A stretch of DNA of 64,000 bases. Origin: a virus. Positions within the stretch are counted from its first letter, which is position 1, and each line of letters begins with the position of its first letter. The position numbers and the translations under genes were made by a program. Positions 1-64,000 of the stretch are shown piece after piece. The stretch is taken from positions 25,020-89,019 of the IMG/VR virus record IMGVR_UViG_3300032323_000739; one strand, written 5' to 3'. The notes under the pieces are model-generated. The model had not been told where the DNA came from. It did not search any database and worked only from the letters and a program-made list of their open reading frames with translations.

Positions 1-2
1 AT

Positions 3-2150
3 GATACTAGTATAGGTGTTAATCAACTTAAAATTTGGGACGGCAGTAACTGGGGTGCCGCAGGTGGTCTTAAAAAAGGATCAAATGAACCTGATGTAAG
101 TTCTAGTGTTGTCGGTGACTTATGGGTTAATACTGATACACAACAATTATATTTGTTCACTGGCTCAGGCTGGATTCTAGTTGGACCAAGATTTAGTTCT
201 GGGTCTAGAACAGGAGCAGAACCAGAAGTTATCATAGACACGTTAAATACTCCGCAAAACGTTGTAAGCCAATATGTAGAAGGCGAACGTGTGATGATTA
301 TTAGCAAAACTGATTTTATACCTAAATCAGTTATACCTGGGTTTACAGAAATTAAAGCAGGTACTAATCTTAATAATCTATACAGCACTTATTACGGAAC
401 AGCAGATAAAACTACTAAGTTAGTGGTTTCGGGATACCCAAATGGATTAGATGCTAATAGTTTTGTAAGAAAAGACATAGAACAAAACACACAAGGTGCA
501 TTAAATGTTCGTAATGCAGGTGGTGTTAGCGTAGGCACTGATGCACAATTTACAATGAATCTGGACGGAGCAACTGGTGTAATTCGCCATAAGACTTCCG
601 GAGCCAGTATTGATATTCGTGTTAACAATAACAACAGTGTATCTACAGTTATTCGAGTTGATGCTAACGAACGTGTTGGTATTAGAAAATTAAATCCTCA
701 AGAAGCATTAGATGTTACTGGTAATATTTTAGCCAGCGGTACAATTAAAACAACTGATACAACAGAATCTACAACTAGCGGCACTGGTAGTGCTGTGTTT
801 GCCGGCGGAGTAGGCATTGCAAAAAATTTAAATGTTGGCGGTAATTTAATTGTAAGCAGTAACTTGCTTCCTGATGAACAAAATGGTGCAGATATAGGCA
901 CTGTAGATTTGCGATTTGAAAACATTTATGCTTCGACAATAGATGTAGCAAATGAATTTGTTGGTGATTTACGAGGAAACGTTATTGGTAATATTACCGG
1001 TAATGCACAAGGATCCGCTAGTAAATTGGCAAGTTCTACAATCTTTGAATTAACCGGTGACGTTACTAGTAGTGCTGTTGAGTTTGACGGACAAGTTGGT
1101 ACACCTACAGTAGCCACATTAACAGCATCTGGCGACGGTACAACAGCCACACTTACTTTTGCAACACAGACTATTCCTCCTTATCCGGTTGGATCTACTA
1201 TTGTTGTTTCTAGTATTGTGCCAACAGGATATCGCGGAACATTTATTGTTACAGGTGCTACAGCAAATAGCGTTAGTTACGCAAACACTACTACAGGTGC
1301 GCAAACTACAGCAGGACAAGTGGCACCATTGGCTCCTGTAGGAAATAGAAAAACATTCTTTACTAGACTTAGTGAAACTTTTATTTCAAGTAAACCCGCT
1401 GTAACTGAAATAGCAGAAAACGATCAATTATTGCTAAGTCGCGGCGCAGAAGGTTTAAAAAGAATTTCAAAATCAGATTTCTTTAATGCTATTCCAGGTA
1501 TGCCAGTTGGCGCAGTTATGCCTTACGCTGGACCAGTTGCTCCGGGTGGTTGGTTAGTGTGTGACGGTAGCGAAGTTAAAACTGCTGACTATGAAACATT
1601 GTTTAGTGTTATAGGCTATACCTACGGTGATCCAGCAACATTATTAGGTCTAGGAACATTTAAATTACCTGACTTACGTGGTCGATTTGCTCTAGGTCTT
1701 GATAACATGACTAGTGGAATCACAGTACCGCAAGGTCCGGGAAGCGGACCGGGCTGGGATCCAAATAACCAAATTACTACGGGCGGTGGACCTGCTAATC
1801 GAGTAACAGATGTACAAGCCGACATTGATTATGCTAATCCGTTCTCAGCAAGAATTGGTGGCGGAGATGAGGACAGAACATTGGCTGTTAATAATCTTCC
1901 AGATCACGAACACGATTTAAGAGGCAATGCAGGCAATCCTTATTATGCTTATAGAAATAATTCCGGAACGCCTCCAGATACAGATGCTATTTCGGGTACG
2001 GGTAATCCACCAGAAGATTCGGGTCTAGGACAATATCTAGGAACCAGTGGCGGCATTTTAACAAGCCCACCGGGCACATTCAGTCAAGCAGCCTTGAATG
2101 TTATGAACCCGTATTTGGCTATGAATTATATTATCTATACCGGAGCATAA
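3..2150 (+). CDS. Tail fibre protein with C-terminal phage tail-collar domain (5'-truncated)
   Basis: Frame is open from nt 3 (DTSIGVNQLKIWDGSNW...GDLWVNTDTQQLYLFTGSG), so the real start lies upstream of the window. Gly/Thr-rich fibre; collar motif PVGAVMPYAG..APGGWLVCDG...LFSVIG..YG...FKLPDLRGRF; terminal NVMNPYLAMNYII. Confidence 0.85.
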   Translation, partial: DTSIGVNQLKIWDGSNWGAAGGLKKGSNEPDVSSSVVGDLWVNTDTQQLYLFTGSGWILVGPRFSSGSRTGAEPEVIIDTLNTPQNVVSQYVEGERVMIISKTDFIPKSVIPGFTEIKAGTNLNNLYSTYYGTADKTTKLVVSGYPNGLDANSFVRKDIEQNTQGALNVRNAGGVSVGTDAQFTMNLDGATGVIRHKTSGASIDIRVNNNNSVSTVIRVDANERVGIRKLNPQEALDVTGNILASGTIKTTDTTESTTSGTGSAVFAGGVGIAKNLNVGGNLIVSSNLLPDEQNGADIGTVDLRFENIYASTIDVANEFVGDLRGNVIGNITGNAQGSASKLASSTIFELTGDVTSSAVEFDGQVGTPTVATLTASGDGTTATLTFATQTIPPYPVGSTIVVSSIVPTGYRGTFIVTGATANSVSYANTTTGAQTTAGQVAPLAPVGNRKTFFTRLSETFISSKPAVTEIAENDQLLLSRGAEGLKRISKSDFFNAIPGMPVGAVMPYAGPVAPGGWLVCDGSEVKTADYETLFSVIGYTYGDPATLLGLGTFKLPDLRGRFALGLDNMTSGITVPQGPGSGPGWDPNNQITTGGGPANRVTDVQADIDYANPFSARIGGGDEDRTLAVNNLPDHEHDLRGNAGNPYYAYRNNSGTPPDTDAISGTGNPPEDSGLGQYLGTSGGILTSPPGTFSQAALNVMNPYLAMNYIIYTGA

Positions 2151-2156
2151 ACAGTC

Positions 2157-4010
2157 ATGACGTACACTATTAATAAAACAGATGGTAATGAATTAACTAA
2201 AATACCTGACGGTACGTTTGACACTAACAGCACTAGTATTACGCTGATAGGTAAAAACGTAACCAGTTTTGGTGAAGCACTTAACGAAAATTTTGTTAAG
2301 TTACTGGAAAATTTTTCCAGTGCTACGGCGCCAGAAAATCCAATTAGGGGTCAAATTTGGTTTGACACTACTAACAATAGACTAAACGTATATGACGGCA
2401 CATCATTTCGAGCCAGTGGTGGACCACAAGTTGGTCCACGTGCTCCGACAAATTTAGTTACTGGTGACTTGTGGATTAACAACGATACAAATCAACTTTA
2501 TTTTTATGACGGTACTGATTTAGTATTAGCCGGACCGATATGGGCCAACGCTCAAGGCGAAACTGGGTTTAAAGTAGTTACCGTAATAGATACCTTTGGT
2601 GTTAGTCATACTATTGCACAACTACGTGTTAAGAGTGTAATAATTGGTATCTTTAGTAAAGATGCGTTTGTACCTCGATCAGATTTTTTAAATGATGTAG
2701 CAGGTATAAATCCTGTAGGCATAGGATTTTCTGCAGCCAATATTGCAGGAATTAAATTTGATGTTACTGTTACACGCAGTGAAAATATTTTATTAGACGA
2801 CGGAACACCAAAGTCGGGTAGTGAGTTAGTGTTTACTAACGAAGAAGCAGTATTCACAGAAAAAGTAACAATACAAAATGACATTGGTTTAGTAATTGGC
2901 GGTGCAGAACAAGTACAACAAAAAGTCGTCGATGATGAATTTATAATTGAAAATCAAATTACTAACAAACCAATTAAACTTAAAGTAAAGTCGTTGGCTA
3001 CTACATTTACCGGACTTAGTGTTTTACCTATTGCACCAAATCAAGCATATATAGGTATTTCTAAAGATGTACCTACAGCCGCGTTAGATGTCAACGGTGA
3101 TGTTAAAGTTTCCGGTAATTTAATTATTGAGGGATCCACTACAACAATAAATTCGACAACATTAACAGTTGATGATAAAAATATTGTTTTAGGTGATACC
3201 GCAAGTCCTACAGATGTTGGTGCAGACGGTGGCGGCATTACCTTAAGAGGTACAGTAAATAAGACTATAACCTATAGCAATGCTAGTCAAAGTTGGGACT
3301 TGTCTGAAAATCTTAAATTAGCATCTACAAAAACAATTAGTATTGGTTCTAGCGAAGTGCTATCGGATAATGCATTAGGTACTTCTATAACATCATCAAG
3401 CCTTGAAATTGTTGGTGTACTTGAAAGTTTACAAATAAAAGGTACAGCAACTTCAGGATTAAATTTTTTAGACGGAACTATTAGTTTAGCATCCGGCGAC
3501 ATAGGTATTAATCCAGCAGGAAGTTTAAATCTAAATAGCAAGAAAATTATTAATCTTTCTAACCCACGCTCAGGTGTTGCAGGCCTACAAGATGCCGCAA
3601 CTAGAACGTATGTGGATGATGCTGTGTTTGCCCGCCCACTATCTATGAGTATGGATATTACAGGATTGGCTAATAATGCTGCCATTGCCGCAATATTAGA
3701 TCAAGTGGCTCCGTTTTACGATCCGACTTCGTCACCGGATGGTTCAGCAATCGACGGAACAATCCTATATTTGCACACTACTACTGTTTCTGTATCAAAC
3801 GGTACTACAACAATTACTGGTGCAAATATAACTAAAACTTACGATAACGCACTAAGTATAGACGGATCTAGCACTGTTCCTGTTTTAACAGATGTCAATT
3901 TTAGCCCAATAGCGGGCCCTACAGCAACAGTTACAGTAGCACGTCAAAATAAAAGATTTATCATGGGCAGAAACGTGCCCGGACAGTGGGGTTTTGACGG
4001 TGATATCTAA
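2157..4010 (+). CDS. Tail fibre/baseplate-associated virion protein
   Basis: N-terminal module MTYTINKTDG...LIGKN...GE..NENF..LLENF...GQIWFD shared with 4053..5564; beta-rich, Thr/Ser/Gly-rich. Confidence 0.7.
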   Translation: MTYTINKTDGNELTKIPDGTFDTNSTSITLIGKNVTSFGEALNENFVKLLENFSSATAPENPIRGQIWFDTTNNRLNVYDGTSFRASGGPQVGPRAPTNLVTGDLWINNDTNQLYFYDGTDLVLAGPIWANAQGETGFKVVTVIDTFGVSHTIAQLRVKSVIIGIFSKDAFVPRSDFLNDVAGINPVGIGFSAANIAGIKFDVTVTRSENILLDDGTPKSGSELVFTNEEAVFTEKVTIQNDIGLVIGGAEQVQQKVVDDEFIIENQITNKPIKLKVKSLATTFTGLSVLPIAPNQAYIGISKDVPTAALDVNGDVKVSGNLIIEGSTTTINSTTLTVDDKNIVLGDTASPTDVGADGGGITLRGTVNKTITYSNASQSWDLSENLKLASTKTISIGSSEVLSDNALGTSITSSSLEIVGVLESLQIKGTATSGLNFLDGTISLASGDIGINPAGSLNLNSKKIINLSNPRSGVAGLQDAATRTYVDDAVFARPLSMSMDITGLANNAAIAAILDQVAPFYDPTSSPDGSAIDGTILYLHTTTVSVSNGTTTITGANITKTYDNALSIDGSSTVPVLTDVNFSPIAGPTATVTVARQNKRFIMGRNVPGQWGFDGDI

Positions 4011-4025
4011 AATACAGCAGAGCGA

Positions 4026-4031
4026 TAAATA
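4026..4031 (+). promoter_or_regulatory. Putative late-promoter box TAAATA
   Basis: GATAAATA in the intergenic gap before a structural gene; resembles the T4 late consensus TATAAATA. Confidence 0.45.
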
Positions 4032-4052
4032 CAGCATACTAGGGGTGAACTT

Positions 4053-5564
4053 ATGTCATACGTAATTAATAAATTTAATGGAACAGCGATTACAACCATA
4101 GAAGATGGTACAGTAGATCAAACGCTAGACATTAAACTTATCGGTAAAAACTATGCTGGATACGGTGAAATCCAGAACGAAAATTTCTTGCATATGTTGG
4201 AAAATTTTGCCAACAATGCTCCTCCCCCTAATGCTATTGCAGGGCAGATTTGGTTTGATTCAACCACTAAAAAATTAAAGTTTTTTACAGGTGATACCCC
4301 AGGTGGTGTTAAATTATTTAAAACAGCAGGCGGTGTTGAATATAGCGCCAACGAACCCTCTAGTGCTACAGAAGGCGATTTATGGTTAGATACTTCTGTA
4401 AACCAACTTAAAGTTAGAATTGCCGGAAGTCAGTGGTTATCAGTTGGTCCACAAAGTGCAGGAACAGGTACAACACAGTTAGTATCTCGTCAAGTTAAAG
4501 CCACTGACGATAGTTTAAAATCTATTATTGCTGCCACAGTTAACAATGAAGTTGTTTATGTAATCTCTAAAGATTTTGACTTTACTTTAAAAACAGGTGA
4601 CTTAGCCAACAATGGCTTAGATGGTTCGGGATTTACTTTAATTAAGAAAGGTATTACATTAGCCTACAGCGACTCTAATGGTAAATCTACACAGAGTCAC
4701 AGATTCTGGGGTACAGCATCTGCGGCTACAGGACTTGTTGATAGTTTAGGAAACTTTGTACCGGCCAGTGCCTTTGTGCAAAGCGGTAGTTCAACATTTA
4801 CAGCCATAGTTCGTTTTGCAGATGTAGGTTATACAGTAGGCGACAGCAACGACCTAGCAGTGTTTATTGAATCAGGTGTTGAACCAATAATTCAAAATAC
4901 ATCAGGACCTAAAATTATATTCCGAGTACAAGACGGCGCTACTACTCAAAACGTAGTTTCTATTAATGCTAATCGACTTGAGCCAGGATCAGATAACACG
5001 TATAGTCTGGGTACTTCTAGTAAAAAATGGAGTAACGTCTACGCTACAACTTTTACAGGTACTGCTACTCAAGCAGATACATTGTTAGTAGGAAGCTCAT
5101 ACAGAGTAGCATCAACAGCAGCCACAGCAGACACTATTGCGTGTCGTGATGCCGCAGGTAATATGACAGCCGCGGTATTTAACGGTACTGCAACATCAGC
5201 ACGTTACGCTGACCTAGCAGAAAAATATTTGGCAGATGCTGAATATGAGCCAGGTACAGTTGTTGCTGTTGGCGGCGAAGCAGAAGTTACAGCAGTAAAA
5301 TTTGGTGACCGCGCTATCGGTGTTGTTTCTACTGCACCTGCTTATATGATGAACAGCGAATTAGAAGGTGGCACTTATGTAGCTCTAAAAGGTCGTGTAC
5401 CATGTAAAGTAGTTGGTACAGTTCGTAAAGGTGATCGGTTAGTAGCATCAAACAACGGATGTGCAATAGCAGCCAGTTTCCATCAGCATCCTGATGTTTT
5501 TGGAATTGCTTTAGAAAATAACAGCGAAACTGGTGTCAAAACAGTAGAAGTTTTAGTGTTATAA
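4053..5564 (+). CDS. Tail fibre protein with C-terminal intramolecular chaperone/autocleavage domain (peptidase G2-like)
   Basis: Same N-terminal module as the previous gene; C-terminal ARYADLAEKY..D..YEPGTVV...IGVVST.PA...VALKGRVPCKV.G...KGD.LV pattern. Confidence 0.7.
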   Translation: MSYVINKFNGTAITTIEDGTVDQTLDIKLIGKNYAGYGEIQNENFLHMLENFANNAPPPNAIAGQIWFDSTTKKLKFFTGDTPGGVKLFKTAGGVEYSANEPSSATEGDLWLDTSVNQLKVRIAGSQWLSVGPQSAGTGTTQLVSRQVKATDDSLKSIIAATVNNEVVYVISKDFDFTLKTGDLANNGLDGSGFTLIKKGITLAYSDSNGKSTQSHRFWGTASAATGLVDSLGNFVPASAFVQSGSSTFTAIVRFADVGYTVGDSNDLAVFIESGVEPIIQNTSGPKIIFRVQDGATTQNVVSINANRLEPGSDNTYSLGTSSKKWSNVYATTFTGTATQADTLLVGSSYRVASTAATADTIACRDAAGNMTAAVFNGTATSARYADLAEKYLADAEYEPGTVVAVGGEAEVTAVKFGDRAIGVVSTAPAYMMNSELEGGTYVALKGRVPCKVVGTVRKGDRLVASNNGCAIAASFHQHPDVFGIALENNSETGVKTVEVLVL

Positions 5565-5567
5565 AGA

Positions 5568-5573
5568 TAAGTA
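5568..5573 (+). promoter_or_regulatory. Putative late-promoter box TAAGTA
   Basis: GATAAGTA in the intergenic gap, followed by an AAGGA SD and the ATG at 5598. Confidence 0.4.
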
Positions 5574-5597
5574 ACATACACGGATAAAGGAAAGATT

Positions 5598-6506
5598 ATG
5601 GCAGTCGGTGATTTAATTACAGCAACGAGATATAATAATTTACAAAGTCGTATTAACGTTATTATGGGCGTGGGCTCGGGTAATAGCGGATACGGACAAA
5701 CTTTAGTTAGCGGACAAGTTATTGCAGGTAGTAACGTAGACTTAACTCGCGTATTGAACTTGCGTACAGACATGCTGAAAGCACGCCAACATCAAACCGG
5801 CGGTAACGAAGGACCTAGCCCAGGCACTGGAGCATTTCCGTTGGTTACAACTGCTGATCAAATTACAGATGCTTTTGCCGCAAACCTTGAAAGCCAAATG
5901 ACTACTATTGAAAACAATAAATTAGCATTAGGACTAGTAGCAGGTAACTTTACCGATGTAACAGATGCATTAACTAGCCAACGTACTGCTAGTTGGAATG
6001 GTCTATTAACACACAATCTTACAGTGGCATTTGGCAGCGATAATAATGCTCGTTATTTCTTTAACAGCGGCGGTGATATTCGTTTCCGTGTTACACTAAC
6101 AGGCGGTACTAGCGACACAGGTGCTAACCAAATTTATACAGATTGGTTAAACATGTTTAACACCATGGGTACTATCATTATGAATCATAATACTACTAGT
6201 AGAACTGGTACAGCAGGAACAACACAAAATATTGGTTTTTATGGTTTGACTGGTACTAACCAAGAAATTTTCCGTCGTGTAGGTTCGGGCAACTACGCTT
6301 CAAACACATACATTATTAATGCACGTAAGGATACTTCAGGTAACGTATTTTTTAACATCCAATTCAACGATAACAAAGGCGGTAATCCAAACTTTGACGA
6401 AGCCGTAACAGGTACGTTGACAAGCCGTGTGGATCATCGTCGTGCTACGGGCTCAAACGTATCAGTAGCCGCACCAACTTTGACAACAACTACAGCAATT
6501 ACCTAA
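5598..6506 (+). CDS. Putative virion structural protein
   Basis: Thr/Gly/Asn-rich; codirectional with the fibre genes; SD AAGGA. Confidence 0.55.
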   Translation: MAVGDLITATRYNNLQSRINVIMGVGSGNSGYGQTLVSGQVIAGSNVDLTRVLNLRTDMLKARQHQTGGNEGPSPGTGAFPLVTTADQITDAFAANLESQMTTIENNKLALGLVAGNFTDVTDALTSQRTASWNGLLTHNLTVAFGSDNNARYFFNSGGDIRFRVTLTGGTSDTGANQIYTDWLNMFNTMGTIIMNHNTTSRTGTAGTTQNIGFYGLTGTNQEIFRRVGSGNYASNTYIINARKDTSGNVFFNIQFNDNKGGNPNFDEAVTGTLTSRVDHRRATGSNVSVAAPTLTTTTAIT

Positions 6507-6514
6507 TAAATTTC

Positions 6515-6543
6515 TTGACACTAGTCTCCTAGTACTATATAAT
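6515..6543 (+). promoter_or_regulatory. sigma70-type promoter
   Basis: Perfect TTGACA (6515-6520), 17 nt spacer, TATAAT (6538-6543). Confidence 0.85.
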
Positions 6544-6571
6544 ATACTAATATAGTCCTAGGAGATTTTTT
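6525..6571 (+). terminator. Hairpin plus U-tract overlapping the promoter and the SD of the next gene
   Basis: 16-bp arms 6525-6540 / 6550-6565 with one mismatch, followed by TTTTTT (6566-6571). Confidence 0.6.
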
Positions 6572-6919
6572 ATGGATGAACGATTATCCAAAGCATTAGA
6601 ATTTGCCAATTATTCGGTGACGCTGGCCAATCAACGTCGAGCTCTAAAAGAAAAATATCTAGCAGATGTTATCCACTATCATAACGGAGGATGCTTTGCT
6701 ATTACAAAAGAATTAATTAATTTTGTCAAATTACAAATCGATACAGGTAATGACACTGGTGTTGTTCTCATTGACGACAACGATATTCCAGTAGAAATTG
6801 CCAATATGGACGAATTTTTTGATACGATTCTTAACAAATATTTTACAGCCAGTAATGAATATTATACTGAGTATCAAAAACTGCGTAAAAATCGCACAGT
6901 GGAAGGTTTAACACAATGA
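6572..6919 (+). CDS. Hypothetical protein, first gene of the enzyme cluster
   Basis: 115 aa; SD AGGAG; ATGA overlap with the next gene. Confidence 0.7.
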   Translation: MDERLSKALEFANYSVTLANQRRALKEKYLADVIHYHNGGCFAITKELINFVKLQIDTGNDTGVVLIDDNDIPVEIANMDEFFDTILNKYFTASNEYYTEYQKLRKNRTVEGLTQ

Positions 6920-7797
6920 CCCGTGGCTGTTTAATCTATGCCTTTAACAACGAAGAAATAGATTATATCACTATTGCTCGAGAAGCCGCACGTCGAGTTA
7001 AACTTTACTTAGAGGTGCCCGTTTGCTTGATTACAGATTCTGTGGAACAAGCACAAAAGGTAGATCCCGACAACAAATATTTTGATACAATTATTGATGT
7101 TTGGAAAGACACCCAACTAAAACCTACAGCAGAATTATTAAACACTAGAAATGTTCGTCAATATTCAGACGGCAGTGTTACACAAAAGAAAGCCAATTTT
7201 AAAAATAGTCTCCGAACAAAAACTTATGAATTAACACCTTATGATGAAACATTAGTAATAGACAGTGATTACTTTTTAGCCAATGGTTTGTTAAAAAATT
7301 GTTGGGATCAAGAGAAAGATTTTTTAATTTATAAAGAAGGGTATGACATATCTGGATATAGAATCCACCCGGAGTTTGATCGTGTTAGCGACTATACAGT
7401 AGATTTTTATTGGGCTACAGCGTTCTGGTTTAGAAAATCATCAATGACTAAAACTTTTTTTAATCTAGTAGATCACATCCGTGACAACTGGGATTACTAT
7501 AAGTTAGTTTATCAATTTGCCAGTCATATGTACCGTAATGATCACGCCTTTAGTATTGCAATTCATATTATGAACGGTTATACAGGCTTGCCTTGGGAAG
7601 GAAAAATGCCAGGTCGTATGCTTTATACACTAGACAAAGATGTACTAGTAGATATGGATGATCGAGGATTTAGAGTATTATTAGAAAAACAAAACAGACA
7701 TGGTGAGTATACTTTAACAAAAACTCAGGATGTTAGTATACATCTTATGAATAAGTTTAGCATACACAGAGTTCTCAAGGAGATTGCTGATGTCTAA
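6916..7797 (+). CDS. GT-A fold glycosyltransferase-like protein
   Basis: TPYDETLVIDSDY (DxD motif); RNDHAFSIA; paralog of the next gene. Confidence 0.65.
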   Translation: MTRGCLIYAFNNEEIDYITIAREAARRVKLYLEVPVCLITDSVEQAQKVDPDNKYFDTIIDVWKDTQLKPTAELLNTRNVRQYSDGSVTQKKANFKNSLRTKTYELTPYDETLVIDSDYFLANGLLKNCWDQEKDFLIYKEGYDISGYRIHPEFDRVSDYTVDFYWATAFWFRKSSMTKTFFNLVDHIRDNWDYYKLVYQFASHMYRNDHAFSIAIHIMNGYTGLPWEGKMPGRMLYTLDKDVLVDMDDRGFRVLLEKQNRHGEYTLTKTQDVSIHLMNKFSIHRVLKEIADV

Positions 7798-8638
7798 AGG
7801 TTTTATTGTATTAGCACAAAATACAGACACAATAGACTATGTTCGACAGGCTTATGCTCTTGCGTTAAGCATTAAACATAGTCAGCAGACAATAAACAAT
7901 ATATCTATCATTACTAATGATATTATACCCGAACAATATAAATTTGTGTTTGATCAAATTATTAAAATCCCATGGGGTGATTCTAGCGCCAACAGTAGAT
8001 TTAAAGTAGAAAATCGTTGGAAAATATATCATGCTAGTCCATATGATCAGACCATTGTGCTTGATACTGATATGTTAGTGTTGGATGATATTTCTAGTTA
8101 CTGGTCTACCTTTGAAAATTATGAAGTTTATTATACAAGTAAAGTCTTAGATTATCGAAACAAAATTATTTCCAGTAATTATTATAGAAAAGCGTTTACT
8201 GCTAATAACCTACCAAATTTTTACTCTGGGTTACACTATTTTAAAAAATCTGAGTTTGCCAAAGAATTCTATAGTTGGGTAGAGTTAATTACAAACAACT
8301 GGGAATTATTTTATGGCAAATATGTCAGCGAACATTATCCAGAAAGGCCCAGTATGGATATTAGTGCGGCCTTAGCAGGAAAAATTATGCAAGTGACAGA
8401 AAAGATTACTAATTCTAAATACGACCCTGTAACCTTTACACACATGAAAAGTCGAATACAAGGTTGGGCTGACCCAGGGGATAGTTGGATGAATAGTGTT
8501 GCTGTATATTTTGATCACGAGTGCCAGTTAAAAATTGGTAATTTTCAACAGCAGGGAGTGTTCCATTACACTGAAAAAGAGTTTCTTACTGATGTAATAA
8601 TTAACAAATTGGAGTCAGCATGCCTGGCAATGAATTAA
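7790..8638 (+). CDS. GT-A fold glycosyltransferase-like protein
   Basis: SPYDQTIVLDTDML (DxD motif); start taken at MSKG after SD AAGGAG. Confidence 0.65.
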   Translation: MSKGFIVLAQNTDTIDYVRQAYALALSIKHSQQTINNISIITNDIIPEQYKFVFDQIIKIPWGDSSANSRFKVENRWKIYHASPYDQTIVLDTDMLVLDDISSYWSTFENYEVYYTSKVLDYRNKIISSNYYRKAFTANNLPNFYSGLHYFKKSEFAKEFYSWVELITNNWELFYGKYVSEHYPERPSMDISAALAGKIMQVTEKITNSKYDPVTFTHMKSRIQGWADPGDSWMNSVAVYFDHECQLKIGNFQQQGVFHYTEKEFLTDVIINKLESACLAMN

Positions 8639-9231
8639 CTCAAGAAGAATTAGATGCTATACTAGCACAGTCGGCATGGAAACCAGCAGACCCGCTAGTG
8701 TATTTTAATCCGGATACCGGAGAACTTCGTATGATTACTGGAGAGCAACAGGGCGATGATCCGTATTTTATACGTGTTAATCCTGCTGAGATTGACGATC
8801 TTGTAAAAAACAAAACATCCCCTGCAGACTATCGTGTAGTTATGGATTTTAAAACTAATGAATATATTCTACAAAATATTTTAGATGGAGACATTCGTAG
8901 TTTTAATTGGAATGAAGAAGTATATCAACTACCTAAACACGGAGAGGGTAGTATTACATTAGTTCAAAATATTAAAGATAAAACTTGGACTCTTAAAATA
9001 ACAGACAACGTTAGAGACTCGCTGTCTAAACAGGCAGTACACGCTAAAAGCAGTCTTGCTTTTTACGCTACTAAGCGGGATGATGTTAACGTGTTATATG
9101 GGATATTAAAGTTTAGGATGATAGATATTACTACTACAGGTGAATTTACTATAAAAGATAGTTCTGCAGAACAGGAATGCAGTGTATTTTGCCGTAGAGT
9201 ATTTGATAGTTATAGGCATGTAGAACAATGA
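8620..9231 (+). CDS. Hypothetical protein
   Basis: 203 aa ORF, overlapping both neighbours. Confidence 0.6.
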   Translation: MPGNELTQEELDAILAQSAWKPADPLVYFNPDTGELRMITGEQQGDDPYFIRVNPAEIDDLVKNKTSPADYRVVMDFKTNEYILQNILDGDIRSFNWNEEVYQLPKHGEGSITLVQNIKDKTWTLKITDNVRDSLSKQAVHAKSSLAFYATKRDDVNVLYGILKFRMIDITTTGEFTIKDSSAEQECSVFCRRVFDSYRHVEQ

Positions 9232-10124
9232 AAATAAGAATAGCAGAACAAGATATCATTTATCTCAGTTACGATGAACCCAATGCTGAGAAGAATTATG
9301 CAGATTTATTACACAAAGTACCTTGGGCTAAACGTGTACATGGAGTTAAAGGCAGCGATGCCGCACACAAAGCCTGTGCCGCATTAAGCGACACAGAATA
9401 TTTTGTCACAGTTGACGGTGACAATGTTATTGATTCTGAATTTATTAACGTAGAAATCGATTTAGATGAATTAGGGCTTGATGAAAGTTATGTATTCAGT
9501 TGGTGCGGTAAAGTTAACGTTAACGGATTAATGTATGGCAACGGCGGCCTTAAGTTATGGACTCGTAAATTTGTTAACAACATGCGTACACATGAAAATT
9601 CTGACCCTGCTGATACTAAAGGTCTAGTAGAATTTTGTTTTGATGACAAATATTATCAATTCAATACTAATTATTCTACTAGCGTTATTAATGGCAGTGC
9701 TTTCCAAGCCTTCCGTGCAGGATTTCGAGAAGGCGTAAAGATGAGTTTAAATCAAGGAGCCAAAGTTAGTAACATTAAAGACGTGTGGTGGCAAAATTAT
9801 CAACGTCTTTTAATCTGGTCTACGGTTGGCAGTGATGTGGAATATGGAGATTGGGCTATATATGGTGCTCGAGAAGGTTGCTACTTGACTAATTGTACAG
9901 ACTGGGACTATGCCAATGTTCGTGATTTTGAATACCTTACAGAACAGTGGAAAGAAAAATACAGTAAAATTACTGAGGAAATGTTACCATATGAAATTAC
10001 AGGACTTGGTGTAACACTAAAAGAAGAATTAGGTTTAGAAATAGCAGACCTAGATAAACATGGCAGTAAATTTTTTAGAACAGTATATCAAAATACTCCA
10101 AGAATAATTGGAAGAAAACTATGA
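9228..10124 (+). CDS. Glycosyltransferase-like protein (GT-A, DxD)
   Basis: SYDEPNAE...AKRVHGVKG..AAH...FVTVDGDN; paralog of 20699..21394. Confidence 0.55.
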   Translation: MKIRIAEQDIIYLSYDEPNAEKNYADLLHKVPWAKRVHGVKGSDAAHKACAALSDTEYFVTVDGDNVIDSEFINVEIDLDELGLDESYVFSWCGKVNVNGLMYGNGGLKLWTRKFVNNMRTHENSDPADTKGLVEFCFDDKYYQFNTNYSTSVINGSAFQAFRAGFREGVKMSLNQGAKVSNIKDVWWQNYQRLLIWSTVGSDVEYGDWAIYGAREGCYLTNCTDWDYANVRDFEYLTEQWKEKYSKITEEMLPYEITGLGVTLKEELGLEIADLDKHGSKFFRTVYQNTPRIIGRKL

Positions 10125-11536
10125 TCACTAGCAAGTTAGAATATTGGCCTAAGATTAAAGATCAACTAGATCAAGTAGGACCTGGATTTTGTTTGGCAAA
10201 ATGGAATCAAGTAACAATTCATCTAGCCACAGGTCATACACATAGTTGTCATCATCCTAACACACATAAGATTCCTCTGCAAGAAATTGCCGCGGACCCT
10301 AGTGCATTACATAATACTCTATTCAAGAAACAACAACGCCAACGTATGTTAGACGGTGAACGTCCAGAAGAATGTAGTTATTGCTGGAATGTTGAGGATA
10401 ATGTTAAAGAAGCACATATATTCAGTGACCGTGTACAAAAAAGTGCAGAATCTTGGAGTCAGAATTTTGAAGAAGTGCTGGCTGCTGGCGCAGAAAATTT
10501 TAATCCTACCTATGTTGAAGTTAGTTTTAGTAATGTTTGCAATTTTAAATGTTCGTATTGTTCACCAGAAGTATCTAGCAAATGGATGGAGGAGATAGAA
10601 CAATATGGGGCTTATCCAACTAGCAACAAATTTAATAATATCGAATGGTTAAAAAGCATTGACAAAATGCCTATACCTAACAAAGACTATAATCCTTATG
10701 TTAATGCGTTTTGGCACTGGTGGCCCGAGTTATATAAGACTCTAAAAGTGTTCCGTATTACTGGCGGCGAACCTTTATTAAGCAAAGATACGTTTAAAGT
10801 TTTAGATCATATCATAGAAAACCCTCGTCCTGAACTTGAACTAATGATTAACAGTAATCTCTGCATACCGGATGAATTGTTTAATAAGTTTGTAGAAAAG
10901 ATGAAACGTATTCAAGGCGAAGGCATGATCAAAGACTTTACCTTGTTTACTAGTTGCGAAGCACACGGCGAGCGAGCAGAATATATTCGCAACGGTTTAA
11001 ATTATAACAAATGGTTAGATAATTGTTATACGTACTTGGACAAAGTACCAAATGGTCGTTTAGGTATAATGAGCACCTATAATATTTTAAGTGTTACAAG
11101 TTACATGCCATTTATGAAAGACTTGTTAACACTAAACAAAACCTTTAATCATTATAAGGATAGAGTACATCCATTAATTTTTGATATTCCATACTTACGT
11201 TATCCAGAACATCTTAGTATGACTATCCTTACACCTGATTATCTTAAACAAGTCGAAGAACAAGTAACGTTTATGTATCAGAACCGTCAAACAGCAGATT
11301 GGCAACCTCTTGCTGGCAACGGTTTTTATGATTGGGAATGTAAAAAGTTAGAACGTGTTTATCATTTGCTAGAAAGCACTTTCAAAGTTGGCGAGCATCT
11401 ACAACCAAGCACTGTAAATAAACGCAAAGATTTTGTACGTTTTGTTGACGAGCATGACCGTCGTCGTGGTACAAATTTCTTACAAACCTTTCCAGAAATG
11501 GAAGAGTTCTACAACCTATGCAAGTCTTTAACATGA
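10121..11536 (+). CDS. Radical SAM protein with N-terminal Cys-rich twitch-like domain
   Basis: CNFKCSYC; ITGGEP; N-terminal FCLAKW...HSCHH...CSYC. Confidence 0.9.
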   Translation: MITSKLEYWPKIKDQLDQVGPGFCLAKWNQVTIHLATGHTHSCHHPNTHKIPLQEIAADPSALHNTLFKKQQRQRMLDGERPEECSYCWNVEDNVKEAHIFSDRVQKSAESWSQNFEEVLAAGAENFNPTYVEVSFSNVCNFKCSYCSPEVSSKWMEEIEQYGAYPTSNKFNNIEWLKSIDKMPIPNKDYNPYVNAFWHWWPELYKTLKVFRITGGEPLLSKDTFKVLDHIIENPRPELELMINSNLCIPDELFNKFVEKMKRIQGEGMIKDFTLFTSCEAHGERAEYIRNGLNYNKWLDNCYTYLDKVPNGRLGIMSTYNILSVTSYMPFMKDLLTLNKTFNHYKDRVHPLIFDIPYLRYPEHLSMTILTPDYLKQVEEQVTFMYQNRQTADWQPLAGNGFYDWECKKLERVYHLLESTFKVGEHLQPSTVNKRKDFVRFVDEHDRRRGTNFLQTFPEMEEFYNLCKSLT

Positions 11537-11964
11537 AATATATTAGTCATAGAGGAAATTTAAAAGGTCCTGAACCTGAATTAGAAAATGAGCCAGGGTA
11601 CATTCAGGACGCTTTAGATGCTGGATTTGATGTAGAAGTTGATGTTTGGTATGTAGATGAAAAATTTATGCTAGGGCATGACGCACCTATATATGATGTA
11701 ACCAAAAACTTTTTATTAGATAGTAGACTTTGGTGTCATGCTAAAACTCCCGAAGCATTAACAGCCATGTTAACAGCCGGAATTCATTGCTTTTGGCATG
11801 AAAATGATGAAAGAACTTTAACTAGTCAGGGATTTATATGGACATATCCACACAAAAAATTAGTTGATCGTTCAGTAGTTGTAATTTTAGACAAGGAATT
11901 AAATCATGAGTATGTCTCACGAGCAGTTGCAGTCTGCGGTGACTACGTTCAATCCTGGCGCTAA
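11533..11964 (+). CDS. Short PLC-like/GDPD-family phosphodiesterase
   Basis: ISHRGN...EN...GFDVEVDVW...LGHD...WCHAK. Confidence 0.7.
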   Translation: MKYISHRGNLKGPEPELENEPGYIQDALDAGFDVEVDVWYVDEKFMLGHDAPIYDVTKNFLLDSRLWCHAKTPEALTAMLTAGIHCFWHENDERTLTSQGFIWTYPHKKLVDRSVVVILDKELNHEYVSRAVAVCGDYVQSWR

Positions 11965-12715
11965 TAAAATTGCTATCTGTTTTAGTGGACAAATTCGCAC
12001 ATGGCGTCGATGCATAGACACATGGATTCATCTTTTAGAACATAATGGTTCTAGAGATAACATAGATGTTTTTTGTCATTTTTGGGATTTTAATACGGTA
12101 CCAAACTCTGTGCCAGATCATCCTAAAGTATCTGCCAAGGTGGATACTGAAGAAATAAAAGAACTAATAGACATTTTAAAACCTAAAAAATATATAATTG
12201 ATTTTGCGCGAGAGTTCCCACTGTTTGATAAAAATCAAGCAATTACACACGGACCGTTTGTTAGTCAATTTTACGGAATCATGAAAGCGGCAAATTTAAA
12301 ACGTCAGTATGAGATTGAAAATCGCATGATGTATAAAGGTGTAGTACGTGCAAGGTATGACGCATACTATACTCACAATGTAACTGAGTTTTATAAAAAT
12401 ATTGCTCCTAATACTATGCACGGGTTTCATATGGGATGGAATCCTGATAACTTTAGAGGGCGTATGGGAGATATTTTTTGGATTGCAGACAGTGACACTT
12501 ATGATCTTATAGCAGACTACTATATCAATCTAGGCTACATGAATAAGAAATGGTTCACTGCTGATCAAACAGATGCCACTCCGGAATGGGTATTTTTTCA
12601 TTACATTAAAAAGAATAATATCGATATACAAAATAATCATTGGGATATTAAACTAATGAGAGAAAACGCAGAACTTAGTTTTGCCAAGAAGGAGGGCGGC
12701 TTTGAAGTCTGGTAA
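11906..12715 (+). CDS. Putative glycan-modifying protein (glycosyltransferase-like)
   Basis: KIAICFSGQIRT...DVFCHFW...VVRARYD, a pattern typical of polysaccharide loci; paralog of the next gene. Confidence 0.5.
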   Translation: MSMSHEQLQSAVTTFNPGANKIAICFSGQIRTWRRCIDTWIHLLEHNGSRDNIDVFCHFWDFNTVPNSVPDHPKVSAKVDTEEIKELIDILKPKKYIIDFAREFPLFDKNQAITHGPFVSQFYGIMKAANLKRQYEIENRMMYKGVVRARYDAYYTHNVTEFYKNIAPNTMHGFHMGWNPDNFRGRMGDIFWIADSDTYDLIADYYINLGYMNKKWFTADQTDATPEWVFFHYIKKNNIDIQNNHWDIKLMRENAELSFAKKEGGFEVW

Positions 12716-13436
12716 GATTGCTATCTGTATTAGCGGAATGCTACGAACAGGAATTCAAGCGTATCCTGTGTTTCGTAATTTTTTTGATTCTCTTGGCGAG
12801 TATGATATTTTTTATCATACCTGGAAGTTAGACTCATCAATATCTAATTTGTTAAAAACAACTTACAAACCTACAAGATTTTTAGAAGAAGATCCGCTTA
12901 ATAATACTAAAGAAAGTTCGTTTGGTAGTATGTTATACAGTATAATGATGGCCAATGAACTTAAAAAACAATATGAGATTGAAAATAATTTCAGATATGA
13001 TCTTGTAATTAAAACAAGGTTTGATCTTGTTTTTCCTAAGACTATTAAATTTCCTGTTGATGAAAATATATGGCCTAGAACAATTTATAGTGTAAACGGA
13101 AATTGTGGTATAAATCATACTGATTATGAAAATCACGGTATTAGTGATGTAATATTTTGGGGAGATAGCCAAAGTATGGACCTGGCAACTAATATTTACA
13201 GGCATTATAAGTACACTACCTTAGTTAAAGACATGTATTTGAGGGACGGCTGGAAAATGGATGTAAAAGATTACTATCTAAGTCCAGGTACTATGATTTA
13301 TCAACGCACAGTTAAACAAAATATAGCACATGTTAGATTGCCGTCTATTGGAGAAGTTCCGTGGAGGGACGATGTTGCTGAGTTAGATCCAGTTAAAGAT
13401 TACGATAAAATAAGAGAGAGATATGCAAAAGGTTAA
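12702..13436 (+). CDS. Putative glycan-modifying protein (glycosyltransferase-like)
   Basis: KIAICISGMLRT...DIFYHTW...YDLVIKTRFD; TTG start at 12702 chosen from the GGAGG SD. Confidence 0.5.
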   Translation: MKSGKIAICISGMLRTGIQAYPVFRNFFDSLGEYDIFYHTWKLDSSISNLLKTTYKPTRFLEEDPLNNTKESSFGSMLYSIMMANELKKQYEIENNFRYDLVIKTRFDLVFPKTIKFPVDENIWPRTIYSVNGNCGINHTDYENHGISDVIFWGDSQSMDLATNIYRHYKYTTLVKDMYLRDGWKMDVKDYYLSPGTMIYQRTVKQNIAHVRLPSIGEVPWRDDVAELDPVKDYDKIRERYAKG

Positions 13437-14241
13437 GACATTATTAGTAGATGGCGATAGTTGGACATACGGCAGTGAAATACGCGATCCCAAGTTGCCA
13501 GAAGAAGTAAAAGATTGGGACCCACCGAATGATGAATATCGATTACCGCGTATTTGGCCAACAAAGTTGGGAGAAATGTTAGGTGCTGACGAAGTGTTTA
13601 ACATCAGTTATCCTGCATCTAGCAATGATGGAATAGTGCGAAGAACAGTAGGATGGATTACTCAAGAATATCTAAGCAAAGGTCGCGATACTAGCGATCT
13701 ATTTGTAGTCATAGGATTTACTAGTCCAGAACGAAAAGATTTTTATTATCGTGACATTGACGACAAATATAAACACTTTTGGTACACACTTTGGCCAATG
13801 TGGAAACATCGTTATCCACAAGAGGAATTAAACAGATTTGCCGACATTTATGCTTCTTATATGTGGAACCCTGAAGAGTATACACATAGATATCTAAATC
13901 AAGTATTCTATTTGCAAACATTGTTTAATCATTACGGCATAAAACATTTATTTTTCCAAGCCTTTTATCAGCGTAATGATATGCATATACGTCAGTGGAC
14001 AGATGATCCATATAACAAACACTACAACGGACAACCAGATCAAATGGTTTGGGACATGATTGATCCTACACGATTTATGCATAAGGATGACAAGATTCAT
14101 AGTTTTCATAACTATATTTTAGATAAAGATACCAGCGAAGGAAAACGAAATAGTATTCTTAACATGCATCCTAGTGAATTAGGACATACATGGTGGGCCG
14201 AACACATTTATGAATACGGCAAAGGAAAAAAATTATGGTAA
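13423..14241 (+). CDS. SGNH/GDSL-family hydrolase or acyltransferase
   Basis: VDGDSWTYG, SSN, C-terminal HPSELGH. Confidence 0.7.
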   Translation: MQKVKTLLVDGDSWTYGSEIRDPKLPEEVKDWDPPNDEYRLPRIWPTKLGEMLGADEVFNISYPASSNDGIVRRTVGWITQEYLSKGRDTSDLFVVIGFTSPERKDFYYRDIDDKYKHFWYTLWPMWKHRYPQEELNRFADIYASYMWNPEEYTHRYLNQVFYLQTLFNHYGIKHLFFQAFYQRNDMHIRQWTDDPYNKHYNGQPDQMVWDMIDPTRFMHKDDKIHSFHNYILDKDTSEGKRNSILNMHPSELGHTWWAEHIYEYGKGKKLW

Positions 14242-15008
14242 AAGAAATTGTAGTTTGCGGGGATAGTTTTGGCTGCGGTTCGGGCATCCCCTTAGAATCT
14301 TGTTTTGAAGCATCTTTTGGTGGACAAGTCGCAGATCATTTTAATGTTCCTTTGAATGTGTATGCTAGATCGGGGTGTTGTAATTATGTGATATATCTGC
14401 AAGTTAAACAAGTAATTGAGGATTATCGTGCTAAAGAAAAACCATTTGTGTTAATATCAACAACTAATCACAGTCGATTTACATTTCCTGTTGATACAAC
14501 TTTAGGATATGTTAACTATACATTGGCTGATGTTGACTACGATAGTTATACTCCTTATTCTGAACATACAGGCCCAGGTCGTAGACCCAAGCCTATAGAA
14601 AATTTTAATAAACCTAAATTAATTAGTGAAACTGTTAGTAACATTTTATATTTTTTAGAACAAAATCCTGGAAATTTAGCACCGTTGTTTTACAGTATTA
14701 AAAGAAAAATAAAAACTGTTGAGCTTTATTTTAGAGATTTGTACGATGACGAAATTAAACAAGTTAATGATACTGGTTTAATATTATTAATGCACAACGA
14801 ATTAAAAGAGGCCGGAATTCCGCATTTAATAATGACACCTAGTGAACACAGAGATCGTTTTATAGATAAAGAAAATTTCTTTTATAATAATTGGGGATAC
14901 TATAGTCAAAAATATCCAGACTTGTACGGTAGCGGACATTGCACTGAAGTCGGTCACATGGAAGTAGCCAAAAAAATAATTAAACGAATAGAAGGAACGA
15001 GTTTGTGA
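14235..15008 (+). CDS. SGNH/GDSL-family protein
   Basis: CGDSFG, GCCN, GHCTEVGH. Confidence 0.65.
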   Translation: MVKEIVVCGDSFGCGSGIPLESCFEASFGGQVADHFNVPLNVYARSGCCNYVIYLQVKQVIEDYRAKEKPFVLISTTNHSRFTFPVDTTLGYVNYTLADVDYDSYTPYSEHTGPGRRPKPIENFNKPKLISETVSNILYFLEQNPGNLAPLFYSIKRKIKTVELYFRDLYDDEIKQVNDTGLILLMHNELKEAGIPHLIMTPSEHRDRFIDKENFFYNNWGYYSQKYPDLYGSGHCTEVGHMEVAKKIIKRIEGTSL

Positions 15009-15691
15009 AATTAGTGTATGCTAACGGTGATAGTTGGACGCATGGTGACGAATTATCTGCGTTCGATGACATAGATCAAACTTCTGTTCGATATTATAAT
15101 TCTTGGCCGTGGAAATTATCTCAAATTTTAGACATTCCGGTATGTGTTAATGATGCACAAGGTGGCACAGGTAATTTACGTATTTTTCGTAGAACTAACG
15201 AATTTATATATAGATGGATTGGTTCAGGAAAATCTGTCAGTGATTTATTAGTAGTAGTAGGATGGTCTACGCCCGAGCGTACAGAAATTGGTGAAGGAAA
15301 AGGAATATATCCAATACAGATTCAGGGTCCTTTGTATTTTACAGATTTACCACGTGATGATGTTTCTTTAGAAAACTATCATAAAGCATATTACGAAATA
15401 TATTCAGACAGTTACGGAGAAAACTTAACAGCACTATATATGATGAATTTAAGAATGTTGTGCCAGGGATTAGGAATAAAATATTTTGATTTTGTTGCTA
15501 TAGGTAATCAACCTCAGCATTGGCAAGACTATATGAAATCAAAGTGGAATATAGAATTAACAAATATGTATATGAAAAGTACCTGGAGTGCTGAAGTTTA
15601 TAATAATAAATGGAGTAAACATAAGCACGGACATCCTACTAAAGAAACTCATGAACTATGGGCTAACATTTTAGCCAAGGAAATACAATGA
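15005..15691 (+). CDS. SGNH/GDSL-family protein
   Basis: NGDSWTHG, GTGN, GHPTKETH; GTG start. Confidence 0.65.
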   Translation: MKLVYANGDSWTHGDELSAFDDIDQTSVRYYNSWPWKLSQILDIPVCVNDAQGGTGNLRIFRRTNEFIYRWIGSGKSVSDLLVVVGWSTPERTEIGEGKGIYPIQIQGPLYFTDLPRDDVSLENYHKAYYEIYSDSYGENLTALYMMNLRMLCQGLGIKYFDFVAIGNQPQHWQDYMKSKWNIELTNMYMKSTWSAEVYNNKWSKHKHGHPTKETHELWANILAKEIQ

Positions 15692-16410
15692 ACATAATAA
15701 TTGGACTATGCGGCCAAGGAAACCGATTTAAACAAGTAGGTTACGAATTGCCTAAATATCTTATTACGTATCATGGAGCACCAATGATTTATCATAGTGT
15801 AGAAACTATAGGTATTAGAGGTAGAATACATTTTGTAGTAAGGAAAGAACATTTAGAACAATTTAATTTTTTAGAAAAAATGTTGTTAGGGTTAGGAGAC
15901 GAAATCATAACCATAAATGGTAACACACAAGGTGCCGCAGAAAGTTTATTATATACTAAGCCTTATATCAAAGATTTAAATGCTCCTATGCTTAGTGTAA
16001 ATGGTGACCAATTTATGGATTGGAAATCTTATCAATTTCAAGATGAAATACAACGGAATCCTGAAACAAGTTATATTGTAACTTACAACGAAACTAGCCC
16101 TAAATGCAGTTATGTTCGAGAGGATCAAGATCGTGTTGTTGAAGTAAGAGAGAAACAAGTTATTAGTAACGACGCAACTACGGGGTATTATCATTGGGCT
16201 CACACACATGATTTTTTTCAAGATGCTGAACAAATGATTAAAGAAGGACACAAAGAAAACGGAGAGTTTTATGTTGCTCCAGTTTATAATTATACTATTG
16301 CTAGAGGAAAAACAGTAAAAAAGTTTTCTATAAGTAATAAAGAGTTTTATCCAGTAGGCACTCCCGACGATTTAACAAAATTTCAAAGACTAAGCACAAG
16401 GTTTGATTAA
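15688..16410 (+). CDS. Sugar-phosphate nucleotidyltransferase (NTP_transferase family)
   Basis: GLCGQGNRF...LPKYL, TQGAAES, VNGDQ, EVREK, NGEFYVAP, VGTPDDL. Confidence 0.85.
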   Translation: MNIIIGLCGQGNRFKQVGYELPKYLITYHGAPMIYHSVETIGIRGRIHFVVRKEHLEQFNFLEKMLLGLGDEIITINGNTQGAAESLLYTKPYIKDLNAPMLSVNGDQFMDWKSYQFQDEIQRNPETSYIVTYNETSPKCSYVREDQDRVVEVREKQVISNDATTGYYHWAHTHDFFQDAEQMIKEGHKENGEFYVAPVYNYTIARGKTVKKFSISNKEFYPVGTPDDLTKFQRLSTRFD

Positions 16411-16745
16411 TGAAAAAAGCACACATTGATAACTTTATTAAAGGATGGTTCGTTGGAAATTTTGAACCTAGCCTACTTAAAGAAAATTTTGAAGTTGGTT
16501 TCCATCAGCACAAAGCAGGCGATTTTCATCAAGATCATTTTCATAAACACAGTACTGAAATTAACTTAGTAGTAGAGGGCAAAGTCAAAATAAACGGAGA
16601 AGTATTTAGGGCAGGTGACATCTTTGTTTTGGAGCCTTACGAAATTAGCCAATGCGAATATCTTACAGATGTTAAATTAGTTGTAGTACGGAATCTAAGC
16701 GACCCTAATGATAAGTTTGAAGTCCAAATAGTTGACAAAAAATAA
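16410..16745 (+). CDS. Small cupin protein (possible isomerase/epimerase)
   Basis: HQDHFHKHSTEINLVVEG...GDIFVLEP cupin motifs. Confidence 0.7.
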   Translation: MKKAHIDNFIKGWFVGNFEPSLLKENFEVGFHQHKAGDFHQDHFHKHSTEINLVVEGKVKINGEVFRAGDIFVLEPYEISQCEYLTDVKLVVVRNLSDPNDKFEVQIVDKK

Positions 16746-16760
16746 AAAATACTTTACAAT
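16732..16760 (+). promoter_or_regulatory. sigma70-type promoter for the RLP-kinase-cyclase-SDR unit
   Basis: TTGACA (16732-16737), 17 nt spacer, TACAAT (16755-16760); AAGGA SD; ATG at 16777. Confidence 0.75.
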
Positions 16761-16776
16761 AACAGAAAGGAAAAGT

Positions 16777-18009
16777 ATGAAATTTTTTCGAGAACTAACT
16801 CAAACAGAAAAAGATCGTTGTGTTATTGCAACATATTATATTGAAACGTATTCTGACATAGGAGATTTACGCGATGCCGCTTGGAATCTTGCTATAGGTC
16901 AAAGTGTTGGAAATCCAAAAATACGAAATCAGTGGGAAACTGATGAATTGTTTGAAAGGTCATCCTGTGTGATTTATCACAATGAATCAGAATTAACAGG
17001 CAAGCATAGTGGCACAATTAAGATTGGATTTCCTAAAATAAACTCCGATTGGCAAGGGGATGGCATCAGTCATCTTATGTGTCAATTAATGGGCGGCCAG
17101 ATGGATATTAATGTGTTTAAAGCCTGCAGATTAAAACACATTGAGTTTCCTAAAGATGTCGAACAGCAATTTTTAGGACCTCGACAAGGTATTACGGGTA
17201 TTAGAAAATTTGTTAATCGCTATGACAAACCTCTGTCAGGAGCCATTGTAAAACCTAAAACTGGCATTAGTCCTGCTACTCTAGCAGACATGGTTAAAGA
17301 ATTAATAGACGGCGGTGTAGATTTTATCAAGGAAGACGAGATATTGTCTAACCCTAGTTTTTGTCGTTTAGAGGATCGTGTTGAATTAATTTCTAACATT
17401 GTTAATAATTGCGGTCGTGGAGTTATCTATTGCTTCTGTATTAATGGCGATCATCATACTATTCTTGACCGTGCTAAGTTTGTAGCCAACAATGGCGGTA
17501 ACGGTATTCACATTAATTTCTGGAGCGGTCTAGGAGTTTATAATTCAATACGCAGATTAGATTTTCCATTGTTTATTCATTACCAGAAGAGTGGTGATAA
17601 GATTCTTACAGACAAACGCAACCCGTTTGGTATTGATTGGTCAGTACTGTGTGACCTTGCTGGACTATGCGGTGTAGATACTATTCATGCGGGCATGTGG
17701 GGAGGCTATTTAAGTGACAACGAAGATGAACTTAAATACACCATGGAAACTCTGCATAAACGAAATGTTCTTCCTGCACTAAGTTGTGGCATGCATCCTG
17801 GGATTGTTAATCCAACAGCAGAAAAATTTGGTACTGATTTTCTTGCTAACTGCGGCGGCGCTATACACGGGCACCCAGACGGTACTCTAGCCGGAGCATT
17901 AGCCATGCGTCAGGCCATTGACAAAACTCCTGGAAAAGAGTTTTTGACAGCAATAGAAAAATGGGGCTATGTAGGCGGTTCCTTACCCGAGTGGGTATTA
18001 GATTTTTAA
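16777..18009 (+). CDS. RuBisCO-like protein (form IV, RLP)
   Basis: IVKPKTG, GVDFIKEDE, DTIHAG, LSCGMHPG, GGAIHGHPDG; lacks several carboxylase residues. Confidence 0.9.
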   Translation: MKFFRELTQTEKDRCVIATYYIETYSDIGDLRDAAWNLAIGQSVGNPKIRNQWETDELFERSSCVIYHNESELTGKHSGTIKIGFPKINSDWQGDGISHLMCQLMGGQMDINVFKACRLKHIEFPKDVEQQFLGPRQGITGIRKFVNRYDKPLSGAIVKPKTGISPATLADMVKELIDGGVDFIKEDEILSNPSFCRLEDRVELISNIVNNCGRGVIYCFCINGDHHTILDRAKFVANNGGNGIHINFWSGLGVYNSIRRLDFPLFIHYQKSGDKILTDKRNPFGIDWSVLCDLAGLCGVDTIHAGMWGGYLSDNEDELKYTMETLHKRNVLPALSCGMHPGIVNPTAEKFGTDFLANCGGAIHGHPDGTLAGALAMRQAIDKTPGKEFLTAIEKWGYVGGSLPEWVLDF

Positions 18010-18010
18010 T

Positions 18011-18970
18011 ATGGATATAATTGAACTAAAAGGCGGTAGTTTAAATTCAACTTGTTTATATGTTGACGGTGATCGCAAATTTGTAAGAAAAACTATTTCG
18101 ACTACTGCCGATAGAGAATACGGCTATGTACGTTGGTACAGTCAATTAAAAAAATTACAAAGATTTAATCAGATAATTCCCCAGCACGTTCCTCGAGTTC
18201 TGGATGCTGGTGTGTGTGATAAAGGTGCATATTTTGACATTGAATATATTGATGCTAAAGATATTAAAACACTGTTTAAAGAAAATTTACTAGATGCCCA
18301 CCAGACTGAAAAAATGCATCAACAGTTGTGGCAAGCGTTTGATACTTTACATCAACACACTTATCAACCAAACATTAGTAGTTTAAAACTTTATTTTCAG
18401 GAAGAAGTTTTACAAAAAATTAATGATGCTAGACAGTTTTCAGAGTTTGAAAACTTTTATCAAATGGATGTCTATGTACATTGGGGAGAAACATTTAGTG
18501 GTATTAAACATAAATTAGAACAATTATCTAAGTTGTTTGATCAAGTTATAACTACAGAAAGTTACGTACACGGAAATCCAACGCTAGAAAATATTCTTTA
18601 CAGCGAAGAAACAGGTATAGTGTTTATTGACTTATATGAAGAAGGTATTGTAGACAGCAAGTTTATGGACTATAGTCAGATACTACAATGTAGTAGCAGT
18701 TACTACGGTATTCTTAATGACAGTGTGATACGTGTAAAAGGAAACGTTACAGGATTCGACACTAAGTTTCCAAAAAATTTATTGTACTTCGATAAACTGT
18801 TTAATGAAGAATTAGAGCGTAGATTTACAAATCAGGAATATTTGTTGATAAGATTATTTGAAGCCACACAGTTTTTTCGTATGTTGCCGTTTAAATGTCA
18901 CGCTGGAAACATAGAAGCGGCAAAGTTTTTTTATGCTCATGCTTGCGCTCTCGTAAATAAACTATTATGA
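18011..18970 (+). CDS. APH/choline-kinase-like phosphotransferase
   Basis: LKGGSL, VRK, HGNPTLENIL, VFIDL. Confidence 0.65.
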   Translation: MDIIELKGGSLNSTCLYVDGDRKFVRKTISTTADREYGYVRWYSQLKKLQRFNQIIPQHVPRVLDAGVCDKGAYFDIEYIDAKDIKTLFKENLLDAHQTEKMHQQLWQAFDTLHQHTYQPNISSLKLYFQEEVLQKINDARQFSEFENFYQMDVYVHWGETFSGIKHKLEQLSKLFDQVITTESYVHGNPTLENILYSEETGIVFIDLYEEGIVDSKFMDYSQILQCSSSYYGILNDSVIRVKGNVTGFDTKFPKNLLYFDKLFNEELERRFTNQEYLLIRLFEATQFFRMLPFKCHAGNIEAAKFFYAHACALVNKLL

Positions 18971-20028
18971 CATGGCGTGTAAAGACTACCCTTCCTGTAG
19001 AGTTTGATATAGTCAAAGTACCTAATGCATTGGATTGGGACATAATTCCCGGTCAGCGTAGAATAGCCGTGGTTGATGAAACAGTCTATGCTTTGTACAA
19101 AGACAAAATTCCCGCTGGCACAGAGATTTTTACAGTACGCAGTACAGAATCTGAAAAAGATTGGAAAAACGCCGAACGTGTTTTACAGTTTTTTCAAGAT
19201 ATAAAATTACTACGGAGAGAAACGGTTATTGCTGTAGGCGGTGGAGTTCTTTTAGACTTAGTAGGATTTTGTTGCAGTATATATCGTAGAGGTGTTCCTT
19301 ATGTTAGAATACCAACTACACTATTGGCTATTGTTGATGCTAGTGTAGGTGCAAAAACAAGCATTAATCATTTTGGGTTTAGAAATAGAATTGGTAGTTT
19401 TTATCCACCGACATTGACATTAATTGATAAGTCTTTTATTAAAACACAAGATCACAGAGAAATATCAAACGGCATGGCAGAAATTTTAAAGTTAGCCATA
19501 GTTCTTGATTATCAATTATTTGAATTAATTGAACTTAATCCGCAGGAATTACTAAGACTTAAATTTCAAAATTATGTGTTAGCAGATAAAATAATTGATC
19601 GTGCAATTTCGGGTATGACTGAAGAACTGAATGATAATCTTTGGGAACGAGACTTACAGCGTCCTGTAGATTTTGGACATACATTTAGTCCTATGGTTGA
19701 AATGAAAAATGTTCCTAATTTGTTACATGGTGAAGCAGTAATGTTAGATTGTCTTTTAAGTGCTTGTATTAGTAATTTAAGAGGATATATCAGCAACGAT
19801 CATTTACACCGTATTTTTAAAACTGTTCGCAGTTGTGACTTGCCTACAGAACACAAAGATTTTTATAATGTTGACCTGCTGTGGGCAGGTTTACAAGATG
19901 TAATGAACCATCGCAATGGTAATCAATATATACCTGTTCCTATAAGTATTGGCCGTTGCGAAATTATCAATGACGTAACACGCAGTGAAATAGAACAGGC
20001 CTGCGACCGAATGAGAAGTATGCAATGA
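18967..20028 (+). CDS. Sedoheptulose-7-phosphate cyclase, 2-epi-5-epi-valiolone synthase (EEVS) type
   Basis: DHQS-family GGGVLLD and PTTLLAIVDASVGAKT; EEVS fingerprint MTEEL.DNLWE..L.RPVDFGHTFSP, LLHGEAV, NHRNG. Confidence 0.85.
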   Translation: MTWRVKTTLPVEFDIVKVPNALDWDIIPGQRRIAVVDETVYALYKDKIPAGTEIFTVRSTESEKDWKNAERVLQFFQDIKLLRRETVIAVGGGVLLDLVGFCCSIYRRGVPYVRIPTTLLAIVDASVGAKTSINHFGFRNRIGSFYPPTLTLIDKSFIKTQDHREISNGMAEILKLAIVLDYQLFELIELNPQELLRLKFQNYVLADKIIDRAISGMTEELNDNLWERDLQRPVDFGHTFSPMVEMKNVPNLLHGEAVMLDCLLSACISNLRGYISNDHLHRIFKTVRSCDLPTEHKDFYNVDLLWAGLQDVMNHRNGNQYIPVPISIGRCEIINDVTRSEIEQACDRMRSMQ

Positions 20029-20699
20029 AAACAGTATTAATTACAGGTTCTAGTCGAGGGCTAGGTAAAGCACTGACAGAAACATTTTTACAAAATGGAT
20101 GGAAAGTTGTTGGAGTTAGTAGAACAGATTTAAAGAGTTATGACAACTATACACACATAGTTGCTGATGTGGCTAATATTGGCCAAGTCCATACTGCATT
20201 TGATCTACTTAAAAAAACTAAAACTAAAATTGATGTGTTAATAAACAATACGGCTGCTTTTCATATGGGCGACTTTGCAGATTCAAAATATTTTGATATT
20301 GCGAATGTTATTGATACTAATGTAAAAGGCACAATGTATGTGACTAATCAAGCGTTAACAATAATGGAGCCAGGTTCAAAAGTTGTTTTTGTTAACAGTG
20401 TAGCAGGACTAAGAGAAATTCAACATCAGAGCATTTACTGTGCCAGCAAGGCTGCTTTAAAAAGTTTTGCCGGAGTGTTAGGCCAAGAACTTAGACAGAG
20501 GGGTATAAAAGTATCTAGTATACATCCAGGCGGCATTAACACAACCTTATGGAATGAAAATAATCCATATCCTTGCGGTGATGTTACTAACGCTTTAGAT
20601 CCACACCATCTTTCAGAAATGATCTATCGCATCTCGTCTGATACTAGTAATACTGAATACAAAACTATAACAATGTTTCCTGAAGTGGAGTGGCACTAA
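20025..20699 (+). CDS. Short-chain dehydrogenase/reductase
   Basis: TGSSRGLG, LINNTA, NS, YCASK, HPGGINT. Confidence 0.9.
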   Translation: MKTVLITGSSRGLGKALTETFLQNGWKVVGVSRTDLKSYDNYTHIVADVANIGQVHTAFDLLKKTKTKIDVLINNTAAFHMGDFADSKYFDIANVIDTNVKGTMYVTNQALTIMEPGSKVVFVNSVAGLREIQHQSIYCASKAALKSFAGVLGQELRQRGIKVSSIHPGGINTTLWNENNPYPCGDVTNALDPHHLSEMIYRISSDTSNTEYKTITMFPEVEWH

Positions 20700-21394
20700 T
20701 GTACGACATAGTGTTTATCAGTTACGGTGAGCCTAATGCAGAAGCCAATTGGGAACGATTAAAAAATAGATATCCCTTGGCTAAACGTGTTACCAATGTG
20801 GCAGGAATTCATCAAGCACATATTGCCGCGGCTAAAAAAGCCTTTACTAAAATGGTTTGGGTAGTGGATGGCGATGCAGAGGTATTACCTACATTTAATT
20901 TTGACTACGAAGTTAGCGAATGGGATTTAGATGTAGTACATGTATGGCGCAGTCGTAATCCTATAAATGATTTAGAATACGGGTACGGCGGAGTAAAACT
21001 ATTGCCACGTAAGTTAACGCTGGATATGGATATTTCTAAACCAGACATGACTACCAGTATTAGTACAAAATTTAAAGCAATGGCTGAAGTTAGTAATATT
21101 ACTGCTTTTAACACTGATCCGTTTAATACTTGGAAGAGTGCGTTTCGCGAGTGCGTTAAGTTAGCCAGTAAAGTTATAGATGGACAAGTTGACACTGAAA
21201 CTGAGCATAGGTTATTAGAGTGGTGTACCCCACACGTAGATAGATTGCACGGTAACTGGGCGTTTCTTGGCGCAGAGGATGGCAAAATGTACGGCATGCA
21301 AAAGGCCGGAGATTTAAAAGCACTAGGTAAAATAAATGATTTTGAATGGCTACGACAATTCTTTTCAAGATATCCCGTTCCACCAAATAGTTAA
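20699..21394 (+). CDS. Glycosyltransferase-like protein (GT-A, DxD)
   Basis: SYGEPNAE...WVVDGDA...YGYGGVKL...AFRECVKL; paralog of 9228..10124. Confidence 0.55.
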   Translation: MYDIVFISYGEPNAEANWERLKNRYPLAKRVTNVAGIHQAHIAAAKKAFTKMVWVVDGDAEVLPTFNFDYEVSEWDLDVVHVWRSRNPINDLEYGYGGVKLLPRKLTLDMDISKPDMTTSISTKFKAMAEVSNITAFNTDPFNTWKSAFRECVKLASKVIDGQVDTETEHRLLEWCTPHVDRLHGNWAFLGAEDGKMYGMQKAGDLKALGKINDFEWLRQFFSRYPVPPNS

Positions 21395-22334
21395 ATTTGG
21401 TCAACGCACTATGCTTGAACGACCTTTGTTCAACGTAAGTTGGATACTAGGTCGTTTTTGTAATTATAATTGTAGTTACTGCTGGCCCTATGCTAGAAGT
21501 GATAAATTGGATCATCTAGATTATGAAACTTATACAAACACCGTTGACGAAATAAAACGTCAGGCACGTGAACAAGGCTTCACTGATTTTCATTGGAGTT
21601 TTAGTGGCGGCGAACCTACAGCATATAAACGATTATTAGATTTAGTTAAACATTTAGACGATGGAGTAAAATCTCCTTATCAAAGTATCCACATGACTAC
21701 TAATCTTAGTCCAGGAAGTAAGTGGTGGGGCACCTGGTGTAAAAATACTGAGATGCTACAACGCAGAAGTTTAACAGCCAGTTTCCATACAGAATTTGCA
21801 CGTGAACAAGAATTTGGAGACAAATGTCTACAATTAAATTACGAAGGTGTTCATGTAACAGTAAATCAGGTAATGGTTCCAGAATTGTTCTGGGACACCT
21901 ATGCACGATGCGAACGTCTATACAAACGAGGTATAAATGTAACACTAAAACCTCAAAGCGATCCTACGGCTAGTTTTGTAGTCAGTGGTTACGATGACAA
22001 AATGTTAGAGGTTATGCAAACAGGATTTCCGCAATTATCGAGTGGCGAGCAGTTGTATCAGGTAGCATTATTTGACGAGTTAGGGCACGAATATTTGTTT
22101 GATCAAGCCGAAAGATTTAACGCATTTGGTTTTAACAAATTTCAAAATTGGACTTGCAATGCTGGCTATCAAAGTGTTATAATAAGAAGCAACGAAGTTA
22201 AACGTAGTTATAGTTGTCACGATGAATCATTAGGAACTTTGATAAGCGGATTTAAATTATTTGACAGTCCTAAAAAATGTATAACTCCAACTTGTGTTAG
22301 TTCGGCAGATAGTAAAATACCAAAAATAAAATGA
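21336..22334 (+). CDS. Radical SAM protein with C-terminal Cys cluster
   Basis: CNYNCSYC, SGGEPT, WTCNAG...C...C....C. Confidence 0.9.
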   Translation: MILNGYDNSFQDIPFHQIVKFGQRTMLERPLFNVSWILGRFCNYNCSYCWPYARSDKLDHLDYETYTNTVDEIKRQAREQGFTDFHWSFSGGEPTAYKRLLDLVKHLDDGVKSPYQSIHMTTNLSPGSKWWGTWCKNTEMLQRRSLTASFHTEFAREQEFGDKCLQLNYEGVHVTVNQVMVPELFWDTYARCERLYKRGINVTLKPQSDPTASFVVSGYDDKMLEVMQTGFPQLSSGEQLYQVALFDELGHEYLFDQAERFNAFGFNKFQNWTCNAGYQSVIIRSNEVKRSYSCHDESLGTLISGFKLFDSPKKCITPTCVSSADSKIPKIK

Positions 22335-23002
22335 AAAGATTAATAGCGTTCGGAGATTCCATGACCTATGGTGTAGGATTAGAAGATTGCTGGCCGGATA
22401 CCGAGAAACCTAGTAAGCACTGTTGGCCCGAAATAATTGCGTCGACACTTGGAAGAAAATGCATTAACAAATCAGTGCCAGGGTCTAGTAACAAACGAAT
22501 ATGGTATTCTATATCTAAGTTTAAATTCCGTTCAGACGATTTGGTATTAATTTTATGGACATATCCTGATAGAACTGCGGTTATTCGAACTCCCTTTAAT
22601 ATAACAAATTTATTGCCTAGTCAAGTAGGCAATAGTTATGGAGAAGTAGAAATAATGGCACGTAGTTATTATGAAAATCTTCATGCTTTCTATGATTCTG
22701 ATGTCGCAAGCAAACTTTATATAAGAGATGCTACTAGAAAAATAAAAGATCTGGGACTAGAGTTTTATCAGATGATTGCTGAGCCTCGAGATAAGTTTTT
22801 ATTTGAAAATATAGAACATATTTCGCTATTCATGAGTAACTATGAAAGAAATTATAATAAAGCCCTAGACGACAATCATGCCGGACCCGACGGTCACAAA
22901 GCATTTGCTCGAGATTTTTTAAAATATATAAATGTTGATACAGATTTAGTTGCTCCTAAACCTTTAAGTTTTTTTGAAAAGATTAAAAAAAGATGCAGAT
23001 AG
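22331..23002 (+). CDS. SGNH/GDSL-family protein
   Basis: FGDSMTYG, GSSN, DDNHAGPDGH. Confidence 0.7.
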   Translation: MKRLIAFGDSMTYGVGLEDCWPDTEKPSKHCWPEIIASTLGRKCINKSVPGSSNKRIWYSISKFKFRSDDLVLILWTYPDRTAVIRTPFNITNLLPSQVGNSYGEVEIMARSYYENLHAFYDSDVASKLYIRDATRKIKDLGLEFYQMIAEPRDKFLFENIEHISLFMSNYERNYNKALDDNHAGPDGHKAFARDFLKYINVDTDLVAPKPLSFFEKIKKRCR

Positions 23003-23583
23003 ATACAGAACATTTACACCACTGGATGAGAGCAATTCGATCTAGCAAAGATCCTATACGTACCATGGATGCTTTTTGGAGAGGCCAAATTCTTAGTAAA
23101 GAATGGTTAATAGACAATATTAAACCGTTTGTCAATCAAGAAGTGTCTATAGACATACATGGCGGGTGGGTAGGAGTGTTATCTAGTATGTTGTTTCAAT
23201 CTGGCTTATCTATTAAACATATTCGTAGTATCGACATAGATCCAGACTGCAAGGATATAGCATCTAATATGAATCAGATAGAACTAGAACAAGGAAGATT
23301 TAGAGCTGTCACAGCAGATATGTGTACTATTCGCAGTGATGCAGATATTATAATTAATACTAGTTGTGAACACATTACACAAGATCAATACGACACTTGG
23401 TCAATAGGACATCCTAACAACAGTCTATTGGTATTACAGAGCAACAACTACAGCATTCCTGAACACGTTAGGCCTGCTCAAGATTTAGAAGAATTTAAAT
23501 CTCAATGTGATGTAAATGTATTATGGGCAGGAGAATTAGAACTACCCCTGTACAAGCGATTTATGATTATAGGAACTAGATGA
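22993..23583 (+). CDS. Class I SAM-dependent methyltransferase-like protein
   Basis: DIHGGWVG, SIDIDP, TADM, INTSCEH. Confidence 0.65.
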   Translation: MQIDTEHLHHWMRAIRSSKDPIRTMDAFWRGQILSKEWLIDNIKPFVNQEVSIDIHGGWVGVLSSMLFQSGLSIKHIRSIDIDPDCKDIASNMNQIELEQGRFRAVTADMCTIRSDADIIINTSCEHITQDQYDTWSIGHPNNSLLVLQSNNYSIPEHVRPAQDLEEFKSQCDVNVLWAGELELPLYKRFMIIGTR

Positions 23584-24449
23584 TGAACAAACATTTTATT
23601 GAAATAGCACAATTTTACATGACTAATGTTTGTAATCTTACCTGTAATAATTGCTGTACTTTCAATAATAGAAGATTTTCGGGACACTATAAATTTAACG
23701 ATTATCGAGATCATTATATTGAGTGGTCAAAAAAAGTTGATTTAGATTTTATGAGTATCCTAGGTGGAGAACCGTATGCTAATCCAGATTTACCAAATTG
23801 GATAGATGGTCTCAGATCCTGCTGGCCAGATAACAAAAATTTTAGTATTTGTACAAACGGATCTTATCTCTCTACCTTCAAAGAATTGTCAAGAGATGCA
23901 ATAAAAAAGGGATTATGGTTAGAAATAAATGTTCACGATCCTAATCAATATGATGATATTAAAAACAATTTGTTAGAAATTATCAGTGTCTTTAATTATG
24001 AAGAAAAAGTTATACCTGATAAATTTCATGTAGATCATCTTGAATACTATGCTGACGGTATAAAAATAGCTCAAATAGTCAAATATTATAATTTTTTTAA
24101 TTCAGCAACTACAGAGATTAAAAATAGAGTAACGTATTTTCATAATAGTAATCCAGAAATTGCTCACAGTGCTTGTTCAGCATTTGATTGTCATTATTTT
24201 GTAAGAGGCGAACTTTATAAATGTTTTTTAACAGCAGTGGGAAGAGATTTAAATCAGCAATTTTTGATAGAGGATCGTGCTAAAACTCTTCTAGAAAACT
24301 ATCAGGCCTGCTCACCGTGGTCTTCGGACGAACAAATTAAACAATTTATGAACAATATTAAAACCCCAATATCTCAATGTAGTCTTTGTCCAGAAAAATT
24401 AAATTTACAGCCTATATGGCCTTTAGAAAAGACCAAAATTAAATTGTAG
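23580..24449 (+). CDS. Radical SAM protein
   Basis: CNLTCNNC, LGGEP, TNG, C-terminal Cys residues. Confidence 0.85.
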   Translation: MMNKHFIEIAQFYMTNVCNLTCNNCCTFNNRRFSGHYKFNDYRDHYIEWSKKVDLDFMSILGGEPYANPDLPNWIDGLRSCWPDNKNFSICTNGSYLSTFKELSRDAIKKGLWLEINVHDPNQYDDIKNNLLEIISVFNYEEKVIPDKFHVDHLEYYADGIKIAQIVKYYNFFNSATTEIKNRVTYFHNSNPEIAHSACSAFDCHYFVRGELYKCFLTAVGRDLNQQFLIEDRAKTLLENYQACSPWSSDEQIKQFMNNIKTPISQCSLCPEKLNLQPIWPLEKTKIKL

Positions 24450-24482
24450 TCAAAACAACCTATGTAGAATGATAGGTTTGTT

Positions 24483-24488
24483 TAAATA
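24483..24488 (+). promoter_or_regulatory. Putative late-promoter box TAAATA
   Basis: Intergenic; follows an imperfect hairpin and precedes the AAGGA SD of 24510. Confidence 0.4.
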
Positions 24489-24509
24489 TCATGAACCAAG
24501 GAATATTCT

Positions 24510-25433
24510 ATGAAAATTTTAATGACCGGAACCAGTGGATTTATCGGATCACATCTTAAACCACTGATTGAAAAAAATCATACTTTTTACTCTCTTAAAA
24601 GCGATTTGTTAGATTTTGAAGCAGTAACCAAAGAAGTATTAGATTTTAAACCAGATGTCATAGTACACCTTGGTGCTCGTACAGAAGTTGAAAAAAGTTT
24701 TTATGAGCAAATAACATTTAGTCAAATTAATTATGTTGGTAGCGTCAACTTAATCGAAGCGGCTAGCAAAGTAGAGAATTTTAAAAATTTTGTTTTTGCC
24801 AGTACCATGGAAGTGTATGGCTGGCAACCTATTAGCGACGAAATTAAAGATAACGGTCAACCTTTAAATCATGTTGCGTTTGATGAAAATACCGAACCTC
24901 ACCCTAATGCTCCCTATGCTGTAGCCAAATACGGTGTAGAAAAATATCTTGAATATATGCATCGTAGTTGCGGCTTTCCTTTTAGTGCCATTCGTCAGAC
25001 TAATAGTTATGGTCGTAAAGATAATGATTTCTTTGTTGTAGAACAAATTATTACACAGATGTTAAAAAATCCTAATGAGGTAAATTTTGGTTATGCCGAG
25101 CCTTTTCGCAATTTTATTTTTATTGATGATTTACTTGCCGCTTGGATGACATTAATAGAAGATCCTAACATCGGTAAAACAGGAAAAATTTTTACAGTAG
25201 GACCAGACAATCCTATCAAGATAAAAGATCTAGCCAGCATTATTGCTAAGAAACTAAACTGGAACGGTGCAATTAACTGGAATAAAAAACCTAAGCGTCA
25301 GGGAGAAATTTACTGGTTAAACAGCAACCATAATCTTTTAACTAAACACACTGGGTGGACTCCTAAGGTTAGTTTAAATGACGGCATTGATCGAACTATA
25401 GAAATTTGGAGAAACATTTTACATGTTAAATGA
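24510..25433 (+). CDS. NAD-dependent NDP-sugar epimerase/dehydratase
   Basis: TGTSGFIG, HLGA, ASTMEVYG, PYAVAK, R..N.YG, RNFIFIDD. Confidence 0.9.
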   Translation: MKILMTGTSGFIGSHLKPLIEKNHTFYSLKSDLLDFEAVTKEVLDFKPDVIVHLGARTEVEKSFYEQITFSQINYVGSVNLIEAASKVENFKNFVFASTMEVYGWQPISDEIKDNGQPLNHVAFDENTEPHPNAPYAVAKYGVEKYLEYMHRSCGFPFSAIRQTNSYGRKDNDFFVVEQIITQMLKNPNEVNFGYAEPFRNFIFIDDLLAAWMTLIEDPNIGKTGKIFTVGPDNPIKIKDLASIIAKKLNWNGAINWNKKPKRQGEIYWLNSNHNLLTKHTGWTPKVSLNDGIDRTIEIWRNILHVK

Positions 25434-26547
25434 ACTGCAAACTCATTGGGACAACAAAGTTGTTAATTACAATTTAGAAAAGTATAACTGGCCTGCGTGG
25501 GCGTTAAGTGTCATACAAGAAGTTGCACCACAAGTAAAAGAACTTGAAACAATGCATGAAGTTCTTACTCCCGTTGAGATTGTGCGGGTAAGTCAGCATG
25601 TGCAAAATTCATGCAGTCGTAAAGATTTTATGGAACGATTTGATGAATTTGCCGCAGGCATAGTTCCACAACGAATTGCTGGTAAACGTTACATGATTCA
25701 ACGTCAAGGCACTCTTCGTGTGGTAATTCCCAATCAAGAAAGCGTAGGACGTAGACTGGCGTTTCATCAAGGTATTTTTGTAGGAAATGGTCGCGGTTGT
25801 CGTACTATCTGGACCCCATTTACAGAAGCCAAAGGTACTAATACTATGTGGATGTTAGACTTAGATATTAGTCGAGAAATTACAAAACGTGTGCTTGCTG
25901 AAAAGTGGAGTCTTGAAAAGTTTGAAGAAGAAAGTCTAAAACATGCCTGGCCTGTTACACTGGAACCCGGCCAAAGCCACTTGTTCTTTCAAGAACATAT
26001 ACATGGCAATAAAAATAACACAGAGGGATATACTCGTGTTAGTATGGACATGCGTATTCTTATTGAAGGCGAAGAGTGGGGTCGTAGACTTCCTGGCGGA
26101 TTTATGCGACTGCCAGGCGACTATGAAGTTGCAGACACAATGGACTATACTGGTAAAAGTTTTATTACCTATGCTGGTTGGAATAGTAAGTTTAGTAAAG
26201 ATATTCCATTACCGATGCAACGTGCAATTATAGAGCCATACTGTCAAAAGAATAAGATTGCTTATACAAGTTACGAGTTTGAAAATGAACACATGGACTG
26301 GCAACCTGGACTAGAATACTACATTAAAGAACGTCCAGACGGTATTGTACTGTGCAGTATGTACTGTCTAACAGACGACGTGCAACGACGTAGCGAATTA
26401 CTGCAACTGGCATTAGATCTAGGTGTAGAACTACACTTTGCCAACGAACTAGTAAGTTTAAAGTCAAAGAAAGATTTAGAAAAAATCGAAACCTATCTAA
26501 ACTTTGCTGTACCTAAAAAAGGTCCGCATGTGTGGGAAGAACAATAA
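25423..26547 (+). CDS. Fe/2OG oxygenase (StrG-like) with HxG motif, fused to a C-terminal carbohydrate-cluster domain; candidate halogenase
   Basis: AFHQGIF...IWTPFT...HIHGN...TRVSMDMR. C-terminal IPLPMQR..I..YC...DGIVLCS...LHFANE resembles (from memory) LIC12192/TIGR04323 proteins. Confidence 0.65.
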   Translation: MLNELQTHWDNKVVNYNLEKYNWPAWALSVIQEVAPQVKELETMHEVLTPVEIVRVSQHVQNSCSRKDFMERFDEFAAGIVPQRIAGKRYMIQRQGTLRVVIPNQESVGRRLAFHQGIFVGNGRGCRTIWTPFTEAKGTNTMWMLDLDISREITKRVLAEKWSLEKFEEESLKHAWPVTLEPGQSHLFFQEHIHGNKNNTEGYTRVSMDMRILIEGEEWGRRLPGGFMRLPGDYEVADTMDYTGKSFITYAGWNSKFSKDIPLPMQRAIIEPYCQKNKIAYTSYEFENEHMDWQPGLEYYIKERPDGIVLCSMYCLTDDVQRRSELLQLALDLGVELHFANELVSLKSKKDLEKIETYLNFAVPKKGPHVWEEQ

Positions 26548-27053
26548 TGAATAGAGGGCATATTACGCCATTTTGGAGTATGAGTGATATTAAAGCAGTG
26601 TTATTCACTCCACCTGCAAACGTTTACAACGGTTTTAAATTGATGGATTATCAAGAGGATGTTTATAAAAATATTGATATTTCTATCAACATACACAAAA
26701 CTCTTCCAGATTTTATTAGCAAGGAAATTCTTGAACAAGAGTTTAGTTGGCTAAAAGAAAAAATGTATGCTGTACATCGAATGACTCCGGGTACCGGACT
26801 GCCCGAACACTCTGATAGGTATGAATATTATTCTAAAACTAATAACATTGATGACATTAATCAAATAGAGCGGATAATTGTATTTTTAGAAGATAAAAAA
26901 ATAGGTCACGAGTTTGTTTTAGAAAATTACAAATTTGAGGATTGGAAAGCCGGGGACTGGGTAAGTTGGGTCGGTGGAGCGAATCATGCCGCATACAACG
27001 AAGGTGCGGAAGATCGATATACTATGCAGATTACCGGTATTAAAAAAAGTTAG
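26547..27053 (+). CDS. Small Fe/2OG-type oxygenase (DSBH fold)
   Basis: LPEHSD...HAAYN...RYTMQITG. Confidence 0.65.
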   Translation: MNRGHITPFWSMSDIKAVLFTPPANVYNGFKLMDYQEDVYKNIDISINIHKTLPDFISKEILEQEFSWLKEKMYAVHRMTPGTGLPEHSDRYEYYSKTNNIDDINQIERIIVFLEDKKIGHEFVLENYKFEDWKAGDWVSWVGGANHAAYNEGAEDRYTMQITGIKKS

Positions 27054-28350
27054 AGTTTTTCTTAAGAGATTCTAAATTTTTAAAATTGTGTTCTATAATT
27101 GGTGTCATTTCACTATAGAGTACTTTTAAATCTTCTATTGATTTTGAACTTAGATAGTCAATAACTTTAAATATTTTTATTAATCGCTGTTCGTGATTTT
27201 CTTCTTGGTCATAACTTTCGTCCCAAAAATCACTAAAAGTTTTAAATCCTAGTTTTTTAGCATATTCTAAAGAATAAGGCGGAGCCATTAGTATAAAAGG
27301 TCTAAATGATTTAACTGCATTTAGAGTTTTTTCACTTAACATTCCTGTGGGCTGTGCAAATTTAGTTTCACTGACAACTGCACAAAAACAACTTTGATAT
27401 ACTGATATAGGTAATTCGTTTATGCTAGGACACTCTTGTCTATGAAATACATAATCCATTACTATTGGTCCTTGATTTTGTAACTCCTCGACGCCATTTT
27501 TTATTTTTTTATAAAGTTCTGGGTAGATATTTTGCCAGCGATCGATATCAAACCACAGATTGCTGTTTATTTCTTCAAATGAAACATTGTGTTGCCAAGA
27601 ATATTTTGTTTCTAAATTTTTTATATAACTGATTAATAAATGGCGGTATCCTGTGTATCTCCAGGCACCTGACCAAAATTTGTATTTTATTTTTGAGCAA
27701 TCTGGTATATTAGAATCGGGATTATATGTATAAGTGGTAGTAGAATCAGTACTGTGTTTTAATAATGAGGTTTTAAAAATATCTCGATTTTTAATTTCAA
27801 ACGAATATTTTTCTTTAAAATATTTCTCAACGTTATAGTCAAAGGTATTGACTCTTACCTTTGTTAATCCATTTTTTAACACAAATTTTTTAACACTATC
27901 TAGCTCAAAACAATGTAAATTTTCAATATTTTTTATAGTAGATTCGAAACCATTTATGATATAAACTGAATTTATTATTGGGTTATTATAAGCATCGGTG
28001 TCTTTTAAACTAAACGTATTTTTTTCGCCGATATCAAAAAACAAATTTTCGTAGAAGAAGATGTCCAATCCGTGTTCATTTATATAAGTTACAACATCGT
28101 TAGGTAAAATTAAATTTTCTATTTGAGAAATTTGACCAATGCCTGTATAAACCATAAAAGGCGTTGGATAGTTGTATAGGTAAGTATCTTTGTAGTAGTC
28201 ATCAAAATAATCAAAAAACGAATAATCATTACAAATTTCTTCTTGATTTACAATCTCTCCCGTTTTTAAAATAATAGAAGGCGACTGTATTTTTAAGTCT
28301 TGATATACAACACAAAAATAATAAGGACTTTCAACATCAAAATTTTTCAT
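27040..28350 (-). CDS. Glycosyltransferase-like protein, paralog family X (1 of 4)
   Basis: C-terminal CFCAVVSET...SEKT..A....RPFI...SLEY...GFKTF..FWDESYD; resembles GT-B donor-binding domains. Confidence 0.5.
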   Translation of the reverse strand: MKNFDVESPYYFCVVYQDLKIQSPSIILKTGEIVNQEEICNDYSFFDYFDDYYKDTYLYNYPTPFMVYTGIGQISQIENLILPNDVVTYINEHGLDIFFYENLFFDIGEKNTFSLKDTDAYNNPIINSVYIINGFESTIKNIENLHCFELDSVKKFVLKNGLTKVRVNTFDYNVEKYFKEKYSFEIKNRDIFKTSLLKHSTDSTTTYTYNPDSNIPDCSKIKYKFWSGAWRYTGYRHLLISYIKNLETKYSWQHNVSFEEINSNLWFDIDRWQNIYPELYKKIKNGVEELQNQGPIVMDYVFHRQECPSINELPISVYQSCFCAVVSETKFAQPTGMLSEKTLNAVKSFRPFILMAPPYSLEYAKKLGFKTFSDFWDESYDQEENHEQRLIKIFKVIDYLSSKSIEDLKVLYSEMTPIIEHNFKNLESLKKNSNFF

Positions 28351-29651
28351 AATATAACTGCATTGTTTTTAAACGTAGAAAGATTTTTTAAATTATGTTC
28401 TAAAACTGGTTTAATTTTATCATATAATTCTTTGAGATCCTCGATGCTATAACTATCGATATGGTCAATGAGTTTTAAAATTTTTTCCATGCGGCGTGAG
28501 TGATTAATCTCTGTATCATAACTTTCGTCCCAGACCTCGCCAAAAGTTTTAAAACCCATTAGTTTTAAATATTCTAAAGTGCGTGGAGGAGCAACTAACA
28601 CAAAAGGTCGCATAGCTCTAATTGCGTTTATTGTTTTTTCACTGAACAATCCAGTATCCTGAGTAAACCGAGATTCTGTAACTACTGCACAAAAACATTG
28701 AGCATAAAATTCAATAGGTAATGGATGGGTCCAGTCGGGACTTTTAACACTCGGTTTACTGATTTGTTCAGATGATAAATTTACAATCTCGCCGGGTATA
28801 TCAATGCTAAACGGACCTTTTTGATTTAAATATTTGTTGCCGTTTACTAGTTCATTTTTTTTAAAATCTAACTCAAACCACAATGCTGATAAAAACTCCT
28901 CGGTAGACACGTTATAATTCCAACTAATTAAAGAAGATCGCTGACAAAGATATGCGGCAATTATATTTCTAAATGACGTGTACCTCCAATTTGCAGACCA
29001 AAATTTATACTTGATTTCATCACTGCTAAAATTGGTTCGTATAGGATCAGTATTTTCATTAAACAACGATTGGATAAAAATATCTTTACAAAAAATTTTA
29101 AATTCTTTATATTGATTTGAAAATTTTTCTCTACAATAATAATCGCATGTAAAGACAGAAACATTTGTTAATTTATTTTTAATAACAAACTCTTTAATCG
29201 ATTCAAATTCATAACAGAATAATATTTCACTGTTATCTTTTTCTGAAAAAACTTCTTTAGCAGATTTATTACCTCGATGATAATTGACCGGATCAATGTA
29301 AAATCGGTCATCGGAGTTATTAGTAAATGATAATATTTCGTACAGATATATTTCTAAACCTGTTTGATTAAGTTTTTCAATAACTTTGCTATCTAGTTCT
29401 AACGATTCTAACTGCGGTATATTGCCTATACCTGTGTATATCATGTGTGGCTTTGATATTTTTTCTATAAAGGTACCAGTATATAAATCTTGATAATAAT
29501 CAAAAAAAGTATATTTTTCTGATTGTTGATCGGATCTAAATATCTCTCCGTTTTGAAGAATTAAAATAGGGTCAGAGAACAACTTTTGATACAAAACACA
29601 AAAGTAATGATCGTTTCGAGTATCAAAAGTTTTTCCCGACAATGGTCTCAT
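28347..29651 (-). CDS. Glycosyltransferase-like protein, paralog family X (2 of 4)
   Basis: KFWSANWRY; CFCAVVTES...SEKTINAI...RPF...GFKTF...WDESYD. Confidence 0.5.
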   Translation of the reverse strand: MRPLSGKTFDTRNDHYFCVLYQKLFSDPILILQNGEIFRSDQQSEKYTFFDYYQDLYTGTFIEKISKPHMIYTGIGNIPQLESLELDSKVIEKLNQTGLEIYLYEILSFTNNSDDRFYIDPVNYHRGNKSAKEVFSEKDNSEILFCYEFESIKEFVIKNKLTNVSVFTCDYYCREKFSNQYKEFKIFCKDIFIQSLFNENTDPIRTNFSSDEIKYKFWSANWRYTSFRNIIAAYLCQRSSLISWNYNVSTEEFLSALWFELDFKKNELVNGNKYLNQKGPFSIDIPGEIVNLSSEQISKPSVKSPDWTHPLPIEFYAQCFCAVVTESRFTQDTGLFSEKTINAIRAMRPFVLVAPPRTLEYLKLMGFKTFGEVWDESYDTEINHSRRMEKILKLIDHIDSYSIEDLKELYDKIKPVLEHNLKNLSTFKNNAVIL

Positions 29652-30640
29652 TTATGATCCCTAGCAATGTCGAGGGTTACGCAATGAAATCCGCCACCTA
29701 AGGTCCTTTGTTGTCGTCCAGGTAGCATAGCACACTCTATTTTATATTTGGCCAATTCTTTTCTTAGAGGTTCTTGTACATTGGGCAGTGCTACTAGATT
29801 AGGATTAATACTAAACAAATTTACATTCATCCACTTACTAGCATTACAATAACCGGGATAATGACCTACATCGACAGCATCATCGACAAAAATGGCATCC
29901 CAACTTTGTAAAGGTTTAGGCAATTGATCTTTGCTCTTAATTCGACTCCCGTTTAACAGCATTAGTCCTTCTCTTAACAATGCTATAGTACTGTCTATGT
30001 GCATATAACTGTAAACACCTTCAACTAGCCATACTTTTTTTGACGGTCCTACTAATTCTTGTAGATACTCTGCACCTTTCTTATTAGCACTGTTACTGAC
30101 TAGATAATATAAGTTATCGTTATCTTTTAAAACATTTGCCGCATCAAAGCAAGGTTCTATTTCTGTTAGTGCTAAAATGTCTTTGTCTCCTAGACACTTT
30201 TCATTATATAACGCATCGGATTTTTCCGCCGCTGCCTGTATGTAACGTACTCCGTTTTTAGCAAATCTTTGAAAATGTGCGTCCATACTACGCCACTCTC
30301 CTTCTCTCGCTCTTAGGGGTTGTGGAGTTGCTAATATTAAATCGTCGTAGACTATGACATTATCGCGAGGACAATAGTTATAATAGTTTGGTTCAAAATT
30401 AGAATCGGGTCTAAGAACCTCAACACCTTCCCCTTTTAAAAATTTACAAAATTCTTCTAAATCTTCGTTGGCTTCGTCTATAACTTGTTGCGGATATCTA
30501 CCCTGAGGAATTTTACTTTCGTCTGTGTAGTCAGCATAGTTTACGCATCTTAGACTTTTATCTAGAGATGGTATTTTAGCATCGTCGGCAATGCCAACGA
30601 TTACAGTTTTTAAAGGATCCCATTCGTTTTTACTTAACAT
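29648..30640 (-). CDS. Amidinotransferase (StrB1/AGAT family)
   Basis: NEWDPLK.VIVG, CPRD, FDAAN, HIDST, GGGFHCVTLD (Asp-His-Cys triad). Confidence 0.9.
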   Translation of the reverse strand: MLSKNEWDPLKTVIVGIADDAKIPSLDKSLRCVNYADYTDESKIPQGRYPQQVIDEANEDLEEFCKFLKGEGVEVLRPDSNFEPNYYNYCPRDNVIVYDDLILATPQPLRAREGEWRSMDAHFQRFAKNGVRYIQAAAEKSDALYNEKCLGDKDILALTEIEPCFDAANVLKDNDNLYYLVSNSANKKGAEYLQELVGPSKKVWLVEGVYSYMHIDSTIALLREGLMLLNGSRIKSKDQLPKPLQSWDAIFVDDAVDVGHYPGYCNASKWMNVNLFSINPNLVALPNVQEPLRKELAKYKIECAMLPGRQQRTLGGGFHCVTLDIARDHK

Positions 30641-30643
30641 AAT

Positions 30644-31357
30644 TTACTCACTGTGTTTATAAAGTTCAAAATCTTTTTCGTATAATTTAAAAAATTCTTT
30701 TGAATTTTTTACATAATTATCAAATAAAGTTTTACAGAATACACTATAATTTGGTAATTTTTTTTCACTACTATTATAGTGTGGAAGTCTTACATCTATT
30801 CCTAAAAAATTTTGTATTTTTTGTTCAAGGGTATTATCCATTTTAAAAGTTTGAATATTTTTATCTTTACAAGGAATTAAAAAAAGATACTGCGGGGCAG
30901 TGTGTTCTTCAAAAATAAACTTTTTTTGTTTTACTTCTTCTGCTATCTGCTCCAGCGATAATACCATATCTCTAGGTACAGGAATTCCGAACATAGGATT
31001 TTCTTCTGTACATTCAGGACCAATGAATCTATACATATACTCGTTTAAGCCCGCTGACCAGCGAGATAGTGGATCTCTGACTACTGCAAAAATTTTATAA
31101 TCATCCTGTAATTCAAAATTTAAATCGTCTGATATTAATGTAAATCCAGCAGATTTTAAAGCGGCAGTGAGACTTCGACTTGCACACTTATCTATGTGCA
31201 TGAATATAGTCTTTATCTGATGATTTACCATACATCCAGTAAACCCTGGTGCATGAATAAGATCTCGATATTTTTGAAATGTCATGGCAGATGATGCACA
31301 ATAGTTATTGTACAAATCTATAGAATAATCAATGACTGCAGGGGATTGTGTTAACAT
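30644..31357 (-). CDS. Sulfotransferase (Sulfotransfer_2-like)
   Basis: FMHIDKCASRSL, VVRDPLSRW.A, EHTAPQ, LYEKDFELY. Confidence 0.75.
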   Translation of the reverse strand: MLTQSPAVIDYSIDLYNNYCASSAMTFQKYRDLIHAPGFTGCMVNHQIKTIFMHIDKCASRSLTAALKSAGFTLISDDLNFELQDDYKIFAVVRDPLSRWSAGLNEYMYRFIGPECTEENPMFGIPVPRDMVLSLEQIAEEVKQKKFIFEEHTAPQYLFLIPCKDKNIQTFKMDNTLEQKIQNFLGIDVRLPHYNSSEKKLPNYSVFCKTLFDNYVKNSKEFFKLYEKDFELYKHSE

Positions 31358-31585
31358 TTAATCTTTTTCGGTTACTATAATTGCTACTCGATCGGCGGCC
31401 CATACTAGCCGACCGTAGCAGGCGATGTTCCATTTAGTTTCACCGTGTTCTTGCGTACATTCTGTAAACGTTTCTCCAAAGATTCTAACATCCGACGCAA
31501 AATGCTCTTGGCCGTTTTCAAACACTCGCCACACTAATTTAGAACCGTTGTGTTTGGTATTGAATCGGACGTGATACTTGTTCAT
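31358..31585 (-). CDS. Hypothetical protein
   Basis: 75 aa, translationally coupled to its neighbours. Confidence 0.55.
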   Translation of the reverse strand: MNKYHVRFNTKHNGSKLVWRVFENGQEHFASDVRIFGETFTECTQEHGETKWNIACYGRLVWAADRVAIIVTEKD

Positions 31586-32418
31586 TTAAGTCCCATCTCT
31601 TTTCTTATCTTAGTGGCACTTATTGAATGTATAGCATCATCAAAAGTTTCTTGTTCAATTCGATAGCCTACATCTCTACCATAGGTAATGTTTACAATGT
31701 TAGGCACAACTTGTATTTCGTATTGTCCCTGATACAGAGGATCTAGATCTCTGCGTATGTAACTTTTGACTTGTTCTATAGCAAACGGGTTTGACCCTTG
31801 CCAACCTTGACAATCACGTATTTGTATCACAACTTGCCCTGTTTTGGCAATGGCACGTTCAAATAACGCACGATGTCCAGCATGCCACGGCTGCCATCGT
31901 CCTAACATTTGTACTGTTTCTTTTTGCCAGTCGAACGTAGGTCTACGACGATTGCTAAGGATATGTTCTCCGATAAATTCAGACCACTTCTCTGCATTCT
32001 GTTCTGTAATGCGGAAGTCGTAGACATCTGGTGCTACAAACATTTTATTTGTATCTTCATATCGACCAGCATCTATAGTGTCTACCCAGATAGTCCAGTC
32101 TGCTTTAAAATTATGTCGCATTTCGGGCAAAGGTGCTACAAAATCAACAATGACAAAATCTGCAGAACTTCGATCTGCTAATTCCCTCATTCTATGACTT
32201 TGACGTATACGTCCTTCTTGACTAAAGTCCCAGTCATTATACTTCTTGCGGACATCATCGGCATTAAACCATTCTACAGTAGCGTAACTCTGGTGAGCCA
32301 TTTCTCGATCACTGTGAAACATACCGCTATGGTTTTCTAACCATTTTTTTAATTCTTGAGCAAGCATGGTTTTGCCTGCGCCGGGTAACCCCATTATTAA
32401 TATACGCTTTGCTGTCAT
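31582..32418 (-). CDS. Adenylylsulfate kinase-like domain fused to an HxGH nucleotidyltransferase domain
   Basis: GLPGAGKT, NADDVR...DFS.EGR; C-terminal GRWQPWHAGH...SISATKIR. Confidence 0.75.
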   Translation of the reverse strand: MTAKRILIMGLPGAGKTMLAQELKKWLENHSGMFHSDREMAHQSYATVEWFNADDVRKKYNDWDFSQEGRIRQSHRMRELADRSSADFVIVDFVAPLPEMRHNFKADWTIWVDTIDAGRYEDTNKMFVAPDVYDFRITEQNAEKWSEFIGEHILSNRRRPTFDWQKETVQMLGRWQPWHAGHRALFERAIAKTGQVVIQIRDCQGWQGSNPFAIEQVKSYIRRDLDPLYQGQYEIQVVPNIVNITYGRDVGYRIEQETFDDAIHSISATKIRKEMGLK

Positions 32419-33008
32419 TGAAACACCTTTTGTAAACTTATGTCTGGATAATCTTTATAACTCCATTTCTGCGGAGGCATATCCTTTACTTCTTTAAACT
32501 TTTTAAGACCTAGTTCTGCAGTTTCAGGAGTCATATAATAATGATAACCTAACTGTTCTATAATTTGTTCTGGCCACGGTCTTTCTCCAAATCTTCCATC
32601 GTAACTCATTTCTTTTAATTTTTTAAAGTCAGATAAATTGTCTAACAGAATCATTCCGCCTCTGCCAAGTTTAAGATGTTTTTTAAATTGAAAACTTAAA
32701 CACATTAAAGTACCTGGAATGTAACTGCCTTGCTTCCATAGCACTGCGGCGTCAATTATATTACTGTTGCCGATGTAATAATAATCTTGCCAGTCTTCGT
32801 TTCTAAATTTCCACTCTAAACCTAATTTCATAAAAGTCATTGGTATAGAAAGATACGTTTGCCTTGGGCAACTAACCTGATTTGTTTCAGTTAATCTTAA
32901 ACTTAGTTCTACTGCATGTGTACAGCAGTCAACACTGACAGCATATTTGCTGCCAAAAAAGTCAGCAATAGTATTTTCAAATTCTGATATAGTATTCCAG
33001 TCAGCCAT
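32415..33008 (-). CDS. Compact DegT/DnrJ/EryC1/StrS-family PLP aminotransferase
   Basis: FE..IA.F.G..YAVSVDCCTHA, IIDAA, SFQFKKHL..GRGGMI; 197 aa from the ATG at 33008. Confidence 0.75.
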   Translation of the reverse strand: MADWNTISEFENTIADFFGSKYAVSVDCCTHAVELSLRLTETNQVSCPRQTYLSIPMTFMKLGLEWKFRNEDWQDYYYIGNSNIIDAAVLWKQGSYIPGTLMCLSFQFKKHLKLGRGGMILLDNLSDFKKLKEMSYDGRFGERPWPEQIIEQLGYHYYMTPETAELGLKKFKEVKDMPPQKWSYKDYPDISLQKVFQ

Positions 33009-33598
33009 TATAATCTCGGATCCCAAGTAGGAAATTCGCACTCCCATTTAGGGAATTTTTTCAGTTGTTCAAAGTATATATCTAAATTTAGGCCCCACAC
33101 TGACTGATTCCATCCCCTGTAAAATACATCTTTGGCTTTGTAAAATGTGCCTTGCTCTACATGTTTAGGAAACCAGATATTATGACTAATTCTACTAGTA
33201 CCTACACTGTTAGCATTACTAGTGCCGTAGAATTTTTTATCTGTTCCGGCCCAGGCAATAGCCGCAGGCATAAAGAATTGACTGGCTACACACTGATGTT
33301 TAAACACAAATCCTCGAACATTGTGCATAGGCTTATGACTGCGATCAGTAAAGCACACAGTCCTTGCTAGTAATCGATAACTGCCGGGACCCATAACATC
33401 ATCAAAACTATGGCAACAAACTCCTCCGATAATTTCTCCGTTGTATTCTAATAACCAGCCGGCCCACTCTCGTTCGTTTTTAAAACAATCAAACATAGTT
33501 TTTTGACTGATATTATTTTCAAAACCTCTGCGAGCACACTCGGCATAAAATTCTGTTAAATCTAAATCTTCAGTAAATGGTATTAATCGATATGTCAT
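33008..33598 (-). CDS. GNAT-like protein
   Basis: WLLEYNGEIIGGVCCHSF...YRLLART pattern. Confidence 0.4.
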   Translation of the reverse strand: MTYRLIPFTEDLDLTEFYAECARRGFENNISQKTMFDCFKNEREWAGWLLEYNGEIIGGVCCHSFDDVMGPGSYRLLARTVCFTDRSHKPMHNVRGFVFKHQCVASQFFMPAAIAWAGTDKKFYGTSNANSVGTSRISHNIWFPKHVEQGTFYKAKDVFYRGWNQSVWGLNLDIYFEQLKKFPKWECEFPTWDPRL

Positions 33599-34899
33599 GT
33601 GCTTTCCTGCCAGTGTGAATTGCGTGACAAACAACGATTTGTAATTTTATTTCTAGCATCTGATATTTCAGTTTTACTATGTAAAAAATTGCTAATCATA
33701 AAATAATTTAAAATAGTGCTAGTGTGTATAAATGCATTATCTAACTTTGAAACTATTAAATCAATTTTTGATAAAAGATCAATATTATGAAACTCTACTT
33801 CTAAATTTTTAAAATGGTCCCAGTTGTTTAATATTTTTTCATTTAATCCTTGATACTTTTGAGACTCGCACTGAGCACTATCTAAGTGCGGTTCAATACC
33901 GATATTTCTTTCTTTTGCCCAGGAGTTAGCGAACTCTTGATAATTTTTTCCGTCCCATGTTTGATATAAAGATTTTTTAAATTCTATATTATTAGGATTT
34001 AAATCATAAAAAATTATTTTCTTAGCATTACTGGTAAGTGCCATGCTTTCACCTAAAAGTCCGTTAGCCGGACTGATTACTACATCTGCTTGTATGTGCG
34101 GAGCATGACAGTCCCAGTGCCACACATTTAAATAATTAAATTCTAAAGCCTTTTTAATAATAGCAATAATCATTATTTGACTTTCATCAAGATCATCTGT
34201 AATTGTTAAAGATTTAAGTGCTGGTTCAAATAATTCTGGACGTATTTTAGGATAAAAATGGCCACGTGCCGGCAAGCGATATCTATCTTTATCAAACCCT
34301 AAGTCGTCAACTAAATCTTCTATAGAAATAAATTTTAAATTATTTTCTGGATATCTCCAGTCTTCGTCAAAGTTAACAACTGTATAGCCTTGGTTTAGTG
34401 CCTCCTCCATAACGGCTGCTCCAAAGTCCATGACTCTTTCTGTTTTTTCTTCTGCCAAATACACACTAAGTGGAGCATGTCCGCAGTTCATGTCGCCGTG
34501 CCCTCGAACAAATCTGGATCCATAATCTTCGTAAGAAGAAAAATTTAATCCTTTAGGAAATGCGCGAGTATTAATAATAAAACATTGATCGTGTAAGTGG
34601 GGAGTGGTGTCCTCGGGGTACCAAATAATATGCCCCATAACTCCGATATTATCAGTTAAACTATGTATTTTATTCCACAAGTGATCTCTGTTAATAATCA
34701 CATCGCCTGCAGTTTCCACAAACAGCCAGTCGGCCTGATCTAAATAATCATTAATTTGTTCATAACTATTCACTGTAACTACTGGATAGTTGCCTTCGCT
34801 AAGTTGATACTGTCCTGCCTCTGTAATCTGTAACATCTTAGCATCTAGCCAAGGATGATTAGTAGAGATCTGTACTGTAATAAAAATAACCCGATTCAT
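33595..34899 (-). CDS. Hypothetical protein; C-terminal half weakly SAM-binding-fold-like
   Basis: 434 aa; SPANGLLG...IIFYDLNPNNIEF. Confidence 0.45.
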   Translation of the reverse strand: MNRVIFITVQISTNHPWLDAKMLQITEAGQYQLSEGNYPVVTVNSYEQINDYLDQADWLFVETAGDVIINRDHLWNKIHSLTDNIGVMGHIIWYPEDTTPHLHDQCFIINTRAFPKGLNFSSYEDYGSRFVRGHGDMNCGHAPLSVYLAEEKTERVMDFGAAVMEEALNQGYTVVNFDEDWRYPENNLKFISIEDLVDDLGFDKDRYRLPARGHFYPKIRPELFEPALKSLTITDDLDESQIMIIAIIKKALEFNYLNVWHWDCHAPHIQADVVISPANGLLGESMALTSNAKKIIFYDLNPNNIEFKKSLYQTWDGKNYQEFANSWAKERNIGIEPHLDSAQCESQKYQGLNEKILNNWDHFKNLEVEFHNIDLLSKIDLIVSKLDNAFIHTSTILNYFMISNFLHSKTEISDARNKITNRCLSRNSHWQEST

Positions 34900-35539
34900 C
34901 TTGTTTTTCCAATGCTTGTTTCATCATGTCTTTCCATTCTGGCGTACTGTCATGATGATGTACTATTAAATGATAACGATCTTCCGTGCTACGATTTTCT
35001 ATACTATGTTCATAACTGAGATTCATAGCATAGGCATCTCCAGGTTTAAAATCAACCTTAGATCCGTCTGTCCACTGCCAAACACAATTAGGATGATTAG
35101 TGAGGGCAATATTTACAGCATCCGGTATAGAGTAAGGACTGTCCCGATGTTGACTAATAAACCCACCTGCTTTTAACAACATAAATCTTACTCTGCCTAA
35201 TTGTTGACTAGGAAAGACATTTTTTAACCAATTTACTGTTACTGGGCATTGCTCTGCAATTTCAGTCCATGTAAAATCTTTAGCAGCCTCGCGTGGACTA
35301 GCGTATCCGTAGGCATCCCAACTCATAGGACGATCTAACCCTAATCCGTATATAGGTAAACTAAACCAATCGTGGTGGTCGTATCCGTCATCTTTTCTAT
35401 ATCTAATAAATTGATCTTTTAACGACTGTGCTTCGGCAGCCATGGCTTCGTGTGGGATTTCCAAATCTAATTTTAAACATTTGGCAGAAGTGTATAGATA
35501 TTCTCTTGCACCTTCTGTATATTCTTTACTAAAATTCAT
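34859..35539 (-). CDS. Asp/Asn beta-hydroxylase-like Fe/2OG oxygenase
   Basis: GRVRFMLL..GG.I.QHRD...HSIEN...RYHLIVH. Confidence 0.8.
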   Translation of the reverse strand: MNFSKEYTEGAREYLYTSAKCLKLDLEIPHEAMAAEAQSLKDQFIRYRKDDGYDHHDWFSLPIYGLGLDRPMSWDAYGYASPREAAKDFTWTEIAEQCPVTVNWLKNVFPSQQLGRVRFMLLKAGGFISQHRDSPYSIPDAVNIALTNHPNCVWQWTDGSKVDFKPGDAYAMNLSYEHSIENRSTEDRYHLIVHHHDSTPEWKDMMKQALEKQDESGYFYYSTDLY

Positions 35540-35543
35540 AATG

Positions 35544-35584
35544 TACTTATTTTATTTTAGCACCATGGAAATAAAAAGTAAATA
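35544..35584. promoter_or_regulatory. Divergent pair of TAA(A/G)TA boxes
   Basis: Minus-strand TAAGTA 35549-35544, 4 nt before ATG 35539; plus-strand TAAATA 35579-35584, 6 nt before ATG 35591. Confidence 0.55.
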
Positions 35585-35590
35585 CCCAGT

Positions 35591-36676
35591 ATGTTTAAAT
35601 TTGACGAACTTCAAACCATTCATTTAGAAATAACCAATAACTGTCAAGCCAGTTGCCCTATGTGTGCTAGAAACTATCACGGCGGTCAGCCCAATCCATT
35701 GTTAAAAATTAATAATTGGACACTAAAAGATTTCCAAGATATTTTTACAGACGAAGTGATCGCACAAGTTAAAGGCATCTACTTTTGTGGAAACTTTGGA
35801 GATCCGTTATTAAACAACGATTTTTTAGACATGATAAAATGGATAGTACCAAAAAGTCCTAATCTTGTTATTAATGTACATACCAACGGTGGTGCTCGTA
35901 AAACTGAATGGTGGGAAGAATTAGCTCGTAGCCTACCACAGAATCACATGATAAATTTTGGCATCGATGGATTGGAGGATACACATCATTTATATCGAGT
36001 CGGAACAACCTATGAAAATGTTATACGTAATGCTAAAGCATTTATAGATGCAGGCGGTCGTGCTGAGTGGGTTTTCTTAAAATTTAAACATAACGAACAT
36101 CAGGAAGAAGAAGCGCGTCGACGTGCTAAAGATTTAGGCTTTGAAATTTTTACATTAAAAAATTCCAGTAGATTTTTAGGAGAACCTAGATATAGAGTTA
36201 TTGACAAGGAAGGTAATATTACACATTATATTGAACCTCCTAATGATAACAAGATGCATTTTATTAGCAAAGAAATGATAGATAACTATCGAGAAACTAT
36301 CATGCCTCTTGAAATTAGTTGTAAGGTACAACGTGATAGAGAAATTTATATAGATGCTTTTAAGATGGTCATGCCCTGCTGTTGGTTAGCCAGCGCACCT
36401 TATACACAATATGATTATGATAATGTTAATGCGCATATACGATCTGAAATTAAACGACAGTATCACGACTTAGTTGATGCATTAGGCGGACCACAAGCAT
36501 TAGATGCTGTTAACGTTGGTATAAAAGCAGTTATAGATTCTAAACCATGGCAGACAGTGTGGGAAGAATATTGGACAAATAAGAAAATGATCATGTGTGC
36601 TCGTATATGTGGTCAAACACCTACGATTTCAAAACCAACAGATCAATTTTTAGAAAGAAAGAAATTAAACTCTTAA
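35591..36676 (+). CDS. Radical SAM protein with C-terminal SPASM/twitch-like Cys motifs
   Basis: CQASCPMC, CGNFGDP, TNGG, IDG, PCCW, C...C. Confidence 0.9.
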   Translation: MFKFDELQTIHLEITNNCQASCPMCARNYHGGQPNPLLKINNWTLKDFQDIFTDEVIAQVKGIYFCGNFGDPLLNNDFLDMIKWIVPKSPNLVINVHTNGGARKTEWWEELARSLPQNHMINFGIDGLEDTHHLYRVGTTYENVIRNAKAFIDAGGRAEWVFLKFKHNEHQEEEARRRAKDLGFEIFTLKNSSRFLGEPRYRVIDKEGNITHYIEPPNDNKMHFISKEMIDNYRETIMPLEISCKVQRDREIYIDAFKMVMPCCWLASAPYTQYDYDNVNAHIRSEIKRQYHDLVDALGGPQALDAVNVGIKAVIDSKPWQTVWEEYWTNKKMIMCARICGQTPTISKPTDQFLERKKLNS

Positions 36677-37336
36677 AATTTCGTAGTGCATTCCTGTTTG
36701 AGAAATTAAATTTTTAAAATTTTCTAAAACAGTTTCGTCTTTGTAAGAAATCATTATTTCTCTGTCGTTGATCCAACGAAAGCCAGTAATATCGCCTTGC
36801 TTTATAGCATAATTTATAAATGTACTCATGTTCACATTTATAATGTGTTTAAAATCAAAATCTCCACCTAACATTTTTATATGAACTGGGTTTTCTTTAA
36901 TGTCTGGTAAAGGAACACGAATATTTAAATGAATTCTATCTCGACTACCAAAGTTAACTGCTACATGCCTAGGCCCGGTATCCATTAGCCAAACTTCACC
37001 GTTGACAGGAAGATGATACATTTTATTTTCATCTAAGTCGATGAGATAGCAATACGGATTAGTAGTAATCGCTAAGTGTAACCGATCATCCGGGTCGCTG
37101 TGCGCCATGTAACATTCTTCCGGACGAAGTCTCATTAATCTGGCTTCTCCTACGTTATCCAAATTGGCTAATAGATCTCCTAACGGAGTTCCAACGAACT
37201 CGGGCTTTGTGACATACGGACCGTTAAACACAGTTCCTCTGGTTTCGTTAAGGGCTAATCTTTTATCAAATTCCAAAGACAGAACTTGATCAATAATAGA
37301 TTGGATAGGAAATTTTTTGTTAGTCTGGTGTAGCAT
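36665..37336 (-). CDS. Asp/Asn beta-hydroxylase-like Fe/2OG oxygenase
   Basis: ARLMRL...YMAHSD...RLH...HVAVN...RIHL. Confidence 0.75.
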   Translation of the reverse strand: MLHQTNKKFPIQSIIDQVLSLEFDKRLALNETRGTVFNGPYVTKPEFVGTPLGDLLANLDNVGEARLMRLRPEECYMAHSDPDDRLHLAITTNPYCYLIDLDENKMYHLPVNGEVWLMDTGPRHVAVNFGSRDRIHLNIRVPLPDIKENPVHIKMLGGDFDFKHIINVNMSTFINYAIKQGDITGFRWINDREIMISYKDETVLENFKNLISQTGMHYEILRV

Positions 37337-37348
37337 TTAAATACTTAT
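37337..37348. promoter_or_regulatory. 12-bp bidirectional element with overlapping TAAATA (+) and TAAGTA (-)
   Basis: TTAAATACTTAT is the whole gap between divergent ATGs; each box lies 5 nt from its ATG. Confidence 0.55.
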
Positions 37349-38149
37349 ATGATTAGAGACACTCTAAAGGCACTTTATGAAGCAACGCCTTACACTAGCA
37401 TATTACACGATATTAACGGAGTGGCCGTTCCTTTGGCACCCGATTGGCGTAATATTGGTATTAGCGTAAGTGGTGGTGCCGACAGTGCTCTATTAGCATT
37501 TTTAATTTCTAAATTAATTAGTGAAAATAACTTTGAATCTAAAGTACACATAATTAGTAATGTGCGTATGTGGAAGTTACGCCCGTGGCAAAAATACAAT
37601 AGTTTAGATGTTTTTAGATGGCTACAACAACGCTTTCCAAGCATTGAATATATTAGACATGAAAACTTTATTCCACCAGACTTTGAGTGGGGATCTAAAG
37701 GTCCAACAATTATAGATGAATACGGTGAACTAAAAAGTGGCGACACTATCGAAATTCGAGCTCATGCAGAATATATAGCACACACAGAAAACCTTGATGC
37801 TTATTTTAATGCAGTAACTCACAATCCTCATGAGCCGTTAAATGGCGCAATGCCGACTAGAGACATTGCACCAGTACTAGAAAATTTAACTAAAATGATA
37901 ACAGTACACATGGGTCGAGTTAGTTGTCATCCTTTTCGATTTGTAGAAAAAGATTGGATATATCAACAATACAAACATTTTAATATATTAGATTTGTATT
38001 ATATAACACGCAGTTGTGAAGGTGATACTAATGTGTATCCGGAAGTGTTTAATGGATTAAACTATGAAACTTATACACCAGGGCAATATGTTCCTACTTG
38101 TGAACAATGTTTTTGGTGTCTAGAACGTAGTTGGGCGGAAAAGCAATAA
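37349..38149 (+). CDS. QueC-like PP-loop ATP pyrophosphatase
   Basis: SVSGGADS; HPF..VEK; TRSCE...CEQCFWCLER Zn-site pattern. Confidence 0.7.
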   Translation: MIRDTLKALYEATPYTSILHDINGVAVPLAPDWRNIGISVSGGADSALLAFLISKLISENNFESKVHIISNVRMWKLRPWQKYNSLDVFRWLQQRFPSIEYIRHENFIPPDFEWGSKGPTIIDEYGELKSGDTIEIRAHAEYIAHTENLDAYFNAVTHNPHEPLNGAMPTRDIAPVLENLTKMITVHMGRVSCHPFRFVEKDWIYQQYKHFNILDLYYITRSCEGDTNVYPEVFNGLNYETYTPGQYVPTCEQCFWCLERSWAEKQ

Positions 38150-38481
38150 TGGACATATACCACGTTTGGGCTGACAAAGCAGGGGACATTAGTGACCTCG
38201 ATTGGGTTAATAATATGCGTTCTTTTTTAGATCATCTTGTTAGCGAAGGCAAGATGGTAAGTTATAGAATTACTAGATGTAAGATGGGTTTCCGTAGCAT
38301 GGATATTCCTGAGTGGCATATTATGATGGAATTTAATAATATGGCACAGTTAGAAACAGCATTTCAACGTGTGGCTCCCTTAGAAGGGGAGTTAGAAGAT
38401 AAACATAAAAGTTTTAATCAATTTGTGGCAGGAAACATACAGCATGCCTATTACAGAGATTGGCCAGATGGACAAAATTAA
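38149..38481 (+). CDS. Small dimeric alpha-beta-barrel-like protein (DUF6614-like)
   Basis: YHVWAD...YRITRCKMGF...EWHIMMEF; family recognised from memory. Confidence 0.5.
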   Translation: MDIYHVWADKAGDISDLDWVNNMRSFLDHLVSEGKMVSYRITRCKMGFRSMDIPEWHIMMEFNNMAQLETAFQRVAPLEGELEDKHKSFNQFVAGNIQHAYYRDWPDGQN

Positions 38482-39637
38482 ATTAAATAGTTGGGACGAA
38501 TTGCAACCACTTGAAGTAGTGGCTGTGGGCAGTGTGTATGATCCTAGTTTTTTTGACGGTGTAAAAAATTCACGCATATCTTCGGTGCTAAAGAAAATTA
38601 TGCACGAAACTATAGAAGATATCGAATACTTCAAAACACAGATGAAAAGTCATGGTATACAAGTACTGCAAGCCACTCCTAAAGAGTTGGGTTACAAAGA
38701 CAGCATACTTGATTATGTTGATGTTAACGGTAAGATGGGATTTGCCAGTGCTCGTCCTAACCTAGTTAAGAAAAACATGATTCCAACTAGTCCTCTGCAG
38801 ATTCGAGATGACAGTATAGTGATGGGCAATAAACTGTTGATTACTGATAGAACATTTGAAGTAGAAGGATATGTTAATAAGTTTATTGAATGGTTTGGCG
38901 AAGATCAAATAGATCTTAGCATATACAATGGTCGTATGGAGTTTCAACGCAGTGAATATAATTTACGTGCCGCCGCCAAGGATCGTGGTTTACCGGAAGA
39001 TTATTTTTTAACAAATCCTGATCCTGATGTTTCTAGTCTTATGGGATTTTGTAGTCCTAATTTAACAAGAATTGGAACCACTTGCCTAGTAGATTTATGG
39101 CAGAGTGCAGACATATTAAAGTTCTTAAATGAAAAGTATCCGGCATTCAACTACAAAGATGTTTGTATAGGGGGACACCTTGACGGAATTTTTACAGTAG
39201 TTAAGGAAGGTGTAGTTATAGCAGGACCTTGGTTTAAAGGTAATGAGCATTTATTTCCTGGCTGGGAAATCATTTATTTTAACGATCCAAATTGGAACCA
39301 TGTTAAAGAGTGGTGGAAGTTACGTGATAAGAACAGAGGAAGTTGGTGGGTGCCAGGTGAGGAAAGTAATGACCAATTTACTGAATTTGTAGAAAGTTTT
39401 TTACCTAATTGGACAGGATACTGTGAAGAAACAATATTTGATCTAAACTGTTTAATAGTTGACGACCGACATGTAGTAGTAAACAGCGACAACCCCGAAT
39501 TATTAAAACTGTTAGAATCAAAAGGTATTACTCCTATAGTATGTCCTTTACGTAATCGATTCTTTTGGGACGGTGGTTGGCATTGTCTAACATTAGACAT
39601 TAAACGACAAGGAGGGCAACGTGACTACGGAGTATGA
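38468..39637 (+). CDS. Second, divergent amidinotransferase
   Basis: NSWDELQPLE.V.VG, IRDD, GHLDG, FDLN, DGGWHCLTLD. Confidence 0.8.
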   Translation: MDKIKLNSWDELQPLEVVAVGSVYDPSFFDGVKNSRISSVLKKIMHETIEDIEYFKTQMKSHGIQVLQATPKELGYKDSILDYVDVNGKMGFASARPNLVKKNMIPTSPLQIRDDSIVMGNKLLITDRTFEVEGYVNKFIEWFGEDQIDLSIYNGRMEFQRSEYNLRAAAKDRGLPEDYFLTNPDPDVSSLMGFCSPNLTRIGTTCLVDLWQSADILKFLNEKYPAFNYKDVCIGGHLDGIFTVVKEGVVIAGPWFKGNEHLFPGWEIIYFNDPNWNHVKEWWKLRDKNRGSWWVPGEESNDQFTEFVESFLPNWTGYCEETIFDLNCLIVDDRHVVVNSDNPELLKLLESKGITPIVCPLRNRFFWDGGWHCLTLDIKRQGGQRDYGV

Positions 39638-40118
39638 ACAATATTTAAAAGACTGGGTAGAAACAACTTTATCTGTTCCACACGAATTATTAAACAGTCT
39701 ACCTATATGTCCGTTTGCACGTCAGGCTGTTTTAAATAATCAAGTTGAATTTATAAAAACTAACGATTATAAAACTGATATTGCTAAAAAATTTGAATCT
39801 TGGAATGATAACGTACACGCTGTAGTGTTTGTTTGTGATGACGATACAGATCCTCAAATATTTGTAGAGGATGTAAAAGTTTTAAATCAAAAATTTATGC
39901 TAGAAAATTTTGTATTACTAGAAGATCATACAAAAATTCCAGAACCATTTCACGGTATAAATTTTAACAATGGACGTTACAATATTATAATAGCCCAGAG
40001 ATTAGAAAACATCAATGAAGCCAGCAGATATCTTTGTAGAGAAGGATATTATGTAAATTGGAACGATCAGCAATACAATGATGTTGTACGCTGGAGATTT
40101 GAATCAACCCGGGCCTAG
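39621..40118 (+). CDS. Hypothetical protein (DUF1415-like)
   Basis: W....L......LPICPFAR; LEDH. Confidence 0.45.
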   Translation: MTTEYEQYLKDWVETTLSVPHELLNSLPICPFARQAVLNNQVEFIKTNDYKTDIAKKFESWNDNVHAVVFVCDDDTDPQIFVEDVKVLNQKFMLENFVLLEDHTKIPEPFHGINFNNGRYNIIIAQRLENINEASRYLCREGYYVNWNDQQYNDVVRWRFESTRA

Positions 40119-40526
40119 TTCTTCGTAGCCGTCGAACAAAGTTTTATATTCTGCAACTTGTCCAAGATAAAGATATTTATAGCCTAATTTTTTATAGTAG
40201 GCGCATTCGTGTTCTAAACTACGTATACCCAATCTTAATTCTGGCTCGTGATAGTTCCAAGCAAACTGAATACTTTCGGCACTAATGCCATCTTTTAGTC
40301 CACGTGTAAGGCTCCATGCAGATGGAACATTGTTAGCATAAAATGTAAAAACTGTAGCACCTGGTTGTTCAAAGTCCTGCGGAAATAGCGGCATAACACT
40401 TTCAAACTTTCTGTATCTACAATAATCGATATAAATTGTTTGAAAATAATCTCGATAGCCTATACTAATATCACAAGGATACTCTTTATAATTTGTTTGG
40501 TGTAAATTTATTCTACAGAATTTCAT
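40104..40526 (-). CDS. GNAT protein resembling the C-terminal domain of arginyl/aspartyl-tRNA-protein transferase
   Basis: QFAWNY..PELRLGIRSL.HE......GYKYLYLG...YK. Confidence 0.55.
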   Translation of the reverse strand: MKFCRINLHQTNYKEYPCDISIGYRDYFQTIYIDYCRYRKFESVMPLFPQDFEQPGATVFTFYANNVPSAWSLTRGLKDGISAESIQFAWNYHEPELRLGIRSLEHECAYYKKLGYKYLYLGQVAEYKTLFDGYEELGPG

Positions 40527-41457
40527 CTTTAAATTTAGTGGCTTTAATATCAGTACCGCAATGACAAGTTTCTTTAGGACACACAACTGGATCTAAAATA
40601 TCATCTATATTTACAGTACTCCAGTGCCCTAACTTAGCAACACCGCAAGTAGCCAACGATAAATTACCTTGGCTATCTAAAACCATAACTTCTCTACCAG
40701 CATAACAGTTCCAGCCTTTAAATTTATTTAGGCTTTGTTTCATTATCATGTCGGCATCTAATGATTGTAAACTGTTATCGTCCCACGTTACAGTAGAACC
40801 TAAATCAGATAGCCAAGTATAACGTTGTTGTACTTCTTTTATTTTATTTTCTGTAAATGTGTATATTGGAGTTGTAGAGTTTAAGAATAAGTTTTCTTCT
40901 TCAGTAAATCGCCCTTGATAGTTAGCACCACTCCAGTTATCCACAGGTTTAAGTATAGTTAATTTAATATTTTCAACAGATCTAAGTTCCTTCCACCAAG
41001 CCATGGCCTTAGGCCAATACTTAGGATCCATCATTACATATACTACAGTAAAACTTTTTTCAGCCAATATTTTAATTTTTTCTAAATCTAACTCATGCTT
41101 ATAAGGGTGTAAAGTTACACACCAATTATCGATCAAATCGGCAACTTCGGTATAAAATCGTGTAGATCTAGAAAGATTACTATCTACTACAGTTTTAATT
41201 CCCTTTGTTTTTAAAAGACGTGCAATTTCTACAAACTGAGGATGTACAGTAGGTTCTCCTCCAGTAATAGTCATTACTATTTTACGATCTTTAAACAAAT
41301 CTAAAAATTTTTCAAAATCTTTTAAATTTAAGGTTTCGTTAGATCCTGTATGTAGTTCCTTAGGGCAATACTCACACGCATAGGTACAGGCAGTAGTAAT
41401 CTGCCAAATAATTTTTAAAGTTGACGGATTGTTGGCTTGTATTTTTATTGGTATCAT
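40513..41457 (-). CDS. Radical SAM protein with C-terminal Cys cluster
   Basis: CTYACEYC, TGGEPT, FKGWNCYAG...C...CPKETCHCGTD. Confidence 0.9.
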   Translation of the reverse strand: MIPIKIQANNPSTLKIIWQITTACTYACEYCPKELHTGSNETLNLKDFEKFLDLFKDRKIVMTITGGEPTVHPQFVEIARLLKTKGIKTVVDSNLSRSTRFYTEVADLIDNWCVTLHPYKHELDLEKIKILAEKSFTVVYVMMDPKYWPKAMAWWKELRSVENIKLTILKPVDNWSGANYQGRFTEEENLFLNSTTPIYTFTENKIKEVQQRYTWLSDLGSTVTWDDNSLQSLDADMIMKQSLNKFKGWNCYAGREVMVLDSQGNLSLATCGVAKLGHWSTVNIDDILDPVVCPKETCHCGTDIKATKFKDEIL

Positions 41458-42839
41458 AACAAGTGTGCTAGATCAGGAAACACAGATTTACTGTCTGTTC
41501 CTCGAATCTTGTCTAAGTTGCGAATATACTCTTGAAAGTCTGGTAGTAGATGTGTGTGATCCTGCGCTTCTACAAACTTCAAGATAGCCTCGTAGCGTTT
41601 CCAGCCATAGGGATTTACCTGCCAGAAATTGTCGTCTTGTCGATAGTTGTTCCATAACCAATCCTTAAACTCCATGAATTGTTCTCGCACCTGTTGTTTA
41701 TCTTCTTGAGGCAATATCCTAGCACTTAAGAATGTAGGAATGTATAATAGGTGCATATTAATTATACCACCGCCTGATTCAAACTCGTCAAATTTAAATT
41801 TATTAATTTTTTTATAACCTTGCTCTAACTTCCAGCGAGCAAAATTAGTTACATTTTTAATGTTCAATGCCTGCACCGCACAGGCAATACTAGTATGTAT
41901 ATGATCGGGCGTGTTGTCGAGCAATCTTAAACTTCTTTCAATATCGGACCATTCTGCTGGATATCGAATATAGTAGTTGCGTTGATTGTAATCGTCGATA
42001 CTAAATGCATATCGAACCTGTTTAAACTCTGTCCAGATATCAATCATGTGTTGATCAATTAATACTCCATTACTATTGTATCTTAGACTAATTTGTTTGC
42101 TATAACCCCTACGTATGATTTCTTCTAAGAACCGTTTGTGTTCTTTGATCATTAAAGGCTCGCCGCCTGCAAAGTACAACTGACGTATGTTTGGAATTTG
42201 TTCGTATACTTGTTCCCAAAACTCTGGTTTTTCGTACCAGTAGTTATTAAATTCGTTAACACCCCATTCGACTTGTTTTAAGATTATTGGGCTTTTTGTA
42301 ATTTTAACTAATTGTTCATGATCTTGCACCCACCGACTGCTATCGTGTGGACTGCACATTACACATTTAAGATTACAAGTATGTCCTAATCGTAAATCCC
42401 AATAAGGCACTACAGGAGGCACAGTTCCATCTTCGTTAGTTTCTTTTACAAGTTTTTCAAAGTCTAGACCTTCTTCCATCCATTCATAACTTTCCCACAT
42501 ACGCTTACTGAATACACCGTTTGATTCTTCTTCAAAACATTTAGTGCAACTAGCAGGCACATTACCGCTCAGCATAGTTTTTCTTACGTTTTGCATGTAC
42601 TCGTTATTAAATGCATCTAATGGCAAATCTCGACCAAAGTTTGCTGATTCGCCATCGACCTTCTTAACTAACCCTACAGTATGATCACCAGTTTGTGCTC
42701 CGCTGGCATTAGTAACACAACAGAGTCTGGCATCACCGTTTGGACGAGTAGCCAAGTGTATCCACGGTAACGGACAGAAAGTTTTTGATCCAGTTTTGGA
42801 TTCAATTTTATTAACTATTTGAATTATTTTTTCATTCAT
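41454..42839 (-). CDS. Radical SAM protein with N-terminal twitch-like domain
   Basis: FCPLPW...LCC...CTKC; CNLKCVMC; AGGEP. Confidence 0.9.
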   Translation of the reverse strand: MNEKIIQIVNKIESKTGSKTFCPLPWIHLATRPNGDARLCCVTNASGAQTGDHTVGLVKKVDGESANFGRDLPLDAFNNEYMQNVRKTMLSGNVPASCTKCFEEESNGVFSKRMWESYEWMEEGLDFEKLVKETNEDGTVPPVVPYWDLRLGHTCNLKCVMCSPHDSSRWVQDHEQLVKITKSPIILKQVEWGVNEFNNYWYEKPEFWEQVYEQIPNIRQLYFAGGEPLMIKEHKRFLEEIIRRGYSKQISLRYNSNGVLIDQHMIDIWTEFKQVRYAFSIDDYNQRNYYIRYPAEWSDIERSLRLLDNTPDHIHTSIACAVQALNIKNVTNFARWKLEQGYKKINKFKFDEFESGGGIINMHLLYIPTFLSARILPQEDKQQVREQFMEFKDWLWNNYRQDDNFWQVNPYGWKRYEAILKFVEAQDHTHLLPDFQEYIRNLDKIRGTDSKSVFPDLAHLL

Positions 42840-42840
42840 G

Positions 42841-42901
42841 TTGATTACTTATCAAGTACATGCTATAATATACACGAACCTTGACAAAAGGTCAATAAAT
42901 A
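42841..42901. promoter_or_regulatory. Divergent control region with sigma70-like and TAA(A/G)TA elements on both strands
   Basis: Plus: TTGATT-17-TATAAT with TGn (42841-42869) and TAAATA 42896-42901. Minus: TTGACC-17-TATATT (42895-42867) and TAAGTA 42851-42846. Confidence 0.55.
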
Positions 42902-42907
42902 TCCAAC

Positions 42908-43762
42908 ATGATAGTTAAAATAGCACCTGAATATTCCGCCGAATACTTACAAGTAGAACGCCCTCGACCCCTTTCGGATAGACGTATAGAATCTTCTATA
43001 CAAACTATTCTTCACGGCGGTTGGGACAAAGATATTACAGATCAAGTATATTTTGATTTTAAACAAGAATGTCAGTCTTGGATTTTTGGATCAAAATTAA
43101 ATAACCTGCAAGGTATAGATTCTTTTGCTAGAACAGATATTATTATGGGCTGTACACAATTTATTGATACAGTTTACATGAAAGGCCCAGTACAAACTTT
43201 ATGGGGTGATTACAGATATCATGAAAGGTTAGGATATTCTTTCTTTAGAGATGTAGGGGCTCTAATACCTGATATTCCTTTAATTATAGCCATGCCATTT
43301 CCTCAAATAGGTGCTCCACATTTAGACATGGAAGAAATATTGAATGAATGTGCTAGTAAAAATATTGACATACATATAGATGGTGCATGGGTAACTTGTT
43401 GCAGAGACATTAATTTTAACTTTGATCATCCACAAATAAAATCTGTAGGTATTAGTTTAAGTAAAGGTTTAGGTCTAGGATGGAACAGAATTGGATTACG
43501 TTGGAGCAAAAGTTTCAAATCAGATGCTATAAACATAATGAATGATTTCAATATGAACTGCAGAGCGTTGGCAAAAATAGGCCTACATTTCTTAAAAGAG
43601 TTTCCTAGCGACTACTTGTGGAATACCCACGGAGAAAGATATTATAAGGTGTGTAATGATTTTAATTTAACACCGACAAAGAGTATCTATCTTGCACAGC
43701 GCAACGGAGAACCTGTAGGTGTAGCACCTTTAATAAGATATTTGGAAGAAAATGATCAGTAA
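42908..43762 (+). CDS. Compact fold-type I PLP-dependent enzyme
   Basis: IHIDGAW, SLSKGLG...RIG. Confidence 0.65.
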   Translation: MIVKIAPEYSAEYLQVERPRPLSDRRIESSIQTILHGGWDKDITDQVYFDFKQECQSWIFGSKLNNLQGIDSFARTDIIMGCTQFIDTVYMKGPVQTLWGDYRYHERLGYSFFRDVGALIPDIPLIIAMPFPQIGAPHLDMEEILNECASKNIDIHIDGAWVTCCRDINFNFDHPQIKSVGISLSKGLGLGWNRIGLRWSKSFKSDAINIMNDFNMNCRALAKIGLHFLKEFPSDYLWNTHGERYYKVCNDFNLTPTKSIYLAQRNGEPVGVAPLIRYLEENDQ

Positions 43763-45011
43763 AACATTCTGCCTGCATCCTTTTACAGGACTTGCTACAA
43801 GAGAAGATGGTGCTATACAGGCCTGTTGTCGTAGTCATCCTATTGGGTGGATTCAAGAGCAGACTCTTGAAGAAATATGGAACGGCGATACTATGAGACG
43901 TATTCGTCAGCAAGTGCTAAACAATGAATGGCCTAAAGAGTGTCATGCTTGCCAACTAGCAGAATCTAATGGTGTGGAAAGTCTACGTTTACGTCATATA
44001 GAACCACGCATACCGGAAAGTCGTGTAACATTATATCCTAATGCATTAAGTAAACTAGAAGAAAATTATACAATGCCTTTTGATATTCCTACCATGGAAA
44101 TTAAACTGAATAATCTTTGTAATCTTAAATGTCGTATGTGCCATCCTATGGATAGTACAAGTTGGAATGATTGGCAAGAAGTAGAGGAGTTTTACGTTAA
44201 AGAAAATAATTTTATGGTCAAAGCCATTAAAGATCTTAACCTAGTTAACAAACCATACTTAGACAAGTTTGAAGATAACCCCAATTGGTGGTCTAGTTTT
44301 GAAAAATTATTACCTTATTTCCGTCGTGTAGAGTTTGCTGGGGGAGAACCTTTAATGGACCCACAGCATTATCGTATTTTAGATATGCTCAAACCATACG
44401 GACATCAGATAGAAATCAAATATGCTACTAATGGAACTACGTTAGGTATTAAAGGTGGAAGGACTATTCATGATTATTGGCCTTATTTTAAATCTATAGC
44501 AGTTAACGTCAGCATCGACGGTATTGGTGATGCATATAACTATATTCGAGGCAATGGTAATTATAGTGATGTAATTAGTAACATAAAAGAAATACAAAAA
44601 ATACCCAATGTAAGACGCATCGTAGGAGCCGTAGCCGTACAAGTTAGTAATGTTCTTATACTTGATAAAATGTTAGAAGAATTTTTAGATAGAGTGGGTA
44701 TTATTTTTTACACTAACATGGTTAATTATCCTAACGTATTAAGTGCTCAAGTAATGCCACAGCCTTTAAAAGTTTTAGCCAGTCAGCGTTTAGAAGTAAT
44801 TAAAGATTCTATAAAAGATTTTGCTATGATTAAACAAAATCCTATGCTGTTAGATCTAACTATGGGTCAGATACAAGGAGTACAGAATTATCTACGTGCC
44901 AAAGATCAAACTAAAAAATGGCAGGACTGCATCGAATTTAATCGTCGACTTGATGCTACTAGAAGTCAGAGTTTTTTAGAAGTAACGCCGGAATTTAAAA
45001 ATTATGTATAA
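43752..45011 (+). CDS. Radical SAM protein with N-terminal twitch-like domain
   Basis: FCLHPF...ACC...CHAC; CNLKCRMC; AGGEP. Confidence 0.9.
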   Translation: MISKTFCLHPFTGLATREDGAIQACCRSHPIGWIQEQTLEEIWNGDTMRRIRQQVLNNEWPKECHACQLAESNGVESLRLRHIEPRIPESRVTLYPNALSKLEENYTMPFDIPTMEIKLNNLCNLKCRMCHPMDSTSWNDWQEVEEFYVKENNFMVKAIKDLNLVNKPYLDKFEDNPNWWSSFEKLLPYFRRVEFAGGEPLMDPQHYRILDMLKPYGHQIEIKYATNGTTLGIKGGRTIHDYWPYFKSIAVNVSIDGIGDAYNYIRGNGNYSDVISNIKEIQKIPNVRRIVGAVAVQVSNVLILDKMLEEFLDRVGIIFYTNMVNYPNVLSAQVMPQPLKVLASQRLEVIKDSIKDFAMIKQNPMLLDLTMGQIQGVQNYLRAKDQTKKWQDCIEFNRRLDATRSQSFLEVTPEFKNYV

Positions 45012-45894
45012 GATTACCAGTCGTTGGCCGCATCAAAATAAAATTAAAGTTGAGTGGAATCTTGGTAAGCGATGTAATTATGACTGTGCTTATTGTCCTG
45101 CTGAAATACATGATAACCGTAGCTCACACACCGACATAGAAATTTTAAAATCTACAGTAGATAGATTGATTAAACTAGGAGATGTACGTATTAGTTTTAC
45201 AGGTGGCGAACCTACAGTACATCCGCATATAAGCGAACTAATTGACTATTGTAAACACGTTGGAGTCAGTTGGGTAAGCGTGACAACTAACGGTACAAGA
45301 AAGCCCGAATGGTATATTAATCAAAAAACCGATCACTGGGTTTTTAGTTTACATTTCACAGAAGGTGACTGGCATAGAGTAGTACATACAGTTAAAAGTT
45401 TTCATATGTTAAAGCACCTTACCCCGGTGATGGTTAATGTTATGGCACACCACGACTACATGATACAGGCTAAAGCCGCTGTAACAATTTTTAAAGAAGC
45501 AAACGTACCATATGCTGTGCGTAGAATACGCTGGACTGAGGGTGATAGAGATTTGTTTGACGACATGCGTTACCATCCAGATGATTTACAATGGATTAAA
45601 GACAATTCTGCTACAGTAGAATCGAACTGTGTGATTGATAATAACACATTAATACACGCCAACGATGTTATTAAATTACATTTAAATCAATTTAAAGATT
45701 GGCAGTGCAGTGCAGGCATTGAAAGTTTAATGATTAATTGGGATGGTGAAGTACATCGTGCTACTTGTAGGGTAGGAGGAAGCCTTGGAAATATCTATCT
45801 AAATACTTTTACAGTACCAGCAGAGCCTGTTGTATGCGATCGAAATTTTTGTACCTGTGCCGCAGATATACCGTTAACTAAGGTAAAGATATGA
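45004..45894 (+). CDS. Radical SAM protein with C-terminal Cys cluster
   Basis: CNYDCAYC, TGGEPT, WQCSAG...C...CDRNFCTCAAD. Confidence 0.9.
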   Translation: MYKITSRWPHQNKIKVEWNLGKRCNYDCAYCPAEIHDNRSSHTDIEILKSTVDRLIKLGDVRISFTGGEPTVHPHISELIDYCKHVGVSWVSVTTNGTRKPEWYINQKTDHWVFSLHFTEGDWHRVVHTVKSFHMLKHLTPVMVNVMAHHDYMIQAKAAVTIFKEANVPYAVRRIRWTEGDRDLFDDMRYHPDDLQWIKDNSATVESNCVIDNNTLIHANDVIKLHLNQFKDWQCSAGIESLMINWDGEVHRATCRVGGSLGNIYLNTFTVPAEPVVCDRNFCTCAADIPLTKVKI

Positions 45895-46388
45895 TATATG
45901 TCGGAAACTTTGCTAGTTGGATTGACCCTAGCATAATTGATAGAATATTAACAACTCCGGGCGAACGTCGACCTAAAACACAGGCAGGAGAGTATGAATT
46001 AGCCACTGCAAAAAAATGGCAGGCTTCTGGTATTGATATGTCTAAGATAGGTTGGGAATTTTACTACAATGAACATATAGGAAGAGATCATATCGATTTA
46101 CCAATGAATATTAATGGTAAAAAATACAAGTGGTGGTTTAGTAAACTCAATCCGGGCGACATGTTGCCCATGCACGTGGATCATTTTGAATCTGCAGAGA
46201 ATGTACAACGATACTGGATGGCTTGCCAGGATCATCAGCCAGGGCATGTGTTCGCATATGAAGGTCAATTTTTAGAAAATTACAAAGCAGGGGACATGTT
46301 TGAACTAGCACCTGCAAATGTAGAACACGGAGCAGCCAATCTAGGAACAGTTCCTAAAATTAGTTTACAAATTTTATTGTTTGATTAA
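45891..46388 (+). CDS. Small Fe/2OG-type oxygenase
   Basis: LPMHVD...HGAAN...KISLQI; paralog of 26547..27053. Confidence 0.65.
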   Translation: MIYVGNFASWIDPSIIDRILTTPGERRPKTQAGEYELATAKKWQASGIDMSKIGWEFYYNEHIGRDHIDLPMNINGKKYKWWFSKLNPGDMLPMHVDHFESAENVQRYWMACQDHQPGHVFAYEGQFLENYKAGDMFELAPANVEHGAANLGTVPKISLQILLFD

Positions 46389-47164
46389 TAGTTTTCTAGG
46401 TGTGCAACACCAATGCGTTCTCTAAATTCGTCGGTGAATGCGCCATCAATTCTTATACTATAACTTTGTACATCAGACCGCCCACCAGCATGCCAATCTA
46501 AATCGTTAAAAAACACTGCACGACAGTCTACAGATATACGGTTATCTGCTTCAGGATCGTATATATAAAACGGTTTATCAGCATTTGGACGCAAATGAAT
46601 AAATTCATGTCTATGCGGATAGTAGTCGTGTTCGCCTTCTAGTAAATCTCGATGTATGGGCATTAAGCAGTCGTGTTCTGCTTTAAAAATTATAATGCGA
46701 CCTATGGTTTTGAAAACTTTGTTCTGTATTGACTGCTCAATCCATTCTTTAACTTTAGGAAAATGATTTACGGCATCGGCAGTCCATTCCTTTTCTTCAA
46801 ATCTCGATTCCCAACCGCCCGCTTCTGTTTTAAGGAAAATAAATTGATAAGGGTCGTATGCACCCAACGCAAGTTTTAAAAACAACATAAACTTATCGCG
46901 ATTATTATATTCTCCTATTTCTATACCTAATCGTTTAATTTCGTGATCTGCAGGCAGTGCATGATATTCTTCTAATGCTTGATAAAGTGGCTTGAACTCC
47001 CAACGATATTGTTCAGCAGCCGCAGGCTTAACCATATTACCTTCTTTTTTGTAATCAGCCATAACAATACCCTTACAGATTTCGTAATGCAGTTTGGTAA
47101 ATCCTTCTATATCGATAAAAGAATCTAGGTTAATGTAAGGTTGAGAATTTATTCCGCGGATCAT
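46385..47164 (-). CDS. Fe/2OG-type oxygenase
   Basis: GRIIIF...PIHRD...FN..DWHAG...YSIRIDG. Confidence 0.6.
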   Translation of the reverse strand: MIRGINSQPYINLDSFIDIEGFTKLHYEICKGIVMADYKKEGNMVKPAAAEQYRWEFKPLYQALEEYHALPADHEIKRLGIEIGEYNNRDKFMLFLKLALGAYDPYQFIFLKTEAGGWESRFEEKEWTADAVNHFPKVKEWIEQSIQNKVFKTIGRIIIFKAEHDCLMPIHRDLLEGEHDYYPHRHEFIHLRPNADKPFYIYDPEADNRISVDCRAVFFNDLDWHAGGRSDVQSYSIRIDGAFTDEFRERIGVAHLENY

Positions 47165-47172
47165 AGGCTCAA

Positions 47173-47178
47173 TAAATA
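47173..47178 (+). promoter_or_regulatory. Putative late-promoter box TAAATA
   Basis: AATAAATA in the divergent gap 47165-47206. Confidence 0.4.
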
Positions 47179-47206
47179 TAGCATACTTTAATTTATCAAC
47201 AAAACA

Positions 47207-47902
47207 ATGACAGATATATCAAATTGGAACTTATATTGGAACTTAGAAGGAGACGAATTGGTACGAGCCAATTTAGTCTATAGTGCCTATGTTAGCCCTG
47301 ACAAAAAACACTTTTGTCAGTGGTTTGCTAGAGATATAAGATATCATCGAGACCCCGACGAAAACGCTCTCTGGACAACTGAATTGTTAAAAGACAGATT
47401 TGACAAAGAAATTGAATTTCATGCTAGGGCTCGTCGACATATGACCACCCTACCAATAGTTGATATTGACGAGCAAGAACTTAAAATCATTTATGAATGG
47501 CCAGGTGACGATTTTTTAATGCAAAGTATAAATGCAGGAAGTAGAGAAAAATTATTACCTGACTGGCAGGATCAAATGGCGTTGTTAATTCATAAAATGA
47601 AAAAATCACATATTACTAAATTAAGTTTACATCCAAATAGTTGGACTGTAATTAACAACGATACCTTAGTTCCTTTTAATTGGTTTTTTAGTTATGATTC
47701 TGAAAGAGACACAGATAGTTTTAAAAAGTTATCAATACAAATTAGTCCAGGAAGAATGGAAAAATTAGAACCAATATTTGAAAGATTAAACATAAAAGAG
47801 GATCAGTTTTATCCTGTTGAAACACTTCAACTAGCGGCTCTTGAAAGTTTTCGTGCAAATTATGATGATGCATTTATTAATAGGATTTTAACTTTATTAT
47901 GA
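47207..47902 (+). CDS. Degenerate kinase-fold-like protein
   Basis: FDKEIEF, IIYEW, KLSLHPNSW and FNWFF occupy the positions of kinase motifs, but the catalytic Asp residues are missing. Confidence 0.35.
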   Translation: MTDISNWNLYWNLEGDELVRANLVYSAYVSPDKKHFCQWFARDIRYHRDPDENALWTTELLKDRFDKEIEFHARARRHMTTLPIVDIDEQELKIIYEWPGDDFLMQSINAGSREKLLPDWQDQMALLIHKMKKSHITKLSLHPNSWTVINNDTLVPFNWFFSYDSERDTDSFKKLSIQISPGRMEKLEPIFERLNIKEDQFYPVETLQLAALESFRANYDDAFINRILTLL

Positions 47903-48591
47903 CTATTGCATATCTTCCTATTGAAATTGATGTTCAATTACCTGACGAACAAAAAATTATTAATTATGTAAAAAAATATCAATTGCCTACTATGACACAT
48001 TTAAATGGTCCTAGATTTGATCCGTGGATTGGCGCCCCAGTGATGGGTCGTGCAAAGACTGAAGACTGGTACAATCCAGATAAATTTAAAGAAGTATTTT
48101 GTAATAGATTAGTGCCAAACACGGCTCCGGTTGAATATGCTAATAATATAGATAAAGAATTTCCAGAATTAATCTATATGATTAATCAATTACCAATGAA
48201 AGAAATATCAGTAGTTATGATGTTAATGCAGACTACTCAAGTAACAGCACACACTGATAATCAACCCGACGATGTTATTTTAGATCCTGCTTGGGTTAGT
48301 AGAGATACTGAACCAAGAAGATATAATATACAGTTAACAAAACACGGAGTTTCGAGTTTCTTTGTATCCGAAACTAAAACTAGTGAAAAAATATATCCGT
48401 CGATAACAAAAGAAATGCCTTGTTTTTTAAGTTGTGAACAGCATCATTATCATGGCGCCGATTTTGTTGTTGAAGAAAAAATAATGATGTGTGTGTTAGG
48501 TATTGTTGACAAAGAAAGACACCTAAACAATATTAAAAAGAACTTGGAAAAACATCGTGAGCGAGCTATAATATTTCCGGACCCACAATGA
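47899..48591 (+). CDS. Fe/2OG-type oxygenase
   Basis: VTAHTD...EPRRYNI...HGAD...KI. Confidence 0.55.
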   Translation: MTIAYLPIEIDVQLPDEQKIINYVKKYQLPTMTHLNGPRFDPWIGAPVMGRAKTEDWYNPDKFKEVFCNRLVPNTAPVEYANNIDKEFPELIYMINQLPMKEISVVMMLMQTTQVTAHTDNQPDDVILDPAWVSRDTEPRRYNIQLTKHGVSSFFVSETKTSEKIYPSITKEMPCFLSCEQHHYHGADFVVEEKIMMCVLGIVDKERHLNNIKKNLEKHRERAIIFPDPQ

Positions 48592-49637
48592 CATTTTACA
48601 CAGGTAAATTTTTTGAAGTTCAAATAGAAAATAGCAGTATTTGTAACGCTGCCTGCCCTCAGTGTGTTAGAGAAATAACACCTGATGATAAAAGTTGGCT
48701 TCAAGAAACATATTTAGAAACTGACTTTTTTGATTTAATTCCTGACTATGTTTATCAAGAATCGAAAATAATTTTCTTTTGTGGTAACATAGGCGATCCG
48801 TGTGCGGCACCAAACTTTTTAGATGTGTGTAGATTAATTAGAAAAAAGAATCCAGACATAATAATAAAAATTAGCACCAACGGCGGCCTTCGTAGCCCCA
48901 AGTTTTGGAAAGAACTTGCAGAAATAGTAGGCGATCGTAGCGAAGTTATTTTTGCTATAGACGGGCTGGAAGATACTAATCACATATACCGAGTTAATGT
49001 GCGTTGGTCTAATGTTATATCTAATGTACAGGCCTTTGTAGAGGGCGGTGGAAAACCATACTGGCAGTATATAACTTTTAAACACAACCAGCATCAGGTA
49101 GAAGAAGCAAGGGCGTTATCTGAAAAATTAGGATTTCAAAAATTTATAGTTAAACCAAGTCATAGGTTTGCATTAGACGAAGTGCTAGGACGTTCTCGTT
49201 CGGTAGAACCGCCTAGTAATGAATCATTAACACATAAAGTAATTTTACATCGGACTCCTAAAACTCTTAAAGGTATAATGACCGACTCTAATAACAGTTA
49301 TATCGATTGTTATGTACTAAAGAATCAAAGTGTTTATATTGATCATCTAGGCCGAGTATTTCCTTGCTGTTTTTTAGCAGCCGGAGTATATGCTCGACGC
49401 GGCGCAGATATTCGAGACGGTTGGGAAAAGATTTGGAAAGAACACAAAGATAAAATTGATTTAAGAAAAACAGCGTGGCATTCTATAATAGAAGGTAATT
49501 TTTTTACTGATATTAAATCAACATGGGATAAAAACTATGATCATGGCCGCTTGTTTACATGTGCTACAACTTGTTCTTCGTTTGACGATAGGTTAAACGA
49601 TCCTAACGAATTTAATAAAATGATAGAAAATGTCTAA
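48588..49637 (+). CDS. Radical SAM protein with C-terminal SPASM/twitch-like Cys motifs
   Basis: CNAACPQC, CGNIGDP, TNGG, PCCF, CATTC; paralog of 35591..36676. Confidence 0.9.
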   Translation: MTFYTGKFFEVQIENSSICNAACPQCVREITPDDKSWLQETYLETDFFDLIPDYVYQESKIIFFCGNIGDPCAAPNFLDVCRLIRKKNPDIIIKISTNGGLRSPKFWKELAEIVGDRSEVIFAIDGLEDTNHIYRVNVRWSNVISNVQAFVEGGGKPYWQYITFKHNQHQVEEARALSEKLGFQKFIVKPSHRFALDEVLGRSRSVEPPSNESLTHKVILHRTPKTLKGIMTDSNNSYIDCYVLKNQSVYIDHLGRVFPCCFLAAGVYARRGADIRDGWEKIWKEHKDKIDLRKTAWHSIIEGNFFTDIKSTWDKNYDHGRLFTCATTCSSFDDRLNDPNEFNKMIENV

Positions 49638-50976
49638 TAACTTTGAAAATAACTACGAACCTTCTGCATACGATAATTTTATAGTCTATCAACGATTGAA
49701 ACCAAATCAGGAAGACATTATTACATTAGATGGTAAATCTTATCCCTTAACTAACGAATTTTATTTTAAAGGATACTACGATTGGCTTTTAAAAGATTCA
49801 ATGGTTGATCATGATCAAAAACCAATTATGTTTTATAACGGATACGGAAGAATACATCAATTGGAACATTATAAAATTGATGCTTCAACAGTAGAATTTT
49901 TAAATGAAACTGGACTAAATGTATATCTTAATGAAATTTTAATTTTTACTAAAGATAGAAATAAGTTTATACCTACTCCTAAGTTTAATGAGCCGATGCC
50001 ATCATATATGGAACGTGCCTATCATGACAATGAACAATTTTTTGATTCTTCTACAGTAGAAGAAATATTTTGTTATGAATTTGAATCTTTAGAGCTTTTT
50101 GCAAAAAATAACGGATTAACTAATATTAATGTTTTTACTTGTCATTATAATATACGGAATTTTTTTCAACACAAGTATCCTTCTATAAAATTGTTTTGTA
50201 GAAATAGTTTTATATCAGCAGTGGCAGAGTATTCTGGATCATTTAATATTCAAACTCAAATAACTGAAGACTTATCTCAACAAATTGAAAAAAAATTCTT
50301 TTGTGCTAACTGGAGATATGCACCCTATCGGCATATAGTTGCTGCCTATCTCTCTGAAAAATCTTCAGTTATGAGTTGGTTCTATAAAAATACTCCAGAA
50401 GTATTCTTAAAAAATACTTGGTTTAATATGGATCAATGGCCTGACCATTTAAAAACTTCTCTAATTAGTGGAGCAAACACATTAAGTGAGTTATCTCCTA
50501 TGATGTTAGATAAAAAAGTAAACGGCGCAGTATGGCTTGACGGAGAAAAAGATCATTTAAAATATCCTCAAGGAGTTAACAGTTCCCATATTGAAGATTA
50601 TTTAGAAAACTTTTATAAAAAAACCTTTTGTATGATGATTGGAGAAACTAGATATTCCATAACTAGTCCTACACTAAGCGAAAAAGTATTGATGCCACTT
50701 AATGGATTTAAACCTTTTATTCTTATTAGTGCTCCTAGATCGTTAGAATATTTACAAAATCTTGGATTTAAAACTTTTAATCGTTGGTGGGATGAAAGTT
50801 ATGATCTTATAGACGATCACGAAGAACGAATTAAACGTATATTAGAAGTAATAGATTATATTAATAATTTTACCATAGAAGAACTTCGTTTAATGTATAA
50901 AGAAATGCAGGATGTACTGAACCATAATTATAAAATGGTTCGTCAAATACGTCATGATCAGCCTGTATTAGTTTAA
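49630..50976 (+). CDS. Glycosyltransferase-like protein, paralog family X (3 of 4)
   Basis: FFCANWRY; FCMMIGET...SEKV...KPFI...GFKTF..WWDESYD. Confidence 0.5.
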   Translation: MSNNFENNYEPSAYDNFIVYQRLKPNQEDIITLDGKSYPLTNEFYFKGYYDWLLKDSMVDHDQKPIMFYNGYGRIHQLEHYKIDASTVEFLNETGLNVYLNEILIFTKDRNKFIPTPKFNEPMPSYMERAYHDNEQFFDSSTVEEIFCYEFESLELFAKNNGLTNINVFTCHYNIRNFFQHKYPSIKLFCRNSFISAVAEYSGSFNIQTQITEDLSQQIEKKFFCANWRYAPYRHIVAAYLSEKSSVMSWFYKNTPEVFLKNTWFNMDQWPDHLKTSLISGANTLSELSPMMLDKKVNGAVWLDGEKDHLKYPQGVNSSHIEDYLENFYKKTFCMMIGETRYSITSPTLSEKVLMPLNGFKPFILISAPRSLEYLQNLGFKTFNRWWDESYDLIDDHEERIKRILEVIDYINNFTIEELRLMYKEMQDVLNHNYKMVRQIRHDQPVLV

Positions 50977-51001
50977 TTAAAAACACAATATTTCAAATTG
51001 A

Positions 51002-51007
51002 TAAGTA
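51002..51007 (+). promoter_or_regulatory. Putative late-promoter box TAAGTA
   Basis: GATAAGTA in the intergenic gap before 51041. Confidence 0.4.
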
Positions 51008-51040
51008 TAAAAAAGAATTTTAAATTTTACAAAAGAGAAT

Positions 51041-52249
51041 ATGTCTAAATCTTTATGGTGCCCCTTTGCTTTTAGATCAATATCTGCTAAAACAGATGGA
51101 ACACTAACAACCTGCTGTAACGGGTTACCGGTTATTTCTCAAAAGACCGGAAAGCCTATGACTAAACAAACTCATACCTTACAAGAAGCATTTTACAGTG
51201 AGGAGTTTGATAGTATACGTAATAATTTATTAAACAATGTTCGAGACAGTAATTGTGTTCGTTGCTGGGAGATTGAGGACATGGGGGCCGAAAGTCCAAG
51301 ATTGTCAGAAATACGATGGTTTAACGATCAAGTAAAAAGCGGAAATGTTAGAGACTTAGAAGTACTTGATATTGGTCTAGGAAATCAATGTAATCTTAAA
51401 TGTAGAACGTGTGGACCAATTGACAGCAGTCATTGGGTTAGGGAGGCGTATGATTTAGATCTTCCTGATAACACTATTTCTTTTAAAGATTATCAGAAAA
51501 AAACAATCTTCTTAGAACCTACAGATTCTAAATTTTTTAAAAATCTTAAAGAAGATATATTGCCTAAAATTCACGAAGTTCACTTTTTTGGGGGTGAACC
51601 TATGATGATGAAAACAACTTGGGATATAATTCGCGAATGTGTAGATAAAAAATATGCAGAGCGTATGGAACTTAGTTTTAATACAAATTGTACATTTTGG
51701 GATTTAGAAAAAGTTAAACTATTTGATGATTTTAATAGAATAGGTATAGCATTAAGTATTGACGGTCTTGGAAAACGATTTGAATACATGCGGAATCCAG
51801 CCAAATGGGACAACGTCTACACTAATATATTAAAAATAGTAGAGTGGAAAAACCAACGTCCAGACAGTCGAGGATTAATTATGGCATATACTACTAGTGC
51901 GTACAATGTTTGGTATATTCCTGAAGCAATAGAATTTGCAGAAACACATGGCCTTGACTTTTATTTAAATCCAGTTTTTAATCCAAATTTATTTGCTCTT
52001 CAAAATATTCCTAGTGATATAAAAAAAATAATAAAAGAAAAATTGGACAGCAGTGTTCGACCAAACTCTCAAGCATACGATGAAGTTAAAAAACTTACAG
52101 AATATTTGGTTCCTTCAGAACCAAATGAGTTAAGTTGGGAAATGTTTTTAAAAGAAATAAAAATGCGTGACGAATATCGTAATGAAAGTTTTGCAGAAAC
52201 TTTTCCAGAGTATTATCAACTATTAGTAGATCATGGTCAAAGAATTTGA
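51041..52249 (+). CDS. Radical SAM protein with N-terminal twitch-like domain
   Basis: WCPFAF...TCC...CVRC; CNLKCRTC; FGGEP. Confidence 0.9.
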   Translation: MSKSLWCPFAFRSISAKTDGTLTTCCNGLPVISQKTGKPMTKQTHTLQEAFYSEEFDSIRNNLLNNVRDSNCVRCWEIEDMGAESPRLSEIRWFNDQVKSGNVRDLEVLDIGLGNQCNLKCRTCGPIDSSHWVREAYDLDLPDNTISFKDYQKKTIFLEPTDSKFFKNLKEDILPKIHEVHFFGGEPMMMKTTWDIIRECVDKKYAERMELSFNTNCTFWDLEKVKLFDDFNRIGIALSIDGLGKRFEYMRNPAKWDNVYTNILKIVEWKNQRPDSRGLIMAYTTSAYNVWYIPEAIEFAETHGLDFYLNPVFNPNLFALQNIPSDIKKIIKEKLDSSVRPNSQAYDEVKKLTEYLVPSEPNELSWEMFLKEIKMRDEYRNESFAETFPEYYQLLVDHGQRI

Positions 52250-53567
52250 AGAAGATCTTTATTTTTTCTGTGTGTTGTATGAAAATTTAAATCCAGATTC
52301 TATAGAATCTCGTCGACTAATTCTTGAAAACAGCAACGTTTTAAACTATAACGATACAAGATCAAGTTATACTTTTTTTGACTATTACAATGATCATTAT
52401 TGTAATTCTTTTTTAGAAAAATTAAAAATACCGCATCTAATTTATACTGGTTTAGGGTCTATTAAACAATTTGAAACTTTAAACTATGATACTGATACAA
52501 TTGAGCGATTAAATTCAATTGGCCTTCAAATATATCTGTATGAAACTTTAATTTTAGACACAGGTACAAAGAAAAAGTTTTATATGACAGAAAATAAAAC
52601 TTACCCAGGGAATTACATTAACTATCAGATTCAAGATGAATCTTATTATTCTTTTGAGTTAGAAAGTATTAACAATTTTGTTCTAAGAAATAATTTAAAA
52701 AATGTTACAGTTTTTACCTGCGAGGATAATACAAGTAACAAATTTAATAATTATAGTTTTAAAGTAGAGTCTAAAGAAATATTTTTTATTGGTTTGCTAA
52801 AAGAAAGCCAGAGTCGGACTAACGGTTATGAAATAGACTTAACTGTTTTACAAGAGTTTCAGCCAGATTCTATAACTCATAAATTTTGGTCTGGTGCTTG
52901 GAGATATGATACTCATAGACATTTTATTTCTTGCTTTTTAGCAAATAAATCTGCAAAAATCTCTTGGGCATATACTACACCTTTAGAAGAAACACAAAAA
53001 AAGTCTTGGTTTGATTTAAGTAAATGGAAACACACTGAACTAGATATTTTTAATAAATTAAAAACAGGCGATAGCCACTTAGTTAAAAATGCTCCAATAT
53101 GTTTAGATATTCCAATGGAAGCCACCTCGGTTGATTTTGATCAACTATGGACCACTCCGCATAGTGAGGAATTATTTTATCCAAACAGTAATCCTCTACC
53201 CTATAACGAATATTTGTCTTGTTTTTGTGCTGTAGTTACAGAAAGTAATTTTGCACATCCTTTTGCAACATTTACAGAAAAAACAATTAACGCTATTAAA
53301 GCCGGTCGTCCTTTTATTCTTGTTAGTAGTCCAGGCACGCTTGCCTATTTAAAAAAATATGGATTTAAAACCTTTGATGAATTCTGGGATGAAAGTTACG
53401 ATAAAGAAAATAACCACGAACAACGGTTAATAAAAATATTAAAATTAATTGACTACATTGATAGTTTTACTGTAGACGAACTTAAATCTGTCTACAGTAA
53501 AATGTTACCTATCTTAAAACATAACTTTAATTTGCTATTGGAAATTAAACAGCCATTTCTGCTTTAA
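52233..53567 (+). CDS. Glycosyltransferase-like protein, paralog family X (4 of 4)
   Basis: KFWSGAWRY; CFCAVVTES...TEKTINAI...RPFI...GFKTF..FWDESYD. Confidence 0.5.
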   Translation: MVKEFEEDLYFFCVLYENLNPDSIESRRLILENSNVLNYNDTRSSYTFFDYYNDHYCNSFLEKLKIPHLIYTGLGSIKQFETLNYDTDTIERLNSIGLQIYLYETLILDTGTKKKFYMTENKTYPGNYINYQIQDESYYSFELESINNFVLRNNLKNVTVFTCEDNTSNKFNNYSFKVESKEIFFIGLLKESQSRTNGYEIDLTVLQEFQPDSITHKFWSGAWRYDTHRHFISCFLANKSAKISWAYTTPLEETQKKSWFDLSKWKHTELDIFNKLKTGDSHLVKNAPICLDIPMEATSVDFDQLWTTPHSEELFYPNSNPLPYNEYLSCFCAVVTESNFAHPFATFTEKTINAIKAGRPFILVSSPGTLAYLKKYGFKTFDEFWDESYDKENNHEQRLIKILKLIDYIDSFTVDELKSVYSKMLPILKHNFNLLLEIKQPFLL

Positions 53568-54387
53568 TTGTTGGATGAGGATCATATCCTTCTAATACAA
53601 AATCTTCTAGAACATACTCACCTAGTTTTTTATCTACAGTAACAAACAGTGTAGGTAAAGTTCTTTCTTCTCTGCTTAATTGTTCTTTTACAGCGTCTAC
53701 ATGATTTTTGTATATGTGGCAGTCGCCACCAGTCCATATAAATTCACCTACTTTAAGTCCGCACTCGCGAGCAATAATGTGAGTAAGTAAACTATAACTG
53801 GCTATGTTAAAAGGTACACCTAAAAACATATCGCAACTACGCTGATACATCTGACAACTTAGATATCCGTCAGTTACGTCAAATTGGCTTAATACGTGAC
53901 ATGGCGGTAGTGCCATCTGATCTAACTCGCCCGGATTCCATGCTGTCAAGATGTGTCTGCGTCCTGAAGGATCACGCTTAATACCTTCGATCAATCTTTC
54001 AATCTGATCGATATAGTTACCAAGTCTTGGACCCCATTGTCTCCATTGCACTCCGTAAACGCGGCCTAAGTCTCCTTCAAACACTGCATTTGGTTTCCAA
54101 TATTCTGCTTCTGCATTAGCAGTCCAGATAGTTTTCTTTTCTGGATCCCTAGTGCCGTGTAGAATTTCTGCAAGTCTACGTTCGTCGCCACTGCCTTCTA
54201 AAAACCAAAGTAGTTCAGAAACTACTGCCCGCCAGGCAAGTTTTTTAGTAGTAACAGCAGGAAAGCCTTGACGAAGATCAAATCGCATTTGATAACCAAA
54301 TACGGATATTGTACCTACGCCTGTACGATCAGTCTTGTGTTTTCCGTTTTGGAGTATGTGTTCGAGTGCTTGATGATATTGTTTCAT
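53545..54387 (-). CDS. thyA: Thymidylate synthase
   Basis: DRTGVGT, ELLWFL, ALPPCH, YQRSCDMFLGVPFNIASY, HIY.NH. Confidence 0.97.
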   Translation of the reverse strand: MKQYHQALEHILQNGKHKTDRTGVGTISVFGYQMRFDLRQGFPAVTTKKLAWRAVVSELLWFLEGSGDERRLAEILHGTRDPEKKTIWTANAEAEYWKPNAVFEGDLGRVYGVQWRQWGPRLGNYIDQIERLIEGIKRDPSGRRHILTAWNPGELDQMALPPCHVLSQFDVTDGYLSCQMYQRSCDMFLGVPFNIASYSLLTHIIARECGLKVGEFIWTGGDCHIYKNHVDAVKEQLSREERTLPTLFVTVDKKLGEYVLEDFVLEGYDPHPTIKAEMAV

Positions 54388-54862
54388 TTGTATATTCTTC
54401 TACTATGCAGGAACCTAAATTTACTGTGTTGCTTAATTTCATTCCTTGTGTAAATTCTTCAACATTAATGTATGTATCGTGAAGATATTCACCTTTAATT
54501 CTAGTGACATATATTTTGTCTAGTATAGGTCTACTCTGAAGGAGTAAATTTGGACCTCCTATAACAAATATTTTTTTTCTTCGATTATTACTTTTAAGTG
54601 CTTTTAATGCTTCTACTACATCTCCACGCACTTGTTCTACATCATCTCTGTCGAAAAAGTTATTAGTAAAAACTACATTGAATCTTCCAGGTAGAGGTTT
54701 TGGCATATCGGGACTATCCCAAGTACGCTTTCCCATAACAACAATTTGATCCTGAGTCATAGTTTTAAACCATGTCATATCTTCTTTGTTATGAGGCCAC
54801 GACAGTTGTCCTTTAAATCCCATACCCCCTACTTCGTCTACTGCGAATAGTGCCGCTATCAT
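54329..54862 (-). CDS. folA: Dihydrofolate reductase
   Basis: GMG..G.L.W....EDM..FK, VVMGKRTW, PLPGR.NVV, VIGG; adjacent to thyA. Confidence 0.92.
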   Translation of the reverse strand: MIAALFAVDEVGGMGFKGQLSWPHNKEDMTWFKTMTQDQIVVMGKRTWDSPDMPKPLPGRFNVVFTNNFFDRDDVEQVRGDVVEALKALKSNNRRKKIFVIGGPNLLLQSRPILDKIYVTRIKGEYLHDTYINVEEFTQGMKLSNTVNLGSCIVEEYTNETISSSTRTHTPKRKTQD

Positions 54863-55191
54863 TCTTCTTTCTTTTTACGTTTCTTTTTTAGGAATGAAGC
54901 AGTCTGCTTCATCACGTCTTTTTTAACACGGTCAACGTCTAGTCGGAAATCGATATGCTCAATTTCTTCATCATAGTTTGACAGTAGTTCTTGTAAATGC
55001 TCTTCCAGATTATCAGCACCATGAGCTCTAGCATGAGAAGCAATATTAATATCCCAAACTCTACCACCTTTAAAAATTATCCTCATACTGTGAAGATAAT
55101 TTAATGGCACAGCCTTTACATTAATTTCACCAAACACCTCAGGCCATTGTGCTACCACATCTTTCGGTAGCCCTTTGCCTTTTGGTGTCAC
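54859..55191 (-). CDS. Hypothetical protein
   Basis: 110 aa; GTG start; basic C-terminus. Confidence 0.6.
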   Translation of the reverse strand: MTPKGKGLPKDVVAQWPEVFGEINVKAVPLNYLHSMRIIFKGGRVWDINIASHARAHGADNLEEHLQELLSNYDEEIEHIDFRLDVDRVKKDVMKQTASFLKKKRKKKEE

Positions 55192-55808
55192 TCTGCTTTA
55201 ACCGTTGTTTTCTTTTTAGTTGGTGCTAATTCTTCTGCCTGGGCACGAAGTTTAGCGGCTTCTTTGTATAACGCATCTGCTTGGCTACGTAATTGACGAG
55301 CAATATCTTCATCCTTTAACGGTTGATCAGACTTAGTTTCAAATGCAGGTTGCTCAACTGGTTCGCTCTTAGGAGCGGCTACTTCGTCTACACGACCTAC
55401 TTCTTGAATTTTAGTGCTGTTGCCTAGTGCTAGATCATTAACACTGATACCTTGCTGTTCTGCAATTAATTGATTTAACTGATCTAATTTAATTGTAGCC
55501 TGCATACTCGGTGTCATAATAACATCAGATGTTTTTACTTTTGTCAATTTACCTTGCTGATGCAAGAAAGTTAGCATAACTTCTCCACTAGGAAAACGTT
55601 CACGGGACATTGCTTCGGCAAACTCGTAACTATTTTGCCCCGCATTACTTTCCACTAAACGAATTATTGCATCGTGTTGTTCGTCATTTAATGCTTCTGT
55701 TTGAACTACTAGTGCAGAATCGCTTTCACCGGGCAGTGTTCGATATGCTACTAGAACTTTACGTCCTGTAGTGGACAATCTGCCTACATGTTTTAAATTA
55801 TCAGACAT
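55188..55808 (-). CDS. Hypothetical protein
   Basis: 206 aa; C-terminal coiled coil. Confidence 0.65.
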   Translation of the reverse strand: MSDNLKHVGRLSTTGRKVLVAYRTLPGESDSALVVQTEALNDEQHDAIIRLVESNAGQNSYEFAEAMSRERFPSGEVMLTFLHQQGKLTKVKTSDVIMTPSMQATIKLDQLNQLIAEQQGISVNDLALGNSTKIQEVGRVDEVAAPKSEPVEQPAFETKSDQPLKDEDIARQLRSQADALYKEAAKLRAQAEELAPTKKKTTVKAE

Positions 55809-56037
55809 TTTCTTTTTGACCTCCCTGTTTACTCACAGCGTCTAAGAAACCTGATAGTTTGTTATATACAGTTCCAATGGCTTGCATTTCAGCAGGTTTA
55901 AATGCACCACGTTGTGCGGCTACATCAATAATTGCCTTTAGTGCGCCAAGGTCTTGTACTGTGAGATCATAATTAGGTGTTTCTTGTGCAGGAGCCTGTG
56001 TTTGCTCTGCTACTGGTTGATTTAGTTCTTCTGCCAT
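55801..56037 (-). CDS. Hypothetical protein
   Basis: 78 aa; SD AAGGAG. Confidence 0.65.
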   Translation of the reverse strand: MAEELNQPVAEQTQAPAQETPNYDLTVQDLGALKAIIDVAAQRGAFKPAEMQAIGTVYNKLSGFLDAVSKQGGQKENV

Positions 56038-56080
56038 GTCTTACTCCTTCTGATATAATAAGGCACTATTATATATCAGT

Positions 56081-56365
56081 TTAATTTGCAGAGTACTTTA
56101 AATGTGGACAAGCGATTAAAAAGAAACTGGCTTCTTTTGGTTCTTCAAAACCAATTTTAAGTTTGATTTGGTATTGTCCGTTATCCAAAACAAGACTTTC
56201 TCGTACATAAAATCTGTGTCTTAGATTAGTAACGATCCAATCGTGAATAGATTTTATCAAATTATATTTGAGGTCTATATACACATAATGAAAATGGGGA
56301 GGCGGATCTTCAACCTCCCTACAATCCAAAACGTTCAGCGGATTTATTTTATCTACTAGGCTCAC
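56081..56365 (-). CDS. Hypothetical protein
   Basis: 94 aa; GTGA overlap with the upstream gene. Confidence 0.55.
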   Translation of the reverse strand: MSLVDKINPLNVLDCREVEDPPPHFHYVYIDLKYNLIKSIHDWIVTNLRHRFYVRESLVLDNGQYQIKLKIGFEEPKEASFFLIACPHLKYSAN

Positions 56366-57534
56366 GACTTTTTAGGTGCTTCGTAGTACGCATACTGTCC
56401 CCAGGGTGGAACAATACTTTCATTTCCGTGAATAACAAAGATTGTATCGCAATAATCTTCGTCACCCCAACTATCCCAAGGATAACCGTCTGTGAACATG
56501 ATGAACTTTTTAGGAACGATGTCATGCTCCTTCATGTATTCCCAATTACACATGAAGTCTGTACCACCACCGCCCATTAGTTCGTATTCGTTGATGGCAT
56601 CTGCACTGTAACCGTCAAAGTCTTGTTCGTTGTAAACACGAGTGTCAAAACACCAAACTTTAAGATTAAAGTCTTTAAACTCGTCCATGATTCCTTTAAT
56701 TTCGCCTAGGAAATCTGAACCCATAACGTCTGTAATAGAACCACTCATGTCAAGACTAACACAGATATCAATGGTAGTATCAAAGTTAGTGCCAGGTAGA
56801 ATAGCACCAGTCATTTGGCCTTTACGGCTAGGACGACTAAAACTAAAATCGTTTTTAATGGTACTTTGGATTTGCTGACGCAATAGTTCACGCCAGTTCA
56901 TCTTAGGCTCAGTCATTTCCTTAATCATACGAGCAATTTCGCCAGGAACATTACCTGCACCTGCGGCCTGTGCGGCCTGAATCATTGCTTCTTTGATTTC
57001 GTCACGAATCTTTTTAAGTTCGTCTTTGCTGTATTTTGGTTGACCATCTTTGCCACCGCCATCGCCGTCCAAATGTTCGTCTAAAAGTTCGCCAAGTTGT
57101 TTTAGTTGTTCTTCGTCGTACTTTGAATAAATTTCGTCATACACTTGTTCAGCACTCCACCCGTAATACTTAGGATCATGGAAAAACTTTACAGGAGGAT
57201 CTTCGCCGATACGCTCACGCTTCAAAAGACCGTTTACGCAGTAATCACAGGCAATGTTAAAAATTTGAGGATCTCGGCTTTCACGACGACTCATGTGATC
57301 ATAAACACAGTGTAAAATTTCGTGTGCTACAACAAACTCTACTTGCCGCGGATTAAGATTTTCAAAGAACTCTCGATTGTAATAAAAATTACGGAAATCG
57401 GTTGCGGCAGTAGGAAGCCAATCGCTGGCATCTACTAATTTCATTCTGGTAGCCATGTTGCCAAAAAACGGATGACGTAGCAACAGCCCTACACGAGCAA
57501 TAACAATTTTATCAACGATTGGATCTTGGTACAT
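56362..57534 (-). CDS. Metallopeptidase-like (HEXXH) plus VWA-domain protein (DUF2201-like)
   Basis: TAATD, AHEILH, NIACD; MIDAS motif DMSGS; GGGGTDF; FTDG. Confidence 0.85.
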   Translation of the reverse strand: MYQDPIVDKIVIARVGLLLRHPFFGNMATRMKLVDASDWLPTAATDFRNFYYNREFFENLNPRQVEFVVAHEILHCVYDHMSRRESRDPQIFNIACDYCVNGLLKRERIGEDPPVKFFHDPKYYGWSAEQVYDEIYSKYDEEQLKQLGELLDEHLDGDGGGKDGQPKYSKDELKKIRDEIKEAMIQAAQAAGAGNVPGEIARMIKEMTEPKMNWRELLRQQIQSTIKNDFSFSRPSRKGQMTGAILPGTNFDTTIDICVSLDMSGSITDVMGSDFLGEIKGIMDEFKDFNLKVWCFDTRVYNEQDFDGYSADAINEYELMGGGGTDFMCNWEYMKEHDIVPKKFIMFTDGYPWDSWGDEDYCDTIFVIHGNESIVPPWGQYAYYEAPKKS

Positions 57535-57558
57535 ATCTGCTCCTTAACTTATGTATAT

Positions 57559-57587
57559 ATTATATGCTCTCTCAACGATTTTGTCAA
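57559..57587 (-). promoter_or_regulatory. sigma70-type promoter
   Basis: TTGACA-17-TATAAT on the minus strand; SD AAGGAG before ATG 57534. Confidence 0.85.
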
Positions 57588-57613
57588 GAGAAAGGCGCAT
57601 CTCTGCGCCTTTT
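57586..57613 (-). terminator. Intrinsic terminator after the MoxR gene
   Basis: AAAGGCGCA-GAGA-TGCGCCTTT hairpin followed by a pyrimidine run. Confidence 0.7.
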
Positions 57614-57618
57614 GAATC

Positions 57619-58713
57619 TTAGTTCTTGTGCTGAGCAGCCGCAATGTACTTGCCAAATTTGTCGTGAAACTCGTCAAAGCAGTCAATTTCGTCTGGATCC
57701 AACGGAAGTTGATATTGGGTAAGAGCAAGTTTGGTGCCCATAACTACCAATTCAGTTTCAAAATTGTCCATCATAAAACGGAAGAAATGATTAACTTTTT
57801 CGTTAAACTTCTTATCGTTTTTGTCAGATGAGTCTTTAAGCTCGTAGCACAGAGATACAGTTAGTGAGTACATGGCTGAGATCTCTTTGGTATCCATCTT
57901 TTTAACTTTACCTGCTAGGATGTCCTCAGGTTTTGGCATCTTACTGGCAATCTTGCGATGAGCCATAAACTTAACAGCCAATCCTTCGCCGACGGCACCG
58001 GACACTAGATCCATAAGAACTGTTTCGTCAGTATCGTCGTCTTCTAGCAGTTCAGATACAAAACTCCAAGAACGGGGAGTAGCAAAACTACGACTTGCAG
58101 ATTTTGGATCAAAGTCGTACAAATCTTTTTTGGCAAACGTGCAGTAACCAACTACGTCTCTGTGAACACGATTATCGGTAGCCCATTGTGACCAGTCGTC
58201 AAAGTCCACACGCATTTCCAAATGTAGGAAACGATTAGCCAACGGAGCAGGCATACGATATGTTACACCTTTATCTGCTTCTCTGTTACCAGCGGCAACG
58301 ATTAGAACATTATCTGGCAGATGATACTGACCCACACGACGATTCAAAATAAGTTGATAAGCCGCCGCTTGTACACTGGGTGCGGCACTGTTCATTTCGT
58401 CAAGGAACAAAATGACATTTGGAAATTGACTAGCAAATTCGTTGTTGGGCAGTTCGGAAGGAGCACCCCAAACCATAGTACCTGAGTTGCTGTCAAAATA
58501 AGGAATACCCTTAATATCAGTAGGTTCCCAAAGACTCAAACGAATGTCAATTACATGAGCCGACATTTCTGCACCAATTTGGTGAATAATATCAGACTTG
58601 CCAATTCCTGGGGGACCCCAAAGGAAAATTGGACGCTGTTTCTTAAATGCCTTACGGATAGCGTTTTTAGCACCATTAGGACTGACTTGACGATTGATAA
58701 TTTCTGCTGCCAT
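57619..58713 (-). CDS. MoxR-like AAA+ ATPase
   Basis: WGPPGIGKS, LFLDEMN, AAGNR, PLANRF, TPRSW. Confidence 0.9.
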   Translation of the reverse strand: MAAEIINRQVSPNGAKNAIRKAFKKQRPIFLWGPPGIGKSDIIHQIGAEMSAHVIDIRLSLWEPTDIKGIPYFDSNSGTMVWGAPSELPNNEFASQFPNVILFLDEMNSAAPSVQAAAYQLILNRRVGQYHLPDNVLIVAAGNREADKGVTYRMPAPLANRFLHLEMRVDFDDWSQWATDNRVHRDVVGYCTFAKKDLYDFDPKSASRSFATPRSWSFVSELLEDDDTDETVLMDLVSGAVGEGLAVKFMAHRKIASKMPKPEDILAGKVKKMDTKEISAMYSLTVSLCYELKDSSDKNDKKFNEKVNHFFRFMMDNFETELVVMGTKLALTQYQLPLDPDEIDCFDEFHDKFGKYIAAAQHKN

Positions 58714-58753
58714 TATTGCTCCTTAAAAGTTGAATCAGTTTCGCAGTATCATT

Positions 58754-58782
58754 AGTATAGTTTCGCTCCTATACTTTGTCAA
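58754..58782 (-). promoter_or_regulatory. sigma70-type promoter
   Basis: TTGACA-17-TATACT on the minus strand upstream of the MoxR gene. Confidence 0.8.
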
Positions 58783-58826
58783 CTTCAGATTGTATGTTTG
58801 GCTAAATGTGGGTTTTTAACAACAGT

Positions 58827-59216
58827 TTATTCTTCGTTTTGAGCTTTTCGTTTCATGGCTTTTATCAAACCATATCTGTGAACATCGCCTGCAAATAAGT
58901 GAAGTTCGAAATTTTTACGTTCGCTGAGAACTGTTATAGATTCTTCACTAAGATGATACGGACAATCGATAAACTTGTCCAAAAACAGTATAACTTCTGG
59001 TTTTAGATCTAAACTTAAAGGAAATGGAACTTCGTAGACTCTTAAGTCCAAATTATTTTTAACAAAGTCTAACCCTTCGTCAGTAAGGCGCAACCCGCCT
59101 TCTTTTTTAAGTCTAGTATTTTTCCACCACTTACGAAGATGTATTTTTACATTTTCTTCAGTAACAGATTGTTCGGCAGATTTTAAGAAAATTCGTGTAT
59201 ATGTTTCTTGGTTCAT
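58827..59216 (-). CDS. Hypothetical protein
   Basis: 129 aa; GGLRLTDEG. Confidence 0.6.
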   Translation of the reverse strand: MNQETYTRIFLKSAEQSVTEENVKIHLRKWWKNTRLKKEGGLRLTDEGLDFVKNNLDLRVYEVPFPLSLDLKPEVILFLDKFIDCPYHLSEESITVLSERKNFELHLFAGDVHRYGLIKAMKRKAQNEE

Positions 59217-59497
59217 TTCACTTCTTCACCTTGCGTCAATTTTACAACCGCAAAGTCTTTAGTATTGAACATGGTGTTTAGTTTTTTTGCCAAGTTGTGT
59301 GCATGGCCAGGATTGGAGAAACTTACTTTTTTATACTTACTGCCAGCATAGCCGCCTAGGCTATTTTGACTTTTTAAGTTAAAAGGACGACCTTTAAAGA
59401 ACACAGCCCAAATGGCCTCTGCTTCTAATATTTGATCGCTTTTAAATGTTTTTTTGTTTATGTTTTCTAGTACTACATTTGGTTTTGGACGGCTCAT
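59213..59497 (-). CDS. Hypothetical basic protein
   Basis: MSRPKP...YKKVSFSNPGHA.NLAKKLN; TAAATA box on the minus strand at 59529-59524. Confidence 0.65.
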   Translation of the reverse strand: MSRPKPNVVLENINKKTFKSDQILEAEAIWAVFFKGRPFNLKSQNSLGGYAGSKYKKVSFSNPGHAHNLAKKLNTMFNTKDFAVVKLTQGEEVK

Positions 59498-59540
59498 ATA
59501 CACATATCTCCAATATATGCGTATATTTAGCCCAACTAGG

Positions 59541-59786
59541 TTAGTTTTTGTCCCAACTACCGCCGTCCATTTTTACCTGTACTTCTGGTTCATTACTAGA
59601 GGTTTTTTGTATTAAACCTTCGTAATTACCTGCTAGTCGTGTCATTACTAAGGCTAATGTGTGACTAAGATTTTTAGCAGTAACAATGTCTAGTTTAATC
59701 TCTCGCTGGTTGCTATTTTCGGCACCTTTGACTTGATTAATAAATTGTTGTATAGCAGTGGTATTAATTAAATTATTTTGAGACAT
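59541..59786 (-). CDS. Hypothetical protein
   Basis: 81 aa. Confidence 0.6.
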   Translation of the reverse strand: MSQNNLINTTAIQQFINQVKGAENSNQREIKLDIVTAKNLSHTLALVMTRLAGNYEGLIQKTSSNEPEVQVKMDGGSWDKN

Positions 59787-60246
59787 TGGATAACCTCTGT
59801 TTCATTTCTAACTCTGTTCTAAATGGTCCTTCATATACATTTCTTTCAATAGTAATTAATTTAGGACAAAAACTTTTTACCCACCCTTTATTAAACTTAA
59901 TAATATAGTATCCTGCACAATAAACTGATTTTGATTTTCCGCTTTTTGTAAATAACGGAAGATTGCGTCTTACATCAAACATTGGATTGTGTGGTTCGCT
60001 ACTTGCTGGATAACTGTGTACTTCTTTTTCGATGTTTTGTTTAACTTCAAACGATTTGGTTACAAAGAAATCTTTTCCAAAAGTTTCAAATAGTTTTTTC
60101 TTATTGTCGAACGTAGTAATTTTATCTTTACTACTAAAGACATATTTTTTTTGTTCAGTGACTTTAAGAATTCCAACTTTATTTCCGTGATCTTCGACGA
60201 TCCAGAATTTACCATCTACAATGGGTTTAGCATGTAATTCATTCAT
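59773..60246 (-). CDS. Hypothetical protein
   Basis: 157 aa; ATGA coupling to the upstream nuclease gene. Confidence 0.6.
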   Translation of the reverse strand: MNELHAKPIVDGKFWIVEDHGNKVGILKVTEQKKYVFSSKDKITTFDNKKKLFETFGKDFFVTKSFEVKQNIEKEVHSYPASSEPHNPMFDVRRNLPLFTKSGKSKSVYCAGYYIIKFNKGWVKSFCPKLITIERNVYEGPFRTELEMKQRLSNVSK

Positions 60247-61211
60247 TTATGATACCTCGCATTTAATGGTTCGGCATATTGTTGTGCCTGTTCAGAAATT
60301 TTCTTAAGATCATATAGTTGGCAAAATTTAAGTAAACGAATACCAACTTGACTAACACTTTTTTCTTTATCAATATTTTCTTTAATAGTGCCAAATATTT
60401 TTTCTTTAATATCGTCTGGTTGTTGTGTAAGGTCAATCAATCTACGATTACGTTCGTAATCCTCTAGTACACGATGTTCTTCGCCATTATGATCGACCCA
60501 ACGTTGTAGCATGAGATTGTTCCATGCAAATCCTTTATTTTGTCTATCTCGAAACGCTTCTTCTAATTTGTTTTTACGAACTTTTGGATATGCAGAAAAT
60601 ACGTTGTCACTGCTGTCTCCACGAATACATTTTTCAAACAATAGCCACTGCGGATCTGGAATAGCCTTAGGCTCTTTAGTTTTAGTATCTAAAACACGAT
60701 TTCCTTTTTTATCAAAAATACCTTCATGTGTAATGTGATGTTCCATTACACCATTATACTGGCTTACATTAGGTGCAATAAGTTGAACAAAGTCGCTGTC
60801 AGTACTGATAATAACGTGCTTTGAGTCAGGATGACTTTGAATCCAGCCAGCAATTAAGTCATCGGCTTCTAATTGAGGATTCTGTAGTACAGTACAGTTA
60901 GTCTTTTCTGCAATAAAATCTTTGAACATGTCAAAACTTTCCCAGAACAATTGATCCTCTTCTTGTTCTTTAGGCGTCAGAGCCGCACGAGCATCACTGC
61001 GATTTCGTTTATACGGTTCGTAGTAATCCTTACGCCAACTACGACCTTCAAGACAAAATACTACGTGACTACCTTCAAAGTCCTGCCATGCTTTTTTGAT
61101 ACTGTTTAGTGTGATATGAAATGCCATGCCAAGTTTAATATCAGCATCGCCCTTAATTACATGTCTAGCACGGAAAAATGTGTTAGCAGTATCAACTAGA
61201 ATATATGTCAT
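60243..61211 (-). CDS. rnh: T4 RNase H-like 5'-3' exonuclease/flap nuclease
   Basis: ILVDTAN, WRK..Y..YK.NR, LEADDLI, ISTDSDFVQL, RGDSSDNV. Confidence 0.9.
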   Translation of the reverse strand: MTYILVDTANTFFRARHVIKGDADIKLGMAFHITLNSIKKAWQDFEGSHVVFCLEGRSWRKDYYEPYKRNRSDARAALTPKEQEEDQLFWESFDMFKDFIAEKTNCTVLQNPQLEADDLIAGWIQSHPDSKHVIISTDSDFVQLIAPNVSQYNGVMEHHITHEGIFDKKGNRVLDTKTKEPKAIPDPQWLLFEKCIRGDSSDNVFSAYPKVRKNKLEEAFRDRQNKGFAWNNLMLQRWVDHNGEEHRVLEDYERNRRLIDLTQQPDDIKEKIFGTIKENIDKEKSVSQVGIRLLKFCQLYDLKKISEQAQQYAEPLNARYHK

Positions 61212-61639
61212 GAAACTTCCGATTTACCTTCAGCAATTTTCTTAACATTGATAAAACCGGCACCTCGGTCTGTCATATCAATGCCTTCTTCGCCGGCTAT
61301 GTCTCTACACAAAGTCCTAAACCAACGATCTACTATTTCTTCGTCTGGATCACCGTCAAAACCATAACCTTCTTGCTTTAATTGTAACACAAACTGATCG
61401 TTCCAGTCAAGTTCAAAAAACCCGTTACGTAGATTTTCTTTATTGACGTGAGTTTCTAGCACACCAACATAGGGTTCTCCTCGAGCAGTGGCACGCTCTT
61501 TTGGAGTCATTAATGCTTCTTCTGCCGCACGTTTAGCATCCTCTGCTATTTTTAATGCTTCTTCTGCCGCTTGTTTGGCTTCTTGTTTGGCTTGCTCCAA
61601 CTTATCAATACCAAATACTCGTTTAATAATGTTTTTCAT
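61208..61639 (-). CDS. Hypothetical protein
   Basis: 143 aa; N-terminal coiled coil; FFELDWN. Confidence 0.6.
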   Translation of the reverse strand: MKNIIKRVFGIDKLEQAKQEAKQAAEEALKIAEDAKRAAEEALMTPKERATARGEPYVGVLETHVNKENLRNGFFELDWNDQFVLQLKQEGYGFDGDPDEEIVDRWFRTLCRDIAGEEGIDMTDRGAGFINVKKIAEGKSEVS

Positions 61640-62499
61640 TATGTACCCCACTCATTTTTAAATAAAGGTACTTGTAAACGATCTGAATAACGTAAACCGT
61701 TTTTCATTGCGAATTCTGCCACTCGACGATTGTTTAGTGTATATACACTTTCAACACCGCCAACGGGCATCAAATAACAAGGACCTGTAAATCCTTCTGC
61801 ACGATAGATATCTAAAGTTTCTAATGCTTCTTCTGCGTCTTCTTCTGTAGCAATTACAAATTTAAGATATGTATATCCTACTTCCTGATAAGAACATACT
61901 ACGTCTGGCTTAATAGCATCTGCTCGACTTTCACCACTGCAACTAAGTTTAGCACTAACACTAAATGTTACTTCGTGAGTTTTAGGCATACCCAACGGAG
62001 GTTGTTGCCATGCAATTAAAAAGTCTTTAAAACTACAATGTAGTTCTTGAGTACCGTTAGTTTCAAATGTAATTTCTTTTAACCCACGCATGCGAGGGTC
62101 GCTAATTAATGCTTCGTACTCTCGTTGCCAACCTAGCAAAGGTTCGCCGCCTGTAATAACCAAATGTTCATCTTCCCAACGCTTGTTAGGCAGTACTGCT
62201 AATGTTTTGTCTATGATTTCATCAACAGTATAAAACGGACTTAGATGTTTAAAGGAGGGATGCCAACTGGCATAACTATCGCAACCTGTGCTAACTAATG
62301 GCAGCTCTTCGTAACTTTTATAGAGATGAACATTAGCGGCGATCGGTTCTACTTCTGTAGTGTTTGCACCTTTAGGCATACCAAACCCGGCACATTTAAA
62401 ATTACAGCCAAAAGTACGCATAAACACAGATGGGACGCCCATGTAGCGTCCTTCACCTTGAATACTGTAAAATAATTCAGCAAGTTTAATTTGACTCAT
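61639..62499 (-). CDS. queE: 7-carboxy-7-deazaguanine synthase (radical SAM)
   Basis: ELFYSIQGEG..MG.PSVF.R..GCNFKC...GCDS, ITGGEPLL, ETNGT, RLQV; folE nearby. Confidence 0.85.
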   Translation of the reverse strand: MSQIKLAELFYSIQGEGRYMGVPSVFMRTFGCNFKCAGFGMPKGANTTEVEPIAANVHLYKSYEELPLVSTGCDSYASWHPSFKHLSPFYTVDEIIDKTLAVLPNKRWEDEHLVITGGEPLLGWQREYEALISDPRMRGLKEITFETNGTQELHCSFKDFLIAWQQPPLGMPKTHEVTFSVSAKLSCSGESRADAIKPDVVCSYQEVGYTYLKFVIATEEDAEEALETLDIYRAEGFTGPCYLMPVGGVESVYTLNNRRVAEFAMKNGLRYSDRLQVPLFKNEWGT

Positions 62500-62774
62500 T
62501 GTTTTAATATTTCCATTGTTGCGATTTTAGCAATACGATCGCCAAAATCTTGATCATTGGTAATGATATAGGTTTGGTTAAAGTTTCTGTCTTTCTGACG
62601 ATCGTAATGTCTAAACTCAACAATTTTTCCACCTACAGCACTATAGACTTTAAAGTTTAACACAGGATCGCTTTCAACACAATCTTCTGAAGCTCGAATT
62701 TTTCCAATAGATACACATTCTAGCGTGTCTTCTTCTTGAAGCCAATTGCGTAATTTTCTTTTAAGCCAACTCAT
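62496..62774 (-). CDS. Hypothetical protein
   Basis: Coupled ORF in the minus-strand run. Confidence 0.55.
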   Translation of the reverse strand: MSWLKRKLRNWLQEEDTLECVSIGKIRASEDCVESDPVLNFKVYSAVGGKIVEFRHYDRQKDRNFNQTYIITNDQDFGDRIAKIATMEILKQ

Positions 62775-62986
62775 ACACGATCCTTTAACCAAGCGTCAAC
62801 TTGTGCCTCTGCTTCTTCTTGAGTAACTGCATAAGCATAAATCCAATAACAGTCATCTTTACCTTTAATGTCAAACGGCACAGTCCCGCCAAACATTATT
62901 CCGTTTTCTAAAAATCTTTTAACTTCGAATTTTTTTAGATTTTTAGCACGATTGATTAAATCGTTAGCCATATCTACAGAGTTCAT
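62771..62986 (-). CDS. Hypothetical protein
   Basis: 71 aa; SD GGAGG. Confidence 0.55.
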   Translation of the reverse strand: MNSVDMANDLINRAKNLKKFEVKRFLENGIMFGGTVPFDIKGKDDCYWIYAYAVTQEEAEAQVDAWLKDRV

Positions 62987-63474
62987 TCTTCCTCCTTAAA
63001 CTCTACACAGTTACCATCTTCATCTGCTACAACAATCTTTACTTGATTGCCGTCTTCGTCTTCAATAACAATAGGACCCCATATCCAACATTGATTGTCG
63101 TTTTGCAACCAACCTTGGTCTTCTAATGCATATGCGCCTTCATCTTCAACAAGTGATTCTAGTTCGGCACGTTCATCTTCGTCTAAGTCTTCGGGCCAAT
63201 CAAATTCTTCCCAACAACCGTCAAATGTTTCAATAAGTTCAACATCTTCGATATTTGGGCCAGGAAAGTTATATACATCGATGCTGTCTTTAGCACCATC
63301 GCCGCCCGGAACATAGTCAAATTCAAATTCAGGGGGTTTATCGTCAGAAGTAGTAACATACCAACTTCCTGAACGCCATCCTGTTCTATGAATAATTGTC
63401 AAACCGTCTTTGCTAAAATGCTCGTGTTCTTCAATAGATTTTTTGTAGTAATTTCGAATTTTCCAAGTAGCCAT
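62983..63474 (-). CDS. Acidic hypothetical protein
   Basis: 163 aa; Asp/Glu/Trp-rich. Confidence 0.6.
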   Translation of the reverse strand: MATWKIRNYYKKSIEEHEHFSKDGLTIIHRTGWRSGSWYVTTSDDKPPEFEFDYVPGGDGAKDSIDVYNFPGPNIEDVELIETFDGCWEEFDWPEDLDEDERAELESLVEDEGAYALEDQGWLQNDNQCWIWGPIVIEDEDGNQVKIVVADEDGNCVEFKEEE

Positions 63475-63659
63475 TATTTTGCCCTTCCACTAGTGCAACT
63501 ATCGTTCCAAAGTTCCTGAGCTTGCATTCTGTATTCGTACAATTCTTTTTCTGCTTTGTACTCTTCTTCTGTAAAACGGTGCCAGCCGATACAATCACCA
63601 GTGGGACTACGTCCGCACCCACAAGTACCTTTTTTCATATTTTCTACTTTCGGTGTCAT
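63474..63659 (-). CDS. Small CDGSH-like (3Cys-1His) iron-sulfur protein
   Basis: CGCGRSPTGDCIGWH; ATG at 63659 after an AAGGA SD, just past the folE stop. Confidence 0.55.
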   Translation of the reverse strand: MTPKVENMKKGTCGCGRSPTGDCIGWHRFTEEEYKAEKELYEYRMQAQELWNDSCTSGRAK

Positions 63660-63669
63660 GTATGTTTCC

Positions 63670-63999
63670 TTATCTTGGAGCAAAGTCTTGCTGTAGTTTA
63701 ATATTATCAAAGAATTCTTTCTTTGTACTTTGATCATCTTTGAACGCACCTTTTAGCACTGTAGTCTGTGTTAAACTAGAATGTGCCATAATACCACGAT
63801 TTTCACAGCAACCGTGTGTGGCCTGGATATAAACACCTACATCTTTAGCACCAGTGGCTTTGGCAATTTCTCTAGCAATATCATTAGCCAGTTCTTCTTG
63901 CAGTGTACCACGTCTAGCACACCACTGAGCAATACGAGTATACTTACTGAGACCGATTAATTTTTCTGCCGCAATAATACCAATATAAGCAACTCCAGC
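63670..63999 (-). CDS. folE: GTP cyclohydrolase I, C-terminal part (5'-truncated; absent from the ORF track)
   Basis: Manual translation: AGVAYIGIIAAEKLIGLSKYTRIAQWCARRGTLQEELANDIA...IQATHGCCENRGI...TTVLKGAF...FAPR*; stop at 63672-63670. Confidence 0.9.
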   Translation of the reverse strand, partial: AGVAYIGIIAAEKLIGLSKYTRIAQWCARRGTLQEELANDIAREIAKATGAKDVGVYIQATHGCCENRGIMAHSSLTQTTVLKGAFKDDQSTKKEFFDNIKLQQDFAPR

Positions 64000-64000
64000 A

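Follow-up and report, generated by a model that had tools for sequence, protein, structure and literature searches.

Large hypervariable islands that carry glycosyltransferases (GTs) and radical SAM cassettes downstream of the tail fibres have already been described in pelagimyophages and cyanomyophages (Zaragoza-Solas et al, 2020, PMC7029224). In that paper this host recognition cluster (HRC) lies behind the tail fibres and a giant structural gene, has a mean size of 44.6 kb in the pelagimyophages and contains many GTs, LPS-type sugar genes, radical SAM cassettes and Asp/Asn hydroxylases, in all of which it resembles the island described here. The two differ in setting: the HRC belongs to T4-like phages of 150–200 kb and has the neck gene gp14 as its boundary, whereas the present island lies in a jumbo phage and is bounded by thyA and DHFR. 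They also differ in content, in that the descriptions of the HRC in the available text mention neither a cyclitol synthase nor an amidinotransferase, and the term 'rubisco' was not found there (PMC7029224).

The present island had been predicted from its sequence to build a heavily modified glycan or pseudo-glycan, and as a builder of such a product it is still best read, on the putative functions of its genes. The chances seem about even that this freshwater Rak2/PA5oct-like jumbo phage has here a glycan-tailoring island conserved in its lineage and made of separately moving cassettes.

Position and conservation of the island

The window, that is the whole 64-kb stretch of viral DNA analysed, is a fragment of a freshwater jumbo phage of the Rak2/PA5oct-like type. 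As expected for a phage genome, baseplate genes and a giant structural protein of 4472 aa precede the paralogous tail-fibre-like genes g01–g04 to the left of the island, and the baseplate wedge is 35–39% identical to that of Atu_ph07/PA5oct-type jumbo phages. To the right lie DHFR and a canonical ThyA. The tight packing of some 55 genes between the tail fibres and thyA was borne out: positions 6572–53567 hold 55 ORFs at least 80 aa long and one of 75 aa (31358–31585, minus strand), which occupies the sole large gap among them. About 99% of the island is coding, with most ORF junctions overlapping or less than 70 nt apart (Table 1). No fold or family could be assigned to about 20 of the 56 proteins. 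Hydropathy gave no convincing transmembrane segment in the 55 larger proteins, all of which are predicted to be soluble, in agreement with the predicted lack of a transporter or Wzx/Wzy. Nor is a peptide precursor evident, as had also been foreseen, the 75-aa ORF being unlike one.

A perfect sigma-70 consensus (TTGACA-17-TATAAT, 6515–6543) ends 29 nt ahead of g05. Only two 12/12 matches to this consensus occur in the window, both intergenic, and the same promoter type also precedes AAA-ATPase and VWA genes. Having its own promoter, the island is therefore not simply part of a late tail-fibre operon, which weakens any argument from its adjacency to virion genes.

Table 1. Features of the island and their coordinates in the window
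Feature	Position	Strand	Content or evidence
Left boundary, promoter region	6515..6571	+	sigma-70 consensus within hairpin and T-run
g05–g10, conserved head	6572..11536	+	small protein g05, paralogues g06/g07, g08, g09, radical SAM g10; Pfam, paralogy, gene order in G007
g11–g13, accessory half of RLP cassette	11518..13436	+	GDPD-like g11, GT-A g12/g13
g14–g16, three SGNH/DUF6071 hydrolase-like proteins	13423..15691	+	GDS motif; HMM
g17–g19, core RLP cassette	15688..18009	+	NDP-sugar pyrophosphorylase g17, metallocupin g18, RuBisCO-like protein g19; Pfam and NCBIfam
g20–g22, cyclitol module	18011..20699	+	kinase g20, cyclase g21, SDR g22
g23–g27	20690..24449	+	g23, radical SAM g24, SGNH g25, methyltransferase-like g26, radical SAM g27
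g28–g30	24510..27053	+	NDP-sugar epimerase/dehydratase g28, H-Q-G protein g29, small double-stranded beta-helix (DSBH) protein g30
g31, g32, GT-B fold transferases of an uncharacterised family	27040..29651	-	AF2 and Foldseek; paralogues g57, g59
g33, StrB1-like amidinotransferase	29648..30640	-	PDB 1BWD
g34, 75-aa ORF, g35	30644..32418	-	particular to this genome
g36–g39	32415..35539	-	mini DegT-type aminotransferase g36, GNAT-like (weak) g37, unassigned g38, oxygenase g39
g40–g45	35591..40118	mixed	radical SAM g40 (+), oxygenase g41 (-), g42, DUF6614 g43, g44, g45 (+)
g46–g52	40104..46388	mixed	ATE_C-like (weak) g46; radical SAM g47, g48 (-), g50, g51 (+); g49; g52
g53–g59, right end	46385..53567	.	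g53–g55 unassigned; radical SAM g56/g58; GT-B g57/g59

Relatives of 335–364 kb carry an island of 42–48 kb at the same position, adjoining thyA and DHFR in all those examined; tail fibre and thyA lie 48 kb apart in this phage and 42–44 kb apart in four relatives. The common skeleton comprises g05–g10, several SPASM-type radical SAM enzymes, four to five GT-B paralogues, a triad of mini-aminotransferase, amidinotransferase and small oxygenase, and g23-type proteins. In one relative, G003, 45 of the 51 coverable genes are collinear at 50–92% identity. G007 (335 kb, 95% complete) keeps the order of g05–g10 at 26–44% identity and has the radical SAM enzymes, the GT-Bs, g36-g33-g30 and g23, flanked by tail-fibre and DHFR/ThyA homologues. 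Catalytic motifs of the island enzymes are kept in the orthologues rather than widely lost. Co-inheritance in related phages, proposed as a check of the original prediction, was found for the skeleton but not for the RuBisCO-like protein (RLP) cassette and the cyclase module, which are distributed independently. By these distributions the island is a mosaic of an old skeleton, a widely mobile RLP cassette and a cyclitol module found only in this sub-lineage. The stretch comprising g34, the 75-aa ORF and g35 is absent from G001 and G003, and G002 and L082 also have the g46–g52 sub-module, without an RLP or a cyclase.

The RLP cassette and the host envelope

The predicted cyclase, RLP, NTP transferase, epimerase, SDR and SGNH proteins were all recovered by HMM above or near cut-off, and enzymes of sugar and cyclitol synthesis, activation and transfer are as abundant as anticipated by HMM, profile and fold matches. 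In the RLP cassette g17 matches PDB 4EVW (profile E 1e-33), the cupin g18 retains H43, H45 and E50, and g11 is a truncated protein with a profile match, plus alignment, to PDB 3I10 (E 6e-5). The RLP, g19, has lost the carboxylation residues and kept the Mg site (the equivalents of K201, D203 and E204) and the KPK motif. It shares a fold with MtnW, the DK-MTP-1-P enolase, and OiaX, the 3-oxo-isoapionate-4-P decarboxylase, but scores far below the curated cut-offs for both (159 against 409 bits and 151 against 700 bits, respectively), and its constant partner, the pyrophosphorylase, is no part of either pathway.

The cassette, which is present in 241 viral contigs and conserved at 77 of 80 viral loci, also occurs in cellular genomes, in bacterial surface-glycan loci, and without the cyclase; on this distribution it is separately mobile. 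On a Pelagibacter chromosome it sits beside the 23S rRNA gene, the position of SAR11 HVR2, with a GT9 and a cytidylyltransferase as neighbours, in Legionella nautarum it adjoins LicD, and in other phages it is surrounded by LPS-type GT11, GT25 and WavE genes. Such surroundings are consistent with remodelling of the host envelope, in which unusual NDP-sugars and peripheral GTs would act, on the inner side of the membrane, on lipid-linked intermediates of LPS or capsule, the host's flippase and ligase would complete the glycan, and the altered surface would block superinfection in a long infection. A sigma-70 type promoter would suit host RNA polymerase, probably early, and the same reading has been published for the pelagimyophage islands (PMC7029224). 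Against it, the 55 proteins include no initiating phosphoglycosyl transferase, flippase, polymerase or transmembrane protein, and the jumbo-lineage skeleton (the GT-B family, g09 and g33) was essentially virus-only in the searches run, so that we consider envelope remodelling rather unlikely.

Glycosyltransferases and the adjoining ThyA

About ten GT-like proteins had been proposed, six of which stand by fold: four GT-B (g31, g32, g57 and g59) and two GT-A (g12 and g13). The other four, the paralogues g06/g07 and g09/g23, are unverified candidates; g09, in which a VDGDN motif can be seen by eye and for which Pfam gives no match, belongs to a virus-only family and has at least 7963 homologues. 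The AF2 model of the g12/g13 family (pLDDT 74.6) gave only GT-A matches in Foldseek (E 1e-5 to 1e-6, TM 0.4–0.47). None of the 490 homologues of g31/g32 has a Pfam match, and the model of this family (pLDDT 89) matched only GT-B folds. Its score to T4 beta-glucosyltransferase (BGT; VIA Z 10.6 over 272 residues) is tied with those to FucT, EXT and the GT of phage HY126, a DNA GT (Z 10.2), with T4 AGT at 8.6. To judge from the model, these matches do not discriminate among DNA, protein, teichoic-acid and LPS transferases.

The GT-B paralogues might glycosylate phage DNA, with other genes making or tailoring the donor, as for the poly-arabinosylated cytosine of RB69 and DLP3. Several GT paralogues beside NDP-sugar genes recall the clusters of PMC13326640, and both the sigma-70 type promoter and the constant adjacency of thyA and DHFR would fit. 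However, ThyA here has the canonical L143, C146, D169 and N177 and exceeds the ThyA cut-off of NCBIfam, which makes it neither an hmC/hmU nor a 5hoC synthase. It is canonical in four relatives too, one of them a complete genome of 364 kb that has just one ThyA homologue. Pfam found no TET/JBP enzyme, C5-methyltransferase, DNA kinase or aGPT-Pplase in the island, which is moreover four to six times bigger than known DNA-modification clusters. With the fold scores tied, DNA hypermodification seems improbable.

Cyclitol, amidino and tailoring enzymes

Bit scores confirm g21 as a predicted EEVS-type sedoheptulose-7-P cyclase, its best PDB match being ValA (4P53, 262 bits), ahead of DDGS (5TPR, 220 bits) and DHQS (146 bits or less); by HMM g20 is an APH/fructosamine-type kinase and g22 an SDR. 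Both predicted amidinotransferases were upheld. Residues 4–327 of g33 match StrB1 (PDB 1BWD) at E 8e-58 with the catalytic GGGFHC, HIDST and DAANV motifs intact, and g44 is a divergent paralogue (hhalign probability 98.5%) whose C-terminus matches amidinotransferases at E 1e-7 with the Cys retained. The two PLP enzymes expected fared less evenly: g36, of 210 aa, has a partial DegT match with the Lys retained, while the second is a candidate only. The order g36-g33-g30 is kept in at least 39 viral loci, and a further 39 viral contigs contain the amidinotransferase/aminotransferase cassette, most of them lacking a cyclase; complete or near-complete relatives have this cassette and lack both RLP and cyclase.

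Ten radical SAM enzymes, the number predicted, were found by HMM, all with CX3CX2C; g10 has a SPASM-like part at its N-terminus. Of the seven Fe/2OG oxygenases proposed, HMMs support g39 and g41, of the Asp/Arg-hydroxylase type (above or near cut-off), whereas g30 is below threshold (E 0.015), g29 (374 aa) is a candidate by motif only and the remainder are candidates; g52 is a small DSBH protein. The proposed sulfotransferase (g34, E 0.02), GNAT (g37, E 0.02) and methyltransferase (g26, motifs only) are weak, the first two lying below threshold, as does ATE_C-like g46 (5e-4, under cut-off). A P-loop kinase is fused to an HxGH nucleotidyltransferase in g35, which may be NadR-like and act in NAD salvage.

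A likeness to actinomycete aminocyclitol clusters had been predicted, and it holds for the EEVS-type cyclase and the StrB1-like amidinotransferase. A single cluster of that kind was rejected, as the amidinotransferase, RLP and cyclase cassettes occur apart. Because the RLP cassette and the cyclase module are distributed independently, the aminoglycoside-like appearance reflects a combination of cassettes and no one conserved pathway, and cassettes found independently may serve different ends rather than one product. A diffusible guanidinylated C7 pseudo-sugar, freed at lysis or acting intracellularly, would account for cyclase, kinase, SDR, aminotransferase, both amidinotransferases, NDP-activation and GT-B enzymes, but the cyclase is restricted to about seven close contigs while the amidinotransferase cassette and GTs are conserved without it, the island has no exporter or self-resistance gene, and some ten transferases exceed the usual need of a small molecule; we think such a metabolite highly improbable. 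No likelier is a hypervariable collection of unrelated auxiliary genes without a single product, including a radical SAM/Asp-Asn-hydroxylase set that modifies proteins or peptides, for which speak the independent cassettes, the location of g27–g36 elsewhere in the 97%-identical G001, the classically peptide- or protein-modifying SPASM-type radical SAM enzymes and PF05118 hydroxylases and perhaps g35, and against which stand a skeleton order preserved over deep divergence (G007), tightly overlapping junctions, conserved catalytic motifs and the absence of an evident precursor-peptide gene.

Proposed function

In the glycan-building reading, the RLP and cupin would isomerise or enolise a keto-sugar phosphate, the product of which the pyrophosphorylase would then activate as an NDP-sugar. 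The cyclase would convert sedoheptulose-7-P to a C7 cyclitol, to be phosphorylated and reduced, and the aminotransferase and amidinotransferases would add amino and guanidino groups. Radical SAM, Fe/2OG and SGNH enzymes may tailor the sugar or cyclitol units, which the soluble GT-A and GT-B enzymes would transfer to an acceptor accessible from the cytoplasm. We favour virion protein over host envelope, and host envelope over DNA, as this acceptor; decoration of tail fibres or head is a tentative assignment that takes a minority share of the total probability.

Comparison with known systems

The DNA glyco-hypermodification clusters of RB69, DLP3 and RL38JI likewise place several soluble GTs by NDP-sugar genes and a ThyA-family gene, and comprise 7–11 genes against 56 here (PMC13326640). 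In fold the island's GT-B enzymes resemble T4 BGT and the HY126 GT, as in those clusters; unlike them, the island and its relatives have a ThyA with all four canonical residues. With the actinomycete streptidine and C7N-aminocyclitol pathways (StrB1, StsC, ValA/AcbC) the island shares a sugar-phosphate cyclase, a DegT/StsC-type aminotransferase, a kinase, a StrB1-like amidinotransferase, an NDP-transferase and GT-B transferases. In contrast to those pathways, the phage cyclase and amidinotransferase are no conserved pair, the aminotransferase is a miniature, exporter and resistance genes are lacking, and the kinase is of the APH/fructosamine rather than the ROK type. The glycan clusters of the Mimivirus fibril and the chlorovirus capsid belong to eukaryotic viruses and have 6–12 genes each, and we know of no RLP, cyclitol synthase or amidinotransferase in them; there, as is proposed for the island, virus-encoded enzymes make rare NDP-sugars, and soluble GTs decorate virion proteins without host machinery.

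Layout, borders and phage identity

The window covers bases 25020-89019 of a virus record totalling 89,019 bp, and the island within it holds 55 ORFs of at least 80 aa, most of which overlap their neighbours by 1-60 nt. To its left lie baseplate genes and a giant structural protein of 4472 aa, encoded upstream of the window, followed at the window start by g01-g04, three of which are tail-fibre-like paralogues, while the right border is formed by thymidylate synthase (g60) and DHFR, both on the (-) strand. The original prediction of some 55 tightly packed genes between the tail fibres and thyA is thus borne out, at both borders.

Identity to the nearest phages, Atu_ph07, Phosso, SCTP-2, PA5oct and Yen9-04, is 35-39% for the baseplate wedge and 51% for an AAA ATPase; these are all jumbo phages of 285-490 kb. 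A T4-like pelagimyophage identity was rejected on these two proteins, which are closest to Atu_ph07, SCTP-2 and PA5oct. Related complete or near-complete records measure 335-364 kb, and an 85-kb relative that is 97% identical carries a completeness rating of 23%. One record of the same jumbo lineage, G006 (IMGVR_UViG_3300043418_000114; 364,247 bp), has direct terminal repeats and is a complete genome. The public runs that contain the window stretch are freshwater metagenomes; against 50,697 phage records neither megablast with both window ends nor tblastn with the RuBisCO-like protein (RLP) g19 gave a match. Chimeric assembly was rejected, since the same arrangement recurs in the related contigs G001 and G003, in a 166-kb contig whose proteins are identical and in a further, independent run from freshwater.

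Putative promoters matching the sigma-70 consensus are found in front of the island and at intergenic positions ahead of g65 (VWA-like) and g66 (AAA ATPase), and suggest that a class of phage genes relies on host sigma-70. The perfect match ahead of g05 indicates that host RNA polymerase probably transcribes the island, which does not just belong to a late tail-fibre operon.

Positions of the features discussed, in window coordinates
Feature	Position	Strand	Description
Island	6572-53567		Between tail-fibre genes and thyA
Putative sigma-70 promoter	6515-6543		Perfect consensus, ahead of g05
g09	9228-10124	+	Member of a large unannotated family
g29	25423-26547	+	H-Q-G at residues 115-117, the position of the expected HxD iron ligand
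75-aa ORF	31358-31585	-	Exactly fills the sole sizeable gap (224 nt, g35-g34); start overlaps the g35 end by 4 nt, stop abuts the g34 start; no family assigned
g35	31582-32418	-	P-loop kinase (APS-kinase/NadR-RNK-like) fused to a short HxGH nucleotidyltransferase (NMNAT-like, WHAGH)
Putative sigma-70 promoters	57559-57587 and 58754-58782	-	12/12 and 11/12 matches, ahead of g65 and g66
g73	61639-62499	-	286 aa; N-terminus ...AELFYSIQGEG... resembles QueE-type 7-carboxy-7-deazaguanine synthase by eye

Mosaic structure of the island

The island is a mosaic, put together from several cassettes. Between the tail fibre and g55, G003 keeps the gene order of the window at 50-92% identity, missing only g25, g27, g31, g32, g34 and g35. 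In G001, which is 97% identical, g28, g30, g33, g36 and g57-59 form a block that adjoins thyA instead of lying between g26 and g37. The radical SAM/oxygenase set (g24, g26, g40-42, g47-54) also occurs alone, in two other sequences (G002 and L082). In the 95%-complete 335-kb genome G007 the interval runs g05, g06, g07, g09, g10, four g48-type radical SAM genes, g24, a GT-B gene, an SGNH gene and two more GT-B genes, continues with g36-g33-g30, a GT-B gene, two g23-type genes and a further GT-B gene, and ends in AAA/VWA genes, DHFR and ThyA. From the full-length tail-fibre homologue to thyA the distance is 42-44 kb in four more distant relatives, compared with 48 kb in the window.

This shared size, position and skeleton in distant relatives mark the island as an old feature of the lineage, to which the RLP cassette, the cyclitol module (g20-g22) and several oxygenases are later additions. 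Genes scattered and not co-inherited in related phages had been named as the finding that would count against the original prediction; the skeleton is in fact co-inherited (G003 and G007), while the notion of a single indivisible cluster did not hold.

A widespread cassette around a RuBisCO-like protein

The product of g19 matches the Pfam family RuBisCO_large with E 2.5e-43. When aligned to 2CWX it keeps KPK and K-E-D-E, the equivalents of N123, H294, K334 and E60 are replaced, and the Mg-site columns are invariant across 20 viral homologues. Because these four equivalents are lost and the Mg site is retained, g19 is classed, from its sequence, as a form IV RLP. It falls below the NCBIfam cut-offs for both MtnW (159 versus 409 bits) and OiaX (151 versus 700). 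Its partners are g17, which matches the uncharacterised NDP-sugar pyrophosphorylase 4EVW (E 1e-33), the metal-binding cupin g18 and the truncated GDPD-like protein g11.

An IMG/VR scan with g19 returned at least 241 viral contigs. Among the 80 examined, 62-77 loci have the g17-g18-g19-g11 set and 39 a GT-A gene of the g12/g13 type, and the rest of the island is seen in 2-7 only. Neighbours of the cassette in other phages (GT11, GT25, WavE, methyltransferase, PhoH, ThyX and PolB) indicate T4-like phages of 170-200 kb. The cassette also occurs in cellular genomes, namely SAR11 (up to 64% identity), Patescibacteria, DPANN archaea, Planctomycetota, Verrucomicrobiota, Legionella, Azospirillum and others. 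On the complete chromosome of Ca. Pelagibacter sp. Uisw_094 its RLP, NTP-transferase and GDPD-like genes lie at 6800-9200, directly beside the 23S rRNA gene (10494-13247), a site bordering the rRNA operon, where SAR11 hypervariable region 2 (HVR2) lies. Its Pelagibacter neighbours encode GT9, a cytidylyltransferase and a HAD-NTP-transferase fusion, and in Legionella nautarum a LicD gene adjoins the cassette.

In the RLP tree the viral sequences group in a single clade, which also takes in one SAR11 group and is itself surrounded by a wider cellular radiation; this nesting suggests exchange between phage and host. A contig of 4.6 kb, assigned to a Methanobacteriota MAG, carries the full viral-type g17-g18-g19-g11 set, with an RLP 78% identical to that of the window and branching within the viral clade; it is probably a misbinned phage contig. 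The literature searched on RLPs in phages, and on RLPs with a cytidylyltransferase or capsule, held nothing relevant, and no link between an RLP and nucleotide-sugar synthesis was found there. The constant pairing of RLP and NDP-sugar pyrophosphorylase across at least 241 viral contigs as well as SAR11, Legionella, Patescibacteria and DPANN points to a role of RLPs in making surface sugars that is as yet unassigned.

Cyclase and amidinotransferases

By Pfam g21 is a dehydroquinate-synthase-like cyclase. In comparisons with PDB entries it scores 262 bits against ValA 4P53 (EEVS), 220 against DDGS 5TPR, 146 against the best DHQS and 79 against DOIS, and it is predicted to be an EEVS-type sedoheptulose-7-phosphate cyclase, nearer to EEVS than to DDGS, DHQS or DOIS. 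The NHRNG motif is kept in five of seven orthologues, and the cyclitol module as a whole is confined to about 7 close contigs. Nothing relevant on an EEVS-type cyclase in a phage was found in the literature searched.

The protein g33 aligns over residues 4-327 with the inosamine-phosphate amidinotransferase StrB1 (1BWD; E 8e-58), with GGGFHC, HIDST and DAANV kept, and g44 is its divergent paralogue (hhalign probability 98.5% over 294 columns) with a C-terminal GGWHC in which the Cys is kept. Both are assigned by these matches to the StrB1/AGAT family. The amidino cassette, in the order g36-g33-g30 and with GT-B paralogues and g23-type genes on its flanks, is seen again in 39 other viral contigs (58-71% identity); the literature searched held no conserved aminotransferase-amidinotransferase cassette in phages. 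Two families known from aminocyclitol antibiotics, the EEVS-type cyclase and the StrB1-like amidinotransferases, are present in lytic jumbo phages.

The further claim, that the island resembles an actinomycete aminocyclitol cluster, fails for a cluster inherited as one unit. Cyclase, aminotransferase, kinase and amidinotransferase stand together in the 5 close contigs that extend far enough, but most of the 39 contigs with the amidino cassette have neither cyclase nor RLP, and both are likewise absent from G007 and from G006, the latter queried with ThyA, RLP, cyclase and tail-fibre homologues only. Actinomycete clusters differ also in that hydropathy and Pfam gave no TM protein and no match to a transporter or resistance gene in the island.

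Enzyme inventory and glycosyltransferases

Ten proteins are radical SAM enzymes by Pfam (g10, g24, g27, g40, g47, g48, g50, g51, g56 and g58), with CX3CX2C in every one. Further Pfam matches identify g17 as an NTP-transferase, g20 as an APH/fructosamine-type kinase, g22 as an SDR, g28 as an NDP-sugar epimerase/dehydratase, g39 and g41 as PF05118 oxygenases, g14, g16 and g25 as DUF6071/GDSL proteins and g36 as a partial DegT aminotransferase. About 30 island ORFs are blank in Pfam. For 20 unassigned ORFs PHROGs returned only families of 'unknown function', and Pfam at E up to 5 gave nothing beyond sub-threshold hints; a reduced hhalign comparison yielded four remote links only, and PDB profile and sequence searches gave no match for g38. 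Along with g06/g07, g09/g23 and g38, about a dozen further proteins carry no assignment. The methyltransferase call (g26) and the H-Q-G oxygenase call (g29) rest on motifs kept in orthologues.

Of the enzymes originally listed, the radical SAM proteins, RLP, NTP-transferase, cyclase, SDR, epimerase and amidinotransferases stood up to Pfam and profile tests, whereas the sulfotransferase (g34), the GNATs (g37, g46) and the small oxygenases (g30, g52) gave matches below threshold only. The absence of a transporter was supported, with a convincing transmembrane segment predicted in none of the 55 proteins and no Pfam transporter match.

The H-Q-G of g29 is identical in all four orthologues, HIHGN in three of the four, and TRVSMD is likewise conserved; at 90-92% it is among the best-conserved island proteins. 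It has neither a Pfam nor a PDB match and is a candidate oxygenase or halogenase. The fusion protein g35 could serve NAD salvage (NadR-like) or sulfate activation (PAPS-synthase), a NadR-like role being possible since NMN adenylyltransferases match the C-terminal half no less well; g34 and g35 are confined to the window genome among the relatives compared. That g36 and g37 are halves of one split aminotransferase was rejected because they stand apart in G001. In a survey that took in short nested ORFs only in part, the island offered no free intergenic space for a RiPP precursor peptide, and the sole extra ORF, of 75 aa, is unlike one.

Four 435-aa paralogues, g31, g32, g57 and g59, fall in a family whose 490 members lack annotation. 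The AF2 model (pLDDT 89, pTM 0.90) has only GT-B proteins among its top Foldseek matches, with VIA at Z 10.6 over 272 aligned residues, and the four are predicted from their fold to be GT-B enzymes with two Rossmann domains. PDB profile and sequence searches gave nothing for g12/g13; their model (pLDDT 74.6) has 268 Foldseek matches with E <= 1e-3, the top ones all GT-A (GT6, GT31, GT8 and LH3) at a moderate TM of 0.39-0.47, and is assigned to the GT-A fold. For g06/g07 and g09/g23 there is no Pfam, PHROG or PDB-profile match, and hints of a glycosyltransferase are limited to a VDGDN motif, spotted by eye, and a GT2 lead in the atlas (0.88). At least 7963 homologues of g09 were found; the best 120 listed are 74-100% identical, none with a Pfam domain. 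Its atlas neighbours are viral only, and it is among the most abundant unannotated proteins met. In freshwater phages the virus-only GT-B family (490) and the family of g09 (about 8000 homologues or more) are abundant and unannotated.

Proposed pathway and acceptor

The RLP and metallocupin would act on a keto-sugar phosphate, with the pyrophosphorylase activating the product and the GDPD-like protein and GT-A enzymes handling its transfer or a phosphodiester step. In the sub-lineage with the cyclase a C7 cyclitol would be added and processed by the kinase and SDR; the mini-aminotransferase and amidinotransferases would create amino and guanidino groups, and radical SAM, oxygenase and SGNH enzymes may tailor the units. 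For action on aminocyclitols and sugars, BtrN, DesII and AprD4 are precedents among radical SAM enzymes with SPASM/twitch domains. The GT-B paralogues would then build the chain on an acceptor that cytoplasmic enzymes can reach. It seems unlikely that the sub-lineage combines all of this into a guanidinylated C7-cyclitol (carbasugar) and an RLP-derived rare sugar, polymerised by the virus-only GT-B enzymes into a pseudo-glycan on virion or DNA; if it does, aminocyclitol chemistry would be encoded by a virus for the first time, and an RLP would gain a new catalytic role, in nucleotide-sugar synthesis.

The original prediction placed the product on a phage macromolecule or had it released at lysis. 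A virion protein is slightly favoured as the acceptor, the position of the island after the tail fibres being kept over deep divergence and the pathway being, by prediction, fully soluble, although the island's own sigma-70-type promoter argues against an inference from adjacency to tail-fibre genes. Remodelling of the host envelope also fits: it agrees with the cellular loci of the RLP cassette and is the published reading for an analogous pelagimyophage island (PMC7029224), but the island has no lipid-carrier enzyme.

Glycosylation of DNA is suggested by the thyA neighbour and by GT-B fold matches to T4 BGT/AGT and the HY126 DNA GT. ThyA-dependent hypermodification is signalled by N177D (dCMP substrate), L143D/E or D169N (PMC13326640); g60 reads MALPPCH ... 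RSCDMFLGVPFNIAS, that is L143, C146, D169 and N177, and four relatives read alike, including the complete genome with its single ThyA homologue, so that all three signs are negative. A role for g60 as dCMP hydroxymethylase or 5hoC synthase was rejected on these canonical residues, and in its canonical ThyA the island differs from the ThyA-dependent systems of pyrimidine glyco-hypermodification (PMC13326640). Should g73 be a QueE-type enzyme, the phage may make a deazaguanine base. A free aminocyclitol is the least likely product, given that the amidino cassette mostly occurs apart from the cyclase. Be it the slightly favoured virion protein, the host envelope or DNA, the acceptor would matter for how phages recognise hosts, exclude superinfection or evade defences in freshwater, where these populations are abundant.

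Comparison with known glycan islands

According to the abstract of a preprint, phage biosynthetic gene clusters occur mainly in temperate phages (10.1101/2020.10.01.322628). Large glycan islands with glycosyltransferases after the tail fibres are already known from marine T4-like phages (PMC7029224), and their chemistry is unexplored ground. Like these HRC-type islands, for which a size of 35-45 kb was part of the definition, the island lies directly after a giant structural gene and tail fibres, combines glycosyltransferases with radical SAM cassettes and varies in content between relatives. No such island in Rak2/PA5oct-like jumbo phages was found in the literature searched. The two differ in the phages that carry them and in their borders: the HRC islands sit in T4-like pelagi- and cyanomyophages and are bounded by gp14 (PMC7029224), whereas the present one belongs to a phage like Atu_ph07, SCTP-2 and PA5oct and has thyA/DHFR as its right border.

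Follow-up and report, generated by a model that had tools for sequence, protein, structure and literature searches.

The contig described here is an 89-kb viral fragment from IMG/VR (CheckV completeness 24%) and belongs to a large freshwater phage. A comparison of one ATPase gives the Pseudomonas jumbo phage PA5oct as the nearest cultured relative (51.5% identity). A tail-collar protein is encoded at the start of the window, i.e., the 64-kb stretch of this contig that was analysed. Within it, positions 15688-20699 hold six tightly packed ORFs on the plus strand (Table 1), which were correctly described as adjacent or overlapping in the initial annotation. The junctions, up to that with the following ORF, are in order a 1-base overlap, a 31-base gap, a 1-base gap and overlaps of 4, 4 and 10 bases.

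Table 1. Genes and predicted promoter of the operon and of associated loci in the window.
Position	Strand	Feature	Basis or remark
11518..11964	+	GDPD-like mini phosphodiesterase, 148 aa	phrog_34507
15688..16410	+	Sugar-phosphate nucleotidyltransferase, 240 aa, 'type 2'	NTP_transferase PF00483
16410..16745	+	Small metal-type monocupin, 111 aa	phrog_24762, E 3.5e-33
16732..16760	+	Sigma-70-like promoter match TTGACA-17-TACAAT (predicted)	11/12 consensus positions
16777..18009	+	RuBisCO-like protein (RLP), 410 aa from ATG 16777, 'long' allele	PF00016, 149 bits
18011..18970	+	Small-molecule kinase homologue, protein-kinase-like fold, 319 aa	Pfam Fructosamin_kin, APH
18967..20028	+	EEVS-type sedoheptulose-7-phosphate cyclase, 353 aa	DHQ_synthase fold
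20025..20699	+	Classical short-chain dehydrogenase/reductase (SDR), 224 aa	adh_short, 136.6 bits
20690..21394	+	DGD-motif protein, GT-A-like N-terminal half; candidate transferase	Paralogue of 9228-10124

The assignment of the cyclase as an EEVS and not an AroB agrees with its scores, which reach 262 bits for ValA (4p53) and 220 bits for DDGS (5tpr) and do not exceed 146 bits for DHQSs. Likewise, the alignment points to an EEVS, as all three residues discriminating EEVS from DDGS (Leu267, Asp281 and His360 in ValA numbering) are present and invariant in 16 homologues; the metal and NAD motifs have been kept as well. The tree places the protein among the cassette-linked cyclases found in aquatic bacteria and separates it from EEVSs of natural-product pathways in actinomycetes and Burkholderia, and the phage cyclases are nested within the cassette-linked clade (99*). 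Among 50,697 deposited phage records, neither an RLP nor an EEVS-type cyclase was found; the matches of the cyclase query were AroB-like only (25-32% identity), several of these records being bacterial assemblies. A literature search revealed no paper on a phage EEVS.

The AF2 model of the kinase-like protein (pLDDT 93.6) gave 5-methylthioribose kinase, FN3K, APH(4)-Ia and N-acetylhexosamine 1-kinase as top Foldseek matches, all with probability 1.0. Its motif HGNxTLEN...IDxYEE features Asn at the position at which all characterised relatives have the catalytic Asp, an exchange that counts against the predicted phosphorylation. As the Asn occurs in 28 of the 29 sequences of the alignment, which includes that of the window, it is a conserved feature of the family and not a sign of decay. 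Otherwise, the protein retains the Gly-rich loop, Lys, Mg-binding Asn and IDxYEE Asp, and the Glu adjoining the exchanged residue is invariant and could serve as catalytic base. The SDR carries the motifs TGSSRGLG, NNTA, Ser and YCASK; with an Arg after the second strand, it is probably NADP(H)-dependent.

The nucleotidyltransferase exceeds the PF00483 cut-off (32.5 vs. 21.2 bits) and contains the motifs GxxGxGxRF and PK. Trees place it in a clade of enzymes from RLP cassettes and not in that of cellular cyclitol cassettes, and convergence to the latter type was found in 0 of 34 comparable columns. Members of this type-2 clade occur also with cupin and RLP alone, so that the substrate of the enzyme could be the RLP product only. 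At locus L204, a type-2 enzyme is directly joined to the triad of kinase-like gene, cyclase and SDR, with neither cupin nor RLP. The 89-kb contig yielded no second nucleotidyltransferase; since it covers only about a quarter of the genome, a further one may exist elsewhere.

The best NCBIfam match of the RLP is rubisco_III, with 206 bits against a cut-off of 497. Compared with the RuBisCOs of P. horikoshii and T. kodakarensis, K175, K177, K201, D203, E204, H327, S379, G381 and G403/404 are kept, and the exchanges E60Q, T65N, W66P, N123Q, H294Q, R295K, H298D and K334Y are found; judged by these residues, the protein is non-carboxylating. Pfam matches of the cupin stay below the cut-off. Nevertheless, its family profile matches PDB cupins (E 1.4e-6) as well as small 'mannose-6-P isomerase'/Cupin_2 proteins, KdgF and the Cap5F cupin, and the residues His43, His45 and Glu50 do not vary among 26 homologues. 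The GDPD-like gene, whose translation shows HRG, ExD and GHD motifs and whose family profile matches the glycerophosphodiester phosphodiesterase 7e0v (E 1.5e-4), normally completes the RLP cassette as its fourth gene and is here displaced about 4-5 kb upstream. RLPs of this phage "IV-like" cassette (nucleotidyltransferase, cupin, RLP and GDPD-like gene) occur on 241 viral contigs, 80 of which were used for gene-context counts. The GDPD-like gene is present in 63 of these 80 loci, in most of them directly after the RLP. The cyclase is absent from 72 of the 80; the cyclase-less cassettes sit among genes for methyltransferases, epimerases, WavE, GT11 and DUF7796. As the window RLP shares 82-88% identity with RLPs of cyclase-less phages, a cyclitol-specific role of the RLP is not indicated.

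The genes surrounding the cyclase form a cassette of their own. In all 21 cellular loci with a kinase-cyclase pair, the kinase-like gene precedes the cyclase by about 1 kb; in most, the SDR follows directly, about 1.1 kb downstream, and in 18 the four-gene cassette is completed by a nucleotidyltransferase, located at about -1.8 or +1.9 kb. Two Prochlorococcus loci have the kinase-cyclase pair only. The 21 loci come from bacterial and archaeal members of many phyla (Pseudomonadota, Actinomarina, Myxococcota, Fibrobacterota, Balneolota, Bacteroidota, Woesearchaeota and others) and lie mostly in surface-glycan contexts, where GT2, GT4, Wzx-type, GDP-mannose dehydratase and DegT genes abound in the flanks. 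Among 80 viral loci, the kinase-like gene is directly upstream of the cyclase in 76, the SDR directly downstream in 77, and a nucleotidyltransferase is present along with the triad in 71. On about 58 of the 80 phage contigs examined, the four-gene cassette occurs without RLP, and both an RLP of the window family and a window-type cupin are absent from these as well as from all 21 cellular cassettes. In a Balneolaceae locus (L101), an RLP-cassette-type HAD-nucleotidyltransferase and a GDPD-like gene occur together with the triad, again without RLP.

Still, co-occurrence of RLP and EEVS, for which a neighbourhood search had been proposed, is not confined to the window: the six-gene order is found in at least 21 related phage contigs with cyclase identities of 53-97%, and the RLP is present in all 17 that cover its slot. 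Operons otherwise about 95% identical carry either of two RLP alleles with approximately 49% identity to each other, which indicates that the slot and not the particular allele is selected for. Cassettes with the short allele were found also without the triad. Gene identities, active-site signatures, cassette conservation and mosaic history are shown by these comparisons, and the operon reads best as a chimera of two separable modules and not as one demonstrated pathway.

The ORF following the SDR is 33-34% identical to its paralogue. It had been annotated as a DxD glycosyltransferase-like gene at 20699; a DGD motif is indeed present, and a GT-A/nucleotide-transferase-type fold is suggested for the N-terminal half by a low-confidence AF2 model (pLDDT 57). 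VIA-align matches of this model were B4GALNT1 as the best (Z 9.2), other GT-A enzymes and MobA/IspD (Z 7-8), and in the protein atlas only viral clusters of unknown function were hit. Of the 21 six-gene contigs, 17 carry the gene along with the triad, as a co-inherited neighbour at about +1.7 kb; the remaining four feature only a 27-32% relative elsewhere in the locus.

The conservation of cyclase, kinase-like protein, SDR and nucleotidyltransferase as a unit in cells and phages fits the synthesis of an NDP-cyclitol donor. The preferred explanation, to which a probability of roughly 55% is assigned, is that these four proteins, including the only nucleotidyltransferase of the operon, make an NDP-carbasugar, whereas RLP and cupin form a separate module. 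The initial annotation had proposed an NDP-C7-cyclitol donor pathway from all six genes; the comparisons above support the EEVS-type cyclase and the conserved four-gene unit, but not the membership of RLP and cupin as proposed. The chemical steps and their order, a nucleotidyltransferase shared by both modules and the acceptor are inferred as follows. The cyclase would convert host sedoheptulose 7-phosphate to 2-epi-5-epi-valiolone, the C1 ketone of which would be reduced by the SDR to a saturated C7 cyclitol. The kinase-like protein would then phosphorylate the new pseudo-anomeric hydroxyl, allowing the nucleotidyltransferase to form the NDP-cyclitol, and GT-A-like proteins of the island, e.g., that encoded at 20690-21394, may place the cyclitol in a glycan. 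The second module, consisting of cupin, RLP and GDPD-like protein, would most likely perform a Mg-carbamate-dependent enolisation of a keto-sugar phosphate; its product would be a second substrate of the shared nucleotidyltransferase, and the module would not be needed for cyclitol formation. The match of the modelled kinase-like protein to the anomeric sugar kinases MtnK and NahK speaks for carbasugar activation, as does the direct joining of a type-2 nucleotidyltransferase to the triad at L204. The window nucleotidyltransferase, not being of the cellular cyclitol-cassette type, argues against this reading of the activation step.

An unlikely alternative, the version of the initial annotation, is a single six-enzyme pathway. 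Here, a keto-cyclitol phosphate from cyclase and kinase would be enolised by the RLP and isomerised or epimerised by the cupin before its reduction and nucleotidylation. The six-gene order kept over such divergence and the slot kept through the allele swap would also fit a joint pathway, and the tight gene junctions and the retained enolisation core (Lys175, carbamyl-Lys201, Asp203 and Glu204) are in line with it. Nevertheless, the many cellular and phage cassettes lacking RLP and cupin, together with L204, speak against the RLP-supplied isomerisation step that had been suggested for the cyclitol route, as do the close RLP relatives in cyclase-less phages and the short-allele cassettes without triad. 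In addition, by chemical reasoning, the phosphate-to-carbonyl spacing of a C7-phosphorylated valiolone would be unlike that of known RLP and RuBisCO substrates. It seems similarly improbable that the triad yields a free cyclitol or cyclitol phosphate (e.g., a glycosidase inhibitor, signal or protectant) that is never nucleotide-activated, with the nucleotidyltransferase serving the RLP module only. Such a role would be in accordance with the known natural C7-cyclitol products, all of which are small molecules, and with the RLP-cassette affiliation of the nucleotidyltransferase and its lack of convergence to the cyclitol-cassette type, but not with the regular presence of a nucleotidyltransferase together with the triad, its joining to the triad alone at L204, the glycan-locus contexts and the GT-A-like gene after the SDR. 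A non-valiolone chemistry leading to an undescribed product class, with another cyclitol formed by the cyclase or the kinase-like protein acting as a binding or scaffold subunit or other transferase, is very unlikely: it could account for the conserved Asn, the separate position of the cassette-linked cyclases in the tree and the lack of a characterised cassette member in literature searches, but conflicts with the EEVS discriminators and cofactor motifs of the cyclase and the otherwise retained kinase residues, including a possible base.

The closest known system to the proposed NDP-carbasugar route is the GDP-valienol branch of acarbose and validamycin synthesis, comprising AcbC/ValA, AcbM/ValC, AcbO, AcbL, AcbN, AcbU, AcbJ, AcbR/VldB and AcbS/VldE (Tsunoda et al., 2022, PMC9200736). 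Both sets start with sedoheptulose 7-phosphate and an EEVS-type cyclase and lead through redox, kinase and nucleotidyltransferase steps, predicted ones in the phage, to an NDP-C7-cyclitol for a transferase. In contrast, the phage set is minimal with four enzymes, epimerase, dehydratase and HAD phosphatase being absent from the window; its predicted kinase, in which Asn occupies the catalytic position, is of protein-kinase-like and not of ROK-type fold, the candidate transferase is small and GT-A-like, and the genes belong to a phage or cell-surface glycan locus instead of an actinomycete antibiotic cluster. The nucleotidyltransferase is a short PF00483 enzyme, and no match to it was detected in locus L131 of S. 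hygroscopicus, which may hold the validamycin cluster.

In Rhodospirillum rubrum, an RLP of the MTA-isoprenoid shunt performs enolisation/isomerisation beside a small cupin, and MtnK and MtnW belong to methionine salvage. The phage cassette resembles this by its adjoining RLP and cupin, and MtnK, an anomeric kinase of protein-kinase-like fold, is the best structural match of the modelled kinase-like protein. However, MtnA, MtnP and other salvage genes are missing in the phage, the genes lie in a context of nucleotide-sugar and glycan synthesis, the RLP has a different residue pattern (H294Q, R295K and K334Y) and the kinase-like protein goes with the cyclase and not with the RLP. The window RLP may be likened to the phage 'Form IV-like' RLPs (Jaffe, Castelle, Dupont and Banfield, 2018/2019; bioRxiv 10.1101/386292, PMC6389311) by shared features and not by comparison with sequences of that clade: both occur on IMG/VR phage contigs, diverge strongly from other RLPs and lack carboxylation residues, and no function is known for either. 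Gene context was not analysed in that study (PMC6389311); here, the RLP lies within a nucleotidyltransferase-cupin-RLP-GDPD-like cassette, fused to the cyclitol triad in one lineage. In agreement with the initial annotation, literature searches gave no described pathway pairing an RLP with an EEVS. Cupin and GDPD-like homologues are present in the heptose/glycan islands of cyanomyoviruses (Bellamy, SynMITS9220M01, S-SM2 and S-CAM9), which hold kinases, nucleotidyltransferases, epimerases, glycosyltransferases and sedoheptulose-7-phosphate-derived heptose genes; RLP and EEVS-type cyclase set the window apart from these cultured phages.

Finally, the last four genes of the operon had been credited with their own promoter. 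The predicted match is the single site of its kind in 64 kb, with 0.02 expected by chance, and recurs in only 2 of 80 related loci (L002 and L011). It covers the last cupin codons and the subsequent gap, ahead of an AAGGA ribosome-binding site and ATG 16777; due to this placement, the RLP most likely starts at that ATG and not at TTG 16732.

Two modules within one operon, a C7-cyclitol cassette and a phage cassette built around a RuBisCO-like protein (RLP), constitute the best-supported reading of the gene cluster summarized in the table. The initial annotation had instead joined six of these genes, including the RLP, into a single candidate NDP-C7-cyclitol pathway. All six open reading frames were recovered on the plus strand, and neighbouring genes either overlap or are separated by short gaps (1 to 31 bases at each junction). 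The SDR features the TGxxxGxG and NNAG-type motifs as well as the Ser-Tyr-Lys triad of classical SDRs, and the family profile of the cupin matches PDB cupins (E 1.4e-6), with His, His and Glu being invariant. The sequence TTGACA-17-TACAAT, previously taken as the promoter of the last four genes, was confirmed as the sole such site in the window, compared to 0.02 expected by chance, and is followed by an AAGGA ribosome-binding site and the likely ATG start of the RLP. Since the motif is present again in only 2 of 80 relatives, it is regarded as a genuine sequence match but only a putative promoter. The window spans bases 25020-89019 of an 89-kb IMG/VR viral contig (CheckV completeness 24%), with a tail-collar-domain protein encoded at its start. 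An ATPase encoded in the window shares 51.5% identity with its counterpart in the Pseudomonas jumbo phage PA5oct, and the stretch also turned up in freshwater metagenomes from another study.

Features of the gene cluster and its surroundings (window positions)
Feature	Position	Strand	Remarks
Nucleotidyltransferase	15688-16410	+	PF00483 32.5 bits (gathering cut-off 21.2); GLCGQGNRF (GxGxR NTP-binding loop) and PK motifs
Small cupin	16410-16745	+	phrog_24762 match; Pfam matches below cut-off
TTGACA-17-TACAAT	16732-16760		putative promoter; overlaps cupin gene end
RuBisCO large-chain homologue (RLP)	ATG 16777 (likely start)	+	between cupin and kinase-like gene
Fructosamin_kin/APH-like (kinase-like) protein	18011-18970	+
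DHQS-fold cyclase	18967-20028	+
Classical SDR	20025-20699	+	adh_short 136.6 bits; TGSSRGLG, NNTA, Ser, YCASK
Candidate GT-like gene	20690-21394		DGD at residues 60-62
Paralogue of candidate GT-like gene	9228-10124
GDPD-like gene	11518-11964		148-aa protein
Radical SAM gene	10121-11536
Radical SAM gene	21336-22334
Radical SAM gene	23580-24449
Radical SAM gene	43752-45011
Radical SAM gene	51041-52249
GDSL hydrolase	22331-23002
NDP-sugar epimerase/dehydratase	24510-25433
Fused 'sporadic carbohydrate cluster' 2OG-oxygenase/LIC12192 protein	25423-26547

The cyclase reaches 126 bits against PF01761 and 81.5 bits against PF24621, and its GGGVL..D, GAKT..N, AEILK, FGH and HGEAV motifs align with those of ValA, corresponding to a DHQS-like fold with NAD and metal motifs. 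Among solved relatives, ValA, the validamycin EEVS, is the best match (262 bits), followed by a cyanobacterial DDGS (220 bits), DHQS (at most 146 bits) and DOIS (79 bits). EEVS and DDGS can be discriminated by Leu267, Asp281 and His360 (ValA numbering) versus Glu, Ala and Thr (PMC10666671). At the aligned positions, the window enzyme features Leu221, Asp235 and His315, which are invariant in 16 homologues, and it is thus predicted to be an EEVS-type cyclase. No EEVS-like gene was present among 50,697 deposited phage records, and no phage EEVS was found in the literature.

An alignment-based scan across prokaryotes, in which each species was represented by a single genome, revealed 272 cellular relatives of the cyclase, the nearest of which (best 80 loci) share 38-53% identity with it. 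These belong to Caenarcanales, a gammaproteobacterium, Actinomarina, Magnetovibrionaceae, Holophagaceae, Woesearchaeota and another archaeon, as well as to Desulfobulbaceae, Myxococcota, Fibrobacterota, Balneolaceae, Polynucleobacter, Bacteroidota, Marinomonas and Prochlorococcus. In the cellular cassettes, the kinase-like gene is located ~1 kb upstream and the SDR ~1.1 kb downstream of the cyclase, these three forming a triad, and the sole other widely shared neighbour is a nucleotidyltransferase at about -1.8 or +1.9 kb (18 of 21 loci). The cassettes are flanked by GT2, GT4, Wzx-type, GDP-mannose dehydratase, DegT and GtrA genes, with neither this RLP nor this cupin in any of the 21 loci. 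The natural-product EEVSs of actinomycetes and Burkholderia leaf symbionts occupy a different part of the cyclase tree and are accompanied neither by this kinase-like gene nor by this SDR. In a Balneolaceae MAG (L101:9003-16604), which has no RLP, two genes of unknown function come after the triad. Next in order are an RLP-cassette-type HAD-nucleotidyltransferase fusion, a methyltransferase, a GDPD-like gene and a GT2. A RuBisCO gene in a Woesearchaeota MAG (L095:2861-4156, minus strand; PF00016 307 bits, N-domain 149 bits) was rejected as an RLP-EEVS pairing, as it is of the bona fide form III type and lies, together with a HAD hydrolase gene, on the opposite strand 6 kb from the triad; its proximity to the cyclitol cassette looks coincidental. 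In two Prochlorococcus single-cell genomes, the kinase-like gene and the cyclase are present, but an aldo/keto reductase occupies the usual place of the SDR, and an adjoining nucleotidyltransferase was not detected.

The kinase-like protein was modelled by AlphaFold (26 sequences) with a pLDDT of 93.6 and a bilobal PK-like fold. Its best Foldseek matches, with a probability of 1.0, were 5-methylthioribose kinase (MtnK), fructosamine-3-kinase (FN3K), APH(4)-Ia and N-acetylhexosamine 1-kinase (NahK), two of which act on anomeric hydroxyls. The Gly-rich loop KGGS, K27, the Mg-binding N194 and D207 (the Asp of IDxYEE) are invariant in the 26 sequences. The protein lacks the catalytic Asp of HGD (HxDxxxxN), the motif that every characterised APH, FN3K and MtnK relative uses for catalysis, and its residues 187-194 read HGNPTLEN. 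The Asn of HGNxTLEN occurs in 28 of 29 aligned sequences including that of the window, with an archaeal relative (L092) alone featuring Asp. The invariant Glu adjoining the Asn in this motif could act as the base.

An alignment-based scan of viral sequences for the cyclase yielded 118 contigs, the best 80 of which served for grouping. Group A (~58 contigs) shows the cellular-type order of nucleotidyltransferase, kinase-like gene, cyclase and SDR; its nucleotidyltransferases share 52-60% identity with the cellular cassette enzymes, and neither RLP nor cupin was found in any of these contigs. Group B (21 contigs) features the window order of nucleotidyltransferase, cupin, RLP, kinase-like gene, cyclase and SDR. 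Its cyclases are 53 to 97% identical to that of the window, and an RLP is present in all 17 contigs covering the slot. The co-occurrence of RLP and EEVS noticed in the initial annotation extends to at least 21 viral contigs. In a further contig (L204), a window-type nucleotidyltransferase directly precedes the triad without cupin and RLP.

The RLP slot of group B is occupied by two alleles, one of 412 aa (that of the window) and one of 372-379 aa, which are ~49% identical and have the KPK, KEDE, HYQKSG and IHAGMWG motifs in common. Comparison of L170 with L176 gave identities of 94% for the nucleotidyltransferase, 68% for the cupin, 95% each for the kinase-like protein and the cyclase and 92% for the SDR, with 50% for the RLP (L170:7802-9037, L176:4656-5792). 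Likewise, L168 and L011 share 98% (cupin), 94% (kinase-like protein), 95% (cyclase) and 91% (SDR) identity, with RLPs 49% identical. As these otherwise ~95% identical operons hold RLPs of only 49-50% identity, the RLP must have been exchanged by recombination, always with some RLP in the slot; in one of the pairs, the cupin was exchanged together with it. The swapping of RLP alleles also explains that phages with RLPs 80-90% identical may have nucleotidyltransferases only 38% identical.

In the tree, the nucleotidyltransferase of the window is placed within the RLP-cassette family and outside the cellular cyclitol-cassette family. Its subclade, termed type 2 (SH-aLRT 94), comprises the enzyme of L204 and those of four cupin and RLP cassettes devoid of the triad (L250, L251, L280, L304). 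An interpretation of the strong divergence of nucleotidyltransferase and cupin relative to the RLP as a change tied to cyclase gain was therefore rejected, the discordance being due to the swapping of RLP alleles. Residues convergent between type-2 and cellular cyclitol-cassette enzymes were found at 0 of 34 comparable conserved columns, which is a weak test. By tblastn, the contig contains no second nucleotidyltransferase besides the RLP-cassette enzyme.

The residues of the RLP were checked by alignment to the RuBisCOs of P. horikoshii and T. kodakarensis (2cwx, 3kdo). K175, K177, K201, D203, E204, H327, S379, G381 and G403/404 are retained, and the substitutions are E60Q, T65N, W66P, N123Q, H294Q, R295K, H298D and K334Y. 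With Q, Q, Q, K, D and Y at E60, N123, H294, R295, H298 and K334 and a score of 206 bits against the rubisco_III model (cut-off 497 bits), the protein is not a bona fide RuBisCO of forms I-III. It corresponds to a RuBisCO-like protein (form IV in the broad sense), keeping K175, carbamyl-K201, D203 and E204 in the absence of carboxylase residues. This pattern argues for the retention of the Mg-carbamate enolisation core and one phosphate site and against any possibility of carboxylation, and the RLP is thus predicted to be non-carboxylating. Jaffe et al. described phage RLPs of this kind without assigning a function or analysing gene context (PMC6389311); the window protein, which agrees with their phage 'IV-like' clade (phage/Beckwithbacteria) in IMG/VR source and description, is a candidate member of it.

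Relatives of the RLP amount to 241 in IMG/VR. The best 80 of these loci include the RLP in 80 cases, the nucleotidyltransferase in 77-78, the cupin in 65-67 and a 148-aa protein in 63-64, with the triad being present in only seven. The 148-aa protein has HRG, ExD and GHD motifs, and its profile matches glycerophosphodiester phosphodiesterases (E 1.5e-4); the window copy lies ~4-5 kb upstream of the usual place. DUF7796 proteins, methyltransferases, epimerases, WavE and GT11 are encoded in the surroundings of the cassette. Cultured cyanomyoviruses carry homologues of the cupin and the GDPD-like protein inside heptose/glycan islands; RLP and EEVS are absent from cultured phage records, and these islands are likewise devoid of an RLP. 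In one short-allele RLP cassette without a cyclase (L304:7073-9408), the gene after the RLP encodes another APH-like kinase, which features the canonical HGD motif and is 22% identical to the kinase-like protein of the window, and the gene after that encodes a carbamoyltransferase.

According to the two-module reading, the EEVS-type cyclase, the SDR, the kinase-like protein and the nucleotidyltransferase would convert sedoheptulose 7-phosphate to a nucleotide-activated saturated C7 cyclitol, which would be used in glycan synthesis. That the four-gene unit is conserved in different domains of life, and in ~58 phage contigs as well, speaks for a specific route of cyclitol activation. The lineage of the window is without the cyclitol cassette's own nucleotidyltransferase; in both L204 and the Balneolaceae MAG, the triad occurs with a nucleotidyltransferase of the RLP-cassette family but with no RLP. 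As the cyclitol cassette elsewhere (cellular loci, group A, L204) can dispense with the RLP and the cupin, and the RLP of the window differs little from those of cyclase-free phages, both probably carry out the sugar-phosphate conversion that they perform in the 200-odd other phage cassettes. The same dispensability speaks against a joint six-enzyme pathway, which retains some probability because the order of the six genes is maintained and an RLP stays in its slot even when the allele is replaced, but is considered unlikely. In such a pathway, RLP and cupin might, for example, catalyse the epimerisation or isomerisation of a keto-cyclitol phosphate or provide the cyclase with a heptulose phosphate, and the lineage would build a glycosidase-resistant pseudo-sugar glycan; this participation in carbasugar synthesis appears equally doubtful.

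To our knowledge, the only C7-cyclitols (carbasugars) described are natural products of small molecular size, i.e., acarbose, validamycin, kirkamide and gadusol. The occurrence of the compact four-gene cassette in at least 118 viral contigs and, across many phyla of bacteria and archaea, in surface-glycan loci suggests that nucleotide-activated carbasugars serve as glycan building blocks. A carbocyclic unit is not cleavable the way a glycoside is, and in a carbasugar glycan it would be relevant to phage-host recognition and depolymerase resistance. If RLP and cupin do take part in the synthesis of such a glycan, its pseudo-sugar would be the first carbasugar in a glycoconjugate, and the RuBisCO superfamily would have its first role in nucleotide-(pseudo)sugar biosynthesis. 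Moreover, the fusion of the cassettes offers a defined, clonable six-gene system to probe the function of a non-carboxylating RuBisCO relative, in which the substrate of the partner enzymes, sedoheptulose 7-phosphate, and their first product are predictable. The known GDP-valienol pathway (acb/val type) employs a ROK-type 7-kinase, a 2-epimerase, a dehydratase/reductase pair, a HAD phosphatase and a GT20-like pseudoglycosyltransferase (PMC9200736), and none of these families is represented among the six genes of the window or the next gene. Compared to the GDP-valienol route of acarbose, the proposed route would be shorter and rely on different enzyme families. A 2026 cyclitol review from a group long active in the field mentions neither phages nor polysaccharides.

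In 17 of the 21 contigs of group B, the gene following the SDR is co-inherited with the triad and lies at ~+1.7 kb, and the four most divergent ones (L179-L181, L201) feature only a relative of 27-32% identity elsewhere in the locus. It has no Pfam match, and the protein atlas gave unnamed viral clusters only. The DGD motif of its product is invariant. The N-terminal 130 residues of the model (pLDDT 57) align to GT-A folds, with B4GALNT1 as best match (Z 9.2) and MobA/IspD at Z 7-8. The protein is a reasonable GT-like candidate, with the GT-A assignment being provisional due to the low confidence of the model. The island (6916-15691 and 20690-21394) contains several paralogous pairs, namely 6916/7784, 11906/12681 (phrog_13607, faint DUF7796), 13423/15005 (DUF6071) and 9228/20690 (DGD-motif proteins), which look like a serial duplication of transferase-like genes. 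The island further comprises at least five radical SAM genes, as well as genes for a GDSL hydrolase, an NDP-sugar epimerase/dehydratase and a fused 2OG-oxygenase/LIC12192 protein.

Follow-up and report, generated by a model that had tools for sequence, protein, structure and literature searches.

A nucleotidyltransferase-linked RuBisCO-like protein in a T4-related phage and its proposed role in nucleotide-sugar biosynthesis

Introduction

What reaction a virus obtains from a relative of RuBisCO is the question raised by a gene at positions 16777 to 18009 (plus strand) of the window, the whole 64,000-nucleotide stretch of viral DNA analysed here (bases 25020-89019 of an 89-kb IMG/VR viral record with a CheckV completeness of 24%). 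To our knowledge, RuBisCO relatives of known function all fix CO2 or serve salvage or catabolism. The gene product, a RuBisCO-like protein (RLP) of 410 amino acids, belongs to an "IV-like" clade linked to a nucleotidyltransferase (NT), in which the metal/carbamate core is kept and the carboxylation residues are lost.

Genes for baseplate hub and wedge proteins, for a late sigma factor of the T4 type and for thymidylate synthase are present in the record, as are a 4,472-aa ORF and genes for an exonuclease, a QueE-like enzyme and a MoxR-type ATPase with 51% identity to its homologue in jumbo phage PA5oct; tail-fibre/collar proteins are encoded at the window start. Based on the late sigma factor, baseplate, tail and other phage genes, the source is a large T4-related myovirus. 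No match to cultured phages was found by blastn with the tail-fibre region. The sequencing runs with at least a 0.24 share of the words of the stretch were freshwater metagenomes, and none of the runs listed was an RNA run containing it. At least six radical-SAM genes were also observed within the window.

The RLP gene and its active site

The frame is free of stops over its 410 codons, and a Shine-Dalgarno sequence AAAGGA (AAGGA core; 16766..16771, plus strand) lies 5 nt 5' of the ATG. Homologues are 410-412 aa long and cover 100% of the window RLP. Given the Shine-Dalgarno spacing and the lengths and end-to-end coverage of the homologues, this ATG is taken as the start, and not the upstream TTG at 16732 given by the ORF finder. 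The catalytic TIM-barrel domain was clearly recognized (PF00016, Pfam RuBisCO_large; 149 bits against a cut-off of 30.1, 2.2e-43). The N-terminal domain (PF02788, residues 8-127) scored 19.2 bits against a cut-off of 20.7, and the protein aligns over its full length to the form III RuBisCO 2cwx. Pairwise dN/dS values against phage homologues ranged from 0.03 to 0.09. The ORF is thus confirmed as real, intact and under strong purifying constraint.

Active-site residues were mapped in spinach numbering by a HMMER alignment to 2cwx and by a MAFFT alignment of 214 sequences, and the two maps agree. K175, K177, K201, D203, E204, H327, S379, G381, G403 and G404 are all retained, exactly as had been read by eye in the preliminary description, whereas E60G, T65N, W66P, N123G, T173I, H294Q, R295K, H298D, K334Y and G380C are substitutions. 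The changes first noticed around E60, at H294/R295 (to Q/K) and at K334 (to Y) were recovered as well; the reading of N123 as Gln has to be corrected, since this position aligns to a Gly (G107 of the RLP) and the Gln is the next residue (Q108), which is invariant in the clade. Four members of the catalytic set of bona fide RuBisCOs (E60, N123, K175, K177, K201, D203, E204, H294 and K334) are therefore replaced, and these four replacements (E60G, N123G, H294Q and K334Y) are invariant across the clade. In RuBisCO, K334 positions CO2, H294 hydrates and cleaves the adduct, and E60, N123, T65 and W66 close the site. The carbamylation lysine and the metal ligands (K201, D203 and E204) are present in both alignments and the carboxylase residues are absent, the combination by which an RLP is recognized; the core for Mg/carbamate enolisation chemistry is kept, as had been supposed. 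The alignment also shows that the cradle for the P1 phosphate, with its glycines G381, G403 and G404, is retained together with the carbamate/Mg site, and that the P1 loop contains a Cys, at position 380, which is invariant in the clade.

The remodelled site is nearly uniform among relatives. The clade signature reads G60 N65 P66 G123 Q124 ... Q294 K/R295 ... Y334 ... C380, and the window RLP has its modal form. Over 21 sites the signature was essentially identical in 72 of 78 viral sequences, and all 25 cellular sequences and most representatives matched it fully or almost fully, even at identities as low as 35%; only one variant was common, in which K295/D298 become R295/I298. Moreover, 51 positions were at least 97% invariant among 123 clade members. 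The near-invariant signature, these invariant positions and the low dN/dS indicate a working enzyme with a single conserved job.

Clade placement and earlier reports

Profile searches scored the RLP far below the thresholds of all NCBIfam models, including those of RuBisCO (NCBIfam type III, 206 against a cut-off of 497; NCBIfam form II, 114 against 489; PRK04208, 192 against 438), of the methionine-salvage enolase MtnW (NF007095, 159 against 409; TIGR03332, 124 against 514) and of OiaX, a 3-oxo-isoapionate-4-phosphate decarboxylase (152 against 700). Judged by profile score, the RLP is outside every characterised RLP equivalog. Among solved structures, form III RuBisCOs match the sequence best (2cwx, 4.9e-43), with various RLPs next, and the form III match is what could be said for a RuBP carboxylase serving the phage as an auxiliary CO2-fixation gene. 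The four clade-invariant replacements, the type III score and the occurrence of the RLP in heterotrophs such as SAR11 and Legionella speak against it. With the carboxylation residues lost and the RuBisCO models so far from their cut-offs, this reading is rejected as having practically no chance of being correct, and the preliminary description was right to deny the gene a part in CO2 fixation.

Exhaustive HMMER searching of 1.84 billion representatives returned about 25 full-length clusters at 35-56% identity, followed by generic RuBisCO/RLP matches near 30%. In a FastTree phylogeny of 148 sequences, built from 50%-identity representatives whose labels derive from the residue signature and, for the sister group, from PDB look-ups, all proteins bearing Q294/Y334/G60 fell on one side of a branch with an SH-like support of 99, so that by this tree the NT-linked RLP clade is monophyletic. 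Phylogeny had been named at the outset as a check, and it returned a separate clade. The nearest sequences outside the clade (P0165, P0197 and others) are uncharacterised, and among solved structures they too are closest to form III enzymes. Relatives of the RLP are encoded on at least 254 viral contigs, and 2,903 homologous protein clusters were counted when RLPs and RuBisCOs of all forms are included. When the RLP was compared by tblastn with 50,697 records of cultured phages, a set that may lack entries close to this genome, no match was found, and a literature search for a functional assignment of the clade gave nothing relevant.

Comparison with characterised systems is informative in both directions. 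Form III RuBisCOs (Pyrococcus horikoshii 2cwx and T. kodakarensis 1geh) are the best solved sequence matches and share the full-length, two-domain large subunit; unlike them, the window RLP is without the carboxylation residues, and its gene has neither AMP phosphorylase nor R15P isomerase as a linked partner. MtnW/YkrW, the 2,3-diketo-5-methylthiopentyl-1-phosphate enolase, shares its fold and its carbamate/Mg enolisation with the RLP (PDB 2oek at 3e-33), but both of its models are missed by a wide margin. The catalytic Lys of YkrW enzymes sits at position 123, which is Gly in the window RLP. The DeepYkrW RLP of R. rubrum and R. palustris, a 5-methylthioribulose-1-phosphate isomerase, is non-carboxylating, acts together with a small cupin and relocates the carbonyl of a ketose-1-phosphate through enolisation. 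It belongs to another clade with another active-site signature, and it is a catabolic/salvage enzyme with no link to an NT or glycosyltransferases, whereas the window RLP has both. The OiaX/OiaC enzymes of D-apiose catabolism are likewise RLPs acting on a keto sugar-acid phosphate, but they carry out decarboxylase/transcarboxylase chemistry in catabolic operons, and the OiaX model scores the window RLP far under its cut-off.

New groups of RuBisCO homologues were reported from ocean metagenomes by Yooseph et al. 2007. About 90 phage "Form IV-like" RLPs of unknown function were later described together with Beckwithbacteria sequences (Jaffe, Castelle, Dupont & Banfield 2019, Mol Biol Evol, PMC6389311); they were found on IMG/VR phage contigs, some from myoviruses and phages of more than 200 kb. 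Their origin in IMG/VR phages, myovirus context, divergent key residues and position outside the classical form IV clades all resemble those of the NT-linked clade, which, by this description, is probably the same group. The cassette with an NT, a cupin and a glycerophosphodiester phosphodiesterase (GDPD)-like protein, the fusions, and the spread to SAR11, Legionella and DPANN are not described in PMC6389311. The earlier suggestion of a new functional subgroup is fair as regards function, but the clade itself has very probably been reported already.

The nucleotidyltransferase partner and the glycan island

The most constant feature of the RLP loci is a gene overlooked in the preliminary description. 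An NT of 240 aa (15688..16410, plus strand), resembling sugar-1-phosphate NTs (Pfam NTP_transferase, 8.5e-8), sits two genes upstream of the RLP, with only a cupin gene between them; its best PDB match is 4evw, an uncharacterised NDP-sugar pyrophosphorylase (4e-17), followed by GDP-mannose pyrophosphorylase. Among the 80 viral loci that were fetched, out of the viral contigs with an RLP relative, 78 contain the NT. It is next to the RLP in 36 of 39 cellular loci, the remaining three being contig ends. This adjacency was found in a complete Pelagibacter chromosome (SAR11), three Legionella species, Azospirillum oleiclasticum, Turneriella, Verrucomicrobia, Elusimicrobia and several DPANN archaea.

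The two proteins may also form one chain. P0123 (667 aa) is an RLP-NT fusion, and at least 28 such clusters at 90% identity (658-672 aa; NT part 65-100% identical) were collected from ENA, JGI and Logan. Leaving RLP fusions aside, the fused NT domain is closest, at 51-55% identity, to fusions of a beta-phosphoglucomutase-like HAD protein with an NT.

The usual viral gene order is NT, 111-aa cupin, RLP and 148-aa GDPD-like protein. The cupin (16410..16745, plus strand), found in 67 of the 80 viral loci, is a single-domain protein of the small metal type with H43, H45 and E50 invariant (alignment A1), and its profile weakly matches the metal cupins quercetinase, the 113-aa mannose-6-P isomerase 7zvm and KdgF. 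The GDPD-like gene is present in 64 of the 80, usually directly 3' of the RLP; here it has moved upstream (11518..11964, plus strand). Its product keeps the HRG, EN, ExD and GHD motifs of glycerophosphodiester phosphodiesterases (H11, R12, E23, N24, E40, D42 and H54 in alignment A2) and matches the GDPD 7e0v at 1.7e-5, and its AF2 model (pLDDT 95) is a shortened barrel whose best Foldseek matches are GDPDs with a TM of 0.5-0.6, suggesting a miniature phosphodiesterase. Both genes are missing from many cellular loci, implying that their role is not obligatory.

Around this core, the loci are glycan-building islands. The commonest accessory family (40 of 80 viral loci) is represented here by two paralogous genes at 11906-12715 and 12681-13436 (plus strand), whose products resemble GT-A-fold glycosyltransferases (AF2 pLDDT 77; Foldseek matches to GT6/GT8/glycogenin-type transferases at 1e-5) and carry the Atlas annotation DUF7796 / capsular polysaccharide protein. 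An NAD-dependent epimerase/dehydratase (24510..25433, plus strand; Pfam Epimerase, 1.9e-37) belongs to another frequent family, present in 34 of the 80. Accessories at other loci include GT2, GT6, GT11, GT25, GT61 and WavE-like proteins, FkbM-type and other methyltransferases, a DegT aminotransferase and NAD-dependent epimerases. This setting agrees with the biosynthetic character first attributed to the RLP.

The same cannot be said of a link to cyclitol phosphates, which had been proposed along with it. According to that proposal, the RLP would enolise or epimerise 2-epi-5-epi-valiolone phosphate or intermediates derived from sedoheptulose-7-phosphate on the way to an NDP-cyclitol. Directly 3' of the RLP in the window, and with the NT upstream, lie genes for an APH/fructosamine-kinase-like kinase, a DHQS-family sugar-phosphate cyclase (EEVS-like) and an SDR (18011..20699, plus strand; Pfam assignments), and NDP-cyclitols and keto-cyclitol-phosphate epimerases do exist in the validamycin/acarbose pathways. 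However, this module lies outside the conserved core, accompanying the RLP in only 7 of 80 viral and 0 of 39 cellular loci, and the RLPs of those seven loci share the active-site signature of the others, the sole diagnostic difference being the conservative K136R. The cyclitol proposal thus rests on a variable neighbour, and it was rejected as decidedly improbable.

A role in salvage was weighed against the same neighbourhoods. Here an RLP of the MtnW or R. rubrum type would clear methylthioribulose-1-P or 5-deoxyribulose-1-P, by-products of the many radical-SAM enzymes of the island; the abundance of such genes in the window and the partnership of a cupin with the RLP of the R. rubrum / R. 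palustris MTA shunt are compatible with this. Linkage to the RLP is not conserved for the radical-SAM genes, though, the MtnW scores are too low, and no mtn-type family (mtnA, mtnK or mtnB) was matched among the scanned RLP neighbours. Salvage also leaves the universal NT partner and the fusion unexplained, and it was rejected as extremely improbable.

A sister cassette without the RLP

When the cupin was used for scanning, at least 512 viral contigs were found, and 36 of the 80 loci fetched were without an RLP. Their gene order is HAD phosphatase, 223-aa protein, 385-aa NT, cupin and GDPD, beside T4 gp59 and gp32. An RpiB/LacAB sugar-phosphate isomerase domain (9e-34) forms the C-terminal part of the 385-aa NT, the HAD protein is KdsC/YrbI-like (2.5e-17 to 2p9j/KdsC), and the 223-aa protein is weakly ribokinase/PfkB-like, under the Pfam cut-off. 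A heptose-pathway reading of this cassette was considered and weakened, as the phosphatase is KdsC-like and not GmhB-like. The RLP-free cassette is present in the cultured cyanophages SynMITS9220M01 and Bellamy. In S-CAM9 and its relatives, the C-terminal half of a 461-aa protein annotated as a pyrophosphorylase corresponds to this NT, and an annotated HAD hydrolase is encoded two genes downstream; metagenomic NTs of the same 461-aa length start with a HAD-like motif.

The HAD phosphatase, the PfkB-like protein and the RpiB-NT occur in 0 of 163 RLP-positive loci versus 28-31 of the 36 RLP-negative loci. The RLP and this front end of isomerase, kinase-like protein and phosphatase are mutually exclusive and never co-occur. 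The NTs of the two kinds of cassette share only 28-31% identity; the sugars that they lead to may thus differ, and any replacement may concern the pathway and not the step. The HAD-NT fusions and the isomerase/kinase-like/phosphatase cassette suggest that the partner of this NT clade, whether fused or adjacent, is always an enzyme that prepares a sugar phosphate. The RLP-free sister cassette and its mutual exclusivity with the RLP, the quantitative exclusion of the cyclase link and the HAD-NT relatives are new in the present work.

Proposed function

The constant or fused NT, together with the mutual exclusivity just described, makes it most likely that the RLP supplies the sugar-phosphate substrate of the NT. 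On the evidence of gene context and residue patterns, we propose, with a probability of roughly 0.55, that the RLP prepares a sugar phosphate, the NT converts it to an unusual NDP-sugar, and the glycosyltransferases of the island use this NDP-sugar for a glycan. The RLP, Mg2+-dependent and with a carbamylated lysine, would enolise a phosphorylated keto-sugar, then reprotonate it and release an isomer (an epimer, a carbonyl-shifted sugar or a glycosyl-1-phosphate) with no CO2 added. Its product would pass to the NT, the small metal cupin and the miniature GDPD-like phosphodiesterase may tailor the resulting NDP-sugar, and the GT-A-type transferases of the same island would build or modify a glycan with it.

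We infer the position of the RLP upstream of the NT, the nature of its substrate and a reaction of enolisation plus reprotonation from these patterns. A ketose phosphate can reasonably be expected as the substrate from the retained residues, with its phosphate in the P1 site, next to the carbonyl. Every superfamily member known to us acts on an alpha-phosphoryloxy-ketone sugar, and by analogy the RLP substrate would be of this type. NTs of this superfamily normally need a glycosyl-1-phosphate (or a primary phosphate ester), and we know of no RLP reaction that gives a glycosyl-1-phosphate, which counts against an RLP feeding the NT.

This difficulty would disappear if the RLP turned a ketose-1-phosphate or ketose-1,omega-bisphosphate from central metabolism straight into a glycosyl-1-phosphate, with ribulose-1-P and sedoheptulose-1,7-bisphosphate as candidates, a variant that we regard as unlikely. 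It would run as the reverse of an R15P-isomerase-type 1,2-proton shift on a Mg2+-bound phosphoenolate, and, quite conjecturally, the invariant C380 beside P1 might be the acid/base. Ribose-1,5-bisphosphate isomerase and MtnA interconvert aldose-1-phosphate and ketose-1-phosphate via a cis-phosphoenolate with a Cys/Asp pair (PMC6423476); they have the IF-2B family fold, unrelated to that of the RLP, and would be functional analogues only, working in the reverse direction. If the variant is true, one enzyme replaces the isomerase, kinase and phosphatase of the usual NDP-sugar route, and the RuBisCO superfamily would thereby gain its first biosynthetic role and a type of reaction new to it.

The order of the two enzymes might also be reversed, the NT first activating a common sugar-1-phosphate and the RLP then enolising (epimerising or isomerising) a keto-NDP-sugar. 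The RLP-NT fusion and adjacency fit both orders. None of the residues that usually cap the P1 phosphate is kept, and the remodelled N-terminal loops (E60G, T65N, W66P and N123G) would open the P1 side for a nucleotide; the NAD-dependent epimerase/dehydratases of 34 loci could moreover make keto-NDP-sugars. That dehydratase family is, however, missing from over half of the loci, a nucleotide-linked substrate is not known for any RLP, and the enzymes that never occur together with the RLP (isomerase, kinase-like protein and phosphatase) act before the NT. The reversed order is therefore considered fairly unlikely.

Alternatively, the enediolate might attack an aldehyde or keto acid instead of CO2, and the resulting branched-chain or ulosonic-type sugar phosphate would then be dephosphorylated and nucleotide-activated. 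The preserved enolisation core is compatible with such C-C bond formation, as is the exchange of the CO2-specific K334 and of H294, the residue for hydration and cleavage, for invariant Y and Q; the KdsC-like phosphatase of the RLP-free cassette belongs to a family serving Kdo/Kdn pathways. The superfamily offers no precedent, and no gene that would form the second substrate is conserved in the cassette, so that we consider this chemistry improbable.

Implications

Supply of a sugar phosphate to the NT by the RLP, as the first step of a nucleotide-sugar pathway carried by the phage, is the reading that we favour; such a function would be new to the superfamily. Given its abundance, its frozen active site and its wiring or fusion to a nucleotide-sugar enzyme, the NT-linked clade represents a directly testable candidate for a biosynthetic RLP. 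The natural RLP-NT fusions, and the RLP-free cassette in the cultured cyanophages Bellamy and SynMITS9220M01, provide experimental handles. The finding points to a phage-encoded route to a surface sugar, which may shape host recognition in aquatic phage-host systems.

Related cassettes in phages and SAR11

A sister cassette without the RuBisCO-like protein (RLP) was found in 36 of the 80 cupin-seeded viral loci (L124-L203), which comprises a KdsC-like HAD protein, a weakly matched ribokinase-like protein, a fusion of the nucleotidyltransferase (NT) with an RpiB isomerase domain, a cupin and a mini-GDPD. This RLP-free version is also present in the cultured phages Bellamy (L205) and SynMITS9220M01, and in T4-like cyanophages it is adjoined by gp59/gp32. 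On the cellular side, single-cell genomes of a SAR11 subclade within Pelagibacteraceae (L095-L103) showed the gene order GDPD > NT > RLP > NT, with two NT paralogues, one on each side of the RLP, and the cupin was absent from these loci.

Genomic surroundings in the phage record

Three clustering paralogues were identified in the window (13423-14241, 15005-15691 and 22331-23002), two with a DUF6071 match and one with a weak GDSL lipase match; members of this family lie between the cassette genes in loci that carry the cyclase, and in no others. Radical-SAM genes, one of them QueE-like, were located at 10121-11536, 21336-22334, 23580-24449, 35591-36676, 51041-52249 and 61639-62499, an unusually high number for one phage region. 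A second long run of mostly unannotated, biosynthetic-looking genes occupies both strands at 27040-53567, among them those for a short DegT-like protein, an APS-kinase-like P-loop protein, an Asp/Asn beta-hydroxylase-like protein and a radical-SAM protein. Shortly before the window begins, the viral record holds one uninterrupted ORF of 4,472 aa (G000:C1:10753-24171), flanked by a baseplate wedge gene and tail-fibre/collar genes.

RuBisCO-family fusion proteins

The homologue search also revealed fusion proteins outside the window. In P0195 (583 aa), an N-terminal TIR domain is joined to an RLP of another kind than that of the window (profile matches: TIR_2, 3.3e-13, and both RuBisCO domains), which could be a defence-type architecture. 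In P0160 (726 aa) and P0172 (742 aa), a full RuBisCO large subunit is fused with an IF-2B family domain of the R15P/MTR-1-P isomerase type, and a single protein thus combines consecutive pathway steps.
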